Source of the DNA: Patescibacteria group bacterium | GTDB lineage: Bacteria; Patescibacteriota; Microgenomatia; UBA12405 | Length of the DNA: 64,000 bases | Direction of reading: 5' to 3' | Assembly: GCA_038062455.1 (NCBI GenBank) | Contig: JBBTXE010000001.1 | Span: 58,371 to 122,370 of the forward strand | Shown here: in pieces, positions 1 through 64,000 of the stretch | How positions within the stretch are numbered: the first letter of the stretch is position 1 | How the letters are laid out: each line of letters opens with the position of its first letter | Notes under the pieces: model-generated | Told to the model about the DNA's origin: nothing | Seen by the model: the letters and a program-made list of their open reading frames with translations, nothing else | The model's database searches: none | Program-made: the position numbers and the translations under genes

Positions 1-488
1 TAGTATCCAGTGGTGTCGGCACCGTCACTGACAATGATGTCTTCCTGGCCACTTCGGCCAAAGCCCAAATTTTTGCCTACAATGTCCCCGTTCCCCGCTT
101 TATCCGAAATCTGGCCGATAATGAAAAAGTGCCTATCTTTGAATCAAAAATCATTTACGAAATCATCGAGGATATCCAGACCCAGGTTCTCCGTTTGCTT
201 GACCCGACCATCGAAGAGACGATTCTGGGTGAGGCCAAAATCATTGCTGAATTTAAAATCGAGAAGATTCGAATTGCCGGGATAGATGTCACTAAAGGTG
301 AAATCTCCTCCGGCGACCGTATTCATCTTAAACGCGATGACGAAATTATCAAGGATACTAAAGCAGAAGGCATTCACCAGGCTAAATTAATCGTTGACAA
401 AGCCAAGACGGGCAACCAATACGGCATCACTTTTAAGCCCTATATTGACTTTAAAATCGGTGATGTTATAATAGCCTATAAGAATTAA
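1..488 (+). CDS. infB: translation initiation factor IF-2, C-terminal part (5' end lies outside the window)
   Basis: Frame 3 is open from nt 3. The translation VSSGVGTVTDNDV...VPIFESKIIYEIIEDIQ...GDVIIAYKN matches the conserved IF-2 C-terminal domains. The neighbourhood with rpsO-pnp is typical. Confidence 0.85.
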   Translation, partial: VSSGVGTVTDNDVFLATSAKAQIFAYNVPVPRFIRNLADNEKVPIFESKIIYEIIEDIQTQVLRLLDPTIEETILGEAKIIAEFKIEKIRIAGIDVTKGEISSGDRIHLKRDDEIIKDTKAEGIHQAKLIVDKAKTGNQYGITFKPYIDFKIGDVIIAYKN

Positions 489-493
489 AAAAT

Positions 494-1321
494 ATGAAAA
501 ACTATAATATTGCAAGTATTAAGAGTTTGGTTGACAAAGCCAAGTCGGCTTTAGTAGTCGTTCCCACCCTTTCCGTTGATAACGTTGGTGCCGCTCTCGC
601 CTTGGCCCTTTCCCTTAAAAAGAGTGGCCGCGAAGTCAAAGTCTATTGTCCTCAAAAACCTGATCAAAATTACAGCAAACTAAGCGGTTTGGAATTAATC
701 ACCGATACTTATATTGCTTCTGATCTGGTTGTTTCTCTTAACTACCCCCTCAATCAAATCGAACAGGTTTCCTACAACGATGACGGTGGTCGCCTAAATT
801 TGGTCGTTAAAACCAAATTCGGTGCCGCCAAGGTGGAAAACAGCCAAATTGTTATCAACAATAGTTCCTCTTCGACTGATCTTTGTTTTATGCTTGGTGA
901 CGAATCTCCGCTTGGTGCCAATGCCTCAATCGTCAATCAGGGAGACTGGATTTTAATTTCCCCCGTTGCTGTTACCAAAACCTGGGCCAAAGCCACTTTG
1001 GTTGATGCCGATGCTCCTTTTTCCGAAATCTTTACCTTTTTATTACCCATGCTTGGGTTAAATCTGGATATCGACTCCGGCAAGGATTTGCTCATTGGGC
1101 TTCGGGTAGCCACCCAGTCCTTTAGTGTCAATGTCTCCCCCGAATCTTTCGAAGCCGGGGCTGTTTGTCTTCGGGCTACCCAACCTCCTGAAGCTGACGG
1201 CCTTGCCGCTCCCGCTTTCGCCCCCAATACTTTTGACAATCAAACCCCGATTGAAAATATCGAAAAAGGCGCCTCTTTTGTTCCGGGCACCAACAAAGCC
1301 AATCCCACCCCGGTGGTTTAA
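494..1321 (+). CDS. hypothetical protein, degenerate DHH/NrnA-like fold (catalytic DHH-type residues not conserved)
   Basis: The N-terminus IKSLVDKAKSALVVVPTLSVDNVGAALALALSLKKSGREVKVY parallels the DHH phosphoesterase N-terminal motif region, but the Asp/His metal ligands are replaced. The position after infB is where nrnA-like genes often sit. Confidence 0.4.
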   Translation: MKNYNIASIKSLVDKAKSALVVVPTLSVDNVGAALALALSLKKSGREVKVYCPQKPDQNYSKLSGLELITDTYIASDLVVSLNYPLNQIEQVSYNDDGGRLNLVVKTKFGAAKVENSQIVINNSSSSTDLCFMLGDESPLGANASIVNQGDWILISPVAVTKTWAKATLVDADAPFSEIFTFLLPMLGLNLDIDSGKDLLIGLRVATQSFSVNVSPESFEAGAVCLRATQPPEADGLAAPAFAPNTFDNQTPIENIEKGASFVPGTNKANPTPVV

Positions 1322-1323
1322 AA
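1295..1323 (+). repeat. direct repeat copy 1 (29 nt, covers the last 8 codons plus stop of ORF 494-1321)
   Basis: aaagccaatcccaccccggtggtttaaaa is identical to 1622-1650. Confidence 0.9.
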
Positions 1324-1338
1324 CTAAATATTTTTACT

Positions 1339-1608
1339 ATGGCAACAAATATCTCAAAACTGGAAACACTGTTAAGAGAAAGAGGATATAACATATATTG
1401 TAGCCCAATATTTAACCCTCCGAGAACACCCCTTGATGTACCCGTTATTAAGAATATTGGTGAGAAAGGTATTAAATGTTCTGGTGCTTTTTATGTCCCA
1501 GAGAGAACACGACTTTTTGATTGGTGTGGATCATGCCCAGCATATTCACCAGATATAAAATCCCGAGAAAGAAAAGTTAAAAACAATAACCTTCGTTTTG
1601 AAGAATAA
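1339..1608 (+). CDS. hypothetical small Cys-containing protein (cassette ORF)
   Basis: 89-aa ORF with an ATG start that fills the space between the two 29-nt repeat copies. No recognisable family. Confidence 0.4.
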   Translation: MATNISKLETLLRERGYNIYCSPIFNPPRTPLDVPVIKNIGEKGIKCSGAFYVPERTRLFDWCGSCPAYSPDIKSRERKVKNNNLRFEE

Positions 1609-1621
1609 TTCAAAAATTAAT

Positions 1622-1650
1622 AAAGCCAATCCCACCCCGGTGGTTTAAAA
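1622..1650 (+). repeat. direct repeat copy 2 (29 nt echo of the 3' end of ORF 494-1321)
   Basis: Perfect match to 1295-1323, non-coding in this context. Confidence 0.9.
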
Positions 1651-1655
1651 AGGAT

Positions 1656-1898
1656 ATGAAAATAAATTACGATAGTGCTATTTCCATCAAGGCTATCGGA
1701 TGTGGAGCCAATGCGACTATTCACAGAGGCTTAGATCAATATACTCTTAGGCGTAAGGTAGGAGACGCCAAAGGGATAAAAGAATTGTGTGGTGGATGTG
1801 TTTTCAGACGTGTTCCTGACCAACCCAATATGGCTGAAATGATTCCGGGACAAAAACGCTTGCGTGCATGTGTAGACGAAAATGCACCTACAACATAA
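1656..1898 (+). CDS. hypothetical small Cys-containing protein
   Basis: 80-aa ORF that starts 5 nt after repeat copy 2. It contains a CGGC motif; no family recognised. Confidence 0.4.
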   Translation: MKINYDSAISIKAIGCGANATIHRGLDQYTLRRKVGDAKGIKELCGGCVFRRVPDQPNMAEMIPGQKRLRACVDENAPTT

Positions 1899-1903
1899 TT
1901 CCA

Positions 1904-1912
1904 TGTTATAAT
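1904..1912 (+). promoter_or_regulatory. candidate extended -10 promoter element (TGTTATAAT) for rpsO-pnp
   Basis: Exact TGnTATAAT match about 75 nt upstream of the rpsO ATG. Confidence 0.3.
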
Positions 1913-1932
1913 CTCTCTGCACTACCTTTGGT

Positions 1933-1958
1933 ATTTCCGTAGCCATTCGGAAATTTTT
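1933..1958 (+). promoter_or_regulatory. hairpin plus T-run in the rpsO leader (weak terminator of the upstream ORF or S15 autoregulatory element)
   Basis: ATTTCCG-8 nt loop-CGGAAAT followed by TTTT. Confidence 0.3.
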
Positions 1959-1986
1959 ACTAAAACCAATCTTAGCGCTATAAACT

Positions 1987-2256
1987 ATGGCCTTAACCAC
2001 CGAAGAAAAAACGGAAATTGTTACCAAGTTTGCTCAAGCCAAAGGCGATACCGGCTCTCCTGAAATCCAAGTAGCGATTCTGTCAAAAGAAATCGACAAA
2101 CTTCAGGGACATTTAGGTGATAACAAACATGATTCACCGGCCAAAAGGGGACTATTAAGCAAAATCGCCAAAAGACGCCGGCTTCTTCGCTACCTTTCTC
2201 TTCACAATGATGACCGCTATGGTAAGTTAATCAAAGCCTTGGGTCTAAAAAAATAA
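1987..2256 (+). CDS. rpsO: 30S ribosomal protein S15
   Basis: 89 aa. GDTGSPEIQVAILS...RRRLLRYL is the S15 signature. Immediately upstream of pnp. Confidence 0.95.
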   Translation: MALTTEEKTEIVTKFAQAKGDTGSPEIQVAILSKEIDKLQGHLGDNKHDSPAKRGLLSKIAKRRRLLRYLSLHNDDRYGKLIKALGLKK

Positions 2257-2258
2257 AA

Positions 2259-4451
2259 ATGGACAATTTTTCCTTTGATCTAAAATTATCAGACGATAAG
2301 CAGATTCACCTTGAATCAGGCAAACTCGCCCCTCAAGCCAATGCTGCAGTTCTGGCCGCCTTTGGTAAAACCGTAGTTTTGGCCACCGTCGTTTTAGGGG
2401 CCGTTGACAAAAGCAAAGATTATTTTCCACTTTCAGTTGAGTTCACCGACAAACTTTACGCCGGCGGATTTATCAAAGGCGGCAAATGGGTCAAACGCGA
2501 AGGCGCCCCCTCTGATACCGCCATTCTTTTTGGTCGGATTATCGATCGGGCTATTCGTCCTCTTTTCCCCGCCGGTTTCAAACAGGAAGTTCAGGTTATG
2601 GCCACAATTTTAAGTAATGACAAAGATAATGACGTCATTATCCCTGCCTTTACGGCCGTCTCCGCCGCCCTAATGCTTTCCGATATTCCCTTTAACGGTC
2701 CGGTATCGGCTGTCCGTGTTGGCCTAAAAGAAGGCAAAATCTCTCTCTTCCCCACCGTTTCTGAACTTAAGACCTCACCTCTTGACCTACTGGTCTGCCG
2801 CGATTTAGAAGGCATCAATATGATTGAGGCCGGTGCTCAAATTGTCGATAACGACATCGTCCTTTCAGCTATTGAAGAGGCTTTCAAAACCGGCGAACAA
2901 CTAAACCGGCGGTTGACTGAATTTTCCCAAAAACACGCCAAAGCAAAAATCAAGTTCGAAGACCTCTCCCCCCCGAAAGAATTAGTAACCGAAATTTCCA
3001 AACTTATTAATCCCAACCTTGAAGAGTTTATGAAAGACGGCACCGACGGTGCTCATATTGCTGCCGAAGAAAAAATCAAAGAAATAGTTATCAGTAACTA
3101 TCAAACCCAAATTGATGCCGGTGAAATCGAAGTCGGCCAGCTTATCGATGCAGTTGATGTTTTAGTTAGACTCTATGTCCGCCAACATACCCTCGCCGGC
3201 ACCCGCTATGACCATCGCCGGCTGGATGAAATTCGGCCTCTAAATATTGAAGTCGATGTCTTGCCTTGTACCCACGGCTCCGCCCTCTTTGAACGTGGTC
3301 TGACCCAAGCTATTACCATTACCACTCTCGGTCCTCTGGCTGATCAGCAATATTTACAGGACAGCAGCGGCGAATCTACCAAGCGCTATATTCATTATTA
3401 TTCCGCTGCTCCCTTTTCCACCGGTCAGACCGGACGTTTCGGCCGTCCCGGTCGTCGGGAAATCGGTCACGGGGCTCTAGCCGAAAAAGCTCTGCTTCCG
3501 GTTCTTCCTTCAATTGAAGAGTTTCCTTACACTATTGCCCTAACATCCGAAGTTTTATCTCAAAATGGCTCCTCCTCCATGGCTTCCACCTGCGGTTCCA
3601 CCCTAAGTCTTATGGCCGCTGGTGTCCCCATCAAAGATAAAGTAGCCGGTATTTCCGTGGGCATGGTATCAGACGCTGACAAATATCTTTTATTAACCGA
3701 TATTGCCGGTCTTGAAGATCACTGCGGCGATATGGATTTTAAAATTACCGGTACCCGAACAGGTATCACTGCCATTCAACTCGATATCAAACGAATGGGC
3801 TTAAGCCTCAATATGATCCGCGATACCTTCACCGCCTCGACCAAAGCCCGTTTAGCCATTTTGGATAAAATTGATTCGATTCTTTCCGCTCCCAGAACAG
3901 AACTCTCTCCCTATGCTCCCAAAATTAAATTAATCACTCTCCCTGAAGACAAAATCGGTGAAGTGATTGGCAGCGGTGGCAAAACCATCAAAGCCCTAAT
4001 GGAAAAATTTGCTGTCCAAATCGATATTGATGATGATGGCCGGGCCTCTATTTGTTCTCAAGATATAGCTAAAATCGATGCCTGTGTCTTCCAAATCGAA
4101 TCAATGATTCGGGATATTAATATCGGTGAAGAATTTGATGGAGTAGTTACCAGAGTTGAAAACTTTGGCGCCTTTGTCGAATTTTTACCCGGTCGTGAAG
4201 CCCTCCTCCACGTTTCCGAAATGACCGGCGGCTTCTTATCTGATCCGGGAACTATCATCAAAATTGGCGATAAACTTCACGTCCGGGTTTCCGGTTTTAA
4301 CGACAATTACCAAATCAAACTTTCCGCTCCCGAATTCAAAGCCGCTCATCCTAGCAATCCTGATGCGGTACCCGGTCGTCCCCGCCCCGATTTTGACCGC
4401 AATCGCCAAAACTTCCGCAACTTCAGTCCTCCCGTCCGTCCCCGAAGATAA
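2259..4451 (+). CDS. pnp: polyribonucleotide nucleotidyltransferase (PNPase)
   Basis: 730 aa with two RNase PH-like domains, KH (IGEVIGSGGKTIK) and S1 (GVVTRVENFGAFVEF) domains. Confidence 0.97.
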   Translation: MDNFSFDLKLSDDKQIHLESGKLAPQANAAVLAAFGKTVVLATVVLGAVDKSKDYFPLSVEFTDKLYAGGFIKGGKWVKREGAPSDTAILFGRIIDRAIRPLFPAGFKQEVQVMATILSNDKDNDVIIPAFTAVSAALMLSDIPFNGPVSAVRVGLKEGKISLFPTVSELKTSPLDLLVCRDLEGINMIEAGAQIVDNDIVLSAIEEAFKTGEQLNRRLTEFSQKHAKAKIKFEDLSPPKELVTEISKLINPNLEEFMKDGTDGAHIAAEEKIKEIVISNYQTQIDAGEIEVGQLIDAVDVLVRLYVRQHTLAGTRYDHRRLDEIRPLNIEVDVLPCTHGSALFERGLTQAITITTLGPLADQQYLQDSSGESTKRYIHYYSAAPFSTGQTGRFGRPGRREIGHGALAEKALLPVLPSIEEFPYTIALTSEVLSQNGSSSMASTCGSTLSLMAAGVPIKDKVAGISVGMVSDADKYLLLTDIAGLEDHCGDMDFKITGTRTGITAIQLDIKRMGLSLNMIRDTFTASTKARLAILDKIDSILSAPRTELSPYAPKIKLITLPEDKIGEVIGSGGKTIKALMEKFAVQIDIDDDGRASICSQDIAKIDACVFQIESMIRDINIGEEFDGVVTRVENFGAFVEFLPGREALLHVSEMTGGFLSDPGTIIKIGDKLHVRVSGFNDNYQIKLSAPEFKAAHPSNPDAVPGRPRPDFDRNRQNFRNFSPPVRPRR

Positions 4452-4475
4452 CCAAAATCGTATATACTGATATCA

Positions 4476-5537
4476 ATGCCTGACCCCGACACTTTAACTA
4501 TTACCGCCGCTATTGACAAGTTAATTGCCAAAAGTAAATCTGTTCCTCTTCCCTCCGAACTAAGCAGTCGTCTTGAAGAACTTTTTTCCCAACTTCAAAT
4601 AAATTCCCGCTCCGAAGAAACATTCTGGGCTTTTTATCAGAGCACCGCCAAATACATTGATTGGATTACCCGCCTCCCTTGGAAAACTCAAAGCGACGAC
4701 ATCCTCGATACCCGGCACACCCAAGAGAAACTTGACGAAAATCATTATGGATTGCAGGATGTTAAATTAAGGATTCAGGAATATGTTTCCGTTCTATCTC
4801 TCCAAAAGACCCGTCATCCCGATCTACCCTTTCAGGCCCCCATTCTTTTATTTGTCGGATTGGTCGGCACCGGCAAAACCACCATCGCCAAATCTATTGC
4901 CGACTGTCTTAACCGAAAACTTATCCGTATTCCCTTCGGCGGTCTTGGTGATCCTCTTTATCTTCGGGGGCAGAGTCGTCTTCACCCCGAAGCCGAACCC
5001 GGAGCCATCATCCGTGGGCTGGCCACCTGCGGCACCCGAAACCCAGTTATATTACTTGACGAAATTGACAGGGTGGCTGATGGAGCTCTCAACACCATTA
5101 TGGGAGTTCTAGTTGAGCTTCTTGACCCCGAACAAAATTCCCGTTTTGCCGACTACTATCTTGATTACCCCTTTGATTTATCCCAGACCTTTTTTGTGGC
5201 CACCTGCAACAACACTTCCCGGATTGCTACCGCTGTTTTGGACCGTCTGGAAATAATTCAAATGCCTTCTTACACCGATGAGGAAAAACTTAATATAGGT
5301 CGTAGTTATCTTCTCCCCCGGGCCATCAAAGAAGCCGGTCTCAATCCGGGTGAATTAACAATTATCGACTCCGTTTGGCCCAATATTATTCGTCCCTTAG
5401 GTTTTGATGCCGGTGTCCGAACCTTAAAGCGGAATATTGAAGGACTTTGCCGCAAAACTGCCACCCTGATTTTATCCGGCCAAAAACAAGTAGTGGTTGA
5501 TGAGTCCAATGTTAAAAAATATCTGCCTCAATGGTAA
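4476..5537 (+). CDS. Lon-type AAA+ ATPase module without a protease domain
   Basis: YGLQDVKLRIQEYV, Walker A GLVGTGKTT and Walker B ILLDEIDR resemble the Lon ATPase region. The ORF ends before any Ser-Lys protease domain. Confidence 0.7.
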   Translation: MPDPDTLTITAAIDKLIAKSKSVPLPSELSSRLEELFSQLQINSRSEETFWAFYQSTAKYIDWITRLPWKTQSDDILDTRHTQEKLDENHYGLQDVKLRIQEYVSVLSLQKTRHPDLPFQAPILLFVGLVGTGKTTIAKSIADCLNRKLIRIPFGGLGDPLYLRGQSRLHPEAEPGAIIRGLATCGTRNPVILLDEIDRVADGALNTIMGVLVELLDPEQNSRFADYYLDYPFDLSQTFFVATCNNTSRIATAVLDRLEIIQMPSYTDEEKLNIGRSYLLPRAIKEAGLNPGELTIIDSVWPNIIRPLGFDAGVRTLKRNIEGLCRKTATLILSGQKQVVVDESNVKKYLPQW

Positions 5538-5545
5538 GACGAAAG

Positions 5546-5632
5546 ATGGAACAAAATTTTACCTATTTTTCTCTGGTCTTGCTCGCCATCGCTTTTATTA
5601 TTCTTCTTATCAGTCTCTACCCTTATCGCTAA
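5546..5632 (+). CDS. possible 28-aa hydrophobic micropeptide (MEQNFTYFSLVLLAIAFIILLISLYPYR)
   Basis: ATG-initiated ORF 8 nt after the previous stop. Its TAA overlaps the next ATG (TAATG). It has a single predicted TM helix. Absent from the ORF track because it is under 60 aa. Confidence 0.25.
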   Translation: MEQNFTYFSLVLLAIAFIILLISLYPYR

Positions 5633-6162
5633 TGTCGACTCTTAACTCTCAAAAACTAAAATTAAACGGTAAGACGGCGGTATTTATTGATTATGCCAAT
5701 GTCTATGGCTGGAAAAAAAGTCTAAAAAAACCCGTCGATGCCGTCAAATTATATAAATATCTCAAAACGTATCCAAATATAACTGCCATTGAATTTTATT
5801 ACGGTTCCGACGTCAATAAAAAGTCAAAAGATTTTTTAAAAGAAATCAAAACCTGCGGTTTTCAACTGGTAACTAAACCGGTTAAATATATCGATATTTC
5901 TAATACCAAAAAGCCGGTACTGATCCGTAAATGTGACTTCGATATCGAAATCTGTATGTCAGTCTATAAACACCTCGAAAGGAAAATTGACAGCTTCGTC
6001 TTTTTTTCCGGCGACGGGGACTTAATTCCGCTTTACCGTTATCTAATTGAGCACCGAAAACAGGTTATTGTTATTTACCAAAGTGGCCATTTGGGTAAAG
6101 AAATTTGGGAAACCAAAAAAGGCATCTTCAAAACTGAAATTACTAATTTTCCGGTTTTTTAA
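5632..6162 (+). CDS. NYN/LabA-like domain protein (putative RNase)
   Basis: AVFIDYANVY...FFSGDGDLIPL pattern of NYN (DUF88/LabA) domains. The internal ATG at 5632 was chosen because the upstream extension (from 5497) overlaps the previous gene. Confidence 0.7.
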   Translation: MSTLNSQKLKLNGKTAVFIDYANVYGWKKSLKKPVDAVKLYKYLKTYPNITAIEFYYGSDVNKKSKDFLKEIKTCGFQLVTKPVKYIDISNTKKPVLIRKCDFDIEICMSVYKHLERKIDSFVFFSGDGDLIPLYRYLIEHRKQVIVIYQSGHLGKEIWETKKGIFKTEITNFPVF

Positions 6163-6213
6163 CAAAAAATGTCCCCCCGATTGCTCGAGGGGCGTGATTA
6201 AAGAAATTATAAC

Positions 6214-6846
6214 ATGCCAATCGACAAACTTCAAAAACTCGAATATGTCTCCCGGCTCATAGCCAAATGTCAAAAGTGTCCTTTGTCCAAAACCGCTACC
6301 AATCCGGTTCCGGGGAGTGGCTCTCCTGATGCCAAAATTGTTTTTATCGGTGAAGCCCCCGGTTTTTTTGAAGACCAACAGGGTTTACCTTTTGTCGGTA
6401 ATTCCGGCAAACTTCTCGACAAGCTTTTAGCCAAAATAAATATTTTACGCACCGATGTTTATATCTGTAATATCCTCAAACACCGTCCACCCGAAAATCG
6501 CGACCCTCTGCCCGAGGAAATCAAGGTTTGTACTCCCTATCTCAAGGCCCAACTGGAAATTCTTCGCCCTCAAATTATTGTTACTTTGGGCCGTTTCGCC
6601 CTCAATTACTTTTTACCACTTGAAAGTATTGGCCGAATTCATGGCCAAATCAGAAAGATTTCTTGGCAGGGACTTGACGTCAACCTCATTCCCCTGTATC
6701 ATCCTTCAGCTGGATTACGCAACGGTAGCATGTTACGCGAGCTGGAATCTGACTTTCTTAAAATTGACTCATTTCTTCACCCGCAACCCTTAATCGTTAA
6801 AAGAGACCCCGTGTCTTCTGCTGTTTCCAATCCCACTTTGTTTTAA
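6214..6846 (+). CDS. uracil-DNA glycosylase, family 4
   Basis: CQKCPL...VFIGEAPG..ED..G.PFVG.SG..L...NILKHRPP motifs. Confidence 0.85.
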   Translation: MPIDKLQKLEYVSRLIAKCQKCPLSKTATNPVPGSGSPDAKIVFIGEAPGFFEDQQGLPFVGNSGKLLDKLLAKINILRTDVYICNILKHRPPENRDPLPEEIKVCTPYLKAQLEILRPQIIVTLGRFALNYFLPLESIGRIHGQIRKISWQGLDVNLIPLYHPSAGLRNGSMLRELESDFLKIDSFLHPQPLIVKRDPVSSAVSNPTLF

Positions 6847-6858
6847 TTTATTAAATTT

Positions 6859-8610
6859 ATGACTACTGATAACAAAAATCGTCCTCAACAGTATTTTGGC
6901 TCCAAAGGCCCCATTAAAAATTTAGGATCTTCCCGCGATTTTGTCCGAATTGCCTCCCTTGGCGGTTTTGGTGATGTCACCCAAAATATGTTCGTTTACG
7001 AATATTTCCCCGGCGGTAACGAGGCCCAAAGCCAAATTATTATTGTTGATTGCGGGGTTGGTTTTCCTGAAGATGATGCCTTTGGTGTCGATCTTCAAAT
7101 CCCCGATACTAAATACCTCGAAGACAGAAAAACCCGGATTTTGGGTATTTTTATTACCCACGGTCACGAGGACCATATTGGGGCCATCCGTTTTATTCTG
7201 CCAATTTTAGGTAAATCCATTCCTATTTTTGCCCCCAAAACTGCCGCCGCCTTTATTGAATCACGACTCCAGGAAAGCCAAATCCGGGCTTCTATCAAGG
7301 TCTATCAAAACGGTGATCTTTTTAACATCGGCCCCTTTACCGTCGACCCCATCCGGGTCAATCATTCCATTCCCGACACTTTCCATTTTGCTATTACTAC
7401 CCCCATTGGCATTTTTTACCACGGTTCTGATTTCAAATTTGATGTTTTCCCCCTTGATGGCAAGCCTTCTGATTTAGCCCATATCGCCCGCATTGGTGAA
7501 AAGAAAGTTGTTGCCCTGCTATCGGACTGTTTAGGGGCCGACCACGAGGGTTTTTCACCCTCCGAGTCTTCCATTGCTGAAAAATTTGAACATGATATCA
7601 AAACCGCCAAAGGCCGGGTTTTTGTTACTTCCATTAGTAGCAATATTGTCCGCTGGGGGCAGGCTATCGACTATGCCAAGAGAGCCGGTCGAAAAGTAGT
7701 GGTAGTCGGCTTCTCGGTTACCAAAGCCATTGAAATTGCCCAGACCCTAGGTTATGTCAACCTCACCGACGCTGATTTAATTCCGGTTGAGCGGGTTAAA
7801 AATTTTGCCGATAATAAGCTAATCTTTTTAGTGGCCGGTTTTGCTGGTCAGCCCAATTCAGCCCTTTCTAAAATGGTTATGGGCAAACATAAAGTCAAAA
7901 TCAGCTCCGGCGATAAAGTCATTTTCTCTTCCCCCGACTACATTCCCGGCACCTCTACTCAAATCTATGATCTAATTGATACTCTTTCCAAAATGGGGGC
8001 TGAAGTAATTTATGGTGAAGAGCAGGAGATTCATGTTTCCGGCCACGGTTATCAAAAAGAACATGCTATTTTAATTGATTTGGTTCGGCCTAAATTTTTA
8101 CTTCCCATCGGCGGCAACTTTCGTCACATCAAAAGTTACCAAACCATGGCCAAAAACATGGGTTATCGTGACGACCAGTTTATCTTTCCTGATGTCGATT
8201 CAGCCGTTACTTTTACCTCTGATGGTAAAGCTGACACCAAATACCATATTCCACTTCACAAAGTCCTTATCGATGGTTTGGGAATCGGTGATGTCGGTAC
8301 CACTGTTTTACGGGACCGAAAAACTCTGGCCGAAGAAGGTATGTTTTCCTTTGTTATTTTACTCAACAAAGACAGCGGCAAAATGTTTAAAGAACCGGTT
8401 ATTCTTTCCCGCGGCTTTGTCTTTATGAAGGAAAATACGGATCTTCTTGATTATCTCAAAAAAGAAATCATTCGAAAATTTACCCAAGTGACCAGTTCTC
8501 CGGCCAATTTTGATTTTATCCGCGAAGAACTCCAGGCCTTTCTTGAAGGGATAATTCTCCAAAAAACCGGCCGCCAGCCCATGGTTTTACCCCTGATTAT
8601 TGAGGTATAG
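6859..8610 (+). CDS. rnj: ribonuclease J (metallo-beta-lactamase/beta-CASP)
   Basis: 583 aa. THGHEDHIGA motif, beta-CASP region and C-terminal domain. Confidence 0.9.
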   Translation: MTTDNKNRPQQYFGSKGPIKNLGSSRDFVRIASLGGFGDVTQNMFVYEYFPGGNEAQSQIIIVDCGVGFPEDDAFGVDLQIPDTKYLEDRKTRILGIFITHGHEDHIGAIRFILPILGKSIPIFAPKTAAAFIESRLQESQIRASIKVYQNGDLFNIGPFTVDPIRVNHSIPDTFHFAITTPIGIFYHGSDFKFDVFPLDGKPSDLAHIARIGEKKVVALLSDCLGADHEGFSPSESSIAEKFEHDIKTAKGRVFVTSISSNIVRWGQAIDYAKRAGRKVVVVGFSVTKAIEIAQTLGYVNLTDADLIPVERVKNFADNKLIFLVAGFAGQPNSALSKMVMGKHKVKISSGDKVIFSSPDYIPGTSTQIYDLIDTLSKMGAEVIYGEEQEIHVSGHGYQKEHAILIDLVRPKFLLPIGGNFRHIKSYQTMAKNMGYRDDQFIFPDVDSAVTFTSDGKADTKYHIPLHKVLIDGLGIGDVGTTVLRDRKTLAEEGMFSFVILLNKDSGKMFKEPVILSRGFVFMKENTDLLDYLKKEIIRKFTQVTSSPANFDFIREELQAFLEGIILQKTGRQPMVLPLIIEV

Positions 8611-8621
8611 ACCGAATAGAT

Positions 8622-8652
8622 CTTGACAAAGCTTGACAAAGTATGCCATAAT
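8622..8652 (+). promoter_or_regulatory. sigma70-like promoter/operator of the TA cassette: tandem CTTGACAAAG x2, -35 TTGACA (8623-8628), 18 nt spacer, -10 CATAAT (8647-8652)
   Basis: Perfect 10-bp tandem duplication containing two TTGACA hexamers. The -10 box ends 5 nt before the ATG at 8658. Confidence 0.45.
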
Positions 8653-8657
8653 ATCTT

Positions 8658-8942
8658 ATGGCCACAGTCAATATTTCTATCACTGCCCAACAGAGCAAAA
8701 TTGTCGATCACTTTATCAAACTTTATGATTTTGAAAATAGAAGCGAGTTTTTTCGCACCCTGATTCGCTTTATTTCTCTTCGGCCTGACTTGGTTTCTCA
8801 AAGTACCACTTATCCCTTTATCGAGCCGGCCGATCGAAGTGTTAAATCGGTCATGAAGAGTTTCTCGAAAACAAAAAAATACAATCAACAGTTTTTGAAA
8901 GATTTGGAGATAGGTTTAAAGGAAAGCCAAACCTTTAATTGA
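8658..8942 (+). CDS. putative antitoxin (ribbon-helix-helix-like)
   Basis: 94 aa. The N-terminal MATVNISITAQQSKIVD beta-strand/helix pattern is typical of CopG/RHH antitoxins. Its stop overlaps the toxin start (ATGA). Confidence 0.5.
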   Translation: MATVNISITAQQSKIVDHFIKLYDFENRSEFFRTLIRFISLRPDLVSQSTTYPFIEPADRSVKSVMKSFSKTKKYNQQFLKDLEIGLKESQTFN

Positions 8943-9187
8943 TGAACAGTTTGTCTCTGACCCCCCGCCAAGACAAGTATCTTAAGGACAGGAGATTGGA
9001 AAAAAAGTTTATAAAACAACTTAATTTTCTTTTGGAAAACCCTTTTCACCCCAGTTTAAATCTTGAATTACTCGAACCCAAAGAAAAAGGTCTCTATAGC
9101 TTTCGTCTTGATCGTCAATATCGGGTTATCTTTATCTTCACCAAAGGCGATATTGAAGTTATCACTATCACCAACCATTATCGTTAA
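8939..9187 (+). CDS. RelE/ParE-family type II toxin
   Basis: 82 aa. LYSFRLDRQYRVIFIF..GDIEVITITNHY resembles the RelE/ParE core. Translationally coupled to the upstream small ORF. Confidence 0.6.
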   Translation: MMNSLSLTPRQDKYLKDRRLEKKFIKQLNFLLENPFHPSLNLELLEPKEKGLYSFRLDRQYRVIFIFTKGDIEVITITNHYR

Positions 9188-9204
9188 GTATCGAGGATTA
9201 ATTT

Positions 9205-9252
9205 AAACCGGCCGCTAACCCATGATTCTGCCCCTGATCATTGAAGGTATAG
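9205..9252 (+). repeat. diverged echo of the rnj 3' end (non-functional fragment)
   Basis: aaaccggccgcTAAcccatgattctgcccctgatcattgaaggtatag aligns with rnj 8564-8610 (TGRQPMVLPLIIEV* versus TGR*PMILPLIIEG...), with roughly four fifths of positions identical. Confidence 0.75.
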
Positions 9253-9256
9253 GTCC

Positions 9257-9664
9257 CTAAGGACTCCAGTTTCTTACTATAGGTATTTTGGTTTCAATAG
9301 GTTCCTTTGCTTTTATTTCAACCGAACAACCATCTTCAGGTCTAACCCTTCTTACTGCGATGGTGAAAGGTTCGCTATCTTCTCCATATCCTCCAACCGC
9401 TTCTCTGGTTGCCACAGGAATCCCCATATTAGCCAAGTCTTGTCTAATTTTTGCTTGTCTTTGCCATGTCGTATCAATTATTAATACAGTTGATTCAGGT
9501 TCATCAGTTAATAACTTGGCAACTTTCGCAACAGCCGGATCTAATTTAGGAGCTTTATTGTAACTCCTCCGTGCTCGAGGGATAAATTTTATTAACTCAA
9601 CCTCCTCCGGCATTGCCACTCTTACGGTTTCACCTTCCGGAATTCCGCCCCTATTTCTTGGCAT
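9257..9664 (-). CDS. hypothetical protein
   Basis: 135-aa ORF on the minority strand. No family recognised. Confidence 0.45.
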   Translation of the reverse strand: MPRNRGGIPEGETVRVAMPEEVELIKFIPRARRSYNKAPKLDPAVAKVAKLLTDEPESTVLIIDTTWQRQAKIRQDLANMGIPVATREAVGGYGEDSEPFTIAVRRVRPEDGCSVEIKAKEPIETKIPIVRNWSP

Positions 9665-9893
9665 ACAGCCGATTATAACACTAGTATCTTTTTCATATAA
9701 CCACTGTCTACTCTCGGGGTACAGGTGGGGTTATCTCGCCCGCCTTCCAACTTTATGCCAAATTAGTCGGCGGTGATATCGTTAACGATTCCAACATCAT
9801 TCATTTGCCTTGCTTCCAACTTGGGTCAGATAAAATGCTCCAGAGATTTGTAGTTGATCTGCCCGACAAATCGATCGAGGTTATTGCCAATTA

Positions 9894-9925
9894 GTAGAGA
9901 CCCCGCCGCTGCGGGGCGTCTCTAC
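9894..9925. repeat. REP-like palindrome (GTAGAGACCCCGCCGCTGCGGGGCGTCTCTAC)
   Basis: Imperfect hairpin sharing both arms with the 28-bp palindromes at 44967 and 45285. Confidence 0.7.
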
Positions 9926-9963
9926 AAAACCATCAAAAGATATATTCAAAACAATGTGACCAA

Positions 9964-9992
9964 TTGGGAAAAAGATTCATATCATTTATAAT
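9964..9992 (+). promoter_or_regulatory. candidate proS promoter: -35 TTGGGA, 17 nt spacer, -10 TATAAT, ending 5 nt before the ATG
   Basis: The hexamers and spacing can be read directly. The geometry implies a leaderless or near-leaderless mRNA. Confidence 0.4.
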
Positions 9993-9997
9993 AGGCC

Positions 9998-11419
9998 ATG
10001 GCTAAATCTCAACTTAAAGATTTCAACACTGATCTCTCCGGGTGGTTTAATGATGTCGTTTTAAAGGCCGAATTGGCCGACTATGCCCCGATCAAAGGTT
10101 GTATGGTTATTCGTCCTTACGGCTACGCCCTATGGGAAAACATTCAGAAATTTATGGACCCGCTCATTAAAAACAGGGGAGTTGAAAATGCCTATTTCCC
10201 CCTTTTCATACCCATGCACTATCTTCAAAAAGAAAAAGAACACATCGAAGGTTTTGCCCCCTTACTGGCAGTAGTTACTATAGGAGGAGGTAAAGAATTA
10301 ACCGAAAAATTGGCCGTCAGACCAACATCAGAAATGGTTATGTACGATCTGTATAAAAAATGGTTTGGCAGTTGGCGCGATTTACCGGTTCGCCTAAACC
10401 AATGGTGCAATATCGTCCGCTGGGAAAAACGAACTTACCTTTTCCTCCGCACTTCTGAATTTTTATGGCAGGAGGGTCATTGCGCCCACCTGACCCATGA
10501 ACAAAGTCAAGAAGAAGTTATCTGGGCAATTAACATGTATCAACAAACTTATCAGGAACTTATGGCTGTTTATGGAATTATTGGAGTCAAAAGCGACTCA
10601 GAAAAATTTGCCGGCGGAGCCAAAACTTACACTTTCGAATCTTTAATGCCCAGTGGCAAATCTCTCCAGGCCTGCACCTCTCACGATTTAGGCCAAAATT
10701 TTTCTAAATCCCTGGATTGGACCGTTCAGAACAAAGATGGTCAAAAAGTTCATCCTTGGCAAAATAGCTGGGGTTTCACCACTCGCAGTATCGGTGCTCT
10801 GATTATGACCCACGGTGATGAAAACGGATTAGTTCTGCCGCCCAAAATTGCCCCAATCCAGATCATTATTGTACCCATTCCCGGCCATCAGCAAGCTATT
10901 CTAAAATCGATAGAACTTTATGAAAAACTAAAAAATAATTATCGAGTTAAATTAGACAATGTTGACGGTGAAACCGCCGGTTTCAAATTTAATAAGTGGG
11001 AACTAAAAGGAGTACCTCTCCGTTTGGAAATTGGTGATGATGACGCATCTAAAGATTTAGTTACCATTTACCGTCGTGATACCGGGGCTAAAGAAAAAAT
11101 TGGTTTACTTAATTTAGAAAAATATCTCTTCTCCACCCTAGCCGGTATCCAAAACTCTTTATTTGCAAAACATAAAAAATTTACCAACGATAATACATTT
11201 TTAGTTGATTCTTACGATGAGTTTAAAAAAATTATGAGTACCACCCGGGGATTTATTTTAGCCCATTGGTGTGAAAACCCCGGTTGTGAAAACGAAATTA
11301 AAAAAGACACCAAAGCCACCACCCGCTGTCTCCCCCTGGATTCCAAAGAAGAAGAGGGTAAATGTATTCACTGTGGCAAGATTTCCCATCATCGTTGGCT
11401 CTTTGCCCTATCATACTAA
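9998..11419 (+). CDS. proS: proline--tRNA ligase (archaeal/eukaryote-like class II form)
   Basis: 473 aa. GCMVIRPYGYALWE..., class II motifs, and a C-terminal zinc-binding CENPGCE...CIHCG. Confidence 0.93.
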   Translation: MAKSQLKDFNTDLSGWFNDVVLKAELADYAPIKGCMVIRPYGYALWENIQKFMDPLIKNRGVENAYFPLFIPMHYLQKEKEHIEGFAPLLAVVTIGGGKELTEKLAVRPTSEMVMYDLYKKWFGSWRDLPVRLNQWCNIVRWEKRTYLFLRTSEFLWQEGHCAHLTHEQSQEEVIWAINMYQQTYQELMAVYGIIGVKSDSEKFAGGAKTYTFESLMPSGKSLQACTSHDLGQNFSKSLDWTVQNKDGQKVHPWQNSWGFTTRSIGALIMTHGDENGLVLPPKIAPIQIIIVPIPGHQQAILKSIELYEKLKNNYRVKLDNVDGETAGFKFNKWELKGVPLRLEIGDDDASKDLVTIYRRDTGAKEKIGLLNLEKYLFSTLAGIQNSLFAKHKKFTNDNTFLVDSYDEFKKIMSTTRGFILAHWCENPGCENEIKKDTKATTRCLPLDSKEEEGKCIHCGKISHHRWLFALSY

Positions 11420-11453
11420 TAATACTTGATACTTAATACATAATACGTAATAC
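11412..11453 (+). repeat. heptanucleotide tandem array, NTRATAC units x5-6
   Basis: catacta ataatac ttgatac ttaatac ataatac gtaatac, ending 7 nt before the ftsK ATG. Confidence 0.8.
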
Positions 11454-11460
11454 TGTATAT

Positions 11461-13581
11461 ATGCCCCGAGGTCGAAGAAAAAATCGGATTTTACCGTCTC
11501 TCAAACTTAAACCTGACACCGTCAAATCAATTTTTTTTATTTTCTTTTTAATTTTATCCCTAATATCAGTATTTTCCTTTCTTCAACAAGGGACTTTTGC
11601 CACCCAGTACAACACCCTCCTAAACCGTTTTTTTAGTTTTGCCTCGGTTATGGTTCCCTTTCTCCTTTTATTAATTTCCTTTCTTTTCGCCAAAATTAAA
11701 AGTCCTCTTAAGGAAGCCAATGTTTTTTTTGGCTTTCTTATTATGTTCGTCGCCGGTCTTAGCCTTTTTAAACAAGGCATCATCGGCCTTTTTTTGTGGG
11801 AGCAGCTGTTAGCTCTTTTTTCCTCTGAAGTTATTACTTTTATTATTTATTTCTTTGCTTTTATTGTTGGTTTTGTTGTTCTATTTGATACCAACATTGC
11901 CCAAATCTTCAAATTTTTCTCCCAGGCCTTACTCTTCATGAAAAAAATTACCTTTGGTTTATCCACTAAATCGGGAAGCAAAAAAACCAAAAGCACCCGG
12001 GGAAACGCTGTTTATTCTTCATCAGTTTCCGAAGTCCCTTCCAAAGAAAAACCCAATCAGGATGATTATGTCGTTGGACTTCCTTCGCTTGTCAAAACCA
12101 AAACCAACCCCATTTTCCCCGGTCCGCTTTTAAGTTCTTCCAGCCATCAGGCTTGGGCCTATCCGTCTCTGTCTATTTTTGATGATACTCCCGGTGCTAA
12201 AGCCGACCGCGGGGATGTTCGCAAAAATGCCGGTATTATCGAACAAACACTCGATTCATTTGGAATCACTGCTCGGGTAGCCGATGTCAACAACAGCCCT
12301 TCAGTTACTCAATACGCCCTTGAGGTGGCCTTAGGCACCAAACTGGCTAAAATCGTCAGTTTAAGTAATGACTTGGCTATGGCCCTGGCCGCCCCTGGCG
12401 GTCAAATTAGAGTTGAAGCCCCCATTCCCGGTCGTTCTCTGGTTGGCATCGAGGTTCCTAATCGTTCTCTTGAGGTTGTTCCCATCCGGGACGTCCTCGA
12501 ATCTGAAGCCATGAAGAATGCCCGCAGCAAAATCACCGTTCCTCTGGGTCTTGATGTTGCCGGTTTGCCTAAGGTGGCCGATATCAGCAAAATGCCCCAC
12601 GTTCTCATCGCCGGCCAAACCGGTTCCGGAAAATCAGTTTGTATTAATTCCTGGATTTCCACCCTTCTCTTTCGGGCCTCTCCCGATGAGGTACGTCTGA
12701 TTATGGTTGATCCCAAGAGAGTCGAATTAACCCCCTATAACGGTATTCCTCATTTACTTACTCCGGTTATCGTTGAACCGGAAAAAGTTGTTTCAGCCTT
12801 AAAATGGGCCGTTTCCGAAATGGAACACCGTTACAAAAGATTTAATGAAGTCGGCGCCAAAAACATCGAAGGCTACAACAATACCTCCGGCTTTCAATCT
12901 CTTCCCTACATTTTAATTCTTATCGATGAACTGGCCGATATTATGCTCTTTTCCCCGGCCGAAGTTGAGGACAACATTTGCCGCATTGCCCAAATGGCCC
13001 GGGCTGTCGGTATTCACTTAATTCTAGCCACCCAGCGTCCCTCGGTTAATATTATTACCGGCCTTATCAAAGCCAATATTCCCGCCCGTCTGGCCTTTGC
13101 TGTTGCTTCGATGATGGATTCCCGAGTTATTCTTGACTCCCCGGGTGCCGAAAAACTTTTGGGCCGGGGTGACATGCTCTATATTCCGCCGGATCTAGCC
13201 AAACCCATCCGGATTCAGGGTTGCTTTGTCTCCGACCGGGAAATTACCCGTTTAGTTGAGTTTCTTAAGACTCAAAGAGTTGGTGAATATAATGACGAAA
13301 TCTTAAAGCAGCCGGTCAAAAGCCCCACTACTCTCTCACCCAATGTCAACATAGTTGATGGTGAAAATCACGATGCTCTTTTTAATCAGGCTGTTGACTT
13401 AATCCGGAATACCGGCAAAGCTTCAGCCTCCTTTATGCAGCGTCACCTCAAAATCGGCTATGCCCGGGCTGCCCGGATTCTCGACGAAATGGAAAAAGCT
13501 GGTCTGATTGGTCCGGTTAAAGGCGCCAAGGCCAGAGATATACTTATCCCTCATGCCACCCCTAGTAGCAACGAAGACTGA
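11461..13581 (+). CDS. ftsK: DNA translocase FtsK/SpoIIIE
   Basis: 706 aa. N-terminal TM helices, Walker A AGQTGSGKS, LILIDELAD, and a C-terminal gamma winged-helix domain. Confidence 0.93.
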   Translation: MPRGRRKNRILPSLKLKPDTVKSIFFIFFLILSLISVFSFLQQGTFATQYNTLLNRFFSFASVMVPFLLLLISFLFAKIKSPLKEANVFFGFLIMFVAGLSLFKQGIIGLFLWEQLLALFSSEVITFIIYFFAFIVGFVVLFDTNIAQIFKFFSQALLFMKKITFGLSTKSGSKKTKSTRGNAVYSSSVSEVPSKEKPNQDDYVVGLPSLVKTKTNPIFPGPLLSSSSHQAWAYPSLSIFDDTPGAKADRGDVRKNAGIIEQTLDSFGITARVADVNNSPSVTQYALEVALGTKLAKIVSLSNDLAMALAAPGGQIRVEAPIPGRSLVGIEVPNRSLEVVPIRDVLESEAMKNARSKITVPLGLDVAGLPKVADISKMPHVLIAGQTGSGKSVCINSWISTLLFRASPDEVRLIMVDPKRVELTPYNGIPHLLTPVIVEPEKVVSALKWAVSEMEHRYKRFNEVGAKNIEGYNNTSGFQSLPYILILIDELADIMLFSPAEVEDNICRIAQMARAVGIHLILATQRPSVNIITGLIKANIPARLAFAVASMMDSRVILDSPGAEKLLGRGDMLYIPPDLAKPIRIQGCFVSDREITRLVEFLKTQRVGEYNDEILKQPVKSPTTLSPNVNIVDGENHDALFNQAVDLIRNTGKASASFMQRHLKIGYARAARILDEMEKAGLIGPVKGAKARDILIPHATPSSNED

Positions 13582-13586
13582 TTATT

Positions 13587-14180
13587 ATGAAACAAGCCGC
13601 CGACATTTTAGAAACTACTCGCCTCGATAAAGAATTAAGTTTTCAGGATCTTAGCCGCAAAACCCGCATTCCGATCCATTATTTAGAAGCTTTTGAAAAA
13701 GACAATCAAGCTGCCTTTCCGGCGGAACCTTATTGTTCACTGATGGTCAGAGAATACGCCGGCGCCCTAAATCTCAATCCGGAAAAAATATTATCTCTTT
13801 TTCGCCGTGATCATGAACATAAAAACCCTCCAACTTCCGCTACCCATCACGGTCCCGCCATTACCCCTCAAATTACCTACACTATTTTCATTATCCTCTC
13901 CTTTCTTCTTTTTTCCGGCTATCTCCTATTCGAATATGTCAAATTCAATCGACCGCCCCATTTAAAAGTCAACTGGCCCGAAGCTAAATCTAAAATTATC
14001 GAGGTTAGCGGTCAAACCGATCCGGAATCCACCATCAAAATCAATAACGATTTAGTTGTGGTTGACCTCGAAGGCAGTTTTAAAAAACAGCTTGAACTGT
14101 CCACTCCGGAGGCCAAAATTATCGTTGAATCCCGTTCTCCGGCCGGCAAAACCACGGTTACCGAAAAAATTTACAAATAG
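13587..14180 (+). CDS. RodZ-like helix-turn-helix membrane protein
   Basis: N-terminal HTH (LSFQDLSRKTRIPIHYLEAFE), a central TM helix and a C-terminal beta domain. Confidence 0.55.
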   Translation: MKQAADILETTRLDKELSFQDLSRKTRIPIHYLEAFEKDNQAAFPAEPYCSLMVREYAGALNLNPEKILSLFRRDHEHKNPPTSATHHGPAITPQITYTIFIILSFLLFSGYLLFEYVKFNRPPHLKVNWPEAKSKIIEVSGQTDPESTIKINNDLVVVDLEGSFKKQLELSTPEAKIIVESRSPAGKTTVTEKIYK

Positions 14181-14194
14181 TGTAAACTTATCCA

Positions 14195-14452
14195 ATGGAC
14201 CCAACCCAAATTATTATCACTGTCAGCATTTCCCTAATTACCCTTACCATTATTTTTTGTGCTGTCTATTTTGTCAGACTCCTTTCCGATCTTCGCCGGC
14301 TTCTTGTCAAAATCCACCCCATCATTTCCGATGCCGGATTAATCAGTAGTTCCATTGCCAAGCCGGTTTCTTCCATTTCTGAATTTGTCATGGGTTTCAA
14401 AAACGGTTTTAGTATTTTCAATAATCTTTTCCCAAAAGATAAAGAAAAATAA
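14195..14452 (+). CDS. small membrane protein (DUF948-like)
   Basis: 85 aa with an N-terminal TM helix followed by an amphipathic helix. Confidence 0.4.
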   Translation: MDPTQIIITVSISLITLTIIFCAVYFVRLLSDLRRLLVKIHPIISDAGLISSSIAKPVSSISEFVMGFKNGFSIFNNLFPKDKEK

Positions 14453-14453
14453 C

Positions 14454-14762
14454 ATGACTTGTTGTCAGGACAAAGATTGTCAATGCGGTGGGGGAAGTAG
14501 CAGTTTTGTTTTTGGATTAATAATCGGCGCTTTTTTAGCCGCCGCCGTCATCATTTTAACTTCCAAGGACAAAGACAAAATCATCAAAAACATTAGAAAT
14601 AAAATCGAGGATTTATTTAAGGACAAAATTCCCGAAATCAAAAAAAATATTCCTGAGATTAAAAAGAAAATCGCTGTTATTATTCCTGACTCTCTTTCTC
14701 CTCCTCCCGTTGTTTCCTCCCCCAAGAAACCCGTCAAACTCTTCAAACCCCCCAAAAAATAG
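14454..14762 (+). CDS. YtxH-like small membrane protein
   Basis: The internal ATG at 14454 directly follows the previous stop. FVFGLIIGAFLAAAV TM segment followed by a Lys-rich helix. The longer 14355 start overlaps the upstream gene. Confidence 0.4.
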   Translation: MTCCQDKDCQCGGGSSSFVFGLIIGAFLAAAVIILTSKDKDKIIKNIRNKIEDLFKDKIPEIKKNIPEIKKKIAVIIPDSLSPPPVVSSPKKPVKLFKPPKK

Positions 14763-14786
14763 CCCCATCCCTGCTATAATTCCCTC

Positions 14787-16541
14787 ATGAATGCCCGGGA
14801 ATTAAAAAAGCTTTTTGTTGACTTTTTTGTACCAAAAAATCACGTTGAAATTCCCTCCGCTTCCCTCATTCCTGACAATGACCCCAGTACCCTTTTTATT
14901 TCTGCCGGCATCCAGCCCCTCGTTCCCTACTTTTTAGGCAAAACCCATCCCAACGGTTCGCGATTGGTTAACGTTCAAAAATGCGTCCGTACCGGTGACA
15001 TTGATGAGGTTGGTGATACCGTTCACCACACCTTTTTTGAAATGCTGGGTAACTGGTCTTTAGGCGACTACTTTAAAAATGAAATGATCCCCTGGAGTTT
15101 TGAATTTTTGACTAAAAGCTTAAATATTCCGGCAGACAAATTAGCCATTACCTGTTTTGAGGGGGACACCGATGCTCCCCAAGACACAGAAACCGCCAGT
15201 CTCTGGGGAAAACAAGGAATATCTTCTCCAAGAATTGTATTTTTACCCAAAAAAAATAACTGGTGGGGTCCTCCCGGAATTACCGGACCTTGCGGCCCTG
15301 ATACCGAAATGTTTTATTGGACCAAAGCCTCTCCCCCTCCCCAACAATTTGACCCCAATGATTCTACTTGGGTAGAAATTTGGAATGACGTCCTAATCCA
15401 ATATTTTAAAAATGATTCCAGTAAATACGAGAAACTTGTTCAAAACAACATTGACACCGGCATGGGGGTGGAACGGACTTTGGCAGTCCTCAATGATTTT
15501 TCCGATAATTATCAGACTCCAATTTGGCAACCAATTATTAAAAAAATTGAAGAAATTTCTGGCCAAAAATATGCCGATAATTTAAATTCCATGCGGATTA
15601 TCGCCGATCATCTCCGCGCCGCTGCATTTATCATTGCCGATGGAGTCGAGCCGTCAAACAAAGAAGCCGGCTACGTTCTCCGTCGTCTGATCCGCCGTTC
15701 TGTCCGCCACGGCAAGATAATCGGCATCGAAAATAATTTCTGTCAAAATATAGCCCAATCCGTTTTAGGCAACCAAAACAATTATGCCGGTATATATCCG
15801 GAGTTAGATCAAAACCAAGAAAAAATATTAGAAATTATTGATCTGGAGGAAAACAAATTCCGAAAAACTTTAAACAGGGGATTGAATGAAATTAATAAAC
15901 TAATCAAGCGCCGTCATAACGTCAGTGGTCAAGAAGCCTTTGATCTTTATCAAAGTTTCGGTTTTCCGTTGGAGTTAATCGAGGAAGAGTTAAAGAAAAA
16001 TGATCTAAGTTTGGATATAGACGAATTTAATAAGTCAAAAGAGGAGCATATCAAGCAGTCCCGCACTCTCTCTGCTGGCAAATTCAAGTCGGGACTGGCA
16101 GATAACAGTGAAATTATTACTAAATATCACACTGCCACTCATCTTCTCCACGCTTCCCTGAGAAAAGTTTTAGGAAATCACGTTTCGCAATCCGGCTCAA
16201 ATATCACCCAAAAGCGTTTACGTTTTGACTTTAGCCATGGTCAAAAGTTAACCGATAACGAGTTAAAGCAGGTTTCCGATTTAATCAACGAGCAAATTGA
16301 AAAAAAGCTGATCGTTACCAAAGAAACCACCACCTTTGTTGAAGCTCAAAAAAGCGGCGCTTTGGCCTTTTTTGGGACCAAATATCCGGAGACTGTAACC
16401 GTCTTTTCGATTGGCAATTTTTCCCGGGAGCTATGCACCGGACCCCATGTTGATAATACGGGTATTTTAGGCAAATTTGAAATCTATAAGGAAGAATCGG
16501 CCGGATCTGAGAAACGTCGGATTTATGCTATTCTTAAGTGA
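14787..16541 (+). CDS. alaS: alanine--tRNA ligase, short form (catalytic + tRNA-recognition + editing domains, no C-Ala domain)
   Basis: FFEMLGNWSLGDYFK, an HTATHLLH...CTGPH editing zinc site; the ORF ends at 584 aa. Confidence 0.92.
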   Translation: MNARELKKLFVDFFVPKNHVEIPSASLIPDNDPSTLFISAGIQPLVPYFLGKTHPNGSRLVNVQKCVRTGDIDEVGDTVHHTFFEMLGNWSLGDYFKNEMIPWSFEFLTKSLNIPADKLAITCFEGDTDAPQDTETASLWGKQGISSPRIVFLPKKNNWWGPPGITGPCGPDTEMFYWTKASPPPQQFDPNDSTWVEIWNDVLIQYFKNDSSKYEKLVQNNIDTGMGVERTLAVLNDFSDNYQTPIWQPIIKKIEEISGQKYADNLNSMRIIADHLRAAAFIIADGVEPSNKEAGYVLRRLIRRSVRHGKIIGIENNFCQNIAQSVLGNQNNYAGIYPELDQNQEKILEIIDLEENKFRKTLNRGLNEINKLIKRRHNVSGQEAFDLYQSFGFPLELIEEELKKNDLSLDIDEFNKSKEEHIKQSRTLSAGKFKSGLADNSEIITKYHTATHLLHASLRKVLGNHVSQSGSNITQKRLRFDFSHGQKLTDNELKQVSDLINEQIEKKLIVTKETTTFVEAQKSGALAFFGTKYPETVTVFSIGNFSRELCTGPHVDNTGILGKFEIYKEESAGSEKRRIYAILK

Positions 16542-18592
16542 TGGCCGGCAATTATTATTGGCTAATTTCCATTACTTCTGAATCGACTCGGGTCTCTCTC
16601 GTCTCTTTCGACTCCACTTCCACTGATGTCAAAAGTTTGGGTCCGGAAACTGCCTGGAATAGAGACTTACCTGATAGTCTAATCCGGGCAGTCGATACTT
16701 CACTTTCCGCCGCCTCTGCCGAATACCAATTACCTGCCGATTCGGAACCGGAGGATTGTGCTTTTATTATTCCACCGCTTTGGGTGGGGGATGATGGCCG
16801 TATTTATCCGGAAATTCTGAAAAGCTTAGAACAACTCTGTAAAGAATTAAAATTTCATCCCCTGGGTTTTATTGGCGACGACGACGCCTTTGTCGAGTCA
16901 TATAGTAGCGTCGATTCTTTTCCCGGAAGTTACATTCTACTCCACCTGCTATCAGACCGTTTTCAACTAACACTCGTCTATCTTGGCAGCATCAAAAAAA
17001 GAATCACCCGGGATTTTGGTAACGATTTTTCCGTCAAGCTTCTTGAAGATACTTTAATGGAACTAAATTTTTCCTCAGCCCTTCCTCCCAAGATCATTAT
17101 AATCGGCTCTTTTACCAACTCTCTTGTCGAAGACATCAAAAATTACAATTGGGTTGAAACCAAAGATACTGAAACTTTTCTTCATCTTCCCGACATAGTC
17201 ACTATTCCGGCTCTCGATCTTCAACAACTTTTTTCCCAGACCGTTTTTCATCAACTTTCTCCACTTGGCTCGCCGAAACCTCCCGGCGAAGGCGGCCTCA
17301 ACTCGTCTGAAGTCCCGCCTCCGGAATCCAAGCCTTCCTCAACCGAATTAGAGCCGTCACCAATATCGCTCGTCCCGGTCGATGCCTCCGACTTCGGTTT
17401 TGGTGAAGAAATGCCTATTCCGGAAACTGAATCAAATTTTGTCGAAGTTACCCCGCCTTTCCCAAAACATCATTTCCGCTATTATTGGTTACTCCCGCTG
17501 GTATTACTATTTTTCGTTCCCGTTTTACCACTATACTTGGCAAAAACCGAACTTATCCTCCATTTCACCCCCATTGAGTTTAAGGATAGTTTTATTTTAA
17601 CCCTTGATTCCACCGCCGCTACCACTACCAACAATCTAATTTCCGTTTCTCAAAAAAATCTCAGTCTTTCTGTTAGTGCTTCTATCCCTACCACTGGGAA
17701 AAAAGAAATCGGGGAAAAAGCCCGGGGTGAAGTTGTTATTTTTAATAAACTCGATACTATCCAAAATTTAAATAAGGGAGTTATTTTCTCTGATCCAAAC
17801 GGCCAAAAGTTTGAACTTACCGGAAATCTTCAGGTTCCTGGAAGCACCTACAATTTAGATGCCGGAATTATTACTCTGGGTCAGGCCAAAACATCACTCA
17901 TCGCGGTTAATATCGGTCCCGAATCGAATTTACCTGCCAAGACTCAACTTATTTCCTCTAATCCTAACCATTTCGTTAAAGTCTTATCAGGCTTAACCGG
18001 TGGTACCAAAGAACAGGTTTCTATTGTTTCTGCTGAAGACCGCTCCCGGATACTGGAAATCGCCCGTCAAAACCTTCAGGAAAAAGCCAAAAATCAAATT
18101 CAATCCGAATCTGCCCCCGGTTTAACAATTTTTGATTTAACTGCCTTCTTCAATAACCCCAAAACGGATTTTAATCGGGAAATTGGTGAAGCCACTGATT
18201 CTCTGGCTCTAAATCTTTCTGCCCAAGTTAGTTTTCTTTATGTTGACACCGCCACCAAATCAAAAATTCTGTCCTTATTACTTCAAAATAACCCAAAACT
18301 ATCCGGACTCGATCCCAATTCCCTAAGTCTTAATCTTTCCTTTGTCCCCAAAGATTTAACCTCTACTAAATCCACCGGCACCCTCATTATTTCCGGACAA
18401 GGGAACCCTCAAATCGACATTAATTCTCTCCGCCGTCAGTTGGCTTTTAAAAACGATTCCGAAGTCAAAAAAATCGTTTCCGCTTTACCCCGTTTCTATA
18501 ATCTCACCGTCAAAAACAGTTTAGGGTTTATTAACCTTTTTCATCGTCTGCCAAGAAATCCCGATAAAATAACTATTGTTACTAAAAATTAA
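16541..18592 (+). CDS. hypothetical membrane protein with a baseplate-J-like C-terminal region
   Basis: About 683 aa with a central TM helix. C-terminal repeats of the GEVVIFN...IPAKTQL type recall baseplate J/gp47-like domains. The start (TGATG) overlaps the alaS stop. Confidence 0.45.
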   Translation: MAGNYYWLISITSESTRVSLVSFDSTSTDVKSLGPETAWNRDLPDSLIRAVDTSLSAASAEYQLPADSEPEDCAFIIPPLWVGDDGRIYPEILKSLEQLCKELKFHPLGFIGDDDAFVESYSSVDSFPGSYILLHLLSDRFQLTLVYLGSIKKRITRDFGNDFSVKLLEDTLMELNFSSALPPKIIIIGSFTNSLVEDIKNYNWVETKDTETFLHLPDIVTIPALDLQQLFSQTVFHQLSPLGSPKPPGEGGLNSSEVPPPESKPSSTELEPSPISLVPVDASDFGFGEEMPIPETESNFVEVTPPFPKHHFRYYWLLPLVLLFFVPVLPLYLAKTELILHFTPIEFKDSFILTLDSTAATTTNNLISVSQKNLSLSVSASIPTTGKKEIGEKARGEVVIFNKLDTIQNLNKGVIFSDPNGQKFELTGNLQVPGSTYNLDAGIITLGQAKTSLIAVNIGPESNLPAKTQLISSNPNHFVKVLSGLTGGTKEQVSIVSAEDRSRILEIARQNLQEKAKNQIQSESAPGLTIFDLTAFFNNPKTDFNREIGEATDSLALNLSAQVSFLYVDTATKSKILSLLLQNNPKLSGLDPNSLSLNLSFVPKDLTSTKSTGTLIISGQGNPQIDINSLRRQLAFKNDSEVKKIVSALPRFYNLTVKNSLGFINLFHRLPRNPDKITIVTKN

Positions 18593-18593
18593 C

Positions 18594-19319
18594 ATGGGCT
18601 ACACCTATTTAAAAAAGTCTTCACCAAAAAGTCGCCGCCATTCCCTCAAGCCCCGAAAAATTTTTGCTGTTGTTTTTTTAAGTCTAGGGGTGTTTTTATT
18701 TCTCTCCGCCGTTTTACCCATTATTCAGTTTCAATTTGAGTATTCTCTTAAATTTAATCAAATAATCAGCCCTCTTTCTTCCCGTTTTTCCGACTCCGGC
18801 TCTGTTTTAGGCGAGAATACCGATTTTACCCAGCTGTCAAATTGGTTCATACCGGGTTCCGCCGTTGTCTCAAGTAACCCTAATTTTTTTTCACCCGACA
18901 ACAAAATTGCCTCCTATTCAATCTCTATTCCTAAACTAAAAATTAGTGAGGCTGAAGTTCTTTTTGGCAGTTCAGATCTAAAAACCAGTTTAATCCAATA
19001 CCCCCAAACCGCCCTTCCGGGTCAGCTGGGTAGTTCGGTAATTTTCGGACATTCGGTTTTACCCCAGTTTTTCAATCCCAAATCCTATCTAACTATTTTT
19101 TCCACTCTCTATAAATTAAAGTTGGGTGATGAAGTTTTTGTTGATTTTGATAACGTCAAATATCGCTATTTAGTTGAGGAAATGTATGAAGTCCAACCCA
19201 CTGATCTTTCGGTGCTGGAACAACGCTTTGATGGCCGCTATCTCACCCTTATTACCTGTTCACCTCCGGGTACTTATCTTCGCCGCCTAATTGTTAAAGC
19301 CCGGATTGTAGAAATTTAA
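18594..19319 (+). CDS. sortase family transpeptidase
   Basis: N-terminal TM anchor, catalytic His (VIFGHS), TLITCSP (TLxTC) Cys motif and a conserved Arg near the C-terminus. Confidence 0.8.
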   Translation: MGYTYLKKSSPKSRRHSLKPRKIFAVVFLSLGVFLFLSAVLPIIQFQFEYSLKFNQIISPLSSRFSDSGSVLGENTDFTQLSNWFIPGSAVVSSNPNFFSPDNKIASYSISIPKLKISEAEVLFGSSDLKTSLIQYPQTALPGQLGSSVIFGHSVLPQFFNPKSYLTIFSTLYKLKLGDEVFVDFDNVKYRYLVEEMYEVQPTDLSVLEQRFDGRYLTLITCSPPGTYLRRLIVKARIVEI

Positions 19320-19855
19320 ACCTGGTTTTTTCTACTCCAATATAATTTTTCGGTCAAACCGCCCTCTCTCTCAAACTTTTCAATCATGGCTTTGATCTGT
19401 TTTTCGAGAAGATAGGTGACAATGTGGCAGAGAGTCAATAAAAAATTCGCGTTTGCCTCGGGATTATTAGATAGTTTCGCTTTGACTTTTAAGTCACCTA
19501 AGTCACTTAAGTTTCTTAAGTTACTTAAAGAATAAGCAATTGTCTGAAATTTTCCAATAATTATCGAACCTTTCTCGTAAACTTTCATTTGATGTTGTCT
19601 TAGGAAGTCTTCATAATCGGCTTGCAGTTCTTCAAAAGACGCCTTGGCTACGCCCAATAGTTTTATTTCTCCCTTTTTCGAGGTTTGGCTTTGTCCGACT
19701 CCTTCAACAATATTTTGTTTTCCTGATCTAGCGGCCTGTTCCATCTGGTCCCTTGTTCGGGATTTATAATCAATGTTTTTTTTAACAAACTCCACCGTCA
19801 AATCATGGATAATCAAAGCATATCTGTAGGTTAAAAGATATTTATATTTTTCCAT
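19316..19855 (-). CDS. four-helix-bundle protein (23S rRNA intervening-sequence-protein-like)
   Basis: YRYALIIHDLTVEFVKK...QMEQAARSGKQNIVEG...ASFEEL pattern of the four-helix-bundle (TIGR02436-like) family. Confidence 0.65.
   Translation of the reverse strand: MEKYKYLLTYRYALIIHDLTVEFVKKNIDYKSRTRDQMEQAARSGKQNIVEGVGQSQTSKKGEIKLLGVAKASFEELQADYEDFLRQHQMKVYEKGSIIIGKFQTIAYSLSNLRNLSDLGDLKVKAKLSNNPEANANFLLTLCHIVTYLLEKQIKAMIEKFEREGGLTEKLYWSRKNQV
19490..19528. repeat. 9-bp tandem repeat TAAGTYWCY x4.3 inside the four-helix-bundle gene
   Basis: taagtcacc taagtcact taagtttct taagttact taaag, translated on the minus strand as LSNLRNLSDLGDLK. Confidence 0.8.
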
Positions 19856-19876
19856 CGGTTAAAATAGAATATCACT

Positions 19877-20257
19877 ATGAAAAGTTTTTTAGCTATCGAC
19901 TATGGCACCAAAAGAATTGGTTTGGCCTATACCCAAAACAACATTATTTTTACCCTACCTCAACTCCAAAATAATAAAAACCTTTTTTCAAAAATTAAAA
20001 AAATAATCTCCGATTATCACATTCAAAAAATCTATATTGGTTTATCCGAAGGTTATGTTGCTACCCAAACTCTTGATTTTATTTCCCGGCTTAGAGGACA
20101 ATTAAGTATTCCTGTTGATACTGTTGAGGAAGCGGTATCCACTCTTGAGGCCGAATCTTTATACAAAAAGTTAGGCAAAAAGAAAAAAGAACATAAAAAA
20201 AATATTGACTCCTTTTCTGCTGCCGTGATTCTAGGTCGGGCTTTGGGGTATAATTAA
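19877..20257 (+). CDS. ruvX: Holliday junction resolvase-like protein RuvX/YqgF
   Basis: FLAIDYGTKRIGLAY N-terminal RNase H-like motif; 126 aa. Confidence 0.85.
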   Translation: MKSFLAIDYGTKRIGLAYTQNNIIFTLPQLQNNKNLFSKIKKIISDYHIQKIYIGLSEGYVATQTLDFISRLRGQLSIPVDTVEEAVSTLEAESLYKKLGKKKKEHKKNIDSFSAAVILGRALGYN

Positions 20258-20259
20258 CT

Positions 20260-20457
20260 GTGTTCAAAAATCTTATTTCTCCTATCCAAGCCTGGCTTCT
20301 ATCCCAGAGACGCTGCGTTGGTTGTGGTGAAGCCCTATCGAAAGGTAGGCGCCAAGATGTTCGGGGTCAAACGACCGTCACTTGTCGTTGTGGCCGCATC
20401 TTTATCCACGACTTCAAAAAAGGAAGCTATCGTCGGGCACTTTTTGACGAGGTCTAA
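20260..20457 (+). CDS. hypothetical zinc-ribbon protein
   Basis: 65 aa with a GTG start. CVGC...CRC cysteine pairs. The stop overlaps the mltG start (TAATG). Confidence 0.35.
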   Translation: MFKNLISPIQAWLLSQRRCVGCGEALSKGRRQDVRGQTTVTCRCGRIFIHDFKKGSYRRALFDEV

Positions 20458-21371
20458 TGAAGTGGCGTTATTTTATTGCCAGCCTGGGTACCCTCTTGCT
20501 TTTTTTAGTCGTGTCTCTGCTTGTTTTTTCCCGGCCTCAATCCTCCGACTCCTCACTTCGGCCCTTTGTTATCAATCAAGGGGAAAGTATTGTTGATATT
20601 GGCCAACGTTTGGGTAAAAATCATTTTATCACCAGCCCTCTGATTTTTATTTTTTGGACAGCATTAAGCGGACAAAAAAACAACATTAAAGCCGGAAAAT
20701 TTGATATAGCTTCTTCTTGGGATGTCAGAACCCTAATTAAAGAACTGACCACTGGCGGTACGGCCGACTATTGGTTCAAAATTATTCCCGGACAGCGCTT
20801 GGAGGAATTTACCCAAGACAATCTACTTTCGGTTGCTGATGGCAAAGAAGGTTATCTTTTCCCCGACAGTTACCTAATCCCTGAATATTTTACTCCCGAA
20901 GAAATAATCACTCTCATCACCAAAAATTTTAATCAAAAAATTAAATCTCTAAATATCAGCAGTCAAAACCTGTCAGAAATTGTCACTCTGGCCTCCCTCC
21001 TGGAAAGAGAAGCCAGAACCAAAACCGATAAGCAAAAAGTTGCCGCCGTTCTCTTAAACCGTCTCCAAGCCGGCATGCCTCTTCAGGTTGATGCCGCCGT
21101 TCAATATGGCCGCGACAGTATCGTTAAACCTTCAAAATACTGGTTGCCTCTTACCAAAACCGATTTACAAATCAACTCTCCTTTTAATACCTATCAAAAC
21201 CGCGGTCTGCCCCCGACACCCATTTGTAATCCCGGCCTCGATTCTCTCTTTGCGGCCCAAAACCCCCTACCTTCCGACAATCTCTATTACATCTCCGGCT
21301 CCGATGGTCTCATGCATTTTGCCAGTACTCTCGCCGACCACAACCAAAATATTGCCAAATATCTAAAATGA
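20457..21371 (+). CDS. mltG: endolytic murein transglycosylase MltG (YceG-like)
   Basis: N-terminal TM helix; LASLLEREA...LQVDAAVQY...SPFNTYQNRGLPPTPICNPG motifs. Confidence 0.88.
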   Translation: MKWRYFIASLGTLLLFLVVSLLVFSRPQSSDSSLRPFVINQGESIVDIGQRLGKNHFITSPLIFIFWTALSGQKNNIKAGKFDIASSWDVRTLIKELTTGGTADYWFKIIPGQRLEEFTQDNLLSVADGKEGYLFPDSYLIPEYFTPEEIITLITKNFNQKIKSLNISSQNLSEIVTLASLLEREARTKTDKQKVAAVLLNRLQAGMPLQVDAAVQYGRDSIVKPSKYWLPLTKTDLQINSPFNTYQNRGLPPTPICNPGLDSLFAAQNPLPSDNLYYISGSDGLMHFASTLADHNQNIAKYLK

Positions 21372-21937
21372 TCAGATTAGCCAAACTTCTTTCCCAAAAA
21401 GTTATTTTCAATAAATACGGCAAGAAATTAGTCGTCGATACGGTCAAACTACTCGATGGCACCACCGGTGACTGGACCTATTTCATTTGCCAACCGGGGG
21501 TAATTATTGTTTCCCTAACCCCTGGTTTAAAAATAATTTTGGTCAAACAATATCGCTACACTCTTAAAACTTTTACTTACGAAAATCCGGCGGGGGGTTG
21601 TCACCCGAATCAGATGCTAAAATCTGCTGCTAAGCAGGAACTTCTCGAAGAAACTAGTTATGTAGCTCCAAAAATTATTTCTTTGGGAACATATTACGAT
21701 CTCCCTAGTGAAACCAACCACCAATCTCAAACTTTTTTGGCTCTAAATTGTCGACTAATAGAAACACCCAAATTAGATAACGAAGCTGAAATCTATGAAG
21801 AGTTATCTGTTGAAACCCACTCATTTTTAGATATTTTCAACTCTCTTGGCCAAAAAAATTCGTTAATCAAAAGCTCCGAACATACTGCGGCTATTTTTTT
21901 GGCCCATCGCTATTTATCTTCTCGTCACTTGCTTTAA
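21368..21937 (+). CDS. NUDIX hydrolase
   Basis: Nudix box GG...SAAKQELLEETSY. Confidence 0.7.
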   Translation: MIRLAKLLSQKVIFNKYGKKLVVDTVKLLDGTTGDWTYFICQPGVIIVSLTPGLKIILVKQYRYTLKTFTYENPAGGCHPNQMLKSAAKQELLEETSYVAPKIISLGTYYDLPSETNHQSQTFLALNCRLIETPKLDNEAEIYEELSVETHSFLDIFNSLGQKNSLIKSSEHTAAIFLAHRYLSSRHLL

Positions 21938-21965
21938 TTATTCATTATTTGTTACAATAATTACA

Positions 21966-22169
21966 ATGAAAAAACCAATCGTCTATATCCTAGCTGTTTT
22001 TGGTGCTGTTTTTGTCTATTATTTACTTCGGGCTGTTTGGGGAGGGTTTTCCTCTACTGCTGCTCCCAACAAAATGGTTCAAAAAGCCAAATGTGTTGCC
22101 GAATGTCGGAAAAATGCTTTAAGTGAAAATTGTGATCAATATTGCCTAGATCAGTCATTTAATCAATAG
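21966..22169 (+). CDS. small membrane-anchored protein with a twin Cx3C motif
   Basis: 67 aa. N-terminal TM helix, then CVAEC...CDQYC. Confidence 0.4.
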   Translation: MKKPIVYILAVFGAVFVYYLLRAVWGGFSSTAAPNKMVQKAKCVAECRKNALSENCDQYCLDQSFNQ

Positions 22170-23169
22170 GTTTTTTGTTCACCAACTCGTCTAATATTCT
22201 CCACCTTCTCTTCTTTTCACTCATCGGTACGTCATCCTCATATAGTTTGGCGGAAACTGTGCCTCGCCTCGGGCTATACTTATTTATATAAGCAATTTCA
22301 AATATGACCTTTTTACAGACCGAAACTGTTTTTTGAAAAGCGGCTTCGTCCTCTCCCGGAAACCCGACAATTATATCGGTTGACAATCTTACTCCCGGAA
22401 TTTTCTTTTTAATTCTTGACACCAATTTCAAATATTCCTCTTGTGTATATCCCCGTTTCATTCTTTTCAAAATTTCATCATCACCCGACTGAAAAGGCAG
22501 ATGAATTAAGCGGTCAATATTTTTATATTTGGCGATGGTGTCAATTAGCTCATCCGAAAAATCCCAGGGGTTACTACTAATAAATGAAACTTTTTTTAGA
22601 TTTTTTTGGGCCACTGCCTCCAGTAATTTTGGGAAACTGGGCTGGTAGGAATTTACATTTTGTCCAATCAATACTACTTCTTCAAAGCCCTTGTCTATCG
22701 CTTTATCCACCTCATTTAAAATTTCCTTCATGCTTCTGGATATTTCCCGACCGCGGGAGTAGGGGACTATACAATAGGAGCAATAATTGTCGCAACCGGA
22801 GCTTATTGGAACCAATGCCGCGCTTCTATTTCTCCTTAGTGGCTCTACTTCAAAACTAATGTTTTTTATCGGCAACATCTCATCTACACCCTCGATCTTC
22901 TTTTTAGCAATCGGCACCAAACACCCGGTCAAAATAATTTTGGGTTTTTTATTCGTAATTCGTAATTCGTAATTCGTAATTTTATTGATGAGTCCATATA
23001 CTCTGTTTTCTGCCGATTCCCGGACGACACAACTATTTATAACTACCACATCTGCCTCTTTCCAATCATCTACCAATTTATCACCCTTCTCCCAAAAAAA
23101 GGTTTTTATCCTCTCCGAATCAGCTTCATTCTGAACACAACCAAAAGTCTTTATATAAATTTTCGCCAT
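22159..23169 (-). CDS. MiaB/RimO-family radical SAM methylthiotransferase (no TRAM domain)
   Basis: IKTFGCVQNEADSE N-terminal domain; radical SAM CDNYCSYC. The start at the internal ATG (MAKIYIK) avoids overlap with the neighbouring gene. Confidence 0.8.
   Translation of the reverse strand: MAKIYIKTFGCVQNEADSERIKTFFWEKGDKLVDDWKEADVVVINSCVVRESAENRVYGLINKITNYELRITNKKPKIILTGCLVPIAKKKIEGVDEMLPIKNISFEVEPLRRNRSAALVPISSGCDNYCSYCIVPYSRGREISRSMKEILNEVDKAIDKGFEEVVLIGQNVNSYQPSFPKLLEAVAQKNLKKVSFISSNPWDFSDELIDTIAKYKNIDRLIHLPFQSGDDEILKRMKRGYTQEEYLKLVSRIKKKIPGVRLSTDIIVGFPGEDEAAFQKTVSVCKKVIFEIAYINKYSPRRGTVSAKLYEDDVPMSEKKRRWRILDELVNKKPID
22951..22981 (+). repeat. heptanucleotide tandem array (ATTCGTA) x4.4 inside a CDS
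   Basis: attcgtaattcgtaattcgtaattcgtaatt, read on the minus strand as ITNYELRITN within the methylthiotransferase. Confidence 0.9.
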
Positions 23170-23174
23170 TGAGC

Positions 23175-23645
23175 CTATCTTATCACCCTGACTCCACCCA
23201 ATACCAAAAACAGTGCCATCCCCATCAATATTAGTGTCGGCCAAATTGTTCCCACCGCCGGTAAAGCCTCACTACCACCCTTTTCCACTGCCTCCCAATT
23301 AACGTTACCCGCCCCAATTGTTAGGGTAAATTTTATCTCACTGCCACTATTAGTCAGTATTACGCTATGGTCGCCGTCACTTAAGACTTCTATCGGTGTA
23401 AACACCCAATCTCCGGCACTATTGGCACTTACCTGCAAAGCCGTTCCGTCAATGTCCACTATCACGTCTCCACCGGCACCCGTTTCTCCCCGAAAAGTCG
23501 GTTGACTGCCACTGTACCACCAATGACTTATTTGTTTTCCGTCAGTACTTACATTTCCAATCGATTTCAGATTAAAACCGGCCGCCAAGGCTTCGGAAAC
23601 CGTCAAAAAAAATATTGCCATTACCAATAACCAAATTTTCTTCAT
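23175..23645 (-). CDS. secreted Ig-like-fold surface protein with a C-terminal LPAVG cell-wall sorting signal
   Basis: Signal peptide MKKIWLLVMAIFFLTVSEALA. The C-terminus is LPAVG, then a hydrophobic stretch, then RVIR. Confidence 0.6.
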   Translation of the reverse strand: MKKIWLLVMAIFFLTVSEALAAGFNLKSIGNVSTDGKQISHWWYSGSQPTFRGETGAGGDVIVDIDGTALQVSANSAGDWVFTPIEVLSDGDHSVILTNSGSEIKFTLTIGAGNVNWEAVEKGGSEALPAVGTIWPTLILMGMALFLVLGGVRVIR

Positions 23646-23709
23646 AAATAAATATTATGCCCTACCTCGTTCACTTGCAAGTCACGATTTTTCATGCCAT
23701 AGTTATCCT

Positions 23710-24648
23710 ATGGCCGATTCTAGCGACAACGATCAATTGCAAAAACAGTATCAGGAAATTTTAAATCAGTACGCCGACGCTCTTAGTAAAAATCCACCAC
23801 CCCCAGCCCCAGAAACACTGCCTCCGCCTCCGGAAATAATTCCCCCTTCTGTTTCCACGCCACCATCACCTCTTTTCTTCAAAATTCTTTTTTATTTTTC
23901 CTTACTTATCTTTTTAGCGGTCGTAATTGCGGTTGTTAAAAGTTTTACTAAAAATCAACAACCTTCCTCTAATTCTTCTCCCGCCCCTGTTCCCACTGAA
24001 ACTCAATCAGTAGCAGTTTGTGAGCTAAACGAAAATACTTATCAAATTAATGAAATTTTTTCTGCCGCCGACGGCTGTAACACCTGTGCCTGCCAACCCG
24101 ATCAACTTATTATTTGTACCCAAATTGCCTGCACTACCCCAACCAAATCCACTCCCACCAAAACCTCCACCACCCCCACCACTACATTGGTTTTTCCAAA
24201 AGTCAAATTGCTCGACACTTCCGCTTGGCAGACATATACCTGCGGTCCAATTTCCTACAAAGCTCCCGCCGATTACAGCGCCAAATGTAACTCTGACGCC
24301 GATGTTCTAATCAGCAAAAACAACGAATATTCAACCCAAGCCAATATCAACATCCGTTCTTTTGACGGTAGCTCCCGTCGGCAATATTGGATAAAGCTTC
24401 TTCAGGCCTCCCCGGCAGATGTTGAAAAATATATGCGTTTTCAGGAAACTCAATTTGGATCGATAGTAGGGCTTGACGTTTTTGCTTCCGGCGGTTGGTG
24501 GCAGGGAGGTTATGCCAGCCCAATTTTAATCGCCTTCGGCAAAACTATCGTGGCCATTCATGGCGGTCGGACATTTGATGATCAAACCAACCAAATCTCC
24601 CGTTGGGATTTTACCGACACCATTGCCTCAACAATTAAATTAAAATAA
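23710..24648 (+). CDS. hypothetical membrane-anchored protein (Pro-rich N-terminus, Cys-rich module, Thr/Pro linker)
   Basis: 312-aa ORF with one TM helix and a DGCNTCAC...CTQIAC cysteine cluster. Confidence 0.5.
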   Translation: MADSSDNDQLQKQYQEILNQYADALSKNPPPPAPETLPPPPEIIPPSVSTPPSPLFFKILFYFSLLIFLAVVIAVVKSFTKNQQPSSNSSPAPVPTETQSVAVCELNENTYQINEIFSAADGCNTCACQPDQLIICTQIACTTPTKSTPTKTSTTPTTTLVFPKVKLLDTSAWQTYTCGPISYKAPADYSAKCNSDADVLISKNNEYSTQANINIRSFDGSSRRQYWIKLLQASPADVEKYMRFQETQFGSIVGLDVFASGGWWQGGYASPILIAFGKTIVAIHGGRTFDDQTNQISRWDFTDTIASTIKLK

Positions 24649-24658
24649 AGTATTTTTT

Positions 24659-25123
24659 ATGAAACAATCAAACCGTCTAGTCATTATTCTTTTCTCCCTC
24701 GTTGCCGTTCTTTTTGTCACGGTTTTTTACCTACTATATATAATAAACATCCCCAAACCGCTTCCCCCAATTTATGAAGAAGTTTTAGGAATTCAAATTA
24801 ATACCTGTTGCTCTTGTCCCACTCGAATTTCTTCTTCTTTAATCGGCACCGATGGTTGGGTTATCTATGAAAAAGGCAAAAATTATTCTCAATTTCTCCC
24901 TGAAAAATGTAAACCCACTGTTTGTCAGCCCTGTCCTCCTCTTGAAGAGGAGCTCTCTTCTCTGCCTGATTCAGATCTTCGTCGGGGTTGGTATTGGGGT
25001 ACGGAGGATCAAAAGCAACTAGGCACCCCCGATACTTGGGTATTCACCGAAGCCGGCCGAGGCTCCTGTTGGCACGATCCGAATAATGACTGTAGTTTTT
25101 CCCCTTCAGAAGCCGCCTATTAG
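24659..25123 (+). CDS. hypothetical membrane-anchored Cys-rich protein
   Basis: 154-aa ORF with an N-terminal TM helix and multiple CxxC-type pairs. Confidence 0.5.
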   Translation: MKQSNRLVIILFSLVAVLFVTVFYLLYIINIPKPLPPIYEEVLGIQINTCCSCPTRISSSLIGTDGWVIYEKGKNYSQFLPEKCKPTVCQPCPPLEEELSSLPDSDLRRGWYWGTEDQKQLGTPDTWVFTEAGRGSCWHDPNNDCSFSPSEAAY

Positions 25124-25146
25124 CTAAACTGATCCAAATCATCTTC

Positions 25147-25175
25147 TTGCTCTAGGTATAATATGTGTGTATAAT
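25147..25175 (+). promoter_or_regulatory. candidate rpoBC promoter: -35 TTGCTC, 17 nt spacer, -10 TATAAT
   Basis: Hexamers read directly. A second TATAAT lies at 25157-25162. Confidence 0.35.
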
Positions 25176-25238
25176 CTACAAATTCGGCGAGCGGTTGGTA
25201 CATAACTCGTCTATTAGCAATACAACTCAAACTATTTG

Positions 25239-28200
25239 ATGCCTTCCGCCAAAAGAATCAACTGGGGTAAAATTTATCCTGACATTCCTCAACTAGATCT
25301 ATTGGCCGTTCAAAAAGAGTCCTGGGAAGAATTTTTCAAAAAAGATTTAATTAACACCATCCATTCCGTTTCTCCGGTTTCCGATTACACCGGCAACAAC
25401 TGGGTTCTCGAATTAGGAGATATTTCCTTTGATAAAGTTAACGTTACTCCGGCCACCGCCCGACTTAAGGGATTAAATTACACCATTCCGGTAACAATCA
25501 AGGCCCGACTGACCAATAAACGAACTGGCCTAGTCAAGGAAGAAGAGGTCTTTTTACTCAATCTTCCGGCCATGACCCCTCAAGCCACTTTCATTATCAA
25601 TGGTATTGAGAGGGGAGTTATCAATCAACTCGTCCGTTCTCCCGGTGTTTATTTTACCGGCACTGCCGATCCGGCTACCGGTAAAACCCTTTGCAATGCC
25701 GAAATTAGACCGGTCCGTGGTTCTTGGCTCGAGTTTTTTGTCGGCAAAAAAGATGTAATCTTTGCCCGTATCGACCGCAAAAAGAAAGTCCCAGCCACTG
25801 TCATTATCCGGGCTGCCACCGCCTTTCCCGACAAACAAATTATTTCAGAGCTCGGCGATTTTATCCAATCCACTCTAAATGCTGATACCACCAAAACCCA
25901 GGAAGAATCGCTTTTGGAGTTTTACCGTAAACTCCGCCCGGGTGAACCGGTAGTTTTGGAAAACGCCCAAAAGTTTTTTCAGGAACGTTTTTTTGATCTC
26001 CGCACTTACGAACTGGGTAACGTCGGCCGACACAAAGTCAACAAAAAATTTAGTTTTAATTTCAGTGATTCTGATAAAACCAATTGGGTTTTGAGAAATG
26101 AGGATCTTCTGGCCACTGTCAAACATTTAATTAAACTTCAAAAAGACGAAACCAGAATTTTTGACGACATTGATTCATTGGGAAACCGCCGTCTTCGCCG
26201 TTGTGGCGAAATTGTGGCTCAAGTTGCTCTCCGTCCGGCCATGGCCAGATTTGAACGCATGGTCAAGGAGAGAATGAGTTTAATTTCCACCAAAGAAAAA
26301 CCTCAACCCTCCCAAATGATCAACCCCCAACCCTTAATTTCTGCCCTTAATACCTTTTTTAGAAGCAATCAGTTATCCGCCATTCTTGACCAGACCAATC
26401 CCTTATCCGAACTTGATCTTCTGCGCCGGGTGACCGTTGTTGGTGTCGGTGGTTTAACCCGCGAGCGGGCGGCCTTTTCTATCCGCGATGTTCACAGTTC
26501 CCAATACGGCCGTATCTGCACTGTCCGTTCCCCTGAAGGTCCCAATATCGGCTTAGTTACTTATCTCGCTCTCTATGCCAAAGTCGACAAATACGGTTTT
26601 ATTTTGGCTCCCTTTAGAAAAATCGAGAAAAACGGCAAAAATTACCAAGTTAGCAACGAAATTGTCTACCTTGATGCCGACGACGAGTTTAACCACCGCA
26701 CCACCCATCTGGGCATTAAAATCGACTCTAAAGGCTGTATCCAGCAGCAATGGGTTCCCCTGCGTTTTCAGGGAGAATTTATTGAAGGTCCACTTAATCT
26801 TGTCAAGTATATTGATATGGTCCCCAACGAAATCGTCGGTACCTCCGCTTCTCTCATTCCCTTTATTGATCACGATGATGCCACCCGGGCTCTGATGGGT
26901 TCTCACATGCAGACTCAAGCAGTGCCGCTTGTCACTACCGAAGCTCCCATTGTTGGTACCGGCATGGAAACGACCATTGCTTCAGCTATGGACCGCTCCC
27001 TAGTCGCCCTAAAATCTGGTACGGTCAAATATGTTGACGCTGGGAAAATTATTATCGATGATCTCACTTACGAAACCTTAAAATTTGCCAGAACTTCTCC
27101 CTATGGTACCTGTTATAACCACCGGGTTTTGGTTGATGTCGGCGATAAGGTCAAGAAAGGTGAAATAATTGCCGATGGTCCGGCTACTTTTGAAGGCGAG
27201 TTATCCATCGGCCGCAATCTTTTAGTTGCCTATGCCTCCATCGACGGTCTGGGTTACGAGGATTCTTTTTTAATTTCCGACCGTTTAGTTAAGGAAGATG
27301 TTCTAACCAGTATTCAAATTTACGAATATCAAGCCAACGTTGTTGAAACCAAATTGGGCAGCGAAGAGCTGACTAAAGATATTCCCAATGTTTCCGAAAC
27401 CGAATTAGCCAAACTGACCGAAGACGGAATTGTTATGATCGGTGCCACCGTTGGTCCCAATGATATTTTAGTCGGTAAAGTCGAACCCCGGGGTGAAAAG
27501 GAATTAACCGCCGAAGAAAGACTCCTTCGGGCTATTTTTGGCGAAAAAGCCCGGGAAGTTAAAGATACCTCGCTTCGTATTCCTAACGGCGAAGGTGGAG
27601 TCGTCATTAAAATTGATATTTTAGACAAAGATGAAGGTGATGATCTTGACCCGGGTGTCAACAAAGTAGTCAAGGTCTATGTTGCCCAAATCCGTCGGAT
27701 TCAGGAGGGCGACAAAATTGCCGGTCGTCATGGAAATAAGGGAGTCATTTGCCGGATAATGCCCTCATATGATATGCCGCGCCTCGCCGATGGCACTCCG
27801 GTCGACATGGTTATGTCCCCTCTCTCCGTTATTGCCCGGATGAACCTTGGTCAAATTTTAGAGGTAACCTTGGCCGCCGCCGGCTACCGTCTCGGTAAAA
27901 AATACGCCGTTCCTGTTTTTGAAAAATATTCTGAAGACCAAATTAGTGCCGAACTCAAAGTCGCCGGTCTGACTCCCACCGGTAAAACCCGGCTCTTTGA
28001 TGGCCGCACCGGCGAAGCCTACGATCAGGATGTAGTTGTTGGTATCGGTTATATTCTCAAACTGGTCCACATGGTTGATGACAAAGTTCACGCCCGCTCT
28101 ACTGGTCCTTACTCCCTCGTCACTCAACAGCCCCTGGGGGGTAAAGCCCGAATGGGGGGGCAGCGTCTGGGTGAAATGGAAGTCTGGGCCCTGGAAGCTC

Positions 28201-28493
28201 ATCAAGCCGCCCATACCCTCCAAGAAATGTTGACCATCAAATCTGACGATATCGAGGGTCGGACTCATGCTTTCCAGGCTATTATCAAAGGTCAACCCAT
28301 TCCCGAACCGGCCATTCCCGAATCCTTCAAAGTTCTAACCAAAGAATTAGCCGGTTTGGCCATCGATATTTCTCCTGTTGGCGTTAGAGAGACCATTATT
28401 ACCGCCGAACCCGAAACTCCTCCGCCACCTCAAATTGATGTTGACTCTCAAAATTCGCTTGAAGGTTTAAACGAAAAAAAAACCAATGTTTAA
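25239..28493 (+). CDS. rpoB: DNA-directed RNA polymerase subunit beta
   Basis: About 1084 aa with conserved beta-subunit blocks throughout (e.g. GRHGNKGV, GGQRLGEMEVWALEA). Confidence 0.97.
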   Translation: MPSAKRINWGKIYPDIPQLDLLAVQKESWEEFFKKDLINTIHSVSPVSDYTGNNWVLELGDISFDKVNVTPATARLKGLNYTIPVTIKARLTNKRTGLVKEEEVFLLNLPAMTPQATFIINGIERGVINQLVRSPGVYFTGTADPATGKTLCNAEIRPVRGSWLEFFVGKKDVIFARIDRKKKVPATVIIRAATAFPDKQIISELGDFIQSTLNADTTKTQEESLLEFYRKLRPGEPVVLENAQKFFQERFFDLRTYELGNVGRHKVNKKFSFNFSDSDKTNWVLRNEDLLATVKHLIKLQKDETRIFDDIDSLGNRRLRRCGEIVAQVALRPAMARFERMVKERMSLISTKEKPQPSQMINPQPLISALNTFFRSNQLSAILDQTNPLSELDLLRRVTVVGVGGLTRERAAFSIRDVHSSQYGRICTVRSPEGPNIGLVTYLALYAKVDKYGFILAPFRKIEKNGKNYQVSNEIVYLDADDEFNHRTTHLGIKIDSKGCIQQQWVPLRFQGEFIEGPLNLVKYIDMVPNEIVGTSASLIPFIDHDDATRALMGSHMQTQAVPLVTTEAPIVGTGMETTIASAMDRSLVALKSGTVKYVDAGKIIIDDLTYETLKFARTSPYGTCYNHRVLVDVGDKVKKGEIIADGPATFEGELSIGRNLLVAYASIDGLGYEDSFLISDRLVKEDVLTSIQIYEYQANVVETKLGSEELTKDIPNVSETELAKLTEDGIVMIGATVGPNDILVGKVEPRGEKELTAEERLLRAIFGEKAREVKDTSLRIPNGEGGVVIKIDILDKDEGDDLDPGVNKVVKVYVAQIRRIQEGDKIAGRHGNKGVICRIMPSYDMPRLADGTPVDMVMSPLSVIARMNLGQILEVTLAAAGYRLGKKYAVPVFEKYSEDQISAELKVAGLTPTGKTRLFDGRTGEAYDQDVVVGIGYILKLVHMVDDKVHARSTGPYSLVTQQPLGGKARMGGQRLGEMEVWALEAHQAAHTLQEMLTIKSDDIEGRTHAFQAIIKGQPIPEPAIPESFKVLTKELAGLAIDISPVGVRETIITAEPETPPPPQIDVDSQNSLEGLNEKKTNV

Positions 28494-31400
28494 ATTCAAA
28501 AACATGCTCGATTTTACGGGCATTAAAATCAAACTAGCCTCACCCGAGGAAATTCTTTCCTGGTCCAATGGTGAAGTTCTTAAACCGGAAACTATTAATT
28601 ACCGTTCCTGGCGTCCGGAAAAAGACGGTCTTTTTTGTGAAAAAATCTTTGGTCCGAGTCATGATTATGAGTGTTATTGTGGTAAGTACAAAAAAATCCG
28701 ATTCAAAGGTGTAATTTGTGACAAATGCGGCGTCGAAGTTACTACTTCAAAAGTCCGCCGCGAACGCATGGGTCATATATCTTTGGCCGCTCCCATCGTT
28801 CATCTCTGGTATCTTCGCAATACCCCCTCGCCCATCAGCGTCATTTTAGATGTTCCCCAAAAAGAACTCGAATCAGTTGTCTATTTCACTAAATATTTGG
28901 TCACTTCCGTTGATAACGACAAACGGAAAGAGGCTCTCAGCAATTTGGAAACCAATTCCCAAAAACGTCAGACTCAAATTGATATCGACACCAAGACCAG
29001 TATTGAAAAAACCAAGACTTTAGTTGTTGCTGACAATAAAGAATTTAAAAATAAAATAAAAAATCCCGAGCAGTTGCTAATTGCTCAAAAAGAACGCGAT
29101 GTCCGTTTCAAACAGGATGTCCAAAAACTGGAAAACAAAGCCTCCGCCGAAAAAAACCGGATTCAAAGCTTGATGAACTTTCTGGAGGATAAAATCAAGT
29201 CTCTGCGGGTCCTGTCCGTCCTAACCGACGAAGAAGAATTTTATTTGGCCCAATTTAAGTCTAATATTTTCTACGAGGCCAAAATGGGTGCCGAAAGTCT
29301 TTTGGAAGTCCTGGGTCAACTTGATCTGCCCGCTACTGTCAAAGATCTCAAAAAAGAATTAGCCAAAACCAGTAGCAAACTCAAAAAAAAGAAAATCATG
29401 TACAAAATCCGGATCTTAAACGGCATGATAGGCGAAGAAATTGATCCCTCCTGGGTAGTGCTTCGAAACGTTCCGGTAATTCCGCCTGATCTTCGTCCCA
29501 TGGTTCAGCTCACCGGCGGCCGTTTTGCCACCTCTGATTTAAATGATCTTTACCGCCGTTTAATAAACCGCAACAACCGTCTCAAAAAACTTATTAAATT
29601 AAGCGCCCCGGAAATCATTTTAAGAAACGAAAAACGGATGCTTCAGGAATCGGTTGACATTCTCATTGATGCTCAAAAAAGTGCCAAAAATAAACGCAAA
29701 AACAATGTCAAACGTCTTCCCCGTTCCCTTTCCGACCTGCTCCGTAGCAAAAAAGGCCGTTTTCGCCGCAATCTTTTAGGTAAACGGGTTGATTATTCCG
29801 GTCGTTCCGTTGTGGTTGTCGGTCCGGAATTAAAATTAAATCAGGTTGGCCTTCCCAAGGAAATTGCTCTGGAAATGTATCGCCCCTTCGTTTTACGGGA
29901 ATTAATGAACATCGGACTGGCCGCTAATATCAAAAGTGCCAAAAATCTCATTGATCATCGGGTCAACGAGGTTTACGATATTCTCGAGCGGGTTACTAAA
30001 AATACTTATGTTCTTCTTAACCGGGCTCCCACTCTTCATAAATTATCCATTCAAGCCTTTAAGCCGGTACTGGTTGACGGTTTGGCTATTCGAATCCACC
30101 CCTGTGTTTGTAAAGGTTTTAATGCCGATTTTGACGGAGACCAAATGGGAGTTCATTTACCCCTCTCGGAATTATCCCAAAAAGAGGCCAAAAAACTCAT
30201 GCTGCCTTCCAAAAATTTGCTCAAACCGGCTGACGGTTCCCCAATATCCATTCCCTCCCAGGAAATGGCTGTCGGTTGTTATTACATTACCTCGGTTAGA
30301 ACCGAGGATTTGGCCAAGCAAGAAAAAACTGACTTTAAGGGTCTATCAATTATGGCCGATGATGCCGAAGTTACTCTAGCCTATCAATCCGCGAAAATTA
30401 AACTTCGGGAACTTATTGCCGTTCGCCATCAGGGAAAATTAATTAAAACTACTTACGGCCGTCTCTGGTTTAATTCAGTCTTACCCCCAGAATTCGAATA
30501 TATAAATCAACCCATGGCCGGTAGTAAAGCCCTAAATGATTTAATTGTCCACTCTCTGGAAATTGCCGGCCGACTCAAAACCGTCAAACTTATTGACTCC
30601 CTCAAGGATATCGGCTTTGCCGGCTTTACTCTATCGGGGCTTTCTCTGTCAATGGCTGATTGTGGCTATCTTCCCGGGAAAGAAAAAATCATTCAGACTG
30701 CTGACAAACGGATAGCCGAAATTAACGATAATTTTATAATGGGTCTGATTAGCAACGATGAGCGGAAGCGCCTCTGTCAAAGTATTTGGATGGAAGTCAC
30801 CGAGGATATCGCTGAAAAAACCTGGGCCACCCTGGATATTGATTCTCCTATCCGGGTAGTTTCCAATGCCGGTATCAAGCGGGCCAGTAAAGATCAGATC
30901 AAACAACTTTCCGGCATGAGGGGTCTCATGGTCGACCCCACCGGCAAAATCGTTCAACTGCCAACCAAATCAAATTTCCGCGAAGGACTCTCGGTTTTTG
31001 AATACATTACCGGTGCCAGGGGTACTCGCAAGGGTTTAGCTGACACTGCTCTGCGCACCGCCGATGCCGGTTATCTTACCCGTCGACTTGTCGACAGCGC
31101 CCATGTGGCCATCACTCACGAGGACGATTGCGGCACCACTAAATTTTGGGCAGTAAACCGCAATGAAAAAGGCCGGGAAAAATTCTTTGGCCGTCGGCTT
31201 TTAGGTCGGGTCTTAGGTACTGATGTCATCAATTCCAAAGGAAAAATCATTGTCAAAAAAGGAACTCCTGTCGACAACCATCTTCAGATTTTAATTGAAA
31301 ATTCTGATATCAATACTGTCGAAGTCCGATCTCCTCTGACCTGCAAATCCAAATATGGACTTTGCCGCCAGTGTTACGGTTGGGACTTATCCAACCGAAA

Positions 31401-32223
31401 ATTAGTCAAACTTGGTGTTCCGGTAGGGGTTATCGCCGCTCAATCTATTGGCGAGCCGGGAACTCAATTAACCCTTCGGACCAAGCATACCGGTGGAGTC
31501 CTGGGTGTTGACGTAACGCAGGGTTTACCCCGTGTTCAGGAACTTTTTGAAGTCCGAACCCCCAAACTTCCCTCTCCATTAGCTGAAATTGGCGGCAAGA
31601 TTAAGGTTAAAGAATCTGTCGACGGATATGAAGTTAAAGTTGCCGGTAAAGACAAAAACAATGCTGCCAAAACCGTTACTTATATACTCCCCAGCAATGT
31701 CACTCTATTAGTTGCCGATGGCGATCTGATAGTTTCCGGCACCCAACTTTGTTCCGGTCCTCTTGACGTCAGAGAAATTTTGGAAGTCAGTGGACTTGAG
31801 AGTGCCCAAAAATATCTCATCAATTGTATTCAAGGTGTTTACGAATCCCAGGGTATTTCCATCCATGACAAACATCTTGAAGTTATCGTTAAAGAAATGA
31901 GTGACAAGCTCAAAATTGAAGATCCGGGCGATACCAATTTCCTTTACGGTCAAATTGTCACCCGGGCTGTCTATCAGGACGAAAACGATCAGGCCAAAGC
32001 CAAACCCGACGGTAAAGTTGCCAAAGGCAAAAAGGTTTTGCTTGGCCTAATTCAATCTTCTCTGACTACCGGTTCCTGGCTATCAGCCGCTTCTTTCCAG
32101 CAAACCACTTCAGTTTTAACTGAAGCCTCGCTTTTAGGTGAGGTCGATCACTTGATTGGGCTAAAGGAAAATGTTATTATCGGACGTCTCATTCCGGTCG
32201 GAAAAGACGCAAAAATTCAGTAA
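28486..32223 (+). CDS. rpoC: DNA-directed RNA polymerase subunit beta'
   Basis: 1245 aa. Zinc finger CYCGKYKK...CDKCG, catalytic NADFDGDQM. Overlaps the rpoB stop by 8 nt. Confidence 0.97.
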   Translation: MFKFKNMLDFTGIKIKLASPEEILSWSNGEVLKPETINYRSWRPEKDGLFCEKIFGPSHDYECYCGKYKKIRFKGVICDKCGVEVTTSKVRRERMGHISLAAPIVHLWYLRNTPSPISVILDVPQKELESVVYFTKYLVTSVDNDKRKEALSNLETNSQKRQTQIDIDTKTSIEKTKTLVVADNKEFKNKIKNPEQLLIAQKERDVRFKQDVQKLENKASAEKNRIQSLMNFLEDKIKSLRVLSVLTDEEEFYLAQFKSNIFYEAKMGAESLLEVLGQLDLPATVKDLKKELAKTSSKLKKKKIMYKIRILNGMIGEEIDPSWVVLRNVPVIPPDLRPMVQLTGGRFATSDLNDLYRRLINRNNRLKKLIKLSAPEIILRNEKRMLQESVDILIDAQKSAKNKRKNNVKRLPRSLSDLLRSKKGRFRRNLLGKRVDYSGRSVVVVGPELKLNQVGLPKEIALEMYRPFVLRELMNIGLAANIKSAKNLIDHRVNEVYDILERVTKNTYVLLNRAPTLHKLSIQAFKPVLVDGLAIRIHPCVCKGFNADFDGDQMGVHLPLSELSQKEAKKLMLPSKNLLKPADGSPISIPSQEMAVGCYYITSVRTEDLAKQEKTDFKGLSIMADDAEVTLAYQSAKIKLRELIAVRHQGKLIKTTYGRLWFNSVLPPEFEYINQPMAGSKALNDLIVHSLEIAGRLKTVKLIDSLKDIGFAGFTLSGLSLSMADCGYLPGKEKIIQTADKRIAEINDNFIMGLISNDERKRLCQSIWMEVTEDIAEKTWATLDIDSPIRVVSNAGIKRASKDQIKQLSGMRGLMVDPTGKIVQLPTKSNFREGLSVFEYITGARGTRKGLADTALRTADAGYLTRRLVDSAHVAITHEDDCGTTKFWAVNRNEKGREKFFGRRLLGRVLGTDVINSKGKIIVKKGTPVDNHLQILIENSDINTVEVRSPLTCKSKYGLCRQCYGWDLSNRKLVKLGVPVGVIAAQSIGEPGTQLTLRTKHTGGVLGVDVTQGLPRVQELFEVRTPKLPSPLAEIGGKIKVKESVDGYEVKVAGKDKNNAAKTVTYILPSNVTLLVADGDLIVSGTQLCSGPLDVREILEVSGLESAQKYLINCIQGVYESQGISIHDKHLEVIVKEMSDKLKIEDPGDTNFLYGQIVTRAVYQDENDQAKAKPDGKVAKGKKVLLGLIQSSLTTGSWLSAASFQQTTSVLTEASLLGEVDHLIGLKENVIIGRLIPVGKDAKIQ

Positions 32224-32226
32224 ATA

Positions 32227-32649
32227 ATGCCCACAATTAATCAATTAATCCGAAAAAAAAGAATCGTTCGTCGGGAAAAACTTAAATCGGTTGCCCTTCG
32301 GGGTAATTTCAACAGTCTTAAAAATACTCTTGTTCCTACCTACAATCCCCAGAAAAAAGGTGTTGTCACTGTTGTCAAAACCATGACTCCCAAAAAACCT
32401 CATTCGGCTCTCCGCAAAGTTGCCAAAATCCGTTTGAGTAATCACTCCACTATTACTGCCTACATTCCCGGTATTGGCCACAATCTGGCCGAACATGGCA
32501 TCGTTTCTATCCGGGCCGGCCGGGTCCGTGACCTTCCCGGTATCCGTTATCACGTTATTCGGGGCCGCTATGATGCTTCTCCGGTGGCCGGCCGTCTTCA
32601 GTCCCGCAGTAAATACGGTGTCAAACGTCCCGCCAAAGCCACTGCCTAA
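32227..32649 (+). CDS. rpsL: 30S ribosomal protein S12
   Basis: [10 protein letters not shown]...[10 protein letters not shown] signature. Confidence 0.97.
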
Positions 32650-32690
32650 CTTTATAAACTTTACAAACTTTTTAACTTTATAAACTCAAA
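32648..32690 (+). repeat. 8-9 bp tandem repeat AACTTTAY(A) x5 filling the rpsL-rpsG spacer
   Basis: aactttat a aactttac a aacttttt aactttat a aactcaaa. Confidence 0.7.
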
Positions 32691-32692
32691 CA

Positions 32693-33175
32693 ATGTCTAG
32701 AAAAGGTCAAACTAAAATTCGTCGTCTCGAACCCGACACTCTCTACCAGAGTCCGATTGTCGCCAAATTAATTAATCGCAGTCTTAAAGACGGCAAAAAA
32801 ACTGCCGCTCAAAATCAGGTCTATAAAGCTCTGGAAATTTTGAAAAAAGAATCTAAATCCGAAGACGTTTTAACCACTCTCGAACAGGCTCTGGATAATA
32901 TCAAACCCAAGGTTGAGGTCCGCCCCCGCCGAATCGGTGGCGCTGTCTATCAAGTGCCGACTCCGGTTCGGGGTTCCCGCCAATATTCCCTGGCCATCCG
33001 TTGGCTGGTCACTGCCGCCCGGGCCCGGGCTAACAAACAATATCATACTTATGGTGAAAAACTGGCCGCCGAACTATTTTCAGCTTTCAATGGTGAAGGC
33101 GCCGCTGTTACCAAACGAAGTGAAGTTGAACGTATGGCCGAGGCCAACAAGGCGTTTTCACATATGCGTTGGTAA
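32693..33175 (+). CDS. rpsG: 30S ribosomal protein S7
   Basis: 160 aa. PDTLYQSPIVAKLIN...AEANKAFSHMRW. Confidence 0.97.
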   Translation: MSRKGQTKIRRLEPDTLYQSPIVAKLINRSLKDGKKTAAQNQVYKALEILKKESKSEDVLTTLEQALDNIKPKVEVRPRRIGGAVYQVPTPVRGSRQYSLAIRWLVTAARARANKQYHTYGEKLAAELFSAFNGEGAAVTKRSEVERMAEANKAFSHMRW

Positions 33176-33180
33176 ACTTC

Positions 33181-33960
33181 CTATAAACCTCTTGCCACTC
33201 TCCTTAAAACAACATTAGTTGTTTGTTCTGGGGTCAAAAAATGGGGAACTTGATAAGAGTCAGTATCCCTAACAAGACCTAACATGTACGGGTAAAGTGC
33301 TTTTCTAACTTCCATCGCCGACAATTCCCTTGTAGATGTAAGAAAAGAAGTGTGTAGCTCTGGCCGGTGCTTAAATAGACGAATAATATCAACTGGCCCA
33401 TCCGCTTGCATTCTGGTTATTATTTTCAACCAATAGGGGTTTTCAACATTAGCACACCAAACAGCTGGAGCAATCCGCCTATGGATCTGCAAATAATGTT
33501 CTTCGTCCGGAACATCAACTTCCTTCTCAGGCAAAAGAATCACGGCATCAACCAAACCCGACGTTGACCATAATTGTTCTCTCTGTTCAATATTAACGAT
33601 TGGCTGTCTTCCTTTTTGTCTGACAATATATGAATCTGGCTCCAGCATTAAAACAAAAGGTGTGTTTATGTCTGCCGTCAGAGCTCTAACCTCTCGCATT
33701 TCTGATACGGCCCACATATGTCCCCGGGTTCCCTCAAACCCACCCGACATTACCATCTTCCGAGCATTTTTAAAGTCACCATCAAAAATTGCACTATTCT
33801 CTTGCGCTAGACCACTATCAAACGAAAGGTTAAAAACTGGACAAGGCGGTTGGGTAAAACCCTCCCTTAGTAAAGGCAAACAATTGATGACCCAATTGGC
33901 CACCTTCCAACTCCTCCAATTTTCCCTAATATCATTCTCTACTTCATTTCTTGCGCCCAT
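33181..33960 (-). CDS. hypothetical protein with a cytidylyltransferase-like (RfaE-II/TagD-like) core and a degenerate HxGH motif
   Basis: KMVMSGGFEGTRGHMWAV...IVRQKGRQPIVNIEQREQLWSTSGLVDAVILLP parallels nucleotidyltransferase motifs GxFDxxHxGH ... R...L..L..VD.V. Confidence 0.35.
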   Translation of the reverse strand: MGARNEVENDIRENWRSWKVANWVINCLPLLREGFTQPPCPVFNLSFDSGLAQENSAIFDGDFKNARKMVMSGGFEGTRGHMWAVSEMREVRALTADINTPFVLMLEPDSYIVRQKGRQPIVNIEQREQLWSTSGLVDAVILLPEKEVDVPDEEHYLQIHRRIAPAVWCANVENPYWLKIITRMQADGPVDIIRLFKHRPELHTSFLTSTRELSAMEVRKALYPYMLGLVRDTDSYQVPHFLTPEQTTNVVLRRVARGL

Positions 33961-34004
33961 TTTTTATGAAGACAGTACAACTTAACGAACAAAGTATATC
34001 AAAA

Positions 34005-34043
34005 GCCAAAGCCAATAAAGCCTTTTCTCACATGAGGTGGTAA
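34005..34043 (+). repeat. echo of the rpsG 3' end (AKANKAFSHMRW*), non-functional fragment
   Basis: Codon-by-codon comparison with 33137-33175. The ten residues ANKAFSHMRW are identical, with six synonymous codon changes, the same stop, and a similar first few nt after the stop. Confidence 0.8.
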
Positions 34044-34056
34044 ATTTCAGGTCTCC

Positions 34057-34443
34057 TTACACATCTCCAACCACTGCTCCGAAAGTTTTCTTCTCCAGAT
34101 TCTCAATTCTATCGGTATTACTAGTTGTCTGGTGGCCGATAATCTCCCTGTATTCTCGACTCTCTTTTATCTCCAGTGCGAAAGTATCCACCGCATTCAT
34201 AATCTCTGATTTCCAATCGAGGAGTTTATTTTCAAGTTCTTTTATTCGATTTTCAACTTTCACCTCAATCAACCCTTCCAATCTCTTATTTTGTTCTTCA
34301 AGTTTTACATCCATTACCTCTCCAAGTTTCTTCTCTTGGGCCACAAGCTTGGTATCAATAAATCCGGTTAACCTTTTATCCTGAGCCTCAAGCTTGGTCT
34401 CGATCAGTTTTGAAATTTCCGAAATCAGTTTCGTATCATCCAT
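34057..34443 (-). CDS. hypothetical coiled-coil protein with four 15-aa tandem repeats
   Basis: TKLEAQDKRLTGFID / TKLVAQEKKLGEVMD / VKLEEQNKRLEGLIE / VKVENRIKELENKLL. Confidence 0.5.
   Translation of the reverse strand: MDDTKLISEISKLIETKLEAQDKRLTGFIDTKLVAQEKKLGEVMDVKLEEQNKRLEGLIEVKVENRIKELENKLLDWKSEIMNAVDTFALEIKESREYREIIGHQTTSNTDRIENLEKKTFGAVVGDV
34219..34398 (-). repeat. 45-nt in-frame tandem repeat x4 within the coiled-coil ORF
   Basis: Derived from the 15-aa periodicity of the translation (aa 16-75). Confidence 0.6.
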
Positions 34444-34447
34444 GAAA

Positions 34448-34864
34448 TTATTCTACCACTAAAATCTTTCCCGATTTTATATCCTCAAAAAACTTTTTTG
34501 TTCCCGGATATAGTGGTAAATTCAACGCTTCATCAACCGTAAACCAACCGTATTCCGAAATCTCACCACTATCAAATTTCATTTCCTGATTTTCTTTCAT
34601 TTCCACCAACCAAAACGACACGGTTTTTACCTTCGTATCCGCCGCCACTGTAACCAGTTTTTTTAACGGTACTACTTCTACCCCAATTTCTTCCTTTGTC
34701 TCCCTAATAACAGCACTTTCTTCATTTTTATCCTCCGGATTTAATCGTCCATGTGGTGGTCCCCAATGTCCATTCAATAAATCTCTCGCCTCCTTTATCA
34801 TCAAAAACTTACCATCTTTTTTTATTACCGCCACCACCCCATGACTACTAAAATCTATATCCAT
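34448..34864 (-). CDS. NUDIX hydrolase
   Basis: Nudix box GHWGPPHGRLNPEDKNEESAVIRETKEEIGVEV. Confidence 0.8.
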   Translation of the reverse strand: MDIDFSSHGVVAVIKKDGKFLMIKEARDLLNGHWGPPHGRLNPEDKNEESAVIRETKEEIGVEVVPLKKLVTVAADTKVKTVSFWLVEMKENQEMKFDSGEISEYGWFTVDEALNLPLYPGTKKFFEDIKSGKILVVE

Positions 34865-34866
34865 AG

Positions 34867-36567
34867 TTATTTTTTAAGATACGACCAAAGCAAACTAAAA
34901 TCGTTTGGTTCCAAAACAATCATTTTACAACGTTGATAGTAGGTATATCCTTCTTGTAGTTTTTTGGAGAGCGATTTCTGGCCACCATCTTTTTCATTAA
35001 AAAGAACCAACTTCTTGCCCTTGAGTAAAATATGTTCAAGGGAAATAAATTTCTTTTCTTGAAAATTAAATCGGTTTTGAAATAAACCCAAACCAAGACT
35101 TGTTGTTCCCAAAGCCGAAAAACCCACGATTTTTAGTTTTGGATTTATTTTTTTCAAATTTTCGAGAAGTTTATTTAAGTCGTCAAGGATTTTAATGTAA
35201 TAATTTTCGGTCAGAAAAAGTTTTTCCATGTGGTAGTTATGCAATGCAATTTCATTGTCTTTTTTGATGTCAAAAATATCTTTAGAACCCAAATCGGATT
35301 CAGACAATGTTCCATTCATAACTTTTTGCCAACTCGAACTTTTTAATGGCACAAATGCACAAACCCCGACAATTTTTCCACCAAACTCATAGACCATACC
35401 AAACTCCGGATTATTCGCATACCATGCTCCCATATTAGTTGGGGTAACAGGGTTTTGGGTGGGATAAACACGATTGTCAAAACCAAGTATCCGCCTATAA
35501 TCGCCTTTATCTATTGGACGGAGGTTTACTGACAACCATTGTTTTTTATTAGGGACAATCATTGGTTCGTATCCTGGACCCGTTAATGGTGTTTTGACGA
35601 TACGGAAATCAAGTTTCACCACATTTCTAGGAAATCCGCGTAAATAGTTTTCAATATTTCGGGCAAAACTTTCCTGTTTAGTCGCCGTAGCCTCTTCAGT
35701 AGTAAAACCGATTGGGAGATGAATAACGCAATTGCTAAGATGTTTGAGAACCTCTAATTGTTTCGCTTCAACCTCATCAGAATGATCAAAAATAAAGGTC
35801 ATATCATTTTTATTTAGTCTGTTAACTAATGCGTCAAAGCTTATAAGTTCCATTGGACTTGGGTTTATCAGAACCGCTCCTTTCTTTATCAAATTTATTT
35901 TCTCCCCATCTAAAAAATTTTTCGTCTCTGAGTTGAGGGAAATGTTTAGGGTAATAAAATCAGATGTTCGAATTAATTTATCTAATTCCATATACTCAAT
36001 GCCTAGATTTTTTTCTTCCGTTTCTTTTCTTCGTCTTGACCAATATCTGACATTTGCCCCAAAAGCTTTGGCAATTTCAGCGGTGCGATGCCCAATGTTA
36101 CCCAGACCAATTACCCCAAAACTTTTACCTTTTATTTCCACTCCGACAAATGTTGACCCGGAATAATTGCCCCGCCTTGCTTCATTTTTCTCCCGTTCTA
36201 TCTCCCGTATCTGATCAAAAATCCATCCAAAAGTCATCTCTACCACACCTTCGGTTGCGTAGTCTCTGACATTTGTAACTACAATCTTTTTGGAGTTACA
36301 ATACGCCAAATCTATCCCTCCGGTTCCGGTACCAAGCATCCCAATATATTTAAGATTAGGAACCATGCCAATAAACTCTTTGGTGATCTTGTCTCCGACC
36401 GGTTTTAAAAGCAGGGCATCGGCATTTTTTAGTTCAGATTGTAACTTAGGGTCATCTTTCGAGATTAAAACTTTATTTATAGTTAAAGGATCAATCCGGT
36501 GCCAATACTGTGTCCAAAGTTCAGATCCGCGATAGTTGAGAAAGACCATTTTCTTGAATTTGGTCAT
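34867..36567 (-). CDS. fusion protein: D-isomer-specific 2-hydroxyacid dehydrogenase domain plus a C-terminal GNAT-like/unknown domain
   Basis: NAD-binding GVIGLGNIGHRTAEIAKAFGANV and a downstream catalytic region in the first ~310 aa. The remaining ~250 aa has an acetyltransferase-like beta-strand pattern (GKIVGVCAFVPL). Confidence 0.6.
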   Translation of the reverse strand: MTKFKKMVFLNYRGSELWTQYWHRIDPLTINKVLISKDDPKLQSELKNADALLLKPVGDKITKEFIGMVPNLKYIGMLGTGTGGIDLAYCNSKKIVVTNVRDYATEGVVEMTFGWIFDQIREIEREKNEARRGNYSGSTFVGVEIKGKSFGVIGLGNIGHRTAEIAKAFGANVRYWSRRRKETEEKNLGIEYMELDKLIRTSDFITLNISLNSETKNFLDGEKINLIKKGAVLINPSPMELISFDALVNRLNKNDMTFIFDHSDEVEAKQLEVLKHLSNCVIHLPIGFTTEEATATKQESFARNIENYLRGFPRNVVKLDFRIVKTPLTGPGYEPMIVPNKKQWLSVNLRPIDKGDYRRILGFDNRVYPTQNPVTPTNMGAWYANNPEFGMVYEFGGKIVGVCAFVPLKSSSWQKVMNGTLSESDLGSKDIFDIKKDNEIALHNYHMEKLFLTENYYIKILDDLNKLLENLKKINPKLKIVGFSALGTTSLGLGLFQNRFNFQEKKFISLEHILLKGKKLVLFNEKDGGQKSLSKKLQEGYTYYQRCKMIVLEPNDFSLLWSYLKK

Positions 36568-36623
36568 ATTAGGAATTATATAACTTTTTGAATCTTGAGT
36601 TTTCTTTATGCTATCCTTATTTA

Positions 36624-37931
36624 ATGTCTCTATTTGGTGGTCACCGGGTGGTTATTTGGCCCAAGGCCAAAACGCTTGATATCTATCTTTCCCGATCAGA
36701 TGACAATATCCTCTCTTTTGACATCAATCTCTGGCAAGCCTTAGCCGATACCGAAATCACCCGTCTCTCTCAATTTTTAAAAAGTAACCATTTTACCTCC
36801 GCCACCGTTTTAATCGAGGACAACGTTGTTTTTACCAAATCCTTTATTTACGATCAGGCCGTCACCTCCCTTGACCCAAGAGAAGTTGTGGCTTTAGCCA
36901 AAGATATGGTTTCTTTTGACATCGACCTCAGCTCGGTCACCTTCGAGCTTGTTCCCAAAGGCGACAAAACCCTGGTCCAAACCCGGATATTTAATCAAAA
37001 AAAATTAGCCCCACTTCTGAAAAATCTGTCCCTTCTTAACTTAAAACTAAAATACTCTGCCGTTTCCGAAAGCTTGGCCAAAATTTTCTCCCGCTTTTAC
37101 CAAAAACCCTTTTTTGTCTTTTATCCTTTGGCAGATGATTCTGAATACATCGCCGCCCTTTGTGCTAAAGACAAGGTCTATTTTACCTCTCCTATCAAAA
37201 AGGCTCTTCCCGAAGTCAAAAAGATAATCAATTATTCCAAATCTTATTTTAGTACCCAAATTTCCAAAGTTTTTCTTCCTGAAAGTATTGCTGCCAACCT
37301 CGATCTGCCCGATGTTGACAAAACTACCTATGTCGAATCCCAAGTTAACATCGATATAAATTTACCCAGTAACCTCCCTCTGCCGGTAGCTGGTATAATA
37401 GGAGTACCTATGGAAAACAAAAAAAACATCCTTCCAATTATTGCTGTTTTTCTCTTCACCGCCATTATCGCCGCCGTTATTGTTTGGGTGGTTTTAACCC
37501 AGAGCAATAAAAGCAGTGATGTTACCAATCCTTCCGCCGATTTAATTACCCCCGTTTCCTCAATCGATCTTTCCCCGACTCCGGCAGTAACAGTCGTCAT
37601 GCCGTCTAAAGCTCTAAAGTTCCAAGTGCTGAATGCTACTGATATCAGCGGTCAGGCTGCCACCATCAAGGCCGAATTAGTTAAACTGGGTTTTAGTAGT
37701 GTCACTGTCGGTAATTCCCAGGGGGCAGTTACCGGCAACGAAATTCAGTTAAAATCAGCCCTATCAACCAGTTCTGCTTATTTTAAGTCCAAAATAGCCG
37801 GATTTGCTGATGCTGCTGTCGGTGAGTTAAAAACCAATTCTACTTATGATGTTATTTTCATTATCGGTGTTGACTTAAAAACCGGTCAACCTTCGGCTAC
37901 CGCCACTCCCCAATTAACCCCCGCCCAATGA
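36624..37931 (+). CDS. membrane protein with a LytR_C (LytR/CpsA/Psr C-terminal) domain
   Basis: TM helix ILPIIAVFLFTAIIAAVIVWVVL. C-terminal KFQVLNATDISGQAATIKAELVKLGF...VIFIIGVD. ATG at 36624 chosen; a TTG at 36588 is possible. Confidence 0.55.
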   Translation: MSLFGGHRVVIWPKAKTLDIYLSRSDDNILSFDINLWQALADTEITRLSQFLKSNHFTSATVLIEDNVVFTKSFIYDQAVTSLDPREVVALAKDMVSFDIDLSSVTFELVPKGDKTLVQTRIFNQKKLAPLLKNLSLLNLKLKYSAVSESLAKIFSRFYQKPFFVFYPLADDSEYIAALCAKDKVYFTSPIKKALPEVKKIINYSKSYFSTQISKVFLPESIAANLDLPDVDKTTYVESQVNIDINLPSNLPLPVAGIIGVPMENKKNILPIIAVFLFTAIIAAVIVWVVLTQSNKSSDVTNPSADLITPVSSIDLSPTPAVTVVMPSKALKFQVLNATDISGQAATIKAELVKLGFSSVTVGNSQGAVTGNEIQLKSALSTSSAYFKSKIAGFADAAVGELKTNSTYDVIFIIGVDLKTGQPSATATPQLTPAQ

Positions 37932-38944
37932 AGATACTAGTCACCGGCGGTTCCGGCTTTATCGGATCCAATTTTGTCCGTTTTTGGCTTTCCCGGCATC
38001 CCGACGACGAAGTTTCCAATCTCGATAAACTCACTTATGCCGCCAATCCCCAAAGCCTTAGCGATGTTGCCGCCAATCCTCACTATCACTTTGTCCGGGG
38101 CGATATTTGTGATCCCCTGGCAGTTGACAATTTTGTCTCTTCGGGTATTGAATTAATTGTCCATTTTGCCGCCGAATCTCACGTTGATCGTTCGTTGGAT
38201 GACCCGGAGGCTTTTCTTAAAACCAATATTTTTGGCACCCATCTTCTCCTTGAAGCCGCCAAAAAATATCAAATTCGTTTTCACCACATCTCCACCGATG
38301 AAGTTTACGGTGCTCTCCCCCTCAATTCACCGGTCAAATTTAGCGAAACCACTCCCTATGATCCCCGCTCTCCCTATTCGGCCTCCAAAGCCGCTTCTGA
38401 TCATTTTGTTATGGCCTATTATCATTCTTTCGGATTATCGGTAACCATCACCAATTGTTCCAACAATTACGGCCCGTATCAGTCCCCGGAAAAATTTATT
38501 CCCCGAATGATCACCAATTTAATTGACGGTCAAAAAATTCCTATTTATGGCGATGGCCTCTATGTCCGCGATTGGCTCTATGTCGCCGACCACTGTAGTG
38601 CAATTGAGGCAGTGATTCAAAAAGGGGAAATCGGTCAAACTTACAATGTCGGCGGCTTAGTCAAAGATGTTCCCAACATCGAGATTGCCCAAACTATTTT
38701 AAAATTAATGTCCAAAGATGAATCCAGTGTTGAACACGTTCCTGACCGTCCCGGTCACGACCGCCGCTATTCGGTTGATTGGTCCAAAATAAATTCCAAA
38801 CTTGGCTGGCAGCCATCACTCACTTTCGAAGAGGGGATTGCGGCCACGATTTCATGGTATCAGGACAATGAATCATGGTGGCGGCCGATGAAAACCGAAG
38901 CCGAAGAATTTTACCGCCATCTGGCCGCCTCTCGAAAAAAATAA
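37928..38944 (+). CDS. rfbB: dTDP-glucose 4,6-dehydratase
   Basis: MKILVTGGSGFIGSNF, YSASKAASD catalytic YxxxK, and the family-typical C-terminus. Confidence 0.93.
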   Translation: MKILVTGGSGFIGSNFVRFWLSRHPDDEVSNLDKLTYAANPQSLSDVAANPHYHFVRGDICDPLAVDNFVSSGIELIVHFAAESHVDRSLDDPEAFLKTNIFGTHLLLEAAKKYQIRFHHISTDEVYGALPLNSPVKFSETTPYDPRSPYSASKAASDHFVMAYYHSFGLSVTITNCSNNYGPYQSPEKFIPRMITNLIDGQKIPIYGDGLYVRDWLYVADHCSAIEAVIQKGEIGQTYNVGGLVKDVPNIEIAQTILKLMSKDESSVEHVPDRPGHDRRYSVDWSKINSKLGWQPSLTFEEGIAATISWYQDNESWWRPMKTEAEEFYRHLAASRKK

Positions 38945-38965
38945 AATCTGCTACAATCTTTCTGT

Positions 38966-39526
38966 ATGATGAAATTTACTCCTCTATCTTTGTCGGGATT
39001 AATGTTAATCGAACCCCAAGTCTTTGGTGACGACCGCGGTTTTTTTATGGAAACATATTCCAAAAAAGAATTCACCCAAAACGGTATTAATATCGATTTT
39101 GTTCAGGATAATCATTCCCGGTCCGGCAATGGTGTTCTCCGTGGCCTTCACTTCCAAAAACCCCCTTTTGCCCAGGCCAAATTAATTCGGGTAAGCATGG
39201 GTGAAGTTCTCGATGTGGCAGTCGACATCCGCCCCGATTCTTCCACCTTTGGCAAATGGGATTCAGCCCATCTTTCAGCCGAAAATAAAAAAATGCTTTT
39301 TATTCCAGTCGGTTTTGCCCATGGTTTTTATTGTCTGACTGAAATTGTTGATTTCCAATACAAATGCAGCTCTTTCTATGATAAAGAGTCCGAAAGCGGT
39401 TTTTTATGGAACGACCCCGATGTCAATGTTGGTTGGTTGGCAGCGTCTCCTGTTCTCTCCGAAAAAGATAAATTACTGCCTTCCTTCAAATCCCAAATCA
39501 AGGATCTCAAAAAACTTGTCTGGTAA
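38966..39526 (+). CDS. rfbC: dTDP-4-dehydrorhamnose 3,5-epimerase
   Basis: FGDDRGFFMETY...VLRGLHFQ..P.AQAKL.RV..G...DVAVDIR signature. Confidence 0.92.
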   Translation: MMKFTPLSLSGLMLIEPQVFGDDRGFFMETYSKKEFTQNGINIDFVQDNHSRSGNGVLRGLHFQKPPFAQAKLIRVSMGEVLDVAVDIRPDSSTFGKWDSAHLSAENKKMLFIPVGFAHGFYCLTEIVDFQYKCSSFYDKESESGFLWNDPDVNVGWLAASPVLSEKDKLLPSFKSQIKDLKKLVW

Positions 39527-39535
39527 TTTTTATAA

Positions 39536-39570
39536 ATTATACGTAATACTTGATACTTAATACTTAATAC
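39536..39570 (+). repeat. heptanucleotide tandem array, NTRATAC units x5
   Basis: attatac gtaatac ttgatac ttaatac ttaatac, ending 5 nt before the rfbD ATG. Confidence 0.8.
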
Positions 39571-39575
39571 GTCTT

Positions 39576-40454
39576 ATGAAAATCATCGCCACCGGTATCA
39601 CCGGCTTAGTTGGTTCCCGAATTTCAGAGCTTAACCCCGATCTTTCTTTTGCCGATATTTCCATTGAATCCGGCATCAGTATTCTGGATCCAGTGGCTTT
39701 AGAAAAAGTATTTACTAACAACCCCGACGCTGTCACCGTTTTACATTTAGCCGCCTTTACTGATGTTAATGGGGCTTGGTCACAAAATAAAGACCAAAAT
39801 GGTTTATGTTTCCAGTTAAATGTCACCGGTACTCAAAATATTGTCAATCTATGTAAAAAATATGGTAAATATTTAATTCACATTTCTACCGATTATGTTT
39901 TTGACGGCACCAAGGAAGGAAAATATTTAGAAACCGATACCTCCAGTCCGATCGAATGGTATGGTGAAACCAAATATTTAGCTGAAAAAGTCGTCCTCGA
40001 TTCCGGCATCAAAGCCGCCATCCTTCGTCTGGCTTTTCCTTATCGCGCCTCTTTCGAGCCCAAAAAAGATATTGTCCGAAAATTAATTGACGGTTTTAAG
40101 GTCGGCAAACTTTATCCCCAATGGACCGATCATTTTACCTCACCCACCTTTATTGATGATATCGCTGTCGCTGTCCGTAAATTTATCGACAACCAATACA
40201 CCGGTATCTACCATTGTTGCGGCTCTTCCGCCCAGTCACCCTTTGATATGTGTCAATTAATTGCCGAAGTTTTTGGGTTTGATAAATCGTTAATTGTCGC
40301 CTCAACTTTGGCTGAATTTCTTACCACCCAGGCTCCTGGTTCCCGCCCTTGGCAAAAAAATCTCTCCCTCGATAATTCTAAAATTACCGCTCTGGGTATC
40401 AAAATGAAAACTCTCCGCGAAGGCCTTGAAGAGATGAAACGTCAGCTTTCTTAG
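39576..40454 (+). CDS. rfbD: dTDP-4-dehydrorhamnose reductase
   Basis: Rossmann N-terminus GITGLVGS, HISTDYVFDG, YGETKYLAE catalytic motif. Confidence 0.85.
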   Translation: MKIIATGITGLVGSRISELNPDLSFADISIESGISILDPVALEKVFTNNPDAVTVLHLAAFTDVNGAWSQNKDQNGLCFQLNVTGTQNIVNLCKKYGKYLIHISTDYVFDGTKEGKYLETDTSSPIEWYGETKYLAEKVVLDSGIKAAILRLAFPYRASFEPKKDIVRKLIDGFKVGKLYPQWTDHFTSPTFIDDIAVAVRKFIDNQYTGIYHCCGSSAQSPFDMCQLIAEVFGFDKSLIVASTLAEFLTTQAPGSRPWQKNLSLDNSKITALGIKMKTLREGLEEMKRQLS

Positions 40455-41634
40455 CCACCTTCTCCCCCTCCCGCACCCCAAAGTTAATCCCCCTATCTTC
40501 CGGATAAATATTGGCAAAATTCACGTTGATAATTTTTCCGGCTGTTTTTTGATAATTGATAATTGAGTGTTGATAATTGGCATCAACGATATGTTGCGCA
40601 TATTTAAATTTGAAAATATTTTTCTCTGAAATTTGTTTTTTATCAAAATCGGGTAAAATCTTTTTCAAATAATCAAAAAACTCCTGCCAAATTATTTTGT
40701 CATCAACTTTAAAATATCTATGGTTTTGAGGAAGATAGGTGCCAAGATAATAGACTTGTTTTTCTTGGTACTGAGTACTTGGTACTAAGTTCGTGTGTTG
40801 AATCATCGCCACGAAAGGGGATTTGGGATCAGTAATATTATGCCAATAAAATTTACTCAAATTTTGAGTTGATGAAAACACTGCCGTTATTGCCCCCAAA
40901 TAATCAACATTTAGTAACGCTTCCGAACTGATCACTGTATCGTAATTCGTAATTCGTAATTCGTAATTCGTAATTTTTGTATTTAGCTTTATTTCTCCCC
41001 CCAACTTCTTAATTCTCTTTTTCAGTTCTTTGATTATTTGCCCAAATCCCCCCATTAAATAACCCAATTTTTCACCACCTTTTTCGCTCGAATTGGCTCG
41101 GGTGTGAATTCGGGCCCAGAGCCAGGCCATCGAAATATCCTGATATCGATTGGCAAATTTTCCTTTTAATAACGGCTCCCAAATAATTTCATAGGCTCTT
41201 TCTCCACACCACTTTTTCATCCATTGATAGGCTAAAACATTTTCAAACTTCTGCCACTTTTTTTCTTTTTCCAAATAAATCTTTACTAAACCCAAACGAA
41301 CTTTGTCAAAAATATTTAACGGCTTAAAATGCAGTAAATCTATTGCCCCATTAAATGGCCACATTTTTTTACCAAAATATATCGCCGTTGATCCGTTAAA
41401 CCATTTTAATTTTGACGATAGTCCCAAGTCTTCAATTAATTCGATAATATATTTATCGGTTTTAAAAATATGATGATAGGCTTTCTCCAAACCCTTCCCC
41501 TCAATTTTAAAAGACCCCAAAAGTCCGCCCAATTCCTTTTCTTTTTCAAAAATCGTCACCTCGTGTCCCGCTTGTAATAATCGATACCCTGCCACCAATC
41601 CGGTTATTCCGGCTCCGATAATTGCTACCTTCAT
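40399..41634 (-). CDS. FAD/NAD(P)-binding oxidoreductase (amine oxidase/protoporphyrinogen-oxidase-like)
   Basis: MKVAIIGAGITGLVAGYRL...IFEKEKELGG dinucleotide-binding motif. Its 3' end overlaps rfbD convergently by 56 nt. Confidence 0.7.
   Translation of the reverse strand: MKVAIIGAGITGLVAGYRLLQAGHEVTIFEKEKELGGLLGSFKIEGKGLEKAYHHIFKTDKYIIELIEDLGLSSKLKWFNGSTAIYFGKKMWPFNGAIDLLHFKPLNIFDKVRLGLVKIYLEKEKKWQKFENVLAYQWMKKWCGERAYEIIWEPLLKGKFANRYQDISMAWLWARIHTRANSSEKGGEKLGYLMGGFGQIIKELKKRIKKLGGEIKLNTKITNYELRITNYDTVISSEALLNVDYLGAITAVFSSTQNLSKFYWHNITDPKSPFVAMIQHTNLVPSTQYQEKQVYYLGTYLPQNHRYFKVDDKIIWQEFFDYLKKILPDFDKKQISEKNIFKFKYAQHIVDANYQHSIINYQKTAGKIINVNFANIYPEDRGINFGVREGEKVAKKADVSSLQGLRGEFSF
40938..40975 (+). 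repeat. heptanucleotide tandem array (ATTCGTA) x4 perfect, plus degenerate/partial units, inside a CDS
   Basis: tatcgta attcgta attcgta attcgta attcgta att, read on the minus strand as KITNYELRITNYD. Confidence 0.9.
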
Positions 41635-41655
41635 TGTGCTAAAATTTTATCATTT

Positions 41656-42429
41656 ATGAAACTCACTGTTTTAGGTTGTGGTTCTTTCTTCGTTAGTGCT
41701 AATCAAACCGCCTCGGCCTTTCTGCTAGAAACCGCCGGAAAGAAGATATTGATTGATTGTGGTCCCGGCACTCTGGTTCGTCTTTCAGAACAGAAAGTAA
41801 AACTTGAGGACATCGATTATGTTTTTCTCACCCACTTCCACCCCGATCATTCCTCCGACTTGTTCCCCCTATTCATGAATTATAAATTGACTGATTTTTT
41901 TACTCCGGGCACTTTGACCAAATTTCCTGAATTCTTTGGCCCCGAAGGTTTTGATAAATTTTTTCTTGATTATTCTCACTTATGTCAATTACACAGTTAT
42001 GAAAACTGGAAAAAAATTAAACTTAATGACCATCAACCGGAAATTAAATTAGGTAATATCACTGTTAAAACCTTTAAAGTTGATCACAATGCTTTTGGTA
42101 TATTTGCCAAGGCCTATGCTCTTCGTTTCGAGGCCGAGGGTAAAACCATTGTCTTTTCCGGGGATAGTGCCATTTGCCCCGGTATCAGGCAAGCTTGTCA
42201 AGGAGCCGATCTTTTTGTTTGTGATACATCCTATCCTAAGGGTAAAAGCGCTCCTTCCCATATGGATACTATAGATATTGGTAATATTTGCCAGGCAGGT
42301 AAAGTCAAAAAAGTAGTGTTAACCCACTTTTATCCTCAGTTTGCTGATAGCGATTTTGTTTCTGAAATAAAAGAAAACTTTAATGGTGAAGTTGAAAGCT
42401 GCCACGACGGCCTGAAATTAGAATTTTAG
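41656..42429 (+). CDS. MBL-fold metallo-hydrolase (RNase Z-like)
   Basis: LTHFHPDHSSDL metal-binding motif; 257 aa. Confidence 0.7.
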   Translation: MKLTVLGCGSFFVSANQTASAFLLETAGKKILIDCGPGTLVRLSEQKVKLEDIDYVFLTHFHPDHSSDLFPLFMNYKLTDFFTPGTLTKFPEFFGPEGFDKFFLDYSHLCQLHSYENWKKIKLNDHQPEIKLGNITVKTFKVDHNAFGIFAKAYALRFEAEGKTIVFSGDSAICPGIRQACQGADLFVCDTSYPKGKSAPSHMDTIDIGNICQAGKVKKVVLTHFYPQFADSDFVSEIKENFNGEVESCHDGLKLEF

Positions 42430-42511
42430 GTCGGGCATTGTAAATTTATTTTCCCATTGCTATGATACTATGTTTATACTTCAGCTTTAATTATTATAAT
42501 AATTTATCTAA

Positions 42512-42546
42512 AAAATACGTAATACTTAATACGTAATACTTGATAC
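42512..42546 (+). repeat. heptanucleotide tandem array, NTRATAC units x5
   Basis: aaaatac gtaatac ttaatac gtaatac ttgatac, ending 9 nt before the fusA ATG. Confidence 0.8.
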
Positions 42547-42555
42547 TATTTTTAT

Positions 42556-44667
42556 ATGCCCGATGCGATTCAAGTCACCAAAAACCGGATTGTAACCATG
42601 GACAAGGTCCGAAACATCGGTATTATTGCCCATATAGACGGCGGCAAAACTACCACCACCGAACGTCTCCTTTTCTATACCGGCAAAATTCACAAAATCG
42701 GTTCCGTCGATGAAGGTACTACTACCACCGATTCCATGATTCAGGAGCGGGAGCGGGGGATTACTATCCAGTCTGCCTGTATCACTACCTTTTGGAAACA
42801 ATACCGTATTAACATTATTGACACTCCCGGCCATGTTGACTTTACTGCCGAGGTTGAACGTTCTCTTCGGGTGTTGGATGGCGCCATTATGATTTTTGAC
42901 GGTAACGCCGGTGTTCAGGCCCAATCCGAAACCGTTTGGCGCCAAGCCGACAAATATGGAGTTCCCAGAATTGCCTTTGTCAATAAAATGGACAAAATCG
43001 GTGCCTCTTTTACCAAAACCCTAGACTCCATCACCCAAAAACTCCGAGCTCCGATTGTGCCGGTAGTTATCCCGGTCGGTGAAGAGCATGCCCATATCGG
43101 AGTCATCGACCTAATGGAAATGAAAATGATTGTTTACGACAAAGATCCCGAGGGTATGGAATTCAGTGTCAAAGAAATTTCTCCGGAATATGCCAAAACG
43201 GCGAAAATTGCCCGGGCCCACATGGTCGAAAAAATTTCCGGTGTGAATGATTTGTTGATGGAGAAATTTCTAAATAACCAGGATATTTCTGTTCTCGAAC
43301 TTAAATCCGCTCTCCGTCAAGCCACTATTGCCCGCAAACTCTTTCCGGTTTTTTGTGGCGCCGCTTGGCGTAACAAAGGTATTCATCCGATTCTTGACGC
43401 TATTATTGACTATTTACCATCTCCTGTCGATTTGCCCCCAATCGAAGGTTTTGATGTCAACGGTGGTGACAAAATCACCCGAAAACCGGAAAACAATGAT
43501 CCTTTTTCCGGTCTCTTATTTAAAGTCCAATCCGATCCCCACGTTGGCACTCTATCTTATGTCCGGGTTTATTCCGGCGTGGTCAAATCCGGCTCTGAAG
43601 TCTATAACTCTACCCGCCAAAAAAGTGAACGTATCGGCCGCCTATTATTAATGCATGCCGACAAAAGGGAGGGGATTGAGGAAGGTTTTGCCGGAGAAAT
43701 TATTGCTTGTATTGGCCTCAAAGAATCCTACACCGGCGACACTCTCTGCGACAAATTTGCCCCCATTTCCCTGTCTCCGATTCAATTTCCCGATCCGGTA
43801 ATCTCACTTTCTATCGAACCGGAAACAACCGATGATCAGGAAAAAATGAGTCAAGCCCTCAACCGGCTGAGTCAGGAAGATCCCACTTTTAAAGTTTCCT
43901 ACAATCAGGAAACCGGTCAATCAATTATTGCCGGTATGGGTGAACTGTATCTGGAAATTATCGTTGACCGTCTCAAGCGTGAATTTGGCGTCAATGTTAA
44001 AACCGGTGTCCCCCAAGTGGCCTACCGGGAAACTATTTCGGCTCACGCCGAAGGCGAGGGAAAATATATCCATCAGTCCGGCGGTCATGGTCAATATGGC
44101 CACTGTAAAATCAAAGTCGAACCCAAAAACCGCGGTGAAGGGATTGAATTTGTCAATGCTATCAAAGGTGGAGCCATTCCCGGCAACTTTATTCCGGCTA
44201 TTGAAAAAGGAGTCCGGGAAACTTTAACTAAGGGAATTATTGCCGGTTATCCGGCAACCGATATTAAAGTTACCGTCTTTGATGGTTCCTACCATGATGT
44301 TGACTCTTCGGAACAGGCCTTTAAATTAGCCGGGTCCTACGCCATCAAAGACGCCTTTATTTTAGCCAGCCCCATAGTTCTCGAGCCCATCATGAAAATG
44401 GAGGTAGCCACTCCCTCCGACTTTTTAGGCACTGTTATCGGCGATCTTTCTTCCCGACGCGGTCAAATTGGCGGTACTACCGATTCTTTTGGTTTCACCA
44501 TCGTCAATGTCACTATTCCTCTAGAAGCTGTTCGCGGCTACGCCACCGTCATTCGGTCACTCACTCAAGGCCGCGGTTCTTTTTACATGGAACCCAGCCA
44601 CTACGATCCCGTCCCCCGCGATATCCAGGAAAAACTGACCATCAAAACTTCTGACAAAAAAGAATAA
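42556..44667 (+). CDS. fusA: translation elongation factor G
   Basis: 703 aa. AHIDGGKTTTTE, DTPGHVDF, NKMD GTPase motifs and domains II-V. Confidence 0.97.
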   Translation: MPDAIQVTKNRIVTMDKVRNIGIIAHIDGGKTTTTERLLFYTGKIHKIGSVDEGTTTTDSMIQERERGITIQSACITTFWKQYRINIIDTPGHVDFTAEVERSLRVLDGAIMIFDGNAGVQAQSETVWRQADKYGVPRIAFVNKMDKIGASFTKTLDSITQKLRAPIVPVVIPVGEEHAHIGVIDLMEMKMIVYDKDPEGMEFSVKEISPEYAKTAKIARAHMVEKISGVNDLLMEKFLNNQDISVLELKSALRQATIARKLFPVFCGAAWRNKGIHPILDAIIDYLPSPVDLPPIEGFDVNGGDKITRKPENNDPFSGLLFKVQSDPHVGTLSYVRVYSGVVKSGSEVYNSTRQKSERIGRLLLMHADKREGIEEGFAGEIIACIGLKESYTGDTLCDKFAPISLSPIQFPDPVISLSIEPETTDDQEKMSQALNRLSQEDPTFKVSYNQETGQSIIAGMGELYLEIIVDRLKREFGVNVKTGVPQVAYRETISAHAEGEGKYIHQSGGHGQYGHCKIKVEPKNRGEGIEFVNAIKGGAIPGNFIPAIEKGVRETLTKGIIAGYPATDIKVTVFDGSYHDVDSSEQAFKLAGSYAIKDAFILASPIVLEPIMKMEVATPSDFLGTVIGDLSSRRGQIGGTTDSFGFTIVNVTIPLEAVRGYATVIRSLTQGRGSFYMEPSHYDPVPRDIQEKLTIKTSDKKE

Positions 44668-44675
44668 AATGTTCT

Positions 44676-45278
44676 GTGGTCGTTGACGATCCTTTTCGTT
44701 TTGCTGATAAATTTGCCGTCAAATCATCCCGTTTACCAAATTGGGACTACTCATCTCCCGGAATATATTTCAATACTATTTGCACTCTCAATCACAATAA
44801 TTTCTTTGGAAAAATTGTTGATAATAAAATGGTTTTGTCGACTTGCGGTCAGATTGCTCGCGATGAATTAATTAAAACAATTCAAATTCGAAACAATATT
44901 TCCATCGACCTGTGGGTAATAATGCCCAACCATATTCATCTGTTAATCACCATTTATGATTGTCATGTAGAGACGCCCCGCGGGGCGTCTCTACGAATAA
45001 ACCCCACGTCTCTACAGCAAAATAAAGTGATAACCATATCTCAAGAAAAACGCGAGTTGTTTCAGAGGTTAAATACCAAATCAAATCAAATAGTCCCGAA
45101 AATGATTAATCAATTTAAATCACGTGTCACTCTGGTTTGCAGACAAAACAATTTCTTTTTCGCCTGGCAATCTCGTTTTTATGATGAAATCATCAAAGAC
45201 AATCAACGGTTTATGGTAGTTAAACACTATATTCAAAACAATATTGCTAACTGGAACAAAGATAAATTCTATCGATAA
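44676..45278 (+). CDS. IS200/IS605-like HUH Y1 transposase, REP-associated (RayT-like)
   Basis: HUH motif PNHIHLL and the catalytic Tyr region WQSRFYDEII. Flanked by, and interrupted in-frame by, 28-bp palindromes. The GTG start is uncertain. Confidence 0.7.
   Translation: MVVDDPFRFADKFAVKSSRLPNWDYSSPGIYFNTICTLNHNNFFGKIVDNKMVLSTCGQIARDELIKTIQIRNNISIDLWVIMPNHIHLLITIYDCHVETPRGASLRINPTSLQQNKVITISQEKRELFQRLNTKSNQIVPKMINQFKSRVTLVCRQNNFFFAWQSRFYDEIIKDNQRFMVVKHYIQNNIANWNKDKFYR
44967..44994. repeat. REP-like perfect 28-bp palindrome GTAGAGACGCCCCGCGGGGCGTCTCTAC (inside the RayT-like ORF)
   Basis: Self-complementary. Translated as VETPRGASL. The next ~22 nt resemble the sequence following the 45285 copy. 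Confidence 0.9.
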
Positions 45279-45284
45279 TAATCC

Positions 45285-45312
45285 GTAGAGACGCCCCGCG
45301 GGGCGTCTCTAC
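45285..45312. repeat. REP-like perfect 28-bp palindrome (downstream of the RayT-like ORF)
   Basis: Identical to 44967-44994. Confidence 0.9.
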
Positions 45313-45440
45313 AACTAACCCCCACATCTTTACTGATTTGAATTGATAAGAGAAATTGTAAATCAGCCATATTGCAAAGCTAGCCACCTACTGATACAAT
45401 TCTAAAGCGTTTTCCGCTATTTCTTAATGGTGGGATAATG

Positions 45441-45446
45441 TATAAT
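45441..45446 (+). promoter_or_regulatory. candidate -10 box (TATAAT) upstream of tuf
   Basis: Exact hexamer 55 nt upstream of the tuf ATG. No convincing -35 element. Confidence 0.25.
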
Positions 45447-45501
45447 CTTAATTGTTATAAATTTTCCGAAAAATCGGAAGACATTTTAAAACTAAAAAAA
45501 T

Positions 45502-46674
45502 ATGGCAGGCACATATCAAAGAACCAAGCCCCATGTTAATGTCGGCACTATCGGTCACGTTGACCATGGTAAGACTACCTTAACTGCGGCTATTACAAAA
45601 ATTCAGGGGAATCCCAAGTCCTATGCGGATATTGCTAAGGGTGGAACCGTTCGTGACGCTAGCAAAATCGTTACCATCGCTATCTCTCACGTTGAATACG
45701 AGACTGCCAAAAGGCACTATGCCCACATCGATTGTCCCGGTCACGCTGATTATGTCAAAAACATGATCACCGGTGCCGCTCAAATGGACGGTGCTATTCT
45801 CGTCGTTTCTGCTCCTGACGGCCCCATGCCTCAAACCCGTGAGCACGTATTGCTTGCCAAACAAGTCAATGTCCCGGCTCTGGTGGTTTATCTTAACAAG
45901 TGTGATTTAGTCACTGATCCGGAATTCTTAGATCTCGTCGAAATGGAAATCCGCGATCTTCTCAAGAAATATCAATATCCGGGTGATGAAATCCCCATTA
46001 TTCGCGGTTCGGCTCTCAAGGCCCTTAACGGTGATGCCGACGGGATTGAATCCATTAAAAAATTAATGGAAACCCTCGACACTTATATTTCCGAGCCCAA
46101 GCGCGAACTTGACCAGCCCTTTTTGATGCCTATCGAGGACGTTTTTTCCATTAAGGGTCGTGGCACCGTTGCCACCGGTCGTATCGAGCGTGGTGTTGTC
46201 AAAGTCAACGACGAAATTGAAGTTGTCGGCCTTCGCGACACCAAAAAGATCGTCGTCACCGGTGTGGAAATGTTCCACAAATCACTTGATCAGGGTCAGG
46301 CCGGCGACAATGTCGGTATTCTTCTCCGCGGTGTTGAAAAAGACGATATCGAACGCGGCCAGGTTTTGGCCAAAATCGGTACCATCACTCCTCACACCGA
46401 GTTTAAAGCCGAAATCTATTTACTTAAAAAAGAGGAAGGCGGTCGTCACACTCCGGTTTTTACCGGTTACCGGCCCCAGGTATTTATTCGGACCACCGAT
46501 GTTACCGGTGAAGTTACTCTTCCCGAGGGAGTAGAGATGGTTATGCCGGGAGATAATGCCAATGTTTTGGTTAAATTAATCAAAGCTGTCGCCATGGAAA
46601 AAGGTCAGCGCTTCGCTATCCGCGAGGGCGGTCTGACCGTTGGTGCCGGTGCTATCACCGAAATTATTAAATAA
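45502..46674 (+). CDS. tuf: translation elongation factor Tu
   Basis: 390 aa. [22 protein letters not shown] motifs. Confidence 0.98.
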
Positions 46675-46681
46675 AATCAAA

Positions 46682-46699
46682 CCCCCGCTTCGGCGGGGG
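46682..46699 (+). terminator. GC-rich hairpin after tuf (CCCCCGC-TTCG-GCGGGGG)
   Basis: 7-bp GC stem with a TTCG tetraloop 8 nt after the tuf stop. The downstream tract is A/T-rich, though not a pure T-run. Confidence 0.5.
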
Positions 46700-46798
46700 G
46701 AATAATTTAAAAAATAAATTAATAATTAATAATTTAAAAAAATAAGTTCGATTTCTTTAGACATTAGAAATTAGGATTTAGAAATTTTTTGTATTAGT

Positions 46799-47110
46799 AT
46801 GGCTAAAGGTACCCGTATTCGAATTCGACTCAAGTCTTTTGACCATCGCCTCATTGATGAGGCAGCGGTCAAAATTGTCGAAGCTGCCGTTACCGCCGGC
46901 GCCAGTGTCCAGGGACCCATTCCTCTTCCTACCAGCCGTAAACTTATTACTGTTTTGACTAGCCCTCATACCGATAAAAACGCCCGTGAACACTATCAGA
47001 TCTTAACCCACAAACGCCTTATTGATATTATTAGTGCCAGTCTACGTACTGTTGACAGCCTTCAACATTTGGATCTACCCTCCGGAGTCGAAGTCGAAGT
47101 TAAAATGTAA
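46799..47110 (+). CDS. rpsJ: 30S ribosomal protein S10
   Basis: [14 protein letters not shown]...GPIPLPT signature; first gene of the S10 operon. Confidence 0.97.
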
Positions 47111-47118
47111 TTTTTCCC

Positions 47119-47685
47119 ATGATTTCAGGATTTATCGCCAAAAAGAAGGCAATGACCAGTGTTTATAGCCCTGAGGGTAAACGGATTGGGGTGACCGCAC
47201 TTCTAGCCAAACCCGTCAAAGTCAGTAGCCTTAAAACCGTTACCAAAAATGGTTATCAGGCTGTAGAGGTCGCCTTCGGCGTCAAAGGCCATAAGGAATT
47301 TTCCCCCATCTCTGAGACTTTCCCTGAAATAAACACCGAAATTTCAGTTGATTTGGTTTTTTCCCCCGGCGATATCGTTACTGCCACCGCCAAAACTAAA
47401 GGTCGCGGTTTTGCCGGTGTTATTAAAAGATGGGGTTTTCACCGTCAGCCGGTATCCGGCGGACAATCAGATCGGGTCCGGGCCCCCGGTTCAATCGGCG
47501 CCCAAACCCCGGGTAAAGTCATTAAGGGTAAAAAAATGCCGGGACATTATGGCAATGCCACCAAAACAATTACCGGCCTAAAAATTGTGTCTTTAAATAA
47601 AGAAACACATTTAATTTACGTTAGTGGTTCAGTTCCCGGAGCTTTCAATTCCTGGGTCACTCTCAAAAAAGTTCATGAAAACTGA
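47119..47685 (+). CDS. rplC: 50S ribosomal protein L3 (short, 188 aa)
   Basis: KGRGFAGVIKRWGF...GSIG motifs; operon position. Confidence 0.93.
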   Translation: MISGFIAKKKAMTSVYSPEGKRIGVTALLAKPVKVSSLKTVTKNGYQAVEVAFGVKGHKEFSPISETFPEINTEISVDLVFSPGDIVTATAKTKGRGFAGVIKRWGFHRQPVSGGQSDRVRAPGSIGAQTPGKVIKGKKMPGHYGNATKTITGLKIVSLNKETHLIYVSGSVPGAFNSWVTLKKVHEN

Positions 47686-48307
47686 TTTATACAATCTAAA
47701 AGGGGAAAAAATCGGGGATTTGACTCTTCCCAAATCCGTCTTCGGGGCCAAAATAAACGAAACCTTAATTTCCCAAGCCATTCGGGTTCTATTAAGCCGT
47801 CGCCGGAGTGCTCATGCTAAAACCAAACACCGCGGCGAGGTTGCCGGAAGCACTAAAAAAATGTGGGCCCAAAAAGGTACCGGTAGAGCCCGACATAGTA
47901 CTGCCAAAGCTCCTCAATTTGTCGGTGGAGGCAGCGCCCACGGACCCCGGGGCAATCGAAACTTCACCCTCAAGCTAACCAAAAGAATGAAAGTTGTCGC
48001 TCTCAAATCCGTTCTCTCCAAATTTGCCAAAGAAAAAGCGCTGCTGGCCATTGATAAAATCAGCCGCCTTTCTCCCAAGACTAAAGTTGCCCAAAATTTG
48101 GTTTACAAACTGGAAGAAGCCAACAAACTATTAGCCGACAGCCGCCGGATTGGGATTGTCACTACCGCTACTCTACCGTCGGTCAAACGGGCCTTTGGAA
48201 ATATACCGGGTCTTACCCTACTTTCTTTATCTTCCCTCAACCCCTACAATTTATCGTCTCAAAATTTTCTCATCTTTACCAAGAAAGCTATTAATAAACT
48301 AAAATAA
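47675..48307 (+). CDS. rplD: 50S ribosomal protein L4
   Basis: Internal ATG giving MKTDLYNLKGEKIG...; the KKMWAQKGTGRARH motif. The longer 47624 start overlaps rplC. Confidence 0.92.
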   Translation: MKTDLYNLKGEKIGDLTLPKSVFGAKINETLISQAIRVLLSRRRSAHAKTKHRGEVAGSTKKMWAQKGTGRARHSTAKAPQFVGGGSAHGPRGNRNFTLKLTKRMKVVALKSVLSKFAKEKALLAIDKISRLSPKTKVAQNLVYKLEEANKLLADSRRIGIVTTATLPSVKRAFGNIPGLTLLSLSSLNPYNLSSQNFLIFTKKAINKLK

Positions 48308-48309
48308 TC

Positions 48310-48597
48310 ATGTATTTAAAACGACCTCTTATTACCGAGAAAGCCATTACTGCCCAAAGTAAAGGGAAATATTCTTTTGTGGTTGAATTTGGTGCCTCCA
48401 AGGGTCAAATATTTAACGAATTTTTTCACTATTTTGGAATTAAACCTCAAAAAGTAAACACCTATCGGATTAAAGGTAAAGTCAAAACCAATTGGAAAAC
48501 CCGAAAATCCTCCCCCCGCCCCGACATTAAAAAAGCCGTAGTTACCATTTCCCGGGATCAGAAAATTGATCTTTTAACCCTAAAAAATGAGAAATAA
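48310..48597 (+). CDS. rplW: 50S ribosomal protein L23
   Basis: LKRPLITEKA...KYSFVV pattern; operon position. Confidence 0.9.
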   Translation: MYLKRPLITEKAITAQSKGKYSFVVEFGASKGQIFNEFFHYFGIKPQKVNTYRIKGKVKTNWKTRKSSPRPDIKKAVVTISRDQKIDLLTLKNEK

Positions 48598-49327
48598 ATT
48601 ATTTTCTATCAAAAAGAAACAAAGCGGCCGCGACGCCAGAGGCCATGTCTCTGTCCGACACCGTGGCGGCGAACACAAACGCTTTTTGCGTCTCCTCGAT
48701 TGGCAAAGAGCCAAGAAGGACATCAAGGCTAAGGTCACCTCTATTGAATATGATCCCAATCGTACCGCTTCTATCGCTCTTCTTACCTATTCAGACGGCG
48801 CTAAAAAATATATTCTGGCCAGCAGTCTTTTAAAACTTGGCGATGTGGTTGTTTATTCCGATACCGCTCCTATCAAAGACGGCAACAAATTGCCTCTAAA
48901 AAACATCCCCGTTGGTACTCCTTTTCATTGTTTGGAATACCGGCCCGGTTCTCAAGCCCAAATAATTAAAAGCGCCGGCTCCGCCGCTTATCTTCAAAGT
49001 ATTGATGGGCACATCGCCATCGTCAAATTACCCTCCGGTGAACTTAGAATATTTTCCAGTAACTGTACCGCCGTTATCGGCCAAGTTAGCAATGTCGACC
49101 ACTCCAATCAAAAAATGACCAAAGCCGGAGATTCCCGCCATCGGGGAATTCGTCCCGCTGTTCGCGGTGTGGCCCAGAATCCCCGTTCCCACCCCCATGG
49201 CGGCGGTGAGGGTCGGTCCTCAATCGGTATGAATCCTAAGACTCCTTGGGGTAAAGTTGCCATGGGCAAAAAAACCCGAAAACACAAAAAACATTCCAAC
49301 CGGTTAATTATTAAAAGAAGGAAGTAA
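48587..49327 (+). CDS. rplB: 50S ribosomal protein L2 (N-terminally short, 246 aa)
   Basis: VRHRGGEHKRFLR, IEYDPNRTA, and a C-terminal GGGEGRS motif. Confidence 0.93.
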   Translation: MRNKLFSIKKKQSGRDARGHVSVRHRGGEHKRFLRLLDWQRAKKDIKAKVTSIEYDPNRTASIALLTYSDGAKKYILASSLLKLGDVVVYSDTAPIKDGNKLPLKNIPVGTPFHCLEYRPGSQAQIIKSAGSAAYLQSIDGHIAIVKLPSGELRIFSSNCTAVIGQVSNVDHSNQKMTKAGDSRHRGIRPAVRGVAQNPRSHPHGGGEGRSSIGMNPKTPWGKVAMGKKTRKHKKHSNRLIIKRRK

Positions 49328-49338
49328 TCTATCAATTA

Positions 49339-49373
49339 ATTCGTAATTCGTAATTCGTAATTGATAATTAATT
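49339..49373 (+). repeat. heptanucleotide tandem array: ATTCGTA x3, ATTGATA, ATTAATT
   Basis: Ends 4 nt before the rpsS ATG. Shares a 23-nt stretch (attcgtaattcgtaattgataatta) with the 53477 array. Confidence 0.85.
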
Positions 49374-49377
49374 AAAT

Positions 49378-49647
49378 ATGTCCCGCTCCAGCAAAAAAGG
49401 TCCCTATATTGATCCCCGGCTTTTAGAAAAGATTGCCAAAACCAAAGAGGTTATCAATACCTATTCCCGCCGTTGTCAGGTTGCTCCTGAATTTGTTGGT
49501 CGCACCTTTGGAGTTCATAATGGTCGAAAGTTCATTAGTGTTTATATTACCGAAGACATGGTCGGCCACCGCCTGGGTGAATTTTCACCCACCCGTACCT
49601 TTAAAGGTCACGGTCGGGTGGTCAAGCGGGTTATTGAAAAAACCTAA
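49378..49647 (+). CDS. rpsS: 30S ribosomal protein S19
   Basis: [12 protein letters not shown]...[16 protein letters not shown]. Confidence 0.96.
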
Positions 49648-49654
49648 AAATTAT

Positions 49655-50056
49655 ATGACTACTGTTAAAACTAAAATTACTGCTCCAAAAGTTGTGGCGT
49701 CTCCGGTGTTTAAAGAATCAATATTTATTGACAAAAATCTTCAGATTTCTCCCCGTAAACTCCGGCTACTTGTCAACACTATCAAAAAACTTTCGGTATT
49801 ATCGGTTCTTCCCCGTCTGCAATTAACCAATACCAAAGCCGCCAGGATTTTAACCAAGAGCCTAAAGACTGCCGTTGCCACTGCCAAAAATAACTATAAA
49901 CTTTCCCCCGACACTCTCTCTTTCGTCTCTTTTAAAGTTGATGAAGGTCCTAAAACCAAACGAATGGACAAATCTCACGGATCCCGCTTTGCCCGTGGTA
50001 TCATCACCCGTCGCCACAGTCGTTTAACCATTGTCCTTCGAGGGCAAACTAAATAA
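49655..50056 (+). CDS. rplV: 50S ribosomal protein L22
   Basis: Internal ATG after the rpsS stop; ISPRKLRLLVNTIK motif. The 49433 start would overlap rpsS out of frame. Confidence 0.9.
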   Translation: MTTVKTKITAPKVVASPVFKESIFIDKNLQISPRKLRLLVNTIKKLSVLSVLPRLQLTNTKAARILTKSLKTAVATAKNNYKLSPDTLSFVSFKVDEGPKTKRMDKSHGSRFARGIITRRHSRLTIVLRGQTK

Positions 50057-50066
50057 AAAATTAAAT

Positions 50067-50708
50067 ATGGGACAAAAAGTTAATCCTCTCTCATTCAGAT
50101 TAAAAACTTCACCTACTGCTCCCGAGTGGCAGTCTTCCTGGTTTGCCAATAAATATAAATATCCCATTCTTCTTCTCGAAGATAAACGCATCCGTGATTT
50201 TATTCAAAAAAAGCTTTCTTCTGCCGGTATTGTTTCTATCCGTATCGAGCGCTCGGTTAAAAAGATTAAAATTATTTTAGTTGTTAGTCGGCCGGGGTTG
50301 GTTATCGGCCGCGGCGGCAAAGAACTTGAAGCCTTAAAAAATGACATTCAAAAATTATTAACCCGCTCCTCTGCCAAAATAAACATTGATATTCAGGTTG
50401 AAGAGTTTAGAAATGTTGATTTTTCCGCCAAACTCATCGCCGAAAAAATATCTTATCAGCTTCAAAAACGCATGCCCCATCGCCGGGTTATTTTGGGAGC
50501 CATGGAAAAATCAATGGGTGCCGGGGCTAAAGGAATCAAAATTGTTCTTTCCGGTCGTATCAATGGTGCCGAAATTAGCCGTCGGGAGAAATTTTCCCAG
50601 GGAACCGTTCCCCTAAGCACTATCAAATCCCACATTGATTATTTTGAACAACCCTGTTTAACCCGCTCTGGCTATATCGGTATTAAAGTTTATCTTTGTT
50701 TAGCTTAA
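50067..50708 (+). CDS. rpsC: 30S ribosomal protein S3
   Basis: MGQKVNPLSFRL start; KH domain RPGLVIGRGGKE. Confidence 0.95.
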   Translation: MGQKVNPLSFRLKTSPTAPEWQSSWFANKYKYPILLLEDKRIRDFIQKKLSSAGIVSIRIERSVKKIKIILVVSRPGLVIGRGGKELEALKNDIQKLLTRSSAKINIDIQVEEFRNVDFSAKLIAEKISYQLQKRMPHRRVILGAMEKSMGAGAKGIKIVLSGRINGAEISRREKFSQGTVPLSTIKSHIDYFEQPCLTRSGYIGIKVYLCLA

Positions 50709-50750
50709 ATATGAATATATTTTTTATTTATTTAAATAATCAGCCTAACG

Positions 50751-50772
50751 CCCTGCCCTGTTAAGGGAAGGG
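50751..50772 (+). other. hairpin in the unusually long rpsC-rplP spacer (CCCTGCCCT-GTTA-AGGGAAGGG)
   Basis: 9-bp stem with one mismatch, followed by the purine-rich taggtgaagggtttaattt and then the ATG. Confidence 0.3.
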
Positions 50773-50791
50773 TAGGTGAAGGGTTTAATTT

Positions 50792-51196
50792 ATGTTACAA
50801 CCCGGTCGTACCAAATATCGAAAAGCCTTTCGGGGCAGGATGCGTGGTCTCTCGGCCGGCAATTTGGTCAACTTTGGTGACTACGGTCTCAAGGCCATGG
50901 CCTGCGGCTGGGTAACCAGCAACCAAATCGAAGCCGCCCGTCGGGCTATTACCCATGCTACTAAAAGAAATGGCCGGATGTGGATTAGAATTTTTCCCGA
51001 CAAACCTTTTACCCAAAAAGGCGCCGGCGCCCCCTTAGGTTCCGGCAAAGGCGATGTCAAAGGTTATGTTGCCGTTATCCGTCCCGGTCGGATTTTGTTC
51101 GAAGTTACTGGAATTCCTGAAAAAGAGGCTCATGAAGCTCTCCGATTGGCCGGTGCCAAATTGCCCATCGTTACCAAAATTGTTTCAAAACTATGA
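50792..51196 (+). CDS. rplP: 50S ribosomal protein L16
   Basis: MLQPGRTKYRKAFRGR start. Confidence 0.97.
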   Translation: MLQPGRTKYRKAFRGRMRGLSAGNLVNFGDYGLKAMACGWVTSNQIEAARRAITHATKRNGRMWIRIFPDKPFTQKGAGAPLGSGKGDVKGYVAVIRPGRILFEVTGIPEKEAHEALRLAGAKLPIVTKIVSKL

Positions 51197-51402
51197 AAAA
51201 ATCTGATAAAATAGCCATGACTTCCAAATCAACCACTGAACTTCAAAAAATCTTGGTTGAGAAAAATAAACAACTTTTTGAGGCCAAGGCCAAACAATTT
51301 TTAGGAAGTCTTAAGGATACCTCCATTTTTAAAAAAATCCGTTTTGAGATTGCCTTTGTCTCTTCTCTTATAAAACGTCACCAAAATGCCAGAACTAAAT
51401 AA
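51193..51402 (+). CDS. rpmC: 50S ribosomal protein L29
   Basis: 69 aa helical protein; TTELQKIL...LFEAKAK; operon position. Confidence 0.85.
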   Translation: MKKSDKIAMTSKSTTELQKILVEKNKQLFEAKAKQFLGSLKDTSIFKKIRFEIAFVSSLIKRHQNARTK

Positions 51403-51640
51403 AACCATCGGCAAAATATTTACAGGCAAAGTCGTCTCCGACAAGATGACCAATACTTTAGTGGTGTCCCTTGACTATAAATTCCGCCACCCCCGTTATC
51501 AAAAAATTGTCAAACGCCACCAAAAGATTTACGCTGAAAACAACCTAGGCGCCAAAGTGGGCGATATAGTCAAAGTCCGCGAAGTCCGGCCGCTAAGCCA
51601 CTTAAAAAGATTTACTACCGTTGAAATAATTAATAAATAA
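51386..51640 (+). CDS. rpsQ: 30S ribosomal protein S17
   Basis: GKVVSDKMTNTLVV...HPRYQKIVKR...VGDIVKVREVRPLS. Confidence 0.93.
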   Translation: MPELNKTIGKIFTGKVVSDKMTNTLVVSLDYKFRHPRYQKIVKRHQKIYAENNLGAKVGDIVKVREVRPLSHLKRFTTVEIINK

Positions 51641-51652
51641 CCGACTAACCAT

Positions 51653-52021
51653 ATGTTACAACTACGAACTATTATTAAACCGGCTGACAACTGCGGCGCC
51701 AAGTCCGTCCAAATAATGCATATCTACGTTGGTTCCAAACACAAACAGGCTGGTATCGGCGATATCGTATTAGGGGTAGTTAAAGAAGCTATCCCCAATG
51801 CTTTAGTCAAGAAAAAGGAAAAAGTCAGAGTAGTTATTGTTCGGACTAAAAAAGAAATAGGGCGGCGCGATGGTTCTTATATCCGTTTCAGCGACAACGC
51901 CGGTATAATCATCGACACCCAAAACAATCCCCGGGGTACCCGTATTTTTGGCCCAATTGCTCGGGAAATTAAAGATGCCGGTTTTAATAAAATTGCCTCT
52001 ATGGCCAGGGAGGTCTATTAA
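51653..52021 (+). CDS. rplN: 50S ribosomal protein L14
   Basis: MLQLRTIIKPADNCGAK...; 122 aa. Confidence 0.97.
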   Translation: MLQLRTIIKPADNCGAKSVQIMHIYVGSKHKQAGIGDIVLGVVKEAIPNALVKKKEKVRVVIVRTKKEIGRRDGSYIRFSDNAGIIIDTQNNPRGTRIFGPIAREIKDAGFNKIASMAREVY

Positions 52022-52024
52022 CTT

Positions 52025-52345
52025 ATGAAAATTTTAAAAGGCGACCAAATCCGGGTTTTGATTGGTAAAGACAAAGGCCGAAGCGGGGAAGTGATCAAAA
52101 CTTTCCCTAAAACAGGTAAAGTTATTGTCAAAGGACTAAATCTCTTTAAAAAACACCTAAAACCAAGCCGGGGTCAAAAGGGCGGTATTGTTGAAAAAGA
52201 GAGGGCCTATCAAGCCTCAAAAGTCATTGTCCTTTGTCCCGGTTGTCAAAAACCGATTAGGATTGCCTACACCATTGACAAAAACGGCCATAAATTAAGA
52301 CTTTGCCGTAAGTGCAAAACTCCGCTTACCCAAATAAGAAAATAA
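52025..52345 (+). CDS. rplX: 50S ribosomal protein L24 (with CPGC...CRKC cysteine pairs)
   Basis: KGDQIRVLIGKDKGRSGEV KOW motif; operon position. Confidence 0.92.
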   Translation: MKILKGDQIRVLIGKDKGRSGEVIKTFPKTGKVIVKGLNLFKKHLKPSRGQKGGIVEKERAYQASKVIVLCPGCQKPIRIAYTIDKNGHKLRLCRKCKTPLTQIRK

Positions 52346-52347
52346 AA

Positions 52348-52878
52348 ATGATCTACACCCCTGCAGAAATAAATAAAAAACTAGTTAAAGTATTTGGGCC
52401 CAAAAAGAATTTTTTTTCCATGCCCCGGCTAAATAAAGTCGTTCTCAATTACCGTGTTCCCGAGGCTCGGGAAAGTCAGGAAGCGCTTTTAGCCGCCGAA
52501 AAAGAACTCATGGCTATCGCCGGCCAAAAACCCCGTCTGACCCGTTCCAAAAAGTCAATTTCTACCTTCAAACTTCGTCAAAACGACCCCCTGGCCCTAA
52601 AAGTAACTCTTCGGGGGAAGCGGATGTATCAGTTTGTCGCCAAACTTTTTAATTTAGTTTTACCCCAACTTCGTGATTTCAAAGGCATGTCAACCTCCGC
52701 CTTTGATCAAAACGGAAACTACTCTCTTACTATCCGCGATCAGACCTATTTTCCTGAAGTTAACTTAAATATTGTCAGTAAAATCCGCAGTCTCGAAGTC
52801 ACTCTCAACATCTCTGCTACTTCAGTTGCCGATTCAAAAATGTTATTATCCACCCTGGGTTTTCCATTTCAAAAATAA
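52348..52878 (+). CDS. rplE: 50S ribosomal protein L5
   Basis: Internal ATG directly after the rplX stop; a conserved L5 core pattern (TLRG..MY.F...L). Confidence 0.9.
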   Translation: MIYTPAEINKKLVKVFGPKKNFFSMPRLNKVVLNYRVPEARESQEALLAAEKELMAIAGQKPRLTRSKKSISTFKLRQNDPLALKVTLRGKRMYQFVAKLFNLVLPQLRDFKGMSTSAFDQNGNYSLTIRDQTYFPEVNLNIVSKIRSLEVTLNISATSVADSKMLLSTLGFPFQK

Positions 52879-52884
52879 CCTTAT

Positions 52885-53070
52885 ATGGCCAGATTAACCA
52901 AAAAAATTCGGGAATTAAAAAAACTTCGCTTTAAGACCCGCTATCATAATCGTTGCCACCTCTGTGGTCGGGGACGGGCCTATATCCGCCTTTTTGGTCT
53001 CTGTCGTCTTTGTTTTAGAAAATTAGCCGATACCGGTATGTTGCCCGGTGTTAAAAAAGCCAGCTTTTAA
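52885..53070 (+). CDS. rpsN: 30S ribosomal protein S14, zinc-binding type Z
   Basis: 61 aa; CHLCGR...CRLCFR. Confidence 0.95.
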
Positions 53071-53073
53071 CCT

Positions 53074-53442
53074 ATGATTAACTCTCTTTCCTGCGACCTT
53101 TTTATCCGAATCAAAAATGCTTCTCTAAGTGGTAAAAAAACTATTACCGCCCCTTTTTCTTCTTTTTCTGAAAACATTTTAATAAAACTTAAATCCCATG
53201 GTTTTATAGCGGGATTTTCTGTTGACAAAGACAAAAAAAGTTTTGTCATCACTTCTCCCCGGGTTACTGACATCCGTCTTTTATCCAAACCCGGCTGCCG
53301 CCTATACAGTAAACACTCCTCTCTCCCTTGGGGAAAAACTCAAAATTCACTAATTATTGTTTCCACCTCGGCGGGTCTTCTTTCCCAAAAAGAAGCTGCT
53401 GTCAAAAAACTCGGCGGTGAACTTATTGCTGAAATTTATTAA
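53074..53442 (+). CDS. rpsH: 30S ribosomal protein S8
   Basis: Operon position; IRIKNA...GGELIAEIY pattern. Confidence 0.92.
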   Translation: MINSLSCDLFIRIKNASLSGKKTITAPFSSFSENILIKLKSHGFIAGFSVDKDKKSFVITSPRVTDIRLLSKPGCRLYSKHSSLPWGKTQNSLIIVSTSAGLLSQKEAAVKKLGGELIAEIY

Positions 53443-53476
53443 TAAATAGTTTATTTTTTAAAAAATAAAAAATTAA

Positions 53477-53511
53477 ATTCGTAATTCGTAATTGATAATT
53501 AATAATTAATA
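53477..53511 (+). repeat. heptanucleotide tandem array: ATTCGTA x2, ATTGATA, ATTAATA x2
   Basis: Ends 3 nt before the rplF ATG. Confidence 0.85.
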
Positions 53512-53514
53512 CAT

Positions 53515-54054
53515 ATGTCCCGAATTGGCAATAAAATTATAACTATTCCCGAAAACGTCACCGTTACCGTTGGCAATCGTCTGGCTACGGTTAAGGGTCC
53601 CAAAGGCGAACTAACTCTTAATCTACCTATCAAAATCGACGTTGAGGTAAGAGATAATCAAATAATTGTTTCCCGCCAAGGTAATGATAAAAAAACCCGT
53701 TCCTGCCACGGTTCTACCCGGGCCCATCTCCAAAACATGATTACCGGAGTTGTCACTCCCTGGGTGAAACAATTAGAAATTCGGGGTACCGGTTACAAGG
53801 CTTCGGTTGACGGCCATAAATTAAATGTATCCGCCGGCTTTATCCATCCGGTTTTTATTACCGCACCCGAAGGTATCGAATTTCAGGTTATCGAAGACAC
53901 CAAGGTCACTGTCACCGGAATCGACAAAACTATCGTCGGTCAGGTAGGGAGCAATATCCGTAAAATCAAACCCCCCGAACCTTACAAAGGCAAGGGTATC
54001 CGTTACCTTAATGAATTTATTAAACTAAAGGCCGGTAAAACCGCCAAAGCCTAA
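53515..54054 (+). CDS. rplF: 50S ribosomal protein L6
   Basis: MSRIGNKIITIPENV...EPYKGKGIRY. Confidence 0.96.
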   Translation: MSRIGNKIITIPENVTVTVGNRLATVKGPKGELTLNLPIKIDVEVRDNQIIVSRQGNDKKTRSCHGSTRAHLQNMITGVVTPWVKQLEIRGTGYKASVDGHKLNVSAGFIHPVFITAPEGIEFQVIEDTKVTVTGIDKTIVGQVGSNIRKIKPPEPYKGKGIRYLNEFIKLKAGKTAKA

Positions 54055-54060
54055 ATAAAA

Positions 54061-54408
54061 ATGACTATAATTCATAATCAAAAATTGCGCCGACTGGCCC
54101 GAGTCCGGGGTAAAATCAAGGCCAATCTTGGTATTCCCCGTCTGTCAGTACACCGGAGCAATTGTCACATCTGGGTTCAAATAATTGACGACAAACACGG
54201 CCGGACTCTTGCTTCCGTTTCTACCAAATCTCTCAAACTCAAAGAGGGGACTAAAACAGAAAAGGCGGAAATTGTTGGCCAGGCTATTGCCGCTCTGGCC
54301 CTAAAAGAAAAGATTATCAAAGTCCGCTTTGACCGTGGTCTTTACCGCTACCACGGGCGGGTAAAGGCTCTGGCTGAAGCGGCCAGAATTGGTGGTTTAG
54401 ATTTTTAA
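54061..54408 (+). CDS. rplR: 50S ribosomal protein L18
   Basis: PRLSVHRSN.HIWVQIIDD...FDRGLYRYHGRVKALAEAAR. Confidence 0.95.
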   Translation: MTIIHNQKLRRLARVRGKIKANLGIPRLSVHRSNCHIWVQIIDDKHGRTLASVSTKSLKLKEGTKTEKAEIVGQAIAALALKEKIIKVRFDRGLYRYHGRVKALAEAARIGGLDF

Positions 54409-54412
54409 AAAT

Positions 54413-54889
54413 ATGGACAACAATCAATACAATAAACGAGCCTCTTTTGAAAGGTTCCAGAAGCCTGTTAGTGAGTTTACTGAAAAAGTAGTTCAAATCA
54501 AACGCGTTTCCAAAAAAACTAAAGGCGGCAATCAGATTGCTTTTACTGCCCTGGTGGTTTCCGGTGACAAAAAATCCCGTGTCGGTGTCGGTCACGGTCG
54601 GGCCAAAAGTGTGGCTGACGCCATTCAGAAAGCCATTAAACGAGCCCAAAAATCAATGTACACCGTTCCTATTGTTGACGGCACAATTTCCAATTCCCTC
54701 AAATTAAAATTCAAAGGTGCTATCATTTTAATCCGCCCGGGCAAAAAAGGAAGCGGCCTTATCGCCGGCGGTCCGGTCCGATCAGTTGTTGAACTGGCTG
54801 GAATTAAAGATATTGTCAGTAAAATCATCGGCTCCCGAAACAAATCAGTTAATGTTTGGGCTACCTTTCGGGCTCTCAAAATGCTCTAA
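54413..54889 (+). CDS. rpsE: 30S ribosomal protein S5
   Basis: VVQIKRVSKKTKGG...GVGHGRAK...PGKKGSGLIAGGPVR. Confidence 0.95.
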   Translation: MDNNQYNKRASFERFQKPVSEFTEKVVQIKRVSKKTKGGNQIAFTALVVSGDKKSRVGVGHGRAKSVADAIQKAIKRAQKSMYTVPIVDGTISNSLKLKFKGAIILIRPGKKGSGLIAGGPVRSVVELAGIKDIVSKIIGSRNKSVNVWATFRALKML

Positions 54890-54893
54890 ATTC

Positions 54894-55349
54894 ATGAAAA
54901 TTTTAAGCCAACTTAAACCAATTGTTTCCAAAGCCGCCAAACGGGTTGGCCGGGGTATCGGTTCTGGTGTTGGCGGTCACACCACCGGCCGGGGTGCCAA
55001 AGGCGACAAGGTTCGGGGGAAAACCAAATTAACTTTTGACGGTACCAAAATAAAAAAATCCTGGATAAAGCGCCTCCCTTTCCTTCGCGGCAAACATCGT
55101 ACCTTGGCCTTAAATAAATTTCAAACCCTAACCCTTACCCAAATTGACAAAGTTTACCAATCGGGTGACACCATCAATCTCAAAAATATTTTTGAGAAAT
55201 TCCCTCAACTTAATACCCGGATGTATAAATTAGGGGTCAAAATATTGTCCACCGGCGAAATTACCAAAACTTTCACTTTTCAAAAAATAAAATTGACAAA
55301 ATCCGCTGCCGGGAAAGTTATCACTGCCGGTGGTAAGATAGAAGAGTAA
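54894..55349 (+). CDS. rplO: 50S ribosomal protein L15
   Basis: Internal ATG 4 nt after the rpsE stop; KRVGRGIGSGVGGHTTGRGAKG motif. Confidence 0.93.
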   Translation: MKILSQLKPIVSKAAKRVGRGIGSGVGGHTTGRGAKGDKVRGKTKLTFDGTKIKKSWIKRLPFLRGKHRTLALNKFQTLTLTQIDKVYQSGDTINLKNIFEKFPQLNTRMYKLGVKILSTGEITKTFTFQKIKLTKSAAGKVITAGGKIEE

Positions 55350-56630
55350 ATGAATCGTCTGACTCGTGGCTTATCACTCTACCTTGAAGGCCTCAAAACC
55401 CCAGTTCTTAAAAAAAAGATTTTAATCACTCTTGGTATTTTAGTCTTCTTTCGATTTTTGGCCCATATCCCTGTTCCGGGAGTAAATCTTGTTCTACTTA
55501 AAAGTTTCTTTGCTCAAAATCAGTTTCTCTCTCTTTTGGACATTTTTTCCGGCGGAACTCTGGCCAATTTTTCCATTGCCGCCCTGGGTCTAAATCCCTA
55601 TATCAACGCCTCAATTATGCTTCAAATGCTGGGATTTGTCATTCCCGAATTAAAAGCTCTTCAAAAAGAAGGGGAGTATGGTCGGGCCAAGCTCAATCAA
55701 TACACCCGTATTCTCACTATTCCCCTGTCAGCTTTCCAGGCTCTGGCTATGTACGGTATTCTTCATTCCCAAAAGATAATTGGCACCCTTAATCCTTTAA
55801 CCATGGTAGCTCTGGTTACCAGTATGGTTACCGGCACTATGCTCATGATTTTCTTAGGCGAATTAATTAATGATTATGGTATCGGCAACGGTATATCGGT
55901 TATCATTTTTGCCGGAATTATTGCCCGTCTTCCGGTTAGTCTTTTTCAGACCTTAACTCTCTCTGATTTTAGTAATCCCGAAAATCTTTTTAATATTCTT
56001 CTTTTTGCTGCCATTGCCTTTGGGATTATTATTTCGGTAGTTATGGTCGAAGAGGCGGTTTTAAGAGTGCCGATTAACTACGCCCGTCGCTCTCAAACTA
56101 CCTATCTTCCCATCAAGGTCAATGTCGCCGGGGTCATGCCCATTATTTTTGCTGTATCTCTGGCTTCTATTCCTTCCCTCCTGGGTCAGGCTCTTTCCCG
56201 AAGTTCCAATCAGGCCCTCGCTTCAATTGCTCTAAATATCAGCCGGATTTTTTCCCAGACCAGTTTGGTTCACATTGTTTTTTATTTTGTTTTAGTCATC
56301 GCCTTTACTTATTTTTACGCTTCGGTTGTCTTTCGTCCCAAAGATGTGGCCGATGAACTCCGTAAATCCGGTGGTTTTATCCCCGGTATCCGTCCCGGAA
56401 TTACCACTGAAAAAAGACTCGAGTTTTTACTCAATCGGGTAGTGTTAATCGGTGCTGTCTTTCTAGGTTTAATTGCCGTTGTTCCGTCTCTTTTAGAGCG
56501 GATGACCGGTATTTCCACTTTATCCATTGGCGGTACTTCAGTTTTAATCGTGGTTTCAGTTATTCTTGAATTGACCCGTAAAATCGAAAACGTGGTTCAA
56601 ATGTACCATTACGAAAAATTAAGTTACTAA
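55350..56630 (+). CDS. secY: preprotein translocase subunit SecY
   Basis: 426 aa, ten TM segments, IPVPGV and [12 protein letters not shown] motifs. Confidence 0.96.
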
Positions 56631-57211
56631 TGAACCATCGTTATCTTATTGAAATAAAAAAGCTTCAAGATTTGTTTAAACCATTGGGTTTTGAGGTTGC
56701 TGTCGGTGGGGGATTGGCCTACGATGCCTATATTGGAAAATTTAGCCGTCCTCATGGTGATTTGGACATTGATATTATTGGTAAAGTTGATCACAAAACT
56801 GGTTTTACCACTGTTTCAAAATCAGTTTTTAAAACTTATCCAAACATTTCGACTGTAAAAAACAATCGCCTTATTGTTGAAGATGGTAAATTTGTCATTG
56901 ACATTGAGTATGTCCAAATTATTGATGAATCGAAAAATATCTATCAATATGCTGACGGTTGTTACACTTATCCTGTAGTAACTTATTTGCACAATCGAGG
57001 GAAAATCGGCAAATATATTTTTACTATCGAAAATCCAAATTCTCTCTTCGTCATCAAATTACTTCAACCAATTCTCGGGAAAAAATCAATTCGTTTAAAA
57101 GATGTTCACGACCTAAAACTAATTCGTCCCTATCTCGATTTTGATCAATTGATTAAATCGTGCGAATTCGAATTAAATTATTTCAAAGAACGGCTGAATA
57201 AAACTAAATGA
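56630..57211 (+). CDS. nucleotidyltransferase (aminoglycoside/lincosamide nucleotidyltransferase-like fold)
   Basis: GGGLAYDAYIGKFSRPHGDLDIDI matches the GG...R.H.D.D motif of minimal NTases. The start overlaps the secY stop. Confidence 0.55.
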   Translation: MNHRYLIEIKKLQDLFKPLGFEVAVGGGLAYDAYIGKFSRPHGDLDIDIIGKVDHKTGFTTVSKSVFKTYPNISTVKNNRLIVEDGKFVIDIEYVQIIDESKNIYQYADGCYTYPVVTYLHNRGKIGKYIFTIENPNSLFVIKLLQPILGKKSIRLKDVHDLKLIRPYLDFDQLIKSCEFELNYFKERLNKTK

Positions 57212-57849
57212 AATATAATTTAATAAACTCCCCTTTTGAAGGGGAGATCCCGAGCAGAGCGAGGGAAAGGGGTTTAAATCTTTTCATCATCGGACCCTCC
57301 GGCTGCGGTAAATCTACTCAAGCCAAACTCATTGCCGATAAATACCATTTGACTTATTTCTCCATGGGCCAGCTTCTTCGGGATGAAATTGCCTCTGGTT
57401 CCGGTTTTGGTCTCGAAGCCAAATCCTATTTAGATCGGGGTGTTTGGGTTCCCGATGATCTGACTTTTGATGTTCTGATTAGTAAACTTAAATCTATAAA
57501 TTTTCAAAATTTTATTATCGATGGTTTTCCCCGGGTATTAAATCAGGGAAAAATTATTGAATTCTTTCTAAAAAAACAGTCAAAACCGTTTTCCTTATTA
57601 ATTCATCTCGAAGTCAGTCAGCAGGAAATAACCGCTCGGCGACAAATTGAAGGAGAGTCTTTTCAGGATGCCAATCGCTCCGACAATACTCCCGAAGCTA
57701 TCAAACAACGCCAACTTTCTTACGACGAAACCATTAATCCAATTAAAGATTACTTCCAATCTATCGGCAAATTTTGTGACGTCGACGGTAACCGCCCCGT
57801 TAAACCTATTTTTGCTGATATATGTTTAGCCATTGATTCCCTTAAATAA
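57208..57849 (+). CDS. adk: adenylate kinase with a ~25-aa N-terminal extension
   Basis: P-loop GPSGCGKSTQA, and LRDEI...G..VPD. No in-frame start codon closer to the P-loop. Confidence 0.85.
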   Translation: MKYNLINSPFEGEIPSRARERGLNLFIIGPSGCGKSTQAKLIADKYHLTYFSMGQLLRDEIASGSGFGLEAKSYLDRGVWVPDDLTFDVLISKLKSINFQNFIIDGFPRVLNQGKIIEFFLKKQSKPFSLLIHLEVSQQEITARRQIEGESFQDANRSDNTPEAIKQRQLSYDETINPIKDYFQSIGKFCDVDGNRPVKPIFADICLAIDSLK

Positions 57850-57850
57850 T

Positions 57851-58243
57851 ATGCTCCAAATTCCAAAAGACATAAAAGACCTACTCGAGAAATCTATTAT
57901 TGCTTTTGGTACCTGCGACAAAACCATGCGACCCAATATTATTACCATTGCTTCCTGTCAGGTAGTTGGTCCCAATCAAGTTTTATTTACCGATTATTTT
58001 TTTAATAAAACTTACAAAAACCTCCTTGAAAATAGCCAGGTGGCTTTATCCTTTTGGGATCAGGATGGTAAAAAAGCCTATCAACTCAAGGGAAACGCTC
58101 AATATATGACTTCAGGTGACTGGAAAAAAAGAGTTGATAATGACCCCGCCAACGCCGGCCTTGTCTACAACGCCGCTGTTTTAGTCAACGTTACCGAAAT
58201 TTGGGATTTGGCCGACCCCAAATTAATTTGTTCTCAAGATTAA
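57851..58243 (+). CDS. pyridoxamine 5'-phosphate oxidase-like FMN-binding protein
   Basis: Split-barrel pattern (PNIITIASCQVVG...VALSFWD...AYQLKGNAQY). ATG immediately after the adk stop. Confidence 0.55.
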   Translation: MLQIPKDIKDLLEKSIIAFGTCDKTMRPNIITIASCQVVGPNQVLFTDYFFNKTYKNLLENSQVALSFWDQDGKKAYQLKGNAQYMTSGDWKKRVDNDPANAGLVYNAAVLVNVTEIWDLADPKLICSQD

Positions 58244-58256
58244 TAATTTAAATTAA

Positions 58257-58463
58257 ATGAAAGATCAAGCCACAGTCCGAGGTTTGGTTACTGAAGTTTT
58301 ACCCGATCAACTTTTCCGGGTTAAACTCGAAGACGATAGACTTATCGTCTGCTATATAGCCGGTCGTTTAAAACTTAACCACATTCGTTGTCTGGCCGGT
58401 GACAATGTATCTCTGGTTTTGTCACCCGACGGCAACAAAGGTCGCATCGTTTACCGCGGCTAA
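58257..58463 (+). CDS. infA: translation initiation factor IF-1
   Basis: 68 aa S1-like; VTEVLPDQLFRVKLEDDRLIVCYIAGRLK. Confidence 0.93.
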   Translation: MKDQATVRGLVTEVLPDQLFRVKLEDDRLIVCYIAGRLKLNHIRCLAGDNVSLVLSPDGNKGRIVYRG

Positions 58464-58526
58464 TTTTATGTAATTTACCCTTTGATATTGGGGTAACTTT
58501 AGGGTACAATACCAAAGTTCATCTCT

Positions 58527-58640
58527 ATGAAGGTTAAATCGAGTATCCGCCGTCGCTGTAAAAAATGTCTCATCGTCATCAGACGCGGCCTTCGCCGGGT
58601 TATCTGTTCTACCAAGCGGCACAATCAAAAACAAGGGTAA
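58527..58640 (+). CDS. rpmJ: 50S ribosomal protein L36
   Basis: Hand-translated 37 aa, MKVKSSIRRRCKKCLIVIRRGLRRVICSTKRHNQKQG. Not in the ORF track (too short). Canonical position between infA and rpsM. Confidence 0.9.
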   Translation: MKVKSSIRRRCKKCLIVIRRGLRRVICSTKRHNQKQG

Positions 58641-58642
58641 AT

Positions 58643-59062
58643 ATGAGAATATCCGGAGTGGAACTTCCTGATTCAGAACGCGCTGAAATTGGTTTAACCC
58701 GTTTCTATGGCATTGGTCTAAAAAATGTATTAAATCTGGCTAAAAAAGCTGGAATTAACCTAGACACCCGCATTAAAGATTTTACCCGTGACAATGTCAG
58801 TAATTTGATGAAAGCCTTGGAAACTTTCACCGTCGAAGGTGATTTAAAAAAAGAAGTCCGGGAAAACATCGACCGCCTCAAAGCCATTCGCTGTTATCAG
58901 GGAATCCGCCATATTGTCAGTTTACCGGTTCGTGGTCAGCGAACCAAAAGCAATGCCCGTACCCGCAAAGGTAAAAGAAAAACCGTTGGTTCTCTTACCA
59001 AAGAAGCCTGGGCTAAAATTGAAACTCAGCAAAAAACTGCCGAAGTTACCAAAAACAGCTAA
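58643..59062 (+). CDS. rpsM: 30S ribosomal protein S13
   Basis: Internal ATG giving [10 protein letters not shown]...YGIGLKN...[13 protein letters not shown]. Confidence 0.94.
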
Positions 59063-59064
59063 CT

Positions 59065-59496
59065 ATGACTACCACCACCCCTGTCGAAAAAAAATCACCA
59101 TCCGAAACTCCCAAAATTATTTCCAAAAAGAAAGTCATTACCAAATCTTTCGCCGAAGCCAAGCTTTTTATTAAATCCACCTTTAATAACACTCTAGTCA
59201 CTGTCACTGATCCCAAAGGCAACACCCTTGCTTGGTCCTCATCCGGCCGCTGTGGTTTCAAAGGATCCCGCAAATCAACCCCTTTCGCCGCCACCACTGC
59301 CATCGAACGTGCTTTAGAAGAGGCAAAAAAATATGGTATCAAAACATTATCAGTTTATTTAAAAGGTCCGGGAACCGGTCGCGACGCTGCTCTGCGCTAT
59401 CTTCGCGCCAAGCGTGATTTTGAAGTCTCCTTAATCGCCGATATTACCCAGATTCACCACAACGGCCCTCGTCCCCCTAAACAAAGGCGCGCCTAA
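59065..59496 (+). CDS. rpsK: 30S ribosomal protein S11
   Basis: [34 protein letters not shown]. Confidence 0.95.
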
Positions 59497-59502
59497 AAAT
59501 TT

Positions 59503-60138
59503 ATGTCCAGATCCACCGTCGATACTAAATGTCGTCTCTGCCGCACCGAAGGTGCCAAACTTTTTCTCAAAGGCGCCCGGTGTCTTTCCGTCAAATGTCC
59601 CCTGGAGAAAAAAGGTGCCATTATTCCCGGTATGCATGGTCTTAAACGTGCCAAAAAGTTAAGTGACTACGGTCGGCAGCTTCGGGCCAAACAAAAAGCC
59701 AAACGTTTTTACGGAGGATTAACTGAAACTCAATTCAAAAATTACTATACCAAAGCCAAAAAACTCAAAGGACTTGTCGGAACCAACCTTTTGACTCTAC
59801 TTGAACGCCGACTGGACAACGTCGTCTATTCCGCCGGTTTAAGTCTGTCCCGTTCTCACGCCCGATCCCTGGTTTCTCATCGCCAGGTTTTAGTTAACAG
59901 CGCTCCGTTAAATATTGCCTCATATAGTGTCAAAGTAGGCGACCTTGTCGCTCTTAATAAAAACACTGCCGCCAAAATTGGAGATCTGATTAGACTTTCT
60001 GACAAAGATTTTAAAGCCCCCCAGTGGCTTGATTTGGGAAAATCAAAATTTTCCGTTAAAATAATCTCTTTACCTATTATCGATCCGATTCTATTGGGTA
60101 TCGATATAAATTTAATTATTGAATATTATTCCAGATAA
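59503..60138 (+). CDS. rpsD: 30S ribosomal protein S4
   Basis: CRLCRTEG zinc-type N-terminus, S4 RNA-binding domain (LERRLDNVVY). Confidence 0.94.
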   Translation: MSRSTVDTKCRLCRTEGAKLFLKGARCLSVKCPLEKKGAIIPGMHGLKRAKKLSDYGRQLRAKQKAKRFYGGLTETQFKNYYTKAKKLKGLVGTNLLTLLERRLDNVVYSAGLSLSRSHARSLVSHRQVLVNSAPLNIASYSVKVGDLVALNKNTAAKIGDLIRLSDKDFKAPQWLDLGKSKFSVKIISLPIIDPILLGIDINLIIEYYSR

Positions 60139-60150
60139 AAGGAGACCCTT

Positions 60151-61071
60151 ATGATCGACACCAGCCGATTTCATCTCAAAACTATTAAACAAACCGACAC
60201 TTTCGGAAAGTTCGAGCTTAGTCCTTTGATTGGTGGTTTTGGCCATACTTTAGGTAATTCCCTTCGTAGGGTACTTTTAATCACCATTCCCGGGGCCGCC
60301 ATCACCCGAATCCGGGTTAACGGTGCCAGTCATCTCTTTACCACTCTTACCGGTGTCAAAGAGGACCTCGTTGAGGTCTCCTTAAATCTAAAAAAAGTTA
60401 AATTTGTTTACAACCGCGAAGAACCCACCACCCTAATCCTCGAGAAAAAAGGCAAAGGGATAGTAACCGCCGGTGACATCGCCGACAGTGAAATTTGTAA
60501 AGTTGCCAATCCTGACTTAGTAATTGCTACTCTAACCGACCACAAAGCCAACCTAAAGATTGAAATGACTGTTGAGCGCGGTGTCGGTTATACTTTAGCT
60601 AAAGAACAAAAAACTGATATTGTTGGTGAAATTATCCTCGACGCCACCTTCACTCCCGTGCTCAGAGCTAATTATTCTATTGAACCGACCCGTTTAGGAA
60701 AAAAATCCAATTACGACAAGTTAACCATGGAAATCTGGACTGACGCTTCAGTTAGTCCGGAAACTGCCCTTAAAACCGCTGCTAAAGATTTGATCAATTC
60801 CCTAAATCAAATTGTCGACACCCGTGAATTTGATGACGAAGTGGTGACTCTGTCTGCCCACCCCGGTTCTCAATTATCTGATATTTCCGTCGAAGAAATC
60901 GAGCTGCCTCTCCGGGTTACCAATGCTCTAAAAAAAGCTGATTTTAATACTATTGACACTCTGATCAAGGCCGGTCGGGGAGAAGTCAGCAAGTCTCGGA
61001 ATGTCGGCGAAAAATCACTAAAAGTTATTGATGCTTGGCTCAAAAATAAGGGCTATTCCTGGAGCAAATAA
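60151..61071 (+). CDS. rpoA: DNA-directed RNA polymerase subunit alpha
   Basis: GHTLGNSLRRVLL N-terminal domain and a C-terminal domain with ELPLRVTNALK. AAGGAG Shine-Dalgarno upstream. Confidence 0.95.
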   Translation: MIDTSRFHLKTIKQTDTFGKFELSPLIGGFGHTLGNSLRRVLLITIPGAAITRIRVNGASHLFTTLTGVKEDLVEVSLNLKKVKFVYNREEPTTLILEKKGKGIVTAGDIADSEICKVANPDLVIATLTDHKANLKIEMTVERGVGYTLAKEQKTDIVGEIILDATFTPVLRANYSIEPTRLGKKSNYDKLTMEIWTDASVSPETALKTAAKDLINSLNQIVDTREFDDEVVTLSAHPGSQLSDISVEEIELPLRVTNALKKADFNTIDTLIKAGRGEVSKSRNVGEKSLKVIDAWLKNKGYSWSK

Positions 61072-61074
61072 ACC

Positions 61075-61488
61075 ATGCGTCATCGGATTTTTGGTCGCCG
61101 GCTTAATCGAACCCATAATCAGCGCCAGGCGTTGTTTCGAAGTCTTCTGCGTAGTCTCTTTACCCACGGAGCCGTCACTACTACTGCCGCCAAAGCCAAA
61201 TCAATTAGTAACTCGGCTGAAAAAATAGCCACCTTAGCTGTCAAAAATAATTTGACATCCTTCCGGCGGATAAATAAAATTTTTAACAACCGTCAATTTG
61301 TAGCCGAGTTAATTACCCGTATCAATACTACTTTTACCGATCAAAACTCAAACTTTTTCCGTTTTGACAATGTTGGTTATCGCCAAGGTGATAATTCTCT
61401 TCAAGTCAAGCTAAGTTTAACCAAAGCCTATTCCAAGTTGGAAGAAAAGAAAACTAAAAAGAAAGTTACTAAAGAGGAGGCAAAATGA
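61075..61488 (+). CDS. rplQ: 50S ribosomal protein L17
   Basis: MRHRIFGRRLNRTHNQRQALFRSL. Confidence 0.94.
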   Translation: MRHRIFGRRLNRTHNQRQALFRSLLRSLFTHGAVTTTAAKAKSISNSAEKIATLAVKNNLTSFRRINKIFNNRQFVAELITRINTTFTDQNSNFFRFDNVGYRQGDNSLQVKLSLTKAYSKLEEKKTKKKVTKEEAK

Positions 61489-61904
61489 AACCCAAAAGCA
61501 CTATCGTTAAAGAAAAATTAATCGTCCGAAAATGGCATCTTATCGATTTATCGGGTAAAATCCTCGGTCGCGCCTCGGTTGAAATCGCTCATTTATTAAT
61601 GGGCAAAGACAAAGCCTCCTTTTCCTTCAATCGTGATGACGGTGATTATGTAGTGGCTATAAATGCCAGTAAAATTGTAACCACCGGCAACAAACTTAAA
61701 GACAAAATATACTATCACCATACGGGTTTTGCCGGGCACTTACGGGAAATGTCGCTTAAAAACTTACTTCAAAAAGATGCTCGTTTAGTTATTTCCCACG
61801 GAGTTGCTGGAATGTTACCCAAAAATACCTTCCGCCCCCGTCGTCTCGTCCGTTTAAAAATTTTTATTGGCCCGGAACACCCCTATGCCGACAAAATCAA
61901 GTAA
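61485..61904 (+). CDS. rplM: 50S ribosomal protein L13
   Basis: RKWHLIDLSGKILGRASVEIAHLLMGK...YYHHTGFAG. Confidence 0.94.
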   Translation: MKPKSTIVKEKLIVRKWHLIDLSGKILGRASVEIAHLLMGKDKASFSFNRDDGDYVVAINASKIVTTGNKLKDKIYYHHTGFAGHLREMSLKNLLQKDARLVISHGVAGMLPKNTFRPRRLVRLKIFIGPEHPYADKIK

Positions 61905-62286
61905 AAAATATACCTACGCCGTTGGTCGGCGTAAAGCCGCTGTGGCCACCGTCAAACTTTTTTCCGGAAAAGGGGAATCAACTGTTAACAAAATAGAGGT
62001 ATCCAAATATTTCCCCACTACCTTTATTTATCTTGATAAACCTTTTATTAAAACCGATACCTTAAATAAATATTACTTCGAAGCTAAAATTGTTGGTGGC
62101 GGCAAAGAGGGGCAACGTGAAGCCTTGACTCTGGCCTTATCCCGGGCTCTAAAGATCATTAACGTTGACTACACTGCCCCCCTCCGTCAAGCAGGTCTTT
62201 TAACCGTTGATTCCCGGGTCCGCCAAAGGCGGATGGTCGGCACCGGCGGCAAAAGTCGTCGCCAAAAACAATCTCCTAAGCGGTAA
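61885..62286 (+). CDS. rpsI: 30S ribosomal protein S9
   Basis: ATG at 61885 (a TTG at 61867 is possible); GRRKAAVATVKL...GGGKEGQREAL...RQKQSPKR. Confidence 0.93.
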   Translation: MPTKSSKKYTYAVGRRKAAVATVKLFSGKGESTVNKIEVSKYFPTTFIYLDKPFIKTDTLNKYYFEAKIVGGGKEGQREALTLALSRALKIINVDYTAPLRQAGLLTVDSRVRQRRMVGTGGKSRRQKQSPKR

Positions 62287-62294
62287 AATTGTAT

Positions 62295-63089
62295 ATGTCC
62301 TGGTTGGTTTCTCTTTTTTTAGGCCTCCTTCAAGGTCTGACCGAATTTTTACCTGTCTCTTCCTCCGGTCATCTCAATCTGGCCCAACATTTTCTTAAAT
62401 TTACCCCTTCCTTGTCTCTCGATGTTTTTCTCAACGCCGCTACCCTTTTATCAGTTCTTGTATTTTTTCGTGGCCAAATAAAATATTTTATAAAAAATAT
62501 AAAATATATTTTTATTGCCACCATACCGGCGGCAGTAGTTGGTATCTTTTTCAAAAACCAAATTAGCCACCTCTTTTCTTCAATTCAATTTCTCCCCTTC
62601 TTTTTTCTGGTTACTTCTGTCTTTCTATTTTCCACCCGTTTTGCCAAAAACAAATCGTTTTTAAACTATAAAAATGCCCTGATTATCGGTCTGGTTCAAG
62701 CTCTGGCCCTCCTCCCCGGCGTTTCCCGTTCCGGAGCCACCATTGCCGCCGCCCTTTTGTTAGGGATAAGCTCTATTGACGCCTTCAAATTTTCCTTCTG
62801 TTTATTTATTCCTGCTTCCCTCGGTGCTCTAATTTTAGATTTTCCCGGTATTTCTTCTCTCGCCTTCACCTCACCCCTCTTAATTTCCTTTGTTATTGCC
62901 TTTTTTGTCGGTCTTTGGGCTCTTCAAATACTCAAGCTTGTTGTCAATAAAAAATCTTTCTGGCTTTTCGGTATTTATACGCTTTTAGTGGCTCTTTTAT
63001 CTTTCATGGTGCTACAACAATTGTTTTCCAAAACTAATACACAGTTGGTCAATATCCAACAAATCAAAACCACTATGTTTCAGGGCTGA
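62295..63089 (+). CDS. uppP: undecaprenyl-diphosphate phosphatase
   Basis: GLLQGLTEFLPVSSSGHL and PGVSRSGATI motifs. Confidence 0.92.
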   Translation: MSWLVSLFLGLLQGLTEFLPVSSSGHLNLAQHFLKFTPSLSLDVFLNAATLLSVLVFFRGQIKYFIKNIKYIFIATIPAAVVGIFFKNQISHLFSSIQFLPFFFLVTSVFLFSTRFAKNKSFLNYKNALIIGLVQALALLPGVSRSGATIAAALLLGISSIDAFKFSFCLFIPASLGALILDFPGISSLAFTSPLLISFVIAFFVGLWALQILKLVVNKKSFWLFGIYTLLVALLSFMVLQQLFSKTNTQLVNIQQIKTTMFQG

Positions 63090-63629
63090 TTCAATGGCCA
63101 TTGTCACTTCTGGCGGCTTTTGGCAACTAACATGTTTTACCCAGGCCTCACGATTCACCGCTCTAATTAACCCTTCCGGATCAACCGGCACACTCTCTAC
63201 TCCCTTGGGCGTTGATTTGGTTTTGGCGCCTCTCGGTGTCGTCGGGCTGGTCTGGCCGGTGGTTAGTGAATAAAGTTGATTGTTGGCTACTAATATAGTG
63301 ATATCGATATTTAATCTGGCAGCGGCCACCAAATGGGACAAACCCTCTCCATAAATTCCGCCGTCTCCGCCGACCACCACCACTTTTAATTCCGGTCTGG
63401 CCAGTTTTATTCCCACCGCCGTCGGCACTGATCGACCATGAAGTTAATGAACTCCAAAAACTTTCAGAAAATCAGCCATATTGCCGATACAGCCAATGTC
63501 ATAAACAATTACCAAGTCTTTTAAATCAATTTTTTGATTAATTATCGCTTGCTGGAGGCCGGTATAAATCACAAAATCCTGACACCCCGGACACCAAGTC
63601 GGCACTATTTTTGACTTTAAATTGATCAT
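63012..63629 (-). pseudogene. 2-oxoacid:ferredoxin oxidoreductase beta subunit (TPP-binding) interrupted by one in-frame TAA
   Basis: ORFs 63444-63629 (..WCPGCQD..FGVH) and 63012-63428 (PTAVGIKLARPE..GGDGG..) are in the same frame. Read-through gives FGVH*LHGRSVPTAVGIKLA, which spans the conserved H-x-L-HGR motif. Confidence 0.7.
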
Positions 63630-63646
63630 TGATTATTGTCCCGATG

Positions 63647-64000
63647 TCAATCGGGATCCGCCTTTGGCGGAATAATTGATAATTCTTTGCGGATCTCTTC
63701 CGCAAAGAAAGGTCTCCCATCATATTTTAATATCGTCTTATCAAAATTAATTGCCAATTCCGATCTTAATAATCGTCCCAACTGGCCTGTGGCATTATTC
63801 TCAACCAATATTTTTGTTTTAAAAGCATTTATAATTTTTCCTATTTCTTTATTCAACGGCCAGAGCATTTTTATCTGTAAATAAGCATATTTATCACTAT
63901 CTCTTATTGCTTCTAAAAGCGCTCCCTTGGTTGACCCCCAGGAAACAATCAAGATACTCGCCTTTTTATTTCCATAATAATTAAATATATCTTTTTCATT
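63647..64000 (-). CDS. 2-oxoacid:ferredoxin oxidoreductase alpha subunit, C-terminal part (5' end outside the window)
   Basis: The frame is open to the window edge. IVSWGSTKGALLEA...LVENNATGQL...KYDGRPF matches the domain III pattern of KorA/PorA. Confidence 0.75.
   Translation of the reverse strand, partial: NEKDIFNYYGNKKASILIVSWGSTKGALLEAIRDSDKYAYLQIKMLWPLNKEIGKIINAFKTKILVENNATGQLGRLLRSELAINFDKTILKYDGRPFFAEEIRKELSIIPPKADPD

Follow-up and report, generated by a model that had tools for sequence, protein, structure and literature searches.

Small accessory cassettes closed by echoes of the upstream gene's tail at three resident genes of a CPR bacterium

Introduction

CIMEs and microCIMEs, the integrase-less remnants of ICEs and IMEs, are found in streptococci at the 3' ends of rpsI, rpmG, rplL and fda (PMC7563491). 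Intact elements are fewer than such remnants, and decay is most advanced in the element farthest from the target gene (PMC7563491). Restriction-modification genes have been shown to insert with long target duplication (Furuta et al. 2010, PMC2853133). [quoted passage not shown] Finally, in E. coli a single crossover of circular DNA with a gene-end fragment yields gene-end duplications of 109-950 bp (PMC3240628). Here we describe how a layout that occurs three times in one 64-kb window (the whole stretch of DNA that was analysed) compares with these systems. The host belongs to the Shapirobacteria (candidate phylum, CPR).

Recurrence of the echo layout

Three resident genes of the window, ORF 494-1321, rnj and rpsG, show the same order. 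The stop codon of the resident gene is followed by an accessory cassette of 0.3-0.83 kb and then by a copy of the gene's tail, 32-47 nt with its stop codon, here called the echo. Each repeat terminates at the stop codon or within 5 nt beyond it. This layout had been reported by the first-pass annotation, and all three echoes were found at the coordinates it gives. When the last 60 nt of each called gene (n=79) were aligned by Smith-Waterman against that gene's own 3 kb of downstream sequence, a scan of the kind that the same annotation had proposed, the three genes were the only outliers, with scores of 29.5, 28 and 19 at sites 1-3 against 13 for the next best gene. The controls reached at most 17.5 (upstream) and 16 (reverse complement). 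The score of 19 at site 3 is not significant alone, background reaching 19.5 when the whole 64 kb is searched, and the echo there is secured by its frame, its stop codon and its synteny with L096. Scores of at least 19 were obtained for 3 of 79 genes here and for 7 of 2018 genes in 162 unrelated loci (Fisher p = 0.005); clade-wide enrichment is weak (3 of ~215 genes, p = 0.06). A search of the window found no comparable echoes of gene 5' ends.

The structure of site 3 recurs in ten independent short-read contigs at 99.9-100% identity (nine of them at 100%), and one long-read contig is collinear with sites 1 and 2. An assembly artefact, which the first-pass annotation had named as a possible refutation, is excluded for the echo structure, and the echo pattern is real and non-random. 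Contigs of the host organism are all clonal. Neither a donor arrangement nor a circular junction nor a polymorphic empty site turned up. The comparison with relatives came out as had been anticipated: the cassettes are accessory, without counterpart in relatives at these junctions. At the relatives' empty sites rpsG runs straight into a convergent gene and rnj straight into a hairpin terminator, so the echoes mark the ancestral junctions, and each echo would be the ancestral gene tail, still joined to its ancestral downstream DNA.

The hypothetical gene upstream of rpsO

Resident gene 1 (494..1321, + strand) encodes a hypothetical protein of 275 aa that is conserved in Shapirobacteria and has no Pfam match. 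Homologs with 62-69% amino-acid identity and the same synteny are present in L001, L002, L004 and L006, and the C-terminus is poorly conserved. The live tail (1292..1323, +), which encodes NKANPTPVV and comprises the stop codon plus 2 nt, is followed by cassette 1 (1324..1618, +), with a GC content of 33.6% against 42% for the window. Its ORF (1339-1608) encodes a Cys-rich protein of 89 aa. The sole full-length homolog, P0047, is distant (49% identity), and two giant proteins contain a repeat that matches residues 40-66. The cassette was not found in the relatives compared at the gene 1 locus. Echo 1 (1619..1650, +) is identical to the live tail at 31 of 32 positions, including an exact stretch of 29 nt, and the lone difference is synonymous (AAC/AAT). 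With copies so nearly identical, a plain target duplication would fit this site equally well.

The echo is followed by an older accessory ORF of 80 aa (1656..1898, +), a possible zinc ribbon to judge from its CGGC motif, and then by the rpsO promoter and leader, which start at ~1903. Reading the relatives by eye, a small ORF with equal Cys spacing (CGGC motif) occupies the same slot in L001, the intergenic sequence of L004 is an empty site in which gene 1 is followed only by the 92-nt rpsO leader, and in L006 there are 1240 nt of other genes between gene 1 and rpsO.

rnj and its toxin-antitoxin cassette

The RNase J gene rnj (6859..8610, +; Pfam RNase_J_b_CASP and RNase_J_C) ends in the live tail KTGRQPMVLPLIIEV followed by stop (8564..8610, +). 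Cassette 2 (8611..9204, +; GC 36.4%) comprises an antitoxin-like ORF (8658-8942) and a RelE/HigB-type toxin ORF (8939-9187) and has a promoter at 8623-8652 (11/12 match to TTGACA-18-CATAAT, with TG). The toxin ORF matches Pfam HigB-like_toxin at 31 bits (cut-off 27), YoeB and ParE more weakly, and a RelE-like toxin in PHROG. Echo 2 (9205..9252, +) is a decayed rnj tail, TGR*PMILPLIIE, that carries an in-frame TAA and a 1-nt insertion and ends in TAG. Over its first 40 nt it shares 85% identity with the live tail 8564-8610, and the synonymous bias at this site is weak in the window (P = 0.019). The start of the rnj echo falls within the block AAAACCGGCCGCCA(A/G)CCCATGG, which is near-invariant in nucleotides across all relatives.

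A further accessory ORF of 135 aa (9257..9664, -) lies between echo 2 and the native terminator; it has no Pfam or PHROG match and no tblastn match in L001-L007, L177, L179 or L181. The echo now stands a 0.64 kb insertion away from its terminator, the ancestral rnj hairpin GTAGAGAC...GTCTCTAC (9894..9925), which is ~1.3 kb from the live rnj stop. In the empty sites of L002 and L004 the GTAGAGACG hairpin is directly 3' of the rnj stop.

The toxin-antitoxin cassette is found downstream of rnj in L177 and L187 as well. The orthologous echo of L177 (5250-5295) is intact, with the native GTAGAGACG hairpin terminator right after it, and differs from the live tail of L177 at 10 positions with one amino-acid change (P<2e-5). 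Third-position identity between the window and L177 is 0.63-0.70 for rnj and the toxin-antitoxin genes alike; the cassette and its echo are thus as old as the split of the two lineages, and no recent event is documented at site 2. L177 also carries a second block, holding an FMN reductase, a hydrolase and two further ORFs, that starts 7 nt past the rnj stop. The order is rnj stop, second block, truncated start of the rnj tail, toxin-antitoxin cassette and echo, and the two rnj events differ in their left boundary (about -47 and at least -52). In this arrangement insertions are stacked at one and the same stop codon.

rpsG and its nucleotidyltransferase cassette

The gene for ribosomal protein S7, rpsG (32693..33175, +; Pfam Ribosomal_S7, E = 5e-51), ends in the live tail AEANKAFSHMRW followed by stop (33137..33175, +). 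Cassette 3 (33181..33960, -) encodes a 259-aa cytidylyltransferase-like nucleotidyltransferase; its stop codon is 5 nt from that of rpsG and its conserved promoter region reaches ~34005-34015. The protein has 43 homologs of ~260 aa, one of them a named Microgenomates MAG protein. The homolog contexts fetched (L091, L093, L188-L190) are unrelated variable regions, and the variable region around the nearest homolog also holds a TrwB/VirD4-like ATPase and CopG. An AlphaFold2 model (pLDDT 93.7), for which Foldseek ranks CTP:phosphocholine cytidylyltransferase, FAD synthetase and TagD highest among PDB structures, and a conserved GGFEGTxGH motif suggest a cytidylyltransferase-like enzyme.

Echo 3 (34003..34043, +) is the rpsG tail of a second allele, AKANKAFSHMRW followed by stop, and 34005-34043 is identical to the live tail 33137-33175 at 30 of 39 nt. 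The cassette 3 homology runs into the first ~11 nt of the echo, and this overlap, GCCAAAGCCAA, resembles both partners. The echo is collinear with the rpsG tail of L096 and the DNA downstream of it. Beyond it lies the ancestral neighbour of rpsG, a convergent gene for 128 aa (34057..34443, -). In L096, whose S7 is 89% identical, the site is empty and the rpsG stop is directly followed by a remnant with homology to this gene's 3' end.

Seven of the nine differences between live tail and echo fall at third codon positions and one changes an amino acid. In 30,000 simulations with random substitutions no outcome was equally conservative (P<3e-5), which agrees with the earlier suggestion that the echoes are once-functional tails. 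Counted by eye, four of the five changes specific to echo 3 (relative to the live tail and L096) are synonymous, and 6 of 13 third positions are shared by live tail and echo. Their divergence is about that of the window and L096 genomes (third-position identity 0.52-0.63), and the clade-specific SHMRW ending kept in the echo marks its source as a relative. Since the tails differ almost only at synonymous positions, the two rpsG tails, and likewise the two rnj tails of L177, are shown to be different once-functional alleles, not a target duplication.

Search for mobility machinery

A Pfam scan of the ORFs in about the first 45 kb of the window found no integrase or transposase near the three sites, the sole exception among the scanned ORFs being an IS200-like Y1 transposase gene elsewhere in the window (44676-45278). 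Terminal inverted repeats and attC-like structures were likewise not found near the sites, and the statement that no recombinase lies beside them is confirmed for all three. Neither integrase nor transposase was found among the L177 ORFs scanned or beside the further echo loci L099 and L064, and no integrase was found at these targets in L177-L186 (precomputed Pfam tables), in selected scanned ORFs of relatives, or in ~81 kb of host genome. For L001-L007 and L096/L097 the comparison was confined to homologs of window proteins. The cargo of the three cassettes is ordinary, a toxin-antitoxin pair, a protein of nucleotidyltransferase fold and a small Cys-rich protein, and encodes no recombinase.

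Discussion

The echo layout is the well-known mark left by single-crossover or homology-anchored insertion and does not represent a new kind of mobile system. Its best reading, which we hold tentatively, is a homology-anchored insertion (Campbell-type or one-sided) of imported DNA bearing its own gene tail. A short imported DNA would consist of its own copy of the tail and one or two accessory genes, and its recombination into the 3' end of the gene would push the original last 10-15 codons downstream. The product would be the gene body, the incoming tail and stop (with the ORF kept intact), the cargo, and the old tail with the old downstream DNA. The crossover would most likely be the work of the cell's homologous recombination once DNA has been taken up, either as a single crossover of Campbell type with a small circle or with a linear fragment anchored in the gene body, the far end of which joins at a short homology inside the resident tail. 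A finished unit of tail, cargo and echo would have homology to a conserved gene on both sides and could enter naive relatives via double crossover. New cargo would always land beside the live gene and older cargo would be displaced outwards. We infer three points: that RecA and not an integrase is the enzyme, in what form the DNA came in, and which tail is native.

Patescibacteria are naturally competent and have retained homologous recombination genes (PMC12455944). The repeats end just where a naive recipient would cease to be homologous to a donor of gene plus cargo, the cargo is small at 0.3-1.8 kb, and these features, together with the nearly invariant block at the start of the rnj echo and the overlap at site 3, fit homology-limited recombination. 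Against this reading, 30-47 nt of homology at 75-97% identity lies at the margin of what RecA can use, an illegitimate or site-specific join would still be required for the first event at each site, and a layout of gene tail, insert and echo is exactly what integrase-mediated elements leave too. The main rival is of that kind, although we consider it somewhat unlikely: three integrase-borne elements (ICE-, IME- or phage-like) would have decayed to one cargo gene each, a tyrosine or serine integrase having been specific for each gene 3' end, with the replacement tail in attP. The live tail would then correspond to attL and the echo to attR, and later elements would enter the gene-proximal att site, giving rise to stacking. 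CIMEs and microCIMEs at the rpsI, rpmG, rplL and fda 3' ends have the same layout (PMC7563491). The repeats of 29-47 nt overlap the stop codon, a tail borne by the element would explain the allelic divergence, and stacking is seen in L177 and at site 1. Toxin-antitoxin pairs are typical surviving cargo, and the variable region of the nearest 259-aa cargo homolog, with its TrwB/VirD4-like ATPase and CopG, also speaks for such elements. However, the relatives examined yielded no integrase at these targets, and neither did the ~81 kb of host genome or the surroundings of L099 and L064. Each cassette consists of precisely one gene or operon, flanked by 5-47 nt and free of pseudogene debris, whereas classical CIMEs measure 1.2-13 kb. 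The poorly conserved C-terminus of gene 1 makes it an unlikely integrase target, the rnj events differ in left boundary, and the repeats have neither a common core motif nor convincing dyad symmetry.

The near-identity of the copies at site 1 and the pseudogene-style decay of echo 2 in the window (stop codon, frameshift) would suit insertion of a foreign fragment in which a staggered or two-chromatid join doubled 30-47 nt of target, the copies being identical at birth and diverging later. Natural cases of 46 to ~400 bp are known, some overlapping gene 3' ends and mostly in competent species (PMC2853133). Such a duplication is nevertheless improbable here, as a neutral echo should gain non-synonymous changes at an equal rate and the rpsG and L177 rnj copies differ almost only synonymously, with the protein sequence retained in the echo. 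The third-position divergence of the rpsG copies is moreover of between-species size, although L096 lacks the insert, and the cargo is not a restriction-modification system. It is more doubtful still that the echoes are functional, in the sense that compact CPR genes hold cis-elements of the downstream unit (promoter, terminator context) inside the last codons of the upstream gene and only insertions keeping a tail copy by the downstream DNA survive; this would be a selection filter rather than a mechanism. The window and L177 echoes are identical at 37 of 45 positions, more than the third-position identity of 0.63 (p = 0.004), for which recombination offers no explanation; the L177 echo is intact despite long divergence and all echoes remain attached to ancestral downstream DNA. 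Yet the numbers are small, RNA structure in the tails is not significant (z-scores -0.95 to +1.7), no promoter-like site was found within any echo, and echo 2 of the window has been parted from its terminator. Chance similarity or an assembly artefact is suggested only by the whole-window nucleotide background at site 3 and has a negligible probability, being refuted for practical purposes by the outlier scores in the 79-gene scan, by tails that are in frame and end in stop codons, by synteny with relatives and by 11 independent assemblies, one of them long-read.

The first-pass annotation had proposed an undescribed, gene-tail-targeting route of cassette acquisition. Repeated insertion after the same stop, as in L177, is supported; the novelty is not sustained, since the layout is the standard product of a single crossover in which the 3' end of a gene meets a DNA molecule with its own copy of that end, and has precedents (PMC7563491, PMC2853133, PMC5361080, PMC3240628). 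Nor is the implied recency or activity borne out, given the age of the toxin-antitoxin cassette and its echo, the lack of strain polymorphism and the weak clade-wide enrichment. Homology-anchored insertion and CIME-like remnants are both of known kinds, and this is the first description of such gene-tail insertions in CPR bacteria.

Comparison with known systems

As in CIMEs, a direct repeat of the target 3' end lies on both sides of the insert, the gene is intact, the insert has no recombinase, accretion is in tandem with the oldest unit farthest from the gene, and ribosomal-protein genes are among the targets. Unlike CIMEs, no cognate integrase-bearing element is known for the rnj, rpsG or gene 1 targets in CPR, one target (gene 1) is not conserved, and the repeats are only candidate att sites. 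The inserts are 0.3-0.83 kb, unlike classical CIMEs (1.2-13 kb), and carry intact genes, unlike microCIMEs. The insertions with long target duplication (PMC2853133) share direct repeats of >30 bp, some overlapping gene 3' ends, a small insert without mobility gene, a single copy at the empty site of relatives, and competent hosts. Their copies are near-identical and their cargo is restriction-modification genes, whereas two of the three pairs here are diverged alleles with synonymous differences and no such system is present.

As at the Rhs, CDI and T6SS loci (PMC5361080), DNA anchored in a conserved 5' part would bring a new 3' end with cargo, the old 3' end would be shifted downstream, and successive events would stack. 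Those loci exchange long variable toxin domains with immunity genes, leading to diversification, whereas here the last 10-15 codons of housekeeping genes are concerned and the same protein is encoded. Integron cassettes, insertion sequences and transposons resemble the present units as small cassettes, promoter-bearing or promoterless, that accumulate in arrays; they differ in that no intI, attI, attC, transposase, terminal inverted repeats or short fixed-length target-site duplication is present here, and in that the repeats here are site-specific gene tails. Campbell-type integration (PMC3240628) likewise gives gene end, insert and duplicated gene end without a dedicated recombinase, in the laboratory and with 109-950 bp of homology, whereas the present cases are natural, have 30-47 nt and show no circular intermediate.

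Copies of gene ends in the window

Three resident genes in the window are each followed by a small accessory cassette and then by an echo, a copy of the last 10-15 codons and stop codon of the same gene. At gene 1 (ORF 494-1321; site 1) the two copies, at 1292-1323 and 1619-1650, are identical at 31 of 32 positions. At rnj, which encodes RNase J (6859-8610; site 2), the live tail, meaning the present end of the gene, lies at 8564-8610 and is repeated at 9205-9252 with 85% identity over the first 40 nt, the echo containing an in-frame TAA and a 1-nt insertion. At rpsG (ribosomal protein S7, 32693-33175; site 3) the live tail at 33137-33175 encodes AEANKAFSHMRW followed by a stop, and the echo at 34005-34043 encodes AKANKAFSHMRW, likewise followed by a stop.

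The last 60 nt of every called gene (n = 79) were aligned with the gene's own 3 kb of downstream sequence, with upstream and reverse-complement alignments as controls. The three sites scored 29.5, 28 and 19 and the next best match 13, against at most 17.5 in the upstream and 16 in the reverse-complement control, and chance similarity was rejected. The same scan of 2018 genes in 162 unrelated loci returned seven matches of at least 19 (Fisher p = 0.005 for the window, 3/79 against 7/2018). The excess over controls raised in the first-pass annotation is clear for the window, and weak for the clade as a whole (3 of approximately 215 genes, p = 0.06). No further echo was found in 17 kb flanking the window, and a control scan for echoes of gene 5' ends produced nothing comparable and none that was convincing. 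Degenerate echoes were sought, and none found, after ORF2, after the 135-aa ORF (9257-9664, minus strand), after the Y1 element described below and before fusA. A motif common to the three repeats (AAAGCCAAT, CCGG/GGCC) was judged to be due to chance.

Short-read contigs of separate runs, ten in all, agree across site 3 at 99.9-100% identity (nine at 100%), and sites 1 and 2 are collinear in one long-read contig. This agreement of 11 independent assemblies, one of them long-read, rules out assembly artefact as the source of the duplications. The contigs of this organism are all identical, and nothing polymorphic, such as presence or absence of a cassette, or recent was seen among them.

The rpsG locus

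L096 is a related locus whose S7 is 89% identical to that of the window. In L096 a remnant of a convergent gene lies directly 3' of the rpsG stop codon, and the same gene follows the echo in the window. The alignment with L096 continues through the window echo into the downstream DNA, indicating that the cassette, a 259-aa gene (33181-33960, minus strand), is an insertion and that the echo marks the ancestral junction. The repeat, of more than 30 bp, is present once at the empty site in L096.

Nine of the 39 nt are changed between live tail and echo, seven of these at third codon positions, with one amino-acid change, and random-substitution simulations of rpsG tails produced no pair as conservative as the observed one. 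With L096 as third sequence, four of five echo-specific changes, counted by eye, are synonymous. Third positions of live tail and echo are identical at 6 of 13 codons (also by eye), a divergence as large as that between the genomes of the window and L096 (identity 0.52-0.63), although L096 does not have the insert. The echo retains the clade-specific SHMRW ending. An 11-nt stretch, GCCAAAGCCAA, is shared by the end of the cassette homology and the beginning of the echo, and resembles both the S7 tail and the cassette's own upstream region.

In the window rpsG and fusA lie approximately 9.4 kb apart (33176-42555), which breaks the usual rpsL-rpsG-fusA operon. This block, partly common to L096, contains genes for NUDIX, 2-hydroxyacid dehydrogenase, LytR_C, amine oxidase and metallo-beta-lactamase-fold proteins and for the dTDP-rhamnose pathway. 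In L099, a background locus with an S7 53% identical, rpsG and fusA are likewise separated, by 4.4 kb.

The rnj locus

The window belongs to a Candidatus Shapirobacteria (CPR/Patescibacteria) genome, and Shapirobacteria MAGs supply its nearest rnj matches in the genome collection, with 67-76% amino-acid identity and the same gene order. In two of the related loci, L002 and L004, the rnj stop codon is followed by a GTAGAGACG...CGTCTCTAC hairpin and the rnj repeat is present once, as expected of an empty site. A closer relative, L177, has an RNase J 95% identical to that of the window, followed by four extra genes, a truncated start of the rnj tail, a homolog of the toxin-antitoxin (TA) cassette of site 2, an intact echo (KTGRQPMVLPLIIEV and stop) and the hairpin. 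Since the hairpin lies directly after the echo in L177, the echo appears to be the original rnj tail, still joined to its native terminator. In the window the 135-aa ORF separates the echo from the hairpin at 9894.

The L177 live tail and echo show ten differences and one amino-acid change; in the window the synonymous bias at site 2 is weak (P = 0.019). Between the window and L177, third-position identity is 0.63 for rnj and 0.64-0.70 for the TA genes, so that the TA cassette and echo have been passed on together with rnj since the two lineages split. The two echoes are identical at 37 of 45 positions, above third-codon-position conservation (p = 0.004), and the echo starts in a block that is nearly invariant at the nucleotide level among relatives. 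Among the possible causes of this excess conservation are conversion of the echo by the live tail, a cis element under selection and retention as a homology arm. Folding z-scores showed no significant RNA structure in the tails, and a structured-RNA role for the echo was rejected on these grounds.

The four-gene block of the sister lineage (L177 2927-4655, also in L178-L183) is docked 7 nt after the rnj stop and encodes an FMN reductase, a serine hydrolase, an 85-aa ORF and an aspartyl-protease-like ORF (153 aa in L181, called as 72 aa in L177). There the TA pair downstream of the block has a deletion in its toxin gene.

The gene 1 locus

Relatives differ in what lies between gene 1 and rpsO: L004 has only a 92-nt rpsO leader, L006 has 1.2 kb of other genes, and in L001 the slot holds a small ORF whose CGGC motif resembles that of window ORF 1656-1898 (a likeness seen by eye). 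On this comparison the site 1 cassette, ORF 1339-1608, and the 32-nt repeat form a newer layer placed before an older accessory gene. The single difference between the copies is synonymous, and the gene 1 tail is itself not conserved in relatives. The expectation that relatives would have no cassette between the repeat copies is thus borne out at rpsG (L096) and rnj (L002 and L004), while site 1 offers a variable slot.

Short similarities (248-278 with 446-476, and 536-554 with 393-411) link ORF 129-488 to the start of ORF 494-1321, and suggest from sequence that these adjacent hypothetical genes may be distant paralogs.

Cargo of the cassettes

The site 2 cassette encodes a RelE/HigB-type toxin (Pfam HigB-like_toxin, 31 bits against a cut-off of 27; PHROG RelE-like toxin) with a small overlapping antitoxin-like ORF upstream, which has no family match, and a near-consensus promoter (11/12). 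In sequence and arrangement it has the features of a predicted type II toxin-antitoxin module. The 259-aa protein of site 3 belongs to a family of approximately 260 aa, one homolog being named as a Microgenomates MAG protein. Sequence search found no solved relative. In structure, its high-confidence model (pLDDT 93.7) resembles cytidylyltransferases and FAD synthetase; the protein is predicted to fold as a cytidylyltransferase-like nucleotidyltransferase, and the idea that it is a recombinase or nuclease in disguise was rejected. The contexts examined for its homologs are unrelated, variable regions, and the idea that echoes move with this gene family was set aside because homologs elsewhere have other neighbours and no echoes.

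The product of the site 1 cassette is a Cys-rich protein of 89 aa, whose only full-length homolog found is a distant one. Its Cys-rich core (residues 40-66) matches an 11-fold repeat in a protein of 2473 aa (P0048) and also one of 1625 aa (P0049). At sites 1 and 2 the cassettes have a higher AT content than the genome. Apart from the RelE-like toxin, the only PHROG match of the cargo is a marginal one of the 259-aa protein (E = 0.0097), and a phage origin was rejected since no viral contig contained a relative.

Echoes at other loci

In L099 the last ~27 nt and stop of fusA (7553-7579) are repeated 469 nt downstream (~8048-8076), beyond a 115-aa ORF that looks hydrophobic and has no family match; no integrase lies nearby. 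In an Oscillospiraceae MAG (L064) the tail of an anti-sigma-like DUF4367 gene (3950-5008, minus strand) is repeated 391 nt downstream (~3500-3560), over 56 nt and a further ~14 nt past the stop; its differences are synonymous or conservative, the signature of an allelic echo outside the CPR. In a Clostridiales locus (L026) the rnj tail (NPMILPVIMEV, 4228-4268) recurs as an echo at 4359-4401, 90 nt further on and past a GC-rich stretch, although this lies 20 nt from the contig end and may be an assembly effect.

Searches for recombinases

The first-pass annotation had noted that no recombinase adjoins the sites, and this was upheld by Pfam and PHROG scans of all cassette ORFs, together with the fold of the 259-aa protein, which revealed no integrase, relaxase, coupling protein or VirB4. 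Neither terminal inverted repeats nor attC-like structures were found at the sites. Among the Pfam-scanned ORFs of approximately the first 45 kb of the window, the only integrase or transposase is an IS200-like gene far from the sites. No integrase-bearing element was found at these targets in relatives (Pfam tables of L177-L186 and scans of selected ORFs) or in ~81 kb of this genome; the sample of relatives is small, and for L001-L007 and L096/L097 the check covered homologs of window proteins only. The scanned ORFs of every echo instance, including L099 and L064 from the background set, contain no recombinase. An integron gene cassette was rejected, there being no attC-type inverted repeats and no integrase or intI/attI platform, as was insertion of an IS or transposon, there being no transposase, terminal inverted repeats or short target-site duplication of fixed length at the sites and no echo at the only transposase-like gene.

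That gene (44676-45278; Pfam Y1_Tnp, 26.7 bits) begins 9 nt downstream of the fusA stop codon. Perfect GTAGAGAC...GTCTCTAC palindromes are found in association with it, the hairpins lying at 44967-44994, 45285-45312 and 9894-9925. In L004 and L179 its homologs come immediately after the hairpin of rnj or of the echo, and the element looks like a REP/RAYT-type or IS200-type element using terminator hairpins. Elsewhere in the window, the 23S rRNA intervening-sequence protein family is matched below threshold (29 bits, cut-off 33.8) by a 179-aa ORF (19316-19855, minus strand); L091 also has a gene matching this Pfam family, together with bAvd.

Origin of the gene-tail copies

At rpsG and at L177 rnj the differences between the copies are almost all synonymous. 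A neutral scar could not have stayed protein-like, which argues for two alleles over duplication; judged by their sequences, the copies are functional gene ends that evolved in different lineages and were later joined. The proposal that the echoes are tails of once-functional alleles is in this way supported. A process that docks cargo at gene tails while preserving the ORF is supported too.

The order gene tail, insert, tail copy is the product of a single crossover when the 3' end of a gene recombines with a DNA molecule that has its own copy of this end. Circular DNA with a gene-end fragment integrates by single crossover in E. coli and the gene end is duplicated (PMC3240628), and Patescibacteria are naturally competent and retain recombination genes (PMC12455944). 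Such homology-anchored insertion of imported DNA is favoured here tentatively, at a little short of an even chance. One feature that supports host recombination is the position of the repeat ends, at the stop codon or up to 5 nt past it (+0 to 5 nt), exactly the point at which a donor gene with cargo and a naive recipient cease to be homologous. The cassettes are tiny, debris-free and each filled by one gene or operon; in our judgement their form, the repeat ends and the failure to find a recombinase favour host homologous recombination over an integrase. Third-position identity is flat along rnj and rpsG, so that a breakpoint scan gave no signal either way. The main rival, in which the sites are instead CIMEs, integrase-less remnants of decayed integrative elements, is considered somewhat less likely. 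Streptococcal ICEs and IMEs target the 3' ends of rpsI, rpmG, rplL and fda and leave abundant att-bounded CIMEs and microCIMEs, in which the most decayed unit is farthest from the gene (PMC7563491). This is the same picture as here, including the stacking seen in L177, but the cognate integrase-bearing element was not found, though sampling is thin.

It is rather improbable that the echo is a working part of a recombinase-free mobile unit, kept or refreshed because units that lose it stop spreading. Such a unit would have its cargo bracketed by two copies of the last ~15 codons of a conserved gene, and its long left arm (gene body) and short right arm (echo) would both match the same locus in any relative, so that natural transformation alone could dock the cargo behind the gene, preserving the ORF regardless of the downstream DNA; the echo would be either retained or refreshed from the recipient's own tail. 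Duplication of a long target (PMC2853133), which fits site 1 best, is judged quite improbable.

If insertion is homology-anchored, competent ultra-small CPR bacteria gain accessory genes beside the essential, highly expressed rpsG and rnj without mobile-element machinery, and a neighbour's gene end is imported together with the cargo. This would fit reports of ribosomal-protein genes among those transferred in Patescibacteria (PMC12455944), and tail echoes would then be a cheap, annotation-free marker with which to date and orient events in metagenome-assembled genomes. If the sites are CIMEs, they point to CPR integrase families, targeting rnj and rpsG, that are still to be discovered. Were the echo part of a mobile unit, competent and streamlined CPR genomes would gain cassettes systematically by gene-tail docking.

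Comparison with known systems

As in long target duplication, the repeat exceeds 30 bp and is present once at the empty sites of rpsG and rnj. The near-identical copies of that process are matched at site 1 only, whereas those of rpsG and L177 rnj are diverged alleles with a synonymous bias. In homology-facilitated illegitimate recombination (HFIR), or C-terminal displacement, the old 3' end is kept downstream of the cargo beside ancestral DNA, as here, and the new 3' end comes from another allele or lineage, a likeness that holds at rpsG and L177 rnj and is weak for the window rnj. The suggestion of an undescribed route of cassette acquisition is thus not sustained, as the architecture is known from single crossover, from CIMEs (PMC7563491) and from long target duplication. 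Whether homology-anchored or CIME-derived, the sites extend known biology without adding a new kind of system, and the pattern adds a CPR case to the tail-displacement or att-remnant architectures already known.

Follow-up and report, generated by a model that had tools for sequence, protein, structure and literature searches.

The 64-kb window (i.e., the whole stretch of DNA that was analyzed) comes from a groundwater Shapirobacteria (CPR) genome. Between infB and rpsO, it carries a conserved gene of 275 amino acids, hereafter A275, which is followed by two small open reading frames, hereafter ORF89 and ORF80, and by the leader and the coding sequence of ribosomal protein S15. The features of the locus are as follows:

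494..1321, + strand: A275, a conserved 275-aa gene between infB and the array, whose last ~27 nt plus stop codon form the proposed recombination site.
1295..1323, + strand: first site copy, the authentic tail of A275, encoding KANPTPVV and the stop, plus 2 nt.
1324..1621, + strand: unique part of cassette 1, with ORF89 (1339-1608), which encodes a small protein containing Cys, from a family restricted to this locus.
1622..1650, + strand: second site copy, closing cassette 1 on its 3' side; it duplicates the A275 tail, is non-coding, and does not share the reading frame of ORF89.
1651..1903, + strand: cassette 2, which contains ORF80 (1656-1898), with a CGGC motif; the older resident gene.
1904..2043, + strand: right border of the array, made of the rpsO promoter region and the S15 leader, conserved in relatives.
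1987..2256, + strand: rpsO (ribosomal protein S15; Pfam Ribosomal_S15, E 3e-26), the conserved downstream anchor.

The two site copies form a perfect 29-nt direct repeat, AAAGCCAATCCCACCCCGGTGGTTTAAAA; the window contains no occurrence other than these two, 1295-1323 and 1622-1650, which lie on the + strand and have 0 mismatches. It is the longest local direct repeat of the window, and 0 of 100 dinucleotide shuffles matched it, even with 3 mismatches allowed. An earlier note on this DNA had reported the repeat, had read its first copy as KANPTPVV plus the stop of ORF 494-1321, and had described a single ORF between the copies and a second small one 5 nt past copy 2. The exact-match count and the shuffles confirm the first of these points and the sequence itself the second; the 298 nt between the copies do hold one substantial ORF (1339-1608, 89 aa), and ORF80 (1656-1898, 80 aa) does begin 5 nt past copy 2. 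Cassette 1 totals 327 bp and consists of one gene placed directly behind A275.

That note had also considered that the repeat might prove to be a collapsed-assembly artefact. To address the region at the population level, we surveyed 12 distinct contig records covering it, from 12 samples and assemblies (ENA, Logan), with Hainich groundwater runs such as ERR3654040, ERR3858110/127/128/129, and SRR32696696-700 among the sources. Both copies are present in 11 of these records, the remaining one beginning within the insert; 10 contigs have the 327-nt spacing and are identical in sequence over 1295-1986, and one error-prone assembly has a spacing of 326 nt. Since the repeat is recovered in 11 independently assembled contigs, it is real, which rules out a collapsed or chimeric assembly. 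The length variants of minus 327 bp that the note had proposed to look for do not occur in this population at the contig level: all 11 contigs carry both copies, no contig lacks the cassette, and no excision or circular junction was seen. Strain variants sought through the exact S15 protein were retrieved only from the same population and from the L045 lineage.

A275 has no match in Pfam or NCBIfam. Judging from its sequence, it is probably a degenerate NrnA/DHH-like protein: a profile of 19 homologues searched against the PDB gave a weak match to NrnA/Rv2837c structures (E 0.03, residues 16-106 only), and the position after infB fits the mycobacterial infB-rbfA-nrnA gene order. Homologues of A275 were found in 58 Shapirobacteria lineages, every time after infB, and the tail peptide N-P-T-P-x-x-stop is kept in them. 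At identical residues, third-position identity ranges from 0.46 to 0.73 in the gene body and from 4/6 to 8/8 in the last 8 codons, with 8/8 both for the window versus L059 and for the window versus L062. The tail being conserved at synonymous sites, the site is constrained as DNA. In all 112 loci fetched and in the window, the site motif lies only at the gene tail or within the array, always on the + strand. As for its shape, the 29-nt repeat holds a dyad of only 4-5 bp, and neither strand around either copy folds more stably than shuffles do (z -0.5 to +0.4); we thus found no dyad symmetry or stable hairpin at the site, and a hairpin or a symmetry of the attC or dif type is unsupported by folding. 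No terminator-like site was found between A275 and the cassettes.

The composition of ORF89 is foreign to its surroundings. The unique part of cassette 1 has a GC content of 0.33, and the GC3 of ORF89 (0.21) falls below that of all 42 genes tested (mean 0.41, sd 0.05, minimum 0.27). A word-indexed search returned self-matches only for ORF89 and ORF80, but a full HMMER scan matched ORF89 to the protein P0003 (49% identity, E 7e-16), and a profile search brought in six further proteins besides P0003 and ORF89's own fragment, which overturns for ORF89 the idea of a complete orphan. Members of this family always lie directly after A275 homologues, including in the distant lineages L083, L103, L037, and L089, and the family is restricted to this locus, the exact ORF89 cassette being confined to one population. 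Matches of ORF89 to a 2473-aa HYR_4C-repeat protein and to a WD40/STAND protein were summed weak repeat matches and were set aside. ORF80 has homologues (44-47% identity) at the same place in L020, L021, and L048; its C-terminus, NAPTT, resembles the A275 tail and is possibly a decayed in-frame site copy. ORF89 and ORF80 are not paralogues born of a tandem duplication, as BLASTP gives no alignment between them and they belong to different families. The HMM searches that the earlier note had proposed for the two proteins gave nothing from Pfam, NCBIfam, PHROGs, or PADLOC, and the same databases assigned no function to about 20 cassette proteins of relatives, with the exception of a PIN toxin in L043; single-sequence AlphaFold models of the small ORFs reached pLDDT values of 40 and 60, too poor for a fold search. 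At the right border, the only Rfam match is the S15 leader (RF00114 at 1929-2043, E 8.5e-7), with 37.7 bits for a gathering score of 39.5, and the rpsO promoter has a putative -10-like box, TTATAAT, at ~1906-1912.

The comparison across lineages places the insert in a broader context. In L020, L021, and L048 (80-83% amino acid identity in A275), the gene tail runs straight into the ORF80 homologue and then to rpsO, so these loci are empty sites for the ORF89 insert. The search of homologous loci in relatives suggested by the earlier note thus finds the insert absent, and the recent insertion or duplication proposed there is supported both by these relatives and by the foreign composition of ORF89. 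The closest relatives, L045 (88%), L020 (83%), and L043 (82%), have first cassettes that are all different, and the homology between the window and L045 ends exactly at the stop codon (1321) to return at 1904. Across the lineages, the A275-rpsO interval is hypervariable, with 47-1721 nt (the gap, including its maximum of 1721 nt, being measured in the 48 of 58 lineages where the fetched DNA reached rpsO) and about 60 families, mostly of 70-110-aa Cys-rich ORFs. Arrays comprise 2 cassettes in the window, 3 in L059, and at least 4 in L095.

At least six lineages have differing cargo ORFs bracketed by the same tail, the boundaries being almost unchanged: unrelated ORFs are bracketed in L043/L047, L045, L052, L058, and L059 (two extra copies), and more weakly in L067, L095, and L044. 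Secondary site copies match 22-29 of 30 nt, for a shuffle maximum of 17-21, and the repeat edges lie 24-31 nt before the end of the stop codon on the left and 0-4 nt after the stop codon on the right. Cassette ORFs begin 4-20 nt past a site copy, and 0-13 nt separate their end from the following one. Among 103 cassette ORFs, 11 have a tail-like C-terminus, compared with 1 among 925 control ORFs. In about 50 of the 58 lineages, the array has no internal site copy that can be recognised, so that degenerate tail copies are the attribute of a minority and not of all relatives.

In this regard, the most informative case is a 309-bp tail-bracketed cassette with an unrelated 88-aa ORF, found in L047 and L043. 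Within one sister species, L046 and L047 differ by its clean presence or absence, the flanks being 99.3-99.6% identical, and L046 represents a precise empty site, although the difference could equally be a loss. The clean deletion by recombination between copies that had been anticipated for ORF89 thus has a counterpart in the gain or loss seen in this sister species, but none among the contigs of the window's own population. At larger scale, array content differs in 3 of 9 multi-member lineages (>=97% A275 identity); whole-array swaps at this level of identity separate L065/L066 from L067 and L057 from L024, the breakpoints falling within 13 nt of the stop codon on one side and about 95 nt ahead of rpsO on the other.

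The differences between copies bear on where the secondary copies come from. Copy 2 of L047 departs from the resident tail by a change from CCG ATG to CCC GTG, which gives the PVV tail typical of other lineages, and, when read in the A275 frame, 6 of the 8 internal changes between copies leave the amino acid unaltered. These two observations indicate that secondary copies derive from functional tails elsewhere and travel with cassettes; in other words, cassettes appear to travel with their own site copy. All copy-to-copy differences lie to the left of the last 9-12 nt. In the window, copy 2 is identical over 31 nt to a cassette-borne copy in L059, though the A275 gene of L059 has only ~72% nucleotide identity. 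Site copies in L059 decay with distance from A275 (28/28, then about 21/27), which is consistent with insertion at the first position, a pattern that the window would fit too if the C-terminus of ORF80 were a decayed copy. Going beyond the earlier note, the insert is one case of a recurrent, site-specific cassette array, and ORF89 and ORF80 are unrelated members of a large locus-restricted gene pool.

On this basis, we propose, with a probability of roughly 0.6, that the locus is an att-like cassette array whose attachment site is a gene tail. The repeat, the empty sites, the recurrence of the same boundaries with different cargo, and the strain-level gain or loss are observed, as are the constraint on the site as DNA and the foreign make-up of the cargo; the recombination mechanism is what we infer. 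The att-like site would be made of the final ~27-30 nt of the NrnA-like gene, would end with the stop codon or shortly after it, and would head a small array of promoterless single-gene cassettes between A275 and the rpsO promoter. The 327-bp ORF89 cassette, with one ORF, minimal flanks, and its own site copy, would have entered at the first array position by recombining, through the site that it carries, with the resident tail of A275. Such an insertion would regenerate an intact A275 3' end, leave the two copies as direct repeats, and shift the older ORF80 cassette downstream, and the reverse reaction would excise the ORF89 cassette precisely. We favor a trans-acting site-specific recombinase that would be encoded elsewhere and cross over in the last 9-12 nt near the stop codon, possibly through a circular or donor-array intermediate; the cassettes would be transcribed by read-through from the nusA-infB operon. 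A bolder version, which we advance tentatively and regard as rather doubtful, is that Shapirobacteria own a new gene-capture system, a miniature integron analogue in which a recombinase encoded elsewhere would move ~0.3-kb single-gene cassettes, each with its own ~30-bp stop-codon-overlapping site, to give strain-specific tiny Cys-rich proteins expressed from the nusA-infB operon.

Several points weigh against an att-like array: no recombinase was found, the site has no symmetry, no excision or circular junction was seen, most arrays are devoid of internal copies, some differences are flank swaps, and the proposal does not account for how the first cassette-borne site copy arose. With regard to the first, Pfam detected no tyrosine or serine recombinase among all called genes of the window or in about 4 kb upstream of the locus in relatives, and no array in the 58 lineages (48 with rpsO reached) holds an integrase-bearing element or an integrase-sized gene. 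A phage or plasmid attP carrying the tail was sought in 2.9 million viral contigs, none of which matches the site motif. A DUF559 endonuclease-like gene upstream of nusA was discarded as candidate enzyme, its presence being uncorrelated with tail copies. The only transposase-like gene of the window, an IS200-like Y1 transposase at 44.7 kb, was likewise rejected, as the mechanism of this family creates no 29-nt repeats; to our knowledge, no duplications of this kind are known for it.

The lack of a recombinase near the locus is also what would be expected if no dedicated enzyme were involved, natural transformation and RecA-dependent homologous recombination swapping cassettes or arrays and the tail copies being passive scars. 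Crossovers would then take place in the conserved flanks, A275 with its tail to the left and the rpsO promoter with the leader to the right, and from time to time in the internal tail copies of ~27-30 nt. For the whole-array replacements at >=97% A275 identity, whose breakpoints lie in conserved flanks, ordinary homologous recombination suffices, and the tail is the best-conserved DNA of the left flank. A perfect identity of 27-31 nt is around the lower limit for RecA-mediated exchange. Nevertheless, recombination by RecA leaves unexplained how a cargo ORF first acquired a tail copy and why the same sharp left repeat edge is seen in many lineages when the adjacent PGTN codons are also conserved. 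In L047, L045, and L058, it would moreover confine the crossover to 9-12 nt of identity, too short a stretch for RecA unless heteroduplex repair intervened, and it would require a separate explanation for the synonymous-site constraint on the tail. We therefore hold this explanation to be unlikely, even if it is the rival that survives best.

The att-like array is to be preferred far more clearly over a target-site duplication, whereby an integrase, a transposase, or a Cas1-like enzyme would make nicks staggered by ~29 nt and gap repair would duplicate the resident tail. The perfect identity of the copies in the window and the recurrence of similar lengths (24-32 nt) at one place would be in line with such a process, but the inserts share neither common terminal sequences nor inverted repeats, and no transposase or Cas1 lies near the locus. 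Furthermore, copy 2 of L047 has two adjacent changes that encode the tail of another lineage when the L046 and L047 flanks differ by ~0.5%, and the differences between copies are biased towards synonymous ones; this variant and this bias imply that the copy was imported rather than templated on the resident tail, which makes a target-site duplication very improbable. Equally little credence can be given to the idea that tail copies are kept as RNA or translation signals (processing, coupling or re-initiation, a shared C-terminal tag) and not as recombination sites. Every cassette ORF of the repeat-bearing arrays does begin 4-20 nt past a tail copy, the tail is constrained at the nucleotide level, and several lineages have cassette ORFs that continue in frame into the tail copy and end like it in ...TPTA or ...TPVV; but most arrays are without internal copies, copies decay with distance from A275, structure does not exceed that of shuffled controls, and one copy in two lies out of frame and is not translated. 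A signal would account neither for the origin of the copies nor for clean gain or loss. Finally, a one-off illegitimate insertion or local duplication would agree with the exact cassette being present in one population only, and an ancestral ORF89 deleted in relatives with its family occupying the same locus in L083, L103, L037, and L089, distant lineages for which vertical descent with losses is therefore conceivable, but both are most improbable given that at least six lineages show the bracketed architecture again with unrelated cargo, that the cargo has a foreign composition, that L045, L020, and L043 each have a different first cassette, and that the homology between the window and L045 breaks at 1321 and resumes at 1904.

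Among known systems, the array resembles integrons and CALINs by its compact, promoterless, mostly single-ORF, and very diverse cassettes, each of which ends here in a site copy. The newest cassette appears to lie first, next to the fixed site, expression probably proceeds by upstream read-through, and toxin-antitoxin cargo is represented by the PIN toxin of L043. It differs from them in that intI is absent from the 64-kb window and from the ~4 kb upstream in relatives, and in that the site is a ~30-nt copy of the coding 3' end of a housekeeping gene, in which folding reveals no attC-type imperfect hairpin. Whereas integron sites are structurally conserved and variable in sequence, those described here are near-identical direct repeats; the cassettes are also smaller (about 250-420 bp) and the host is a CPR bacterium. 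Another parallel is offered by CIMEs and their tandem accretion, the definition and model of which are given in PMC5704250. As in CIMEs, which are integrase-less elements bounded by att sites and forming tandem arrays through gene-proximal integrations, the direct repeats (attL/attR) include the 3' end of a target gene that stays intact, and empty target sites exist in relatives (L020, L021, L048) and between strains (L046 versus L047). However, CIMEs are decayed kb-scale ICEs or IMEs for which an element with the cognate integrase is found at the same site, whereas the units here measure about 0.3 kb and hold one ORF each, and an integrase-bearing element was seen at the site in none of the 58 lineages.

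The tycheposon islands of Prochlorococcus also consist of att-flanked elements, with one motif from the host and one incoming, in which newcomers push older elements deeper and target-gene remnants are scattered in the hypervariable islands of streamlined genomes (bioRxiv 10.1101/2020.12.28.424599). Tycheposons, however, target tRNA genes, are kb-sized, and carry tyrosine recombinases and replication modules, whereas the target here is the tail of a protein-coding gene and the cargo consists of single tiny ORFs with no mobility genes. In the Minimal Mobile Elements (MMEs) of Neisseria, different whole genes are found between the same conserved gene pair across strains, transformation being followed by exchange through homologous recombination. 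Swaps of whole arrays among near-identical lineages of Shapirobacteria, with alternative content in 3 of 9 multi-member lineages, look similar, but MMEs are not known to have internal repeats of the end of the flanking gene, and the tail-bracketed gain or loss of single cassettes lies outside the concept (for the term, see PMC1538595). Unlike in transposon-type target-site duplications, the inserts have no common ends and the L047 copies differ. Our literature search found no description of the locus, nor of integron-like arrays in CPR.

Cassette arrays and att sites at gene 3' ends are both known; our observations suggest a variant of them with a ~30-bp site in the tail of a housekeeping gene and 0.3-kb single-gene units. 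The genomes of CPR/Patescibacteria are tiny and show few mobile elements that can be recognised, and the source of their strain-level variation in gene content is poorly understood. The locus provides, in this respect, a defined and recurrent hotspot inside the conserved nusA-infB...rpsO-pnp cluster, where single genes are gained or lost at a constrained site of ~30 bp. With a dedicated recombinase, the locus would be a new and very compact gene-capture platform and a potential tool for site-specific integration; with RecA alone, it would be a clean natural example of short-homology cassette shuffling. Either way, it exposes about 60 families of Cys-rich micro-proteins in 58 lineages, a large pool of proteins with fast turnover and without known homologues, which are plausible candidates for host-interaction or defence roles in episymbiotic bacteria.

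The perfect 29-nt direct repeat AAAGCCAATCCCACCCCGGTGGTTTAAAA has two exact occurrences in the window and is its longest local direct repeat across the 64 kb; in 100 dinucleotide-preserving shuffles no match was found, even with up to 3 mismatches tolerated. As the earlier note had described, the repeat is a gene tail, that of the 275-aa gene A275; its two copies bracket an 89-aa ORF (ORF89), and a second small ORF (ORF80) starts just beyond copy 2:

infB: ends at 488
494-1321: A275, 275 aa
1295-1323: copy 1, the 3′ end of A275 (AAA GCC AAT CCC ACC CCG GTG GTT TAA + AA)
298 nt between the copies: holds ORF89 (1339-1608, 89 aa)
1622-1650: copy 2, out of frame with respect to ORF89 and untranslated
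1656-1898: ORF80, 80 aa, starting 5 nt past copy 2
~1906: TTATAAT box in the rpsO upstream region
1929-2043: S15 leader (Rfam RF00114, 37.7 bits, just under the gathering score of 39.5; E 8.5e-7)
1987-2256: rpsO
2259-4451: pnp

The C-terminal peptide N-P-T-P-x-x-stop is kept across A275 homologues, so copy 1 is the genuine end of the gene and copy 2 its duplicate. Exact-protein look-ups in ENA and Logan assemblies traced 12 distinct contig records, 11 of which carry both copies (the remaining one begins within the insert); the spacing is 327 nt in 10, with identical sequence over 1295-1986, and 326 nt in one error-prone assembly. Since both copies thus recur in 11 contigs of different assemblies, the repeat is real, and the collapsed assembly raised as a possible refutation is ruled out.

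In this Candidatus Shapirobacteria genome (Patescibacteria/CPR) from Hainich groundwater, the gene order is nusA, infB, A275, ORF89, ORF80, a promoter-like region with the S15 leader, rpsO, pnp, a Lon-like AAA gene, and a gene for a NYN protein. A275 has no match in Pfam or NCBIfam; a profile of 19 homologues weakly matches NrnA/Rv2837c structures (E 0.03), a resemblance consistent with its location after infB, and as the DHH motif is apparently missing, A275 may be a pseudo-enzyme. Its C-terminal N-P-T-P-x-x peptide and the DNA coding for it are unusually conserved. No terminator-like site was found between A275 and the small ORFs, and the region upstream of rpsO (1904-2043), strongly conserved across Shapirobacteria, forms the fixed right border of a variable array. 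Between dnaJ and nusA, upstream of nusA and beyond the limits of the window, only this organism and its closest relatives L043, L045, and L048 carry a DUF559 (Vsr/restriction-endonuclease-like) gene (L001 827-1255); its presence shows no correlation with tail duplications.

Other repeats and a transposase-like ORF are found elsewhere in the window. Between fusA and tuf (44676-45312) lies a 200-aa IS200-like Y1 transposase (RAYT-like) ORF (Pfam Y1_Tnp, 26.7 bits), with a perfect 28-nt palindrome, GTAGAGACGCCCCGCGGGGCGTCTCTAC, inside it (44967-44994) and again just past its stop (45285-45312); a related palindrome and a 53-nt remnant of the transposase gene 3′ end occur just upstream of proS (9890-9993). 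The heptamer ATTCGTA, or a related form (ATACTTA/ATACGTA), is repeated in short tandem runs at 11400-11460, 22937-22983, 39524-39570, 40931-40977, 42500-42547, 49339-49371, and 53477-53509. The run at 22937-22983 lies within a minus-strand MiaB-like radical-SAM gene, where it encodes ...KITNYELRITNKK... and is apparently an in-frame insertion; the others are intergenic by appearance.

Scans with A275 of GTDB genomes and JGI metagenomes gave 80 loci, 71 of them with a complete A275, corresponding to 58 lineages at 97% amino acid identity. The reading of the repeat as an insertion or duplication is supported and extended by these relatives, since three of them (L020, L021, and L048; A275 80-83% identical to that of the window at the amino acid level) are empty for ORF89: the tail (…AAC CCC ACC CCG/A ATG GTT TAA) directly abuts a 77-aa ORF80 homolog (44-47% identity), followed by the conserved rpsO promoter and leader, without ORF89 and without a second tail copy. 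In the comparison with the closest relative, L045 (A275 88% identical in amino acids, flanks 86-90% in nucleotides), homology ends precisely at 1321 and restarts at 1904. Across lineages, the A275-rpsO spacer measures 47-1,721 nt (median 458) and contains small forward-strand ORFs, 103 in total, which fall into ~60 BLAST families (median 86 aa), with a CxxC motif in 49 and a Cys content of 2.9% versus 0.76% in window housekeeping proteins. Many metagenome contigs stop within or just past this array (L049, L059, L093, L095, and other short ones: L050, L060, L061, L072, L076, L085, and L090), which would fit assembly fragmentation from strain heterogeneity at the locus.

ORF89 itself is compositionally foreign: it has a GC of 0.356 and a GC3 of 0.211, when the 42 window genes average a GC3 of 0.407 (sd 0.047, minimum 0.268), and the AT content of the insert is reached in just 3% of windows of 298 nt. 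A full HMMER scan matched ORF89 over its whole length to P0003 (84 aa, 49% identity, E 7e-16) and a family profile recovered further members, so that ORF89 is not an orphan. Searches of Pfam, NCBIfam, PHROGs, and PADLOC with ORF89, ORF80, and ~20 other cassette proteins returned nothing except a PIN toxin in L043, and single-sequence AlphaFold models were unreliable (pLDDT 40 and 60). Members of the ORF89 family with readable context all lie directly downstream of an A275 homolog, and where contigs are long enough to include rpsO, they lie upstream of it; they share the motifs C-P-x-F, K-C-x-G, and C-x-x-C-P, one Cys not being kept in P0003. ORF80 belongs to a distinct CxxC family. At the array end of a sister species (L043 5690-6329; also L046 and L047), an 86-aa ORF overlaps a 131-aa PIN-domain toxin (VapBC-like); toxin-antitoxin-like two-gene modules are a typical stabilizing cargo of cassette arrays and islands.

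In several lineages, array ORFs are separated by copies of the lineage's own A275 tail:

L043/L047: 28/30 nt, flanking an unrelated 88-aa ORF
L045: 25/30, 3′ of a 109-aa ORF
L058: 26/30
L059: 28/30, 3′ of a 103-aa ORF; a 132-aa ORF reads in frame into a third, more decayed copy, which supplies its C-terminus (…IPTPVV)
L052: 22/30, in frame (…NSTPTA)
L095 (two copies), L067, and L044/L078: weaker copies

Shuffled controls reached a maximum of 17-21 of 30. Despite differing cargo, the repeated block begins 24-31 nt ahead of the last base of the stop codon and stops 0-4 nt past it. C-termini resembling the tail ([PS]T[ATVI] or P[VM]V) were seen in 11 of 103 cassette ORFs, ORF80 (…NAPTT) included, versus 1 of 925 flanking ORFs used as controls. 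Over 112 loci and the window, the motif is confined to the gene tail or the array interior, always on the + strand, and it is absent from a viral contig collection. In a more distant lineage (L083 1936-2515, L103 4001-4598), two ORF89-family paralogs stand in tandem directly after the A275 homolog with no tail copies between them; cassette genes can therefore multiply or persist without recognizable site copies.

Gain and loss is visible between strains. L046 and L047, one lineage with flanks 99.3-99.6% identical, differ by a clean 309 bp comprising an 88-aa ORF and one tail copy, L046 being the precise empty site. The suggestion that recombination between the copies would cleanly delete the ORF thus has an analog in a relative, although contig look-ups, including with the exact S15 protein, found no contig without the window's own cassette. 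In another two lineages that have several representatives, wholly different arrays stand between near-identical flanks (L065/L066 versus L067, and L024/L054 versus L057); one breakpoint is no more than ~13 nt from the stop codon, and the other precedes rpsO by ~95 nt.

Where two lineages have the same residue, the third codon position matches at a rate of 0.46-0.73 in the A275 body but 4/6 to 8/8 in the final eight codons (window versus L059 and L062: tail 8/8, body 0.53 and 0.61), so the tail is under nucleotide-level constraint. In codons 3-9 of the block, six of the eight differences between secondary copies and resident tails are synonymous in the A275 frame, and one non-synonymous difference (ATG to GTG in L047) yields the PVV ending that other lineages typically have. 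Such a synonymous bias would not be produced by in-place drift of a non-coding copy, and the L046/L047 flanks differ by only ~0.5%. Judging from these sequences, the secondary copies most probably originated as functional tails in other lineages and came with the cassette, which argues against a target-site duplication that used the resident tail as its template. Copy 2 and the cassette-borne copy of L059 share 31 identical nt, 4 of them past the stop, when the two A275 genes share only ~72% nucleotide identity. None of the inter-copy differences falls within the last 9-12 nt; all are to the left, which puts any crossover close to the stop codon.

The main rival explanation is RecA-dependent exchange following natural transformation, which accounts for the whole-array swaps but not for three other features: the repeat begins at a sharp left edge common to the lineages, identity is very short to the right of the positions at which copies differ, and cassette-borne copies must have an origin. 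We favor, with a probability of about 0.6, the general model of an att-type cassette array, in which the conserved ~30-bp site overlapping the A275 stop codon would act as the attachment site. An incoming unit, made of one ORF and its own site copy, would enter at the first position of the array by recombining with the resident site, regenerating the A275 end and shifting older cassettes, here ORF80, toward rpsO, and recombination between copies would precisely delete a cassette. This array follows the same logic as tandem accretion at the 3′ ends of genes and CIMEs (PMC5704250) and as tycheposon islands (bioRxiv 10.1101/2020.12.28.424599), and resembles integron cassette arrays in scale and cargo. 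It nevertheless falls short of these systems on defining points: no integrase was found in the window or upstream flanks, no integrase-bearing element at the site in 58 lineages, and no attC-like hairpin or dyad symmetry in the site. The literature searched gave no prior description of this hotspot. Overall, the insert in the window is a single visible case of what recurs in a CPR lineage at a site-specific, integron-like hotspot for single-gene cassettes.

Follow-up and report, generated by a model that had tools for sequence, protein, structure and literature searches.

A second copy of the rnj 3′ end beside a toxin–antitoxin operon in a Shapirobacteria-like bacterium is probably a displaced gene end

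Introduction

How does a second copy of the end of rnj, the gene for RNase J, come to lie on the far side of a small toxin–antitoxin (TA) operon, while rnj itself is complete? This question is raised by a locus of an ultra-small, Shapirobacteria-like bacterium, which we analyzed within a stretch of 64 kb (the window, to which coordinates refer unless a relative is named). An earlier note on this DNA had proposed that the copy, hereafter the echo, marks the original or donor end of rnj, displaced by an addiction cassette of 0.6 kb. Genomic islands are known to insert at the 3′ ends of tRNA or protein genes and to replace the gene end. For Patescibacteria, gene exchange is to our knowledge poorly known and classical mobile elements are rare.

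Results

The rnj gene (6859–8610, forward strand) encodes 583 aa and shows Pfam matches to RNase_J_b_CASP (1.2e-30) and RNase_J_C (7.3e-22, profile positions 1–102 of 102) as well as a TIGR00649 score of 444 bits against a cut-off of 400. Its resident working tail (8564–8610, forward; KTGRQPMVLPLIIEV and stop), termed the type 1 allele, is repeated at 9205–9252 on the same strand by the echo, a full-length copy reaching from −47 to the stop and termed type 2. The insert lies between two direct copies of the gene end, and rnj is restored. Pairwise local alignment of the two segments gave 41 matches, 6 mismatches and one 1-nt gap, with a score (33) far above that of shuffled queries against the same 1.1 kb (9.9 ± 1.4, maximum 17) and above the highest control score for both strands of the whole window (18). 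The echo was also matched at E = 4e-11 by a 48-nt hidden Markov model (HMM) built from 19 working Shapirobacteria rnj tails, and a repeat search recovered the pair as one of only five direct-repeat families of at least 34 nt within 6 kb in the 64-kb window. An explanation by chance or by low sequence complexity has only the short length in its favor; against these scores, and with homologous echoes conserved in the relatives L085 and L178, we regard it as refuted. Codon-level comparison bore out the differences that had been listed before, namely three synonymous changes (TTA to CTG, ATT to ATC and GAG to GAA), a conservative V-to-I change (GTT to ATT) and a nonsense codon (CAG to TAA), and there is an extra base close to the echo end (GAG GTA TAG versus GAA G GTA TAG, a 1-nt insertion). 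The left ends of tail and echo share an 11-nt identical block. A small terminator-like hairpin begins at the echo end (9252–9265).

The arrangement is present in all four contigs listed, from four different runs (13 contigs carry the exact rnj protein, the other nine being grouped as similar places), and in 10/10 aligned contigs at 99–100% identity (21 contigs carry the exact protein of orf135, the gene next to the echo). An assembly artefact is not its source. No empty-site or excised allele was found in the population contigs listed or aligned for their exact match to the rnj or orf135 protein, so that mobility is inferred only by comparing lineages.

Between the two tail copies lies an operon with its own promoter and putative operator (8622–8662, forward), as had been claimed. 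This strong promoter scored 11/12 matches in a scan (8623–8652), with the −35 element TTGACA (8623–8628) separated by 18 nt from a TG-extended −10 element CATAAT (8647–8652). Tandem CTTGACAAAG occupies 8622–8641, and a palindrome (GCCATAA-N4-TTATGGC, 8645–8662) spans the antitoxin ATG; L085 and L165 keep the −35, the −10 and the repeat pattern. The −10 element ends 5 nt ahead of the ATG, which suggests a leaderless-type antitoxin start. The predicted antitoxin (94 aa, 8658–8942, forward) has no family in Pfam. The gene itself stands, whereas the RHH-like fold attributed to it is weakly supported, by NikR/CdrS similarity at E 0.06–0.08 in NCBIfam and 1.5 in PDB. Its AF2 model is of low confidence (pLDDT 66), with a disordered N-terminus and helices at 10–22 and 25–40, and a Foldseek search of this low-confidence model against PDB gave no match.

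The toxin (81–82 aa, from 8939 or 8942 to 9187, forward) proved to be RelE/ParE-like as proposed: it lies above the Pfam cut-off for HigB-like_toxin (PF05015, 31.0 bits versus 27), matches the YoeB structure 7v5y in PDB (E = 3.1e-5, residues 13–78) and has a RelE-like toxin as its PHROG match. It stays below the Pfam cut-offs for YoeB (25.8 versus 27) and ParE (20.9 versus 23) and below that of TIGR02116 (36 versus 51.8, E = 5.8e-9). The two genes overlap at TGATG, where the toxin ATG begins at 8942 and the antitoxin TGA spans 8940–8942. By its toxin profile and its coupled upstream antitoxin with a promoter of its own, the pair appears to be an autonomous type II TA module of the RelE superfamily (YoeB/HigB-like), with a toxin that would act as a YoeB-like mRNA interferase, and presumably has TA activity. 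Both genes are under purifying selection, with dN/dS of 0.03–0.12 for the antitoxin (six lineage pairs) and about 0.1 for the toxin. The gene pair is also found in L085, L165 and L167. Because its dS is about 1 in comparison with L085 and L165, tracking the dS of rnj with the same rank order among lineages, the module is taken to be old at this locus and not a recent arrival.

The earlier note had seen only this self-contained module between the copies. The module was confirmed, but a second tail relic had been overlooked: R2 (9184–9204, forward; TTAAGTATCGAGGATTAATTT) abuts the toxin stop and corresponds to the tail end from −18 to +3. It is identical to the working tail end of L001 at 20/21 positions, and 0/300 shuffles scored as high. 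L085, L165 and L167 have homologous relics behind the toxin, in the same register; in the latter two, the relic runs directly into an FMN-reductase gene, just like the working tail of L086. The idea that R2 is an intrinsic part of the TA family was rejected, as a homologue in L166 (toxin 57% identical) lies in an unrelated context without a tail relic. Two further candidates were discarded, namely a third relic in 9682–9893, upstream of the REP-like hairpin (GATCGAGGTTAT; score 9 versus 9.5 ± 1.5 for shuffles), and a tail-start relic upstream of the L085 TA promoter (CCAAAAAACCAGCCACCAA), which was marginal (p about 0.07) and is not taken as evidence.

To the right of the echo lies its native downstream neighbor orf135 (9257–9664, reverse), a convergent gene of unknown function whose family is found in none of Pfam, NCBIfam and PHROGs. 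Its homologue in L178 (P0011, orf133; 88% identical) stands directly after the working rnj stop, and orf142 is a paralogue. Window positions 9205–9681, comprising echo and orf135, are collinear at 89% with the functional rnj tail and the same convergent gene of L178. Because of this collinearity with a working tail and orf133, the echo is probably a once-working rnj end that is still joined to its old neighbor. The orf135 core (9339–9600) is 95–98% identical to L178, with flanks at 69–89% and an rnj dS of 1.35. Further right follow a REP-like hairpin (9894–9925, forward; GTAGAGAC-loop-GTCTCTAC) and a relic of the C-terminus of a Y1-transposase (RAYT/IS200-like) gene (9931–9976, forward), which is 87% identical to L085 8819–8864, the end of an intact 214-aa Y1_Tnp ORF. 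The right conserved flank of the variable region is proS (9998–11419, forward), which encodes an archaeal-type ProRS (Pfam tRNA-synt_2b, HGTP_anticodon and ProRS-C_1).

Next, the region from rnj to proS was compared among related genomes. In the distant Shapirobacteria L001, L002 and L089, rnj is followed by proS without TA, orf135 or echo, and no echo was found in the distant Shapirobacteria L001–L007 and L087–L096 (48-nt tail HMM among the methods). L085 carries the same unit of promoter, antitoxin, toxin, relic and echo; here the echo is intact (TGRQPMVLPLIIEV and stop), and next to it comes the hairpin that in L002 and L004 lies behind the rnj stop. This hairpin is a dispersed repeat with three copies in the window, which weakens the case for a native rnj terminator after the L085 echo. 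The distant relatives, together with the homologous working tail of L178 and the L085 unit, support the view of the echo as an original or donor rnj end that was displaced. Each of five close lineages has an arrangement of its own. Extra full tails occur in the close clade only, always at cassette boundaries (window, L085 and L178), and partial tail relics are found in L165, L167 and L178; L165 and L167 have the TA pair, and the echo is absent. Other cassettes at the site in sister lineages comprise an FMN reductase with a hydrolase and members of the orf135 family, and lineages vary in what lies to the right of the echo (orf135 or hairpin-RAYT). These genomes show the rnj end to be a recurring swap point, or hot spot, for accessory cassettes, which is a fairly ordinary kind of rearrangement. 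Of the proposed displacement by a 0.6-kb cassette, the displaced end holds, but a single insertion gives way to cassette shuffling at a hot spot in several lineages.

The tail alleles were compared as well. The echo is as close to the tails of L178 and L165 as to the resident tail, and at positions 14, 24 and 26 it agrees with the former two and departs from the latter; this counts in favor of the proposed origin from a displaced or donor end. The type 2 tail stands left of an orf135-family gene twice, as the window echo and as the working tail of L178, and the type 1 tail is the working tail of the window and the echo of L178 (45/46 identical) and L085. Tail alleles travel with the right-hand cassette.

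To call the echo a decayed copy was an overstatement, since the preservation of the echoes exceeds what neutral DNA of such age should show. The echoes of L085 and L178 have no non-synonymous differences to the working tail. Window and L085 echoes differ at 7/47 positions, compared with about 55% at neutral sites (P = 1.5e-8), and for echo and R2 together the window and L085 show 12/68 differences (P = 2.6e-10), a conservation far above neutral expectation. The echoes therefore look too well preserved for old neutral relics, which points to recent displacement or repeated overwriting. Their coding-like substitution pattern suggests that they were working ends until recently or are being overwritten. 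Vertical residence of the TA module and the shared R2|echo junction would be awkward to combine with recently displaced echoes unless these were repeatedly overwritten.

Signs of recombination were found around the junctions. L085 and L086 share a near-perfect patch over the junction of tail and FMN-reductase gene (5687–5808, 1 mismatch in 122 nt amid 15–20% divergence), and a sliding-window comparison showed mosaicism within rnj. Near-identity tracts in a diverged background, as expected for homologous or illegitimate exchange, mark this region. Full copies are present in three lineages only, and two independent junctions start the full copy at −47, namely R2|echo (window and L085) and the sequence upstream of orf142|echo (L178); partial relics start elsewhere, at −18 to −24 (R2; L178rc 7487–7504).

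In addition, we searched for mobility functions. No recombinase genes were found in the Pfam-annotated gene tables of the L081–L084, L165, L168–L177 and L178 loci, where the look-up spanned 5 kb (L081) or 7 kb (L178) on either side of the looked-up gene. The sole mobility gene at the loci examined is the Y1 transposase of L085-type loci, and the recombinase that an integrase element would carry, in itself or in its neighborhood, is absent from these loci. Neither the rnj tail nor the TA pair was found on phage or viral contigs. An attC-like or cruciform character of the tail was rejected, as tail and echo fold no better than shuffles, the working tail alone reaching a weak z of −2.0; the loci examined have neither the attC palindrome nor the intI with attI of an integron array. 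Similarly, the tail is not an over-represented DNA-uptake-type motif (AAACCGGCC occurs four times in 64 kb, two of these being tail and echo), and a dif/terminus association, as in Xer-type insertion, was discarded because GC skew is monotonic over the window.

Discussion

Taken from sequence comparison, the echo is probably a former working rnj 3′ end that was displaced by recombined-in DNA carrying its own rnj tail and a type II TA operon. Of the possible routes, we consider homologous recombination the likeliest, with the conserved rnj tail as its anchor and perhaps some illegitimate joins. One-sided homology combined with an illegitimate join is a described route in competent bacteria (homology-facilitated illegitimate recombination, HFIR; PMC3240628), and Patescibacteria in general are reported to retain genes for homologous recombination and competence (PMC12455944). 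As for the order of events that we infer, the first tail duplication was probably an illegitimate (microhomology) join. DNA taken up from a related strain would already have contained the cassette between two tail copies, with homology provided by the strongly conserved final 47 nt of rnj and by the gene body on their left. On the left the cassette would pair with rnj and on the right, via its own echo, with the working tail of the recipient; a looped-out circle that bears one tail copy would lead to this product as well, through a single crossover. The incoming tail would complete the RNase J reading frame and the old tail would stay joined to orf135, later gaining a stop codon and a frameshift. 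The same process has probably shuffled the FMN reductase with hydrolase and the orf135-family cassettes in sister lineages, and the usual addiction logic would penalize loss of the TA module and so stabilize the insertion. Against this account, an arm of 47 nt with about 85% identity is short for exchange of the RecA type, and the origin of R2 is not covered by it.

The shared starts at −47 fit a site-specific cut more easily than random crossovers. The beginning of the rnj tail (AAACCGGCCGC...) might be an attachment site for circular cassettes whose recombinase is encoded elsewhere, an explanation that we consider unlikely. It would account for gene-end direct repeats that flank the insert and begin with an 11-nt identical block, for an incoming copy that restores the ORF, for two independent junctions at the same position and for several different cassettes at one site in sister lineages; R2 followed by the echo even resembles an attP arm beside a core. 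However, the loci examined carry no integrase or recombinase gene, the cassettes (0.6–2.3 kb) lack a mobility gene, and partial relics have other left boundaries (−18 to −24). The motif is also absent from viral contigs, is not over-represented in the window and has no hairpin structure, and the tails differ at many positions, so that the identity core is short and unremarkable. A related proposal, for which we see little probability, takes the 47-nt end of rnj as a docking sequence for repeated use, an integron-like capture site of a cassette array that works without a recombinase or with an unknown one: a cassette with a copy of the gene end would insert at −47 and become the new end, the previous end would be the next docking site, and the TA cassette would police against loss.

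Another possible explanation could be one ancient illegitimate event or local duplication in the common ancestor, followed by vertical descent, deletions and insertions, with an echo that has no continuing role. The R2|echo junction, identical in the window and L085, fits this history, and so does a TA dS that equals rnj dS with the same lineage rank order. A possible AAACC microhomology at the junction and the documentation of HFIR in competent bacteria (PMC3240628) also speak for it. We nevertheless find it improbable: such an old echo should be randomized (pS about 0.55 for window versus L085), yet two of the three echoes are intact with only synonymous differences; the sequence to the right of the echo varies (orf135 versus hairpin-RAYT); and the L178 echo is identical to the window working tail at 45/46 positions despite an rnj dS of 1.35. 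Echo alleles with a much more recent coalescence than flanking core genes, which count against it too, are partly seen. Finally, the echo might be kept for a function of its own, for example as TA 3′ UTR or terminator, regulatory RNA or DNA site. Its conservation together with R2 between window and L085, far above neutral expectation, and the terminator-like hairpin at 9252–9265 agree with this, but the differences are synonymous with respect to a frame that is untranslated there, a signature of past coding and not of an RNA or DNA element. Moreover, the echo has no significant fold on either strand (z +1.4 and +0.3), no known RNA family (Rfam) was found in 8400–10100, and L165 and L167 carry the TA pair without an echo, which makes such a function very improbable.

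The displaced end that we favor can be compared with known systems. Islands and integrative elements in the 3′ ends of tRNA, tmRNA or protein genes (guaA, yicC) bring a replacement end and leave a direct repeat. Here, too, the insert supplies the working end, the displaced end forms the far-side direct repeat, the site is reused in relatives and a TA module sits inside the insert; in the part of the literature considered, HipAB is described as stabilizing an island (PMC8978831). Unlike such islands, the loci examined have no integrase or excisionase, the inserts are tiny (0.6–2.3 kb), the repeats are diverged alleles without an identical att core, and some relics have other boundaries. HFIR or cassette exchange during transformation is resembled in the conserved anchor gene on one side, the short near-identity mosaic tracts, the possible microhomology at the non-homologous junction and a host group reported to be competent and recombination-proficient (PMC12455944). 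The locus, where HFIR is a candidate route, differs from the classic cases in having a copy of the anchor end on the far side of the insert. We know of no classic HFIR case that leaves a reusable copy of the anchor end beyond the insert. TA cassettes are common in chromosomal integrons, and the rnj locus shares with these small cassettes, promoter-bearing or promoterless, at one site with a recurring short separator, TA among them. In contrast to integrons, the loci examined have neither IntI nor attI, and the recurring sequence is a gene end without an attC-like imperfect palindrome.

The locus can be viewed as a molecular fossil of how accessory genes, including an addiction module, were slotted behind an essential gene that remained unbroken. 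Its five arrangements in closely related lineages amount to a natural experiment, on a small scale, in how the reduced genomes of uncultivated bacteria recombine, with recombination tracts only a few hundred bases long, and echo and R2 could serve as markers to order insertion events and to type strains in groundwater metagenomes. General knowledge of TA systems and of island integration is unchanged by this finding.

The TA operon itself resembles type II systems of the RelE superfamily (YefM-YoeB, HigBA and RelBE) in its two small genes with the antitoxin first and a stop/start overlap, in a toxin that matches HigB-like and YoeB profiles and solved YoeB structures, in a sigma-70-type promoter that overlaps direct and inverted repeats, and in purifying selection on both genes. 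The usual partner of YoeB is a YefM/Phd-type antitoxin. Unlike in YoeB systems, the antitoxin here belongs to no described family, with an RHH fold only hinted at, and unlike typical members the toxin passes one Pfam cut-off only and lies under that of TIGR02116. The family is very narrow, with 7 toxin and 2 antitoxin clusters among 5.8 billion proteins. In the L085 population, a 28-nt deletion inactivates the toxin and the antitoxin is retained.

The rnj 3' end is repeated behind a toxin-antitoxin operon

In the window, the complete RNase J gene rnj (6859-8610, plus strand, RNase_J_C domain full) lies downstream of UDG and is followed by a 94-aa antitoxin ORF (8658-8942, plus), an 81/82-aa toxin ORF (8939/8942-9187, plus), the convergent 135-aa orf135 (9257-9664, minus), an archaeal-type proS (9998-11419) and ftsK. 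A copy of the rnj tail, the final 47 nt of the gene (8564-8610), stands at 9205-9252; this echo matches the tail at 41 positions, mismatches it at 6 and has one 1-nt indel. An earlier note had claimed this echo, and it is borne out both by the pairwise alignment (local score of 33, where shuffles gave 9.9±1.4 and no other place in the window exceeded 18 on either strand) and by a profile built from 19 working Shapirobacteria rnj tails, which matched it at E=4e-11. The codon differences were listed there correctly (CAG to TAA, V to I and three synonymous codons), with a frame slip at the end in addition. The statement that only a toxin-antitoxin (TA) module separates the copies has to be corrected: a second tail-end relic, R2 (9184-9204, tail positions -18 to +3), had been missed. 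It immediately follows the toxin stop, abuts the echo and is 20/21 identical to the working tail of the related locus L001, while 0/300 shuffles scored as well. As the same arrangement is found in all contigs of the window's population shown or aligned, which come from many independent sequencing runs, an assembly artefact is ruled out as its source.

The TA promoter (8623-8652) is near-consensus (TTGACA, 18 nt, TG-extended CATAAT; 11/12 matches) and overlaps a tandem CTTGACAAAG repeat (8622-8641) as well as a palindrome across the antitoxin ATG. Since its -10 element (within 8647-8660) ends 5 nt ahead of this ATG and no Shine-Dalgarno sequence fits between, the transcript is probably leaderless. 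The toxin ORF scored above the Pfam HigB-like_toxin cut-off, matched the YoeB and ParE profiles (both under cut-off) and a RelE-like PHROG, and hit solved YoeB structures at E=3e-5. Together with purifying selection on both genes (dN/dS: antitoxin 0.03-0.12, toxin about 0.1), the promoter and the toxin family uphold the earlier description as a self-contained module, while its "RHH-like" antitoxin is only suggested by weak NikR/CdrS (RHH) matches and by a model of low confidence in which a disordered N-terminus precedes two helices. Profile searches with the antitoxin ORF found no family, and Foldseek with the model gave no match. By sequence and gene organisation the operon belongs to the RelE-superfamily type II systems, from which it differs in having an antitoxin of an undescribed family.

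Related lineages differ in the DNA behind rnj

The window belongs to a Patescibacteria MAG, and its rnj shares 67-78% identity with the rnj of Candidatus Shapirobacteria MAGs. In these more distant relatives proS comes 80-630 nt after rnj, and TA module, orf135 and extra tail are all missing. Four closer lineages, with rnj protein identities to the window of 94-96% (L085, L086 and L165) and 84% (L178), showed four arrangements, each different from that of the window. In L086, rnj is followed by an FMN reductase gene; L165 and L167 have rnj, TA, a tail-end relic and FMN reductase, the relic running into the FMN-reductase start exactly like the L086 working tail. In L085, which forms one population with L168-L177, the order is rnj, FMN reductase, Ser hydrolase, two small ORFs, TA, R2, echo, hairpin, Y1 transposase, tRNA-binding protein and proS. 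L178 carries rnj, the convergent orf133 (88% identical to orf135), a tail-end relic, the paralogue orf142, a full extra tail, orf80, a hairpin, FMN reductase and proS. A tail-profile search placed full-length extra tails in the window, the L085 type and L178 only, each at a cassette boundary. A 28-nt deletion has broken the toxin gene of the L085 population next to an intact antitoxin (L085 7844-8061), so that the module is on its way to being disarmed.

The echo as a former gene end

The earlier note took the echo for the original or donor end of rnj, a reading that comparison with relatives backs. The echo together with orf135 (9205-9681) is collinear, at 89%, with the functional tail and orf133 of L178, including the stop codon and a short spacer, so the echo is a former working rnj end. 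The L085 echo is intact and still reads TGRQPMVLPLIIEV*. About 20 nt past it lies a GTAGAGAC...GTCTCTAC hairpin that L002 and L004 have behind their working rnj stop; this argument is the weaker one, since the hairpin is dispersed and the window alone has three copies of it. The tail occurs in two alleles. Type 2 lies left of an orf135-family gene, as echo in the window and as working end in L178; type 1 completes the working gene in the window and forms the echo of L178 (45/46 identical) and of L085. Each allele moves with the cassette on its right.

Between the window and L085, synonymous divergence is about 1.0 for rnj (pS 0.55) and 0.96 for the antitoxin, with the same rank order of lineages, so the module has long been part of these genomes. 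The echoes have not been randomised over this time: those of the window and L085 differ at 7/47 positions (P=1.5e-8 under pS 0.55), and the L085 and L178 echoes differ from working tails by synonymous changes only, in a frame no longer translated, the mark of a sequence coding until recently. Either the working tail was recently displaced in each lineage, or echoes were repeatedly overwritten by the working tails of incoming DNA. Conversion between tail and echo within one genome is unlikely because the two differ at 7-10 positions. The R2/echo junction is identical in the window and L085, while the DNA right of the echo differs (orf135 versus hairpin and transposase); combined with the preservation of the echoes, this suggests that recombination ran through the echo itself.

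Probable recombination anchored on the rnj end

Further signs of exchange are seen among the lineages. Their rnj genes are mosaic, and a patch of 122 nt that spans the tail/FMN-reductase junction (5687-5808) differs at a single position between L085 and L086, whose surrounding sequence is 15-20% diverged. Another perfect or near-perfect patch lies at 6029-6207, and both are short gene-conversion-like tracts between lineages. The orf135 core (9339-9600) is 95-98% identical to L178 with flanks at 69-89%; set against a core-gene (rnj) dS of about 1.35, this identity marks ~300 nt as very recently recombined. The orf135 family is very narrow, with two members in L178 (orf133 and orf142).

The best-fitting process is recombination anchored on the conserved flank, and Patescibacteria have been reported with genes for DNA uptake and homologous recombination (PMC12455944). 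The rnj end would serve as homology anchor, and downstream cassettes would be exchanged after DNA uptake. A cassette between two tail copies could enter by a double crossover, in rnj on the left and between donor echo and recipient working tail on the right, or by a single crossover of a looped-out circle; either way, rnj would be completed by the donor tail and the recipient tail turned into a new echo. Illegitimate joins of the homology-facilitated kind, a described route (PMC3240628), are the probable source of the first duplication and of the truncated relics (R2 and 7487-7504 of the L178 reverse complement); the R2/echo junction has AAACC as possible microhomology. In the simplest history, the window started L178-like, with the type 2 tail and then orf135; an L085-like donor supplied tail 1, TA and R2, the right crossover falling where tail 2 begins, and tail 2 later acquired its stop codon, V-to-I change and frameshift. 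Alternatively, the orf135 block may have come in behind an echo already present.

A site-specific mechanism acting at the tail would account for both independent full-copy junctions beginning at -47 and for R2 directly abutting the echo. We consider it improbable: no recombinase genes were called near the site in any locus apart from the Y1 transposase of the L085 type, a folding test gave no attC-like fold in the tails, and an integron was rejected on these grounds. The tail motif is not a dispersed uptake-type sequence, there is no skew switch near the locus, no Rfam family over it, and neither tail nor antitoxin was found on viral contigs, which argues against a classical mobile element. 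In its effect the duplicated gene end corresponds to the att repeats of islands that integrate into 3' ends of conserved genes, whose defining recombinase is absent here; that a cassette array lacking a recombinase should use the tail again and again for docking seems to us similarly improbable. With recombination anchored on the flank as the preferred reading, the locus is a tidy, well-documented example in an under-studied phylum.

Hairpins and other repeats

The REP-like hairpin (GTAGAGAC-loop-GTCTCTAC) occurs in the window at 9894-9925, 44967-44994 and 45285-45312 (three copies versus none expected), in L085 at 8145-8172 and in the reverse complement of L178 at 8306-8333; the ends of several short-read contigs fall precisely on it, as is typical of a dispersed repeat. 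In L085 it precedes a 214-aa Y1-transposase (RAYT/IS200-like) gene. The last ~15 codons of this gene, intact in L085, survive as a relic in the window (9931-9976, 87% identity), where the gene body was deleted between hairpin and relic. Inside rnj, 8143-8181 (minus) has an inverted partial likeness to the tail (the AACCCATG...GGCCATGG region; nhmmer E=0.04), which is present in all relatives and most likely coincidental coding sequence.

Downstream of rnj, the prolyl-tRNA synthetase of L003, L004, L007, L092 and L093 shares no more than 23-26% identity with the archaeal-type proS of the window, and L086 6332-6577 is probably of the same divergent type; the type of ProRS appears to have been exchanged in place between Shapirobacteria lineages. 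Tandem 7-nt repeats of the TAATACT / GTAATTC type are found at 11400-11460, 39524-39570, 40930-40992, 42500-42546, 49338-49372 and 53476-53510, with one site between proS and ftsK.
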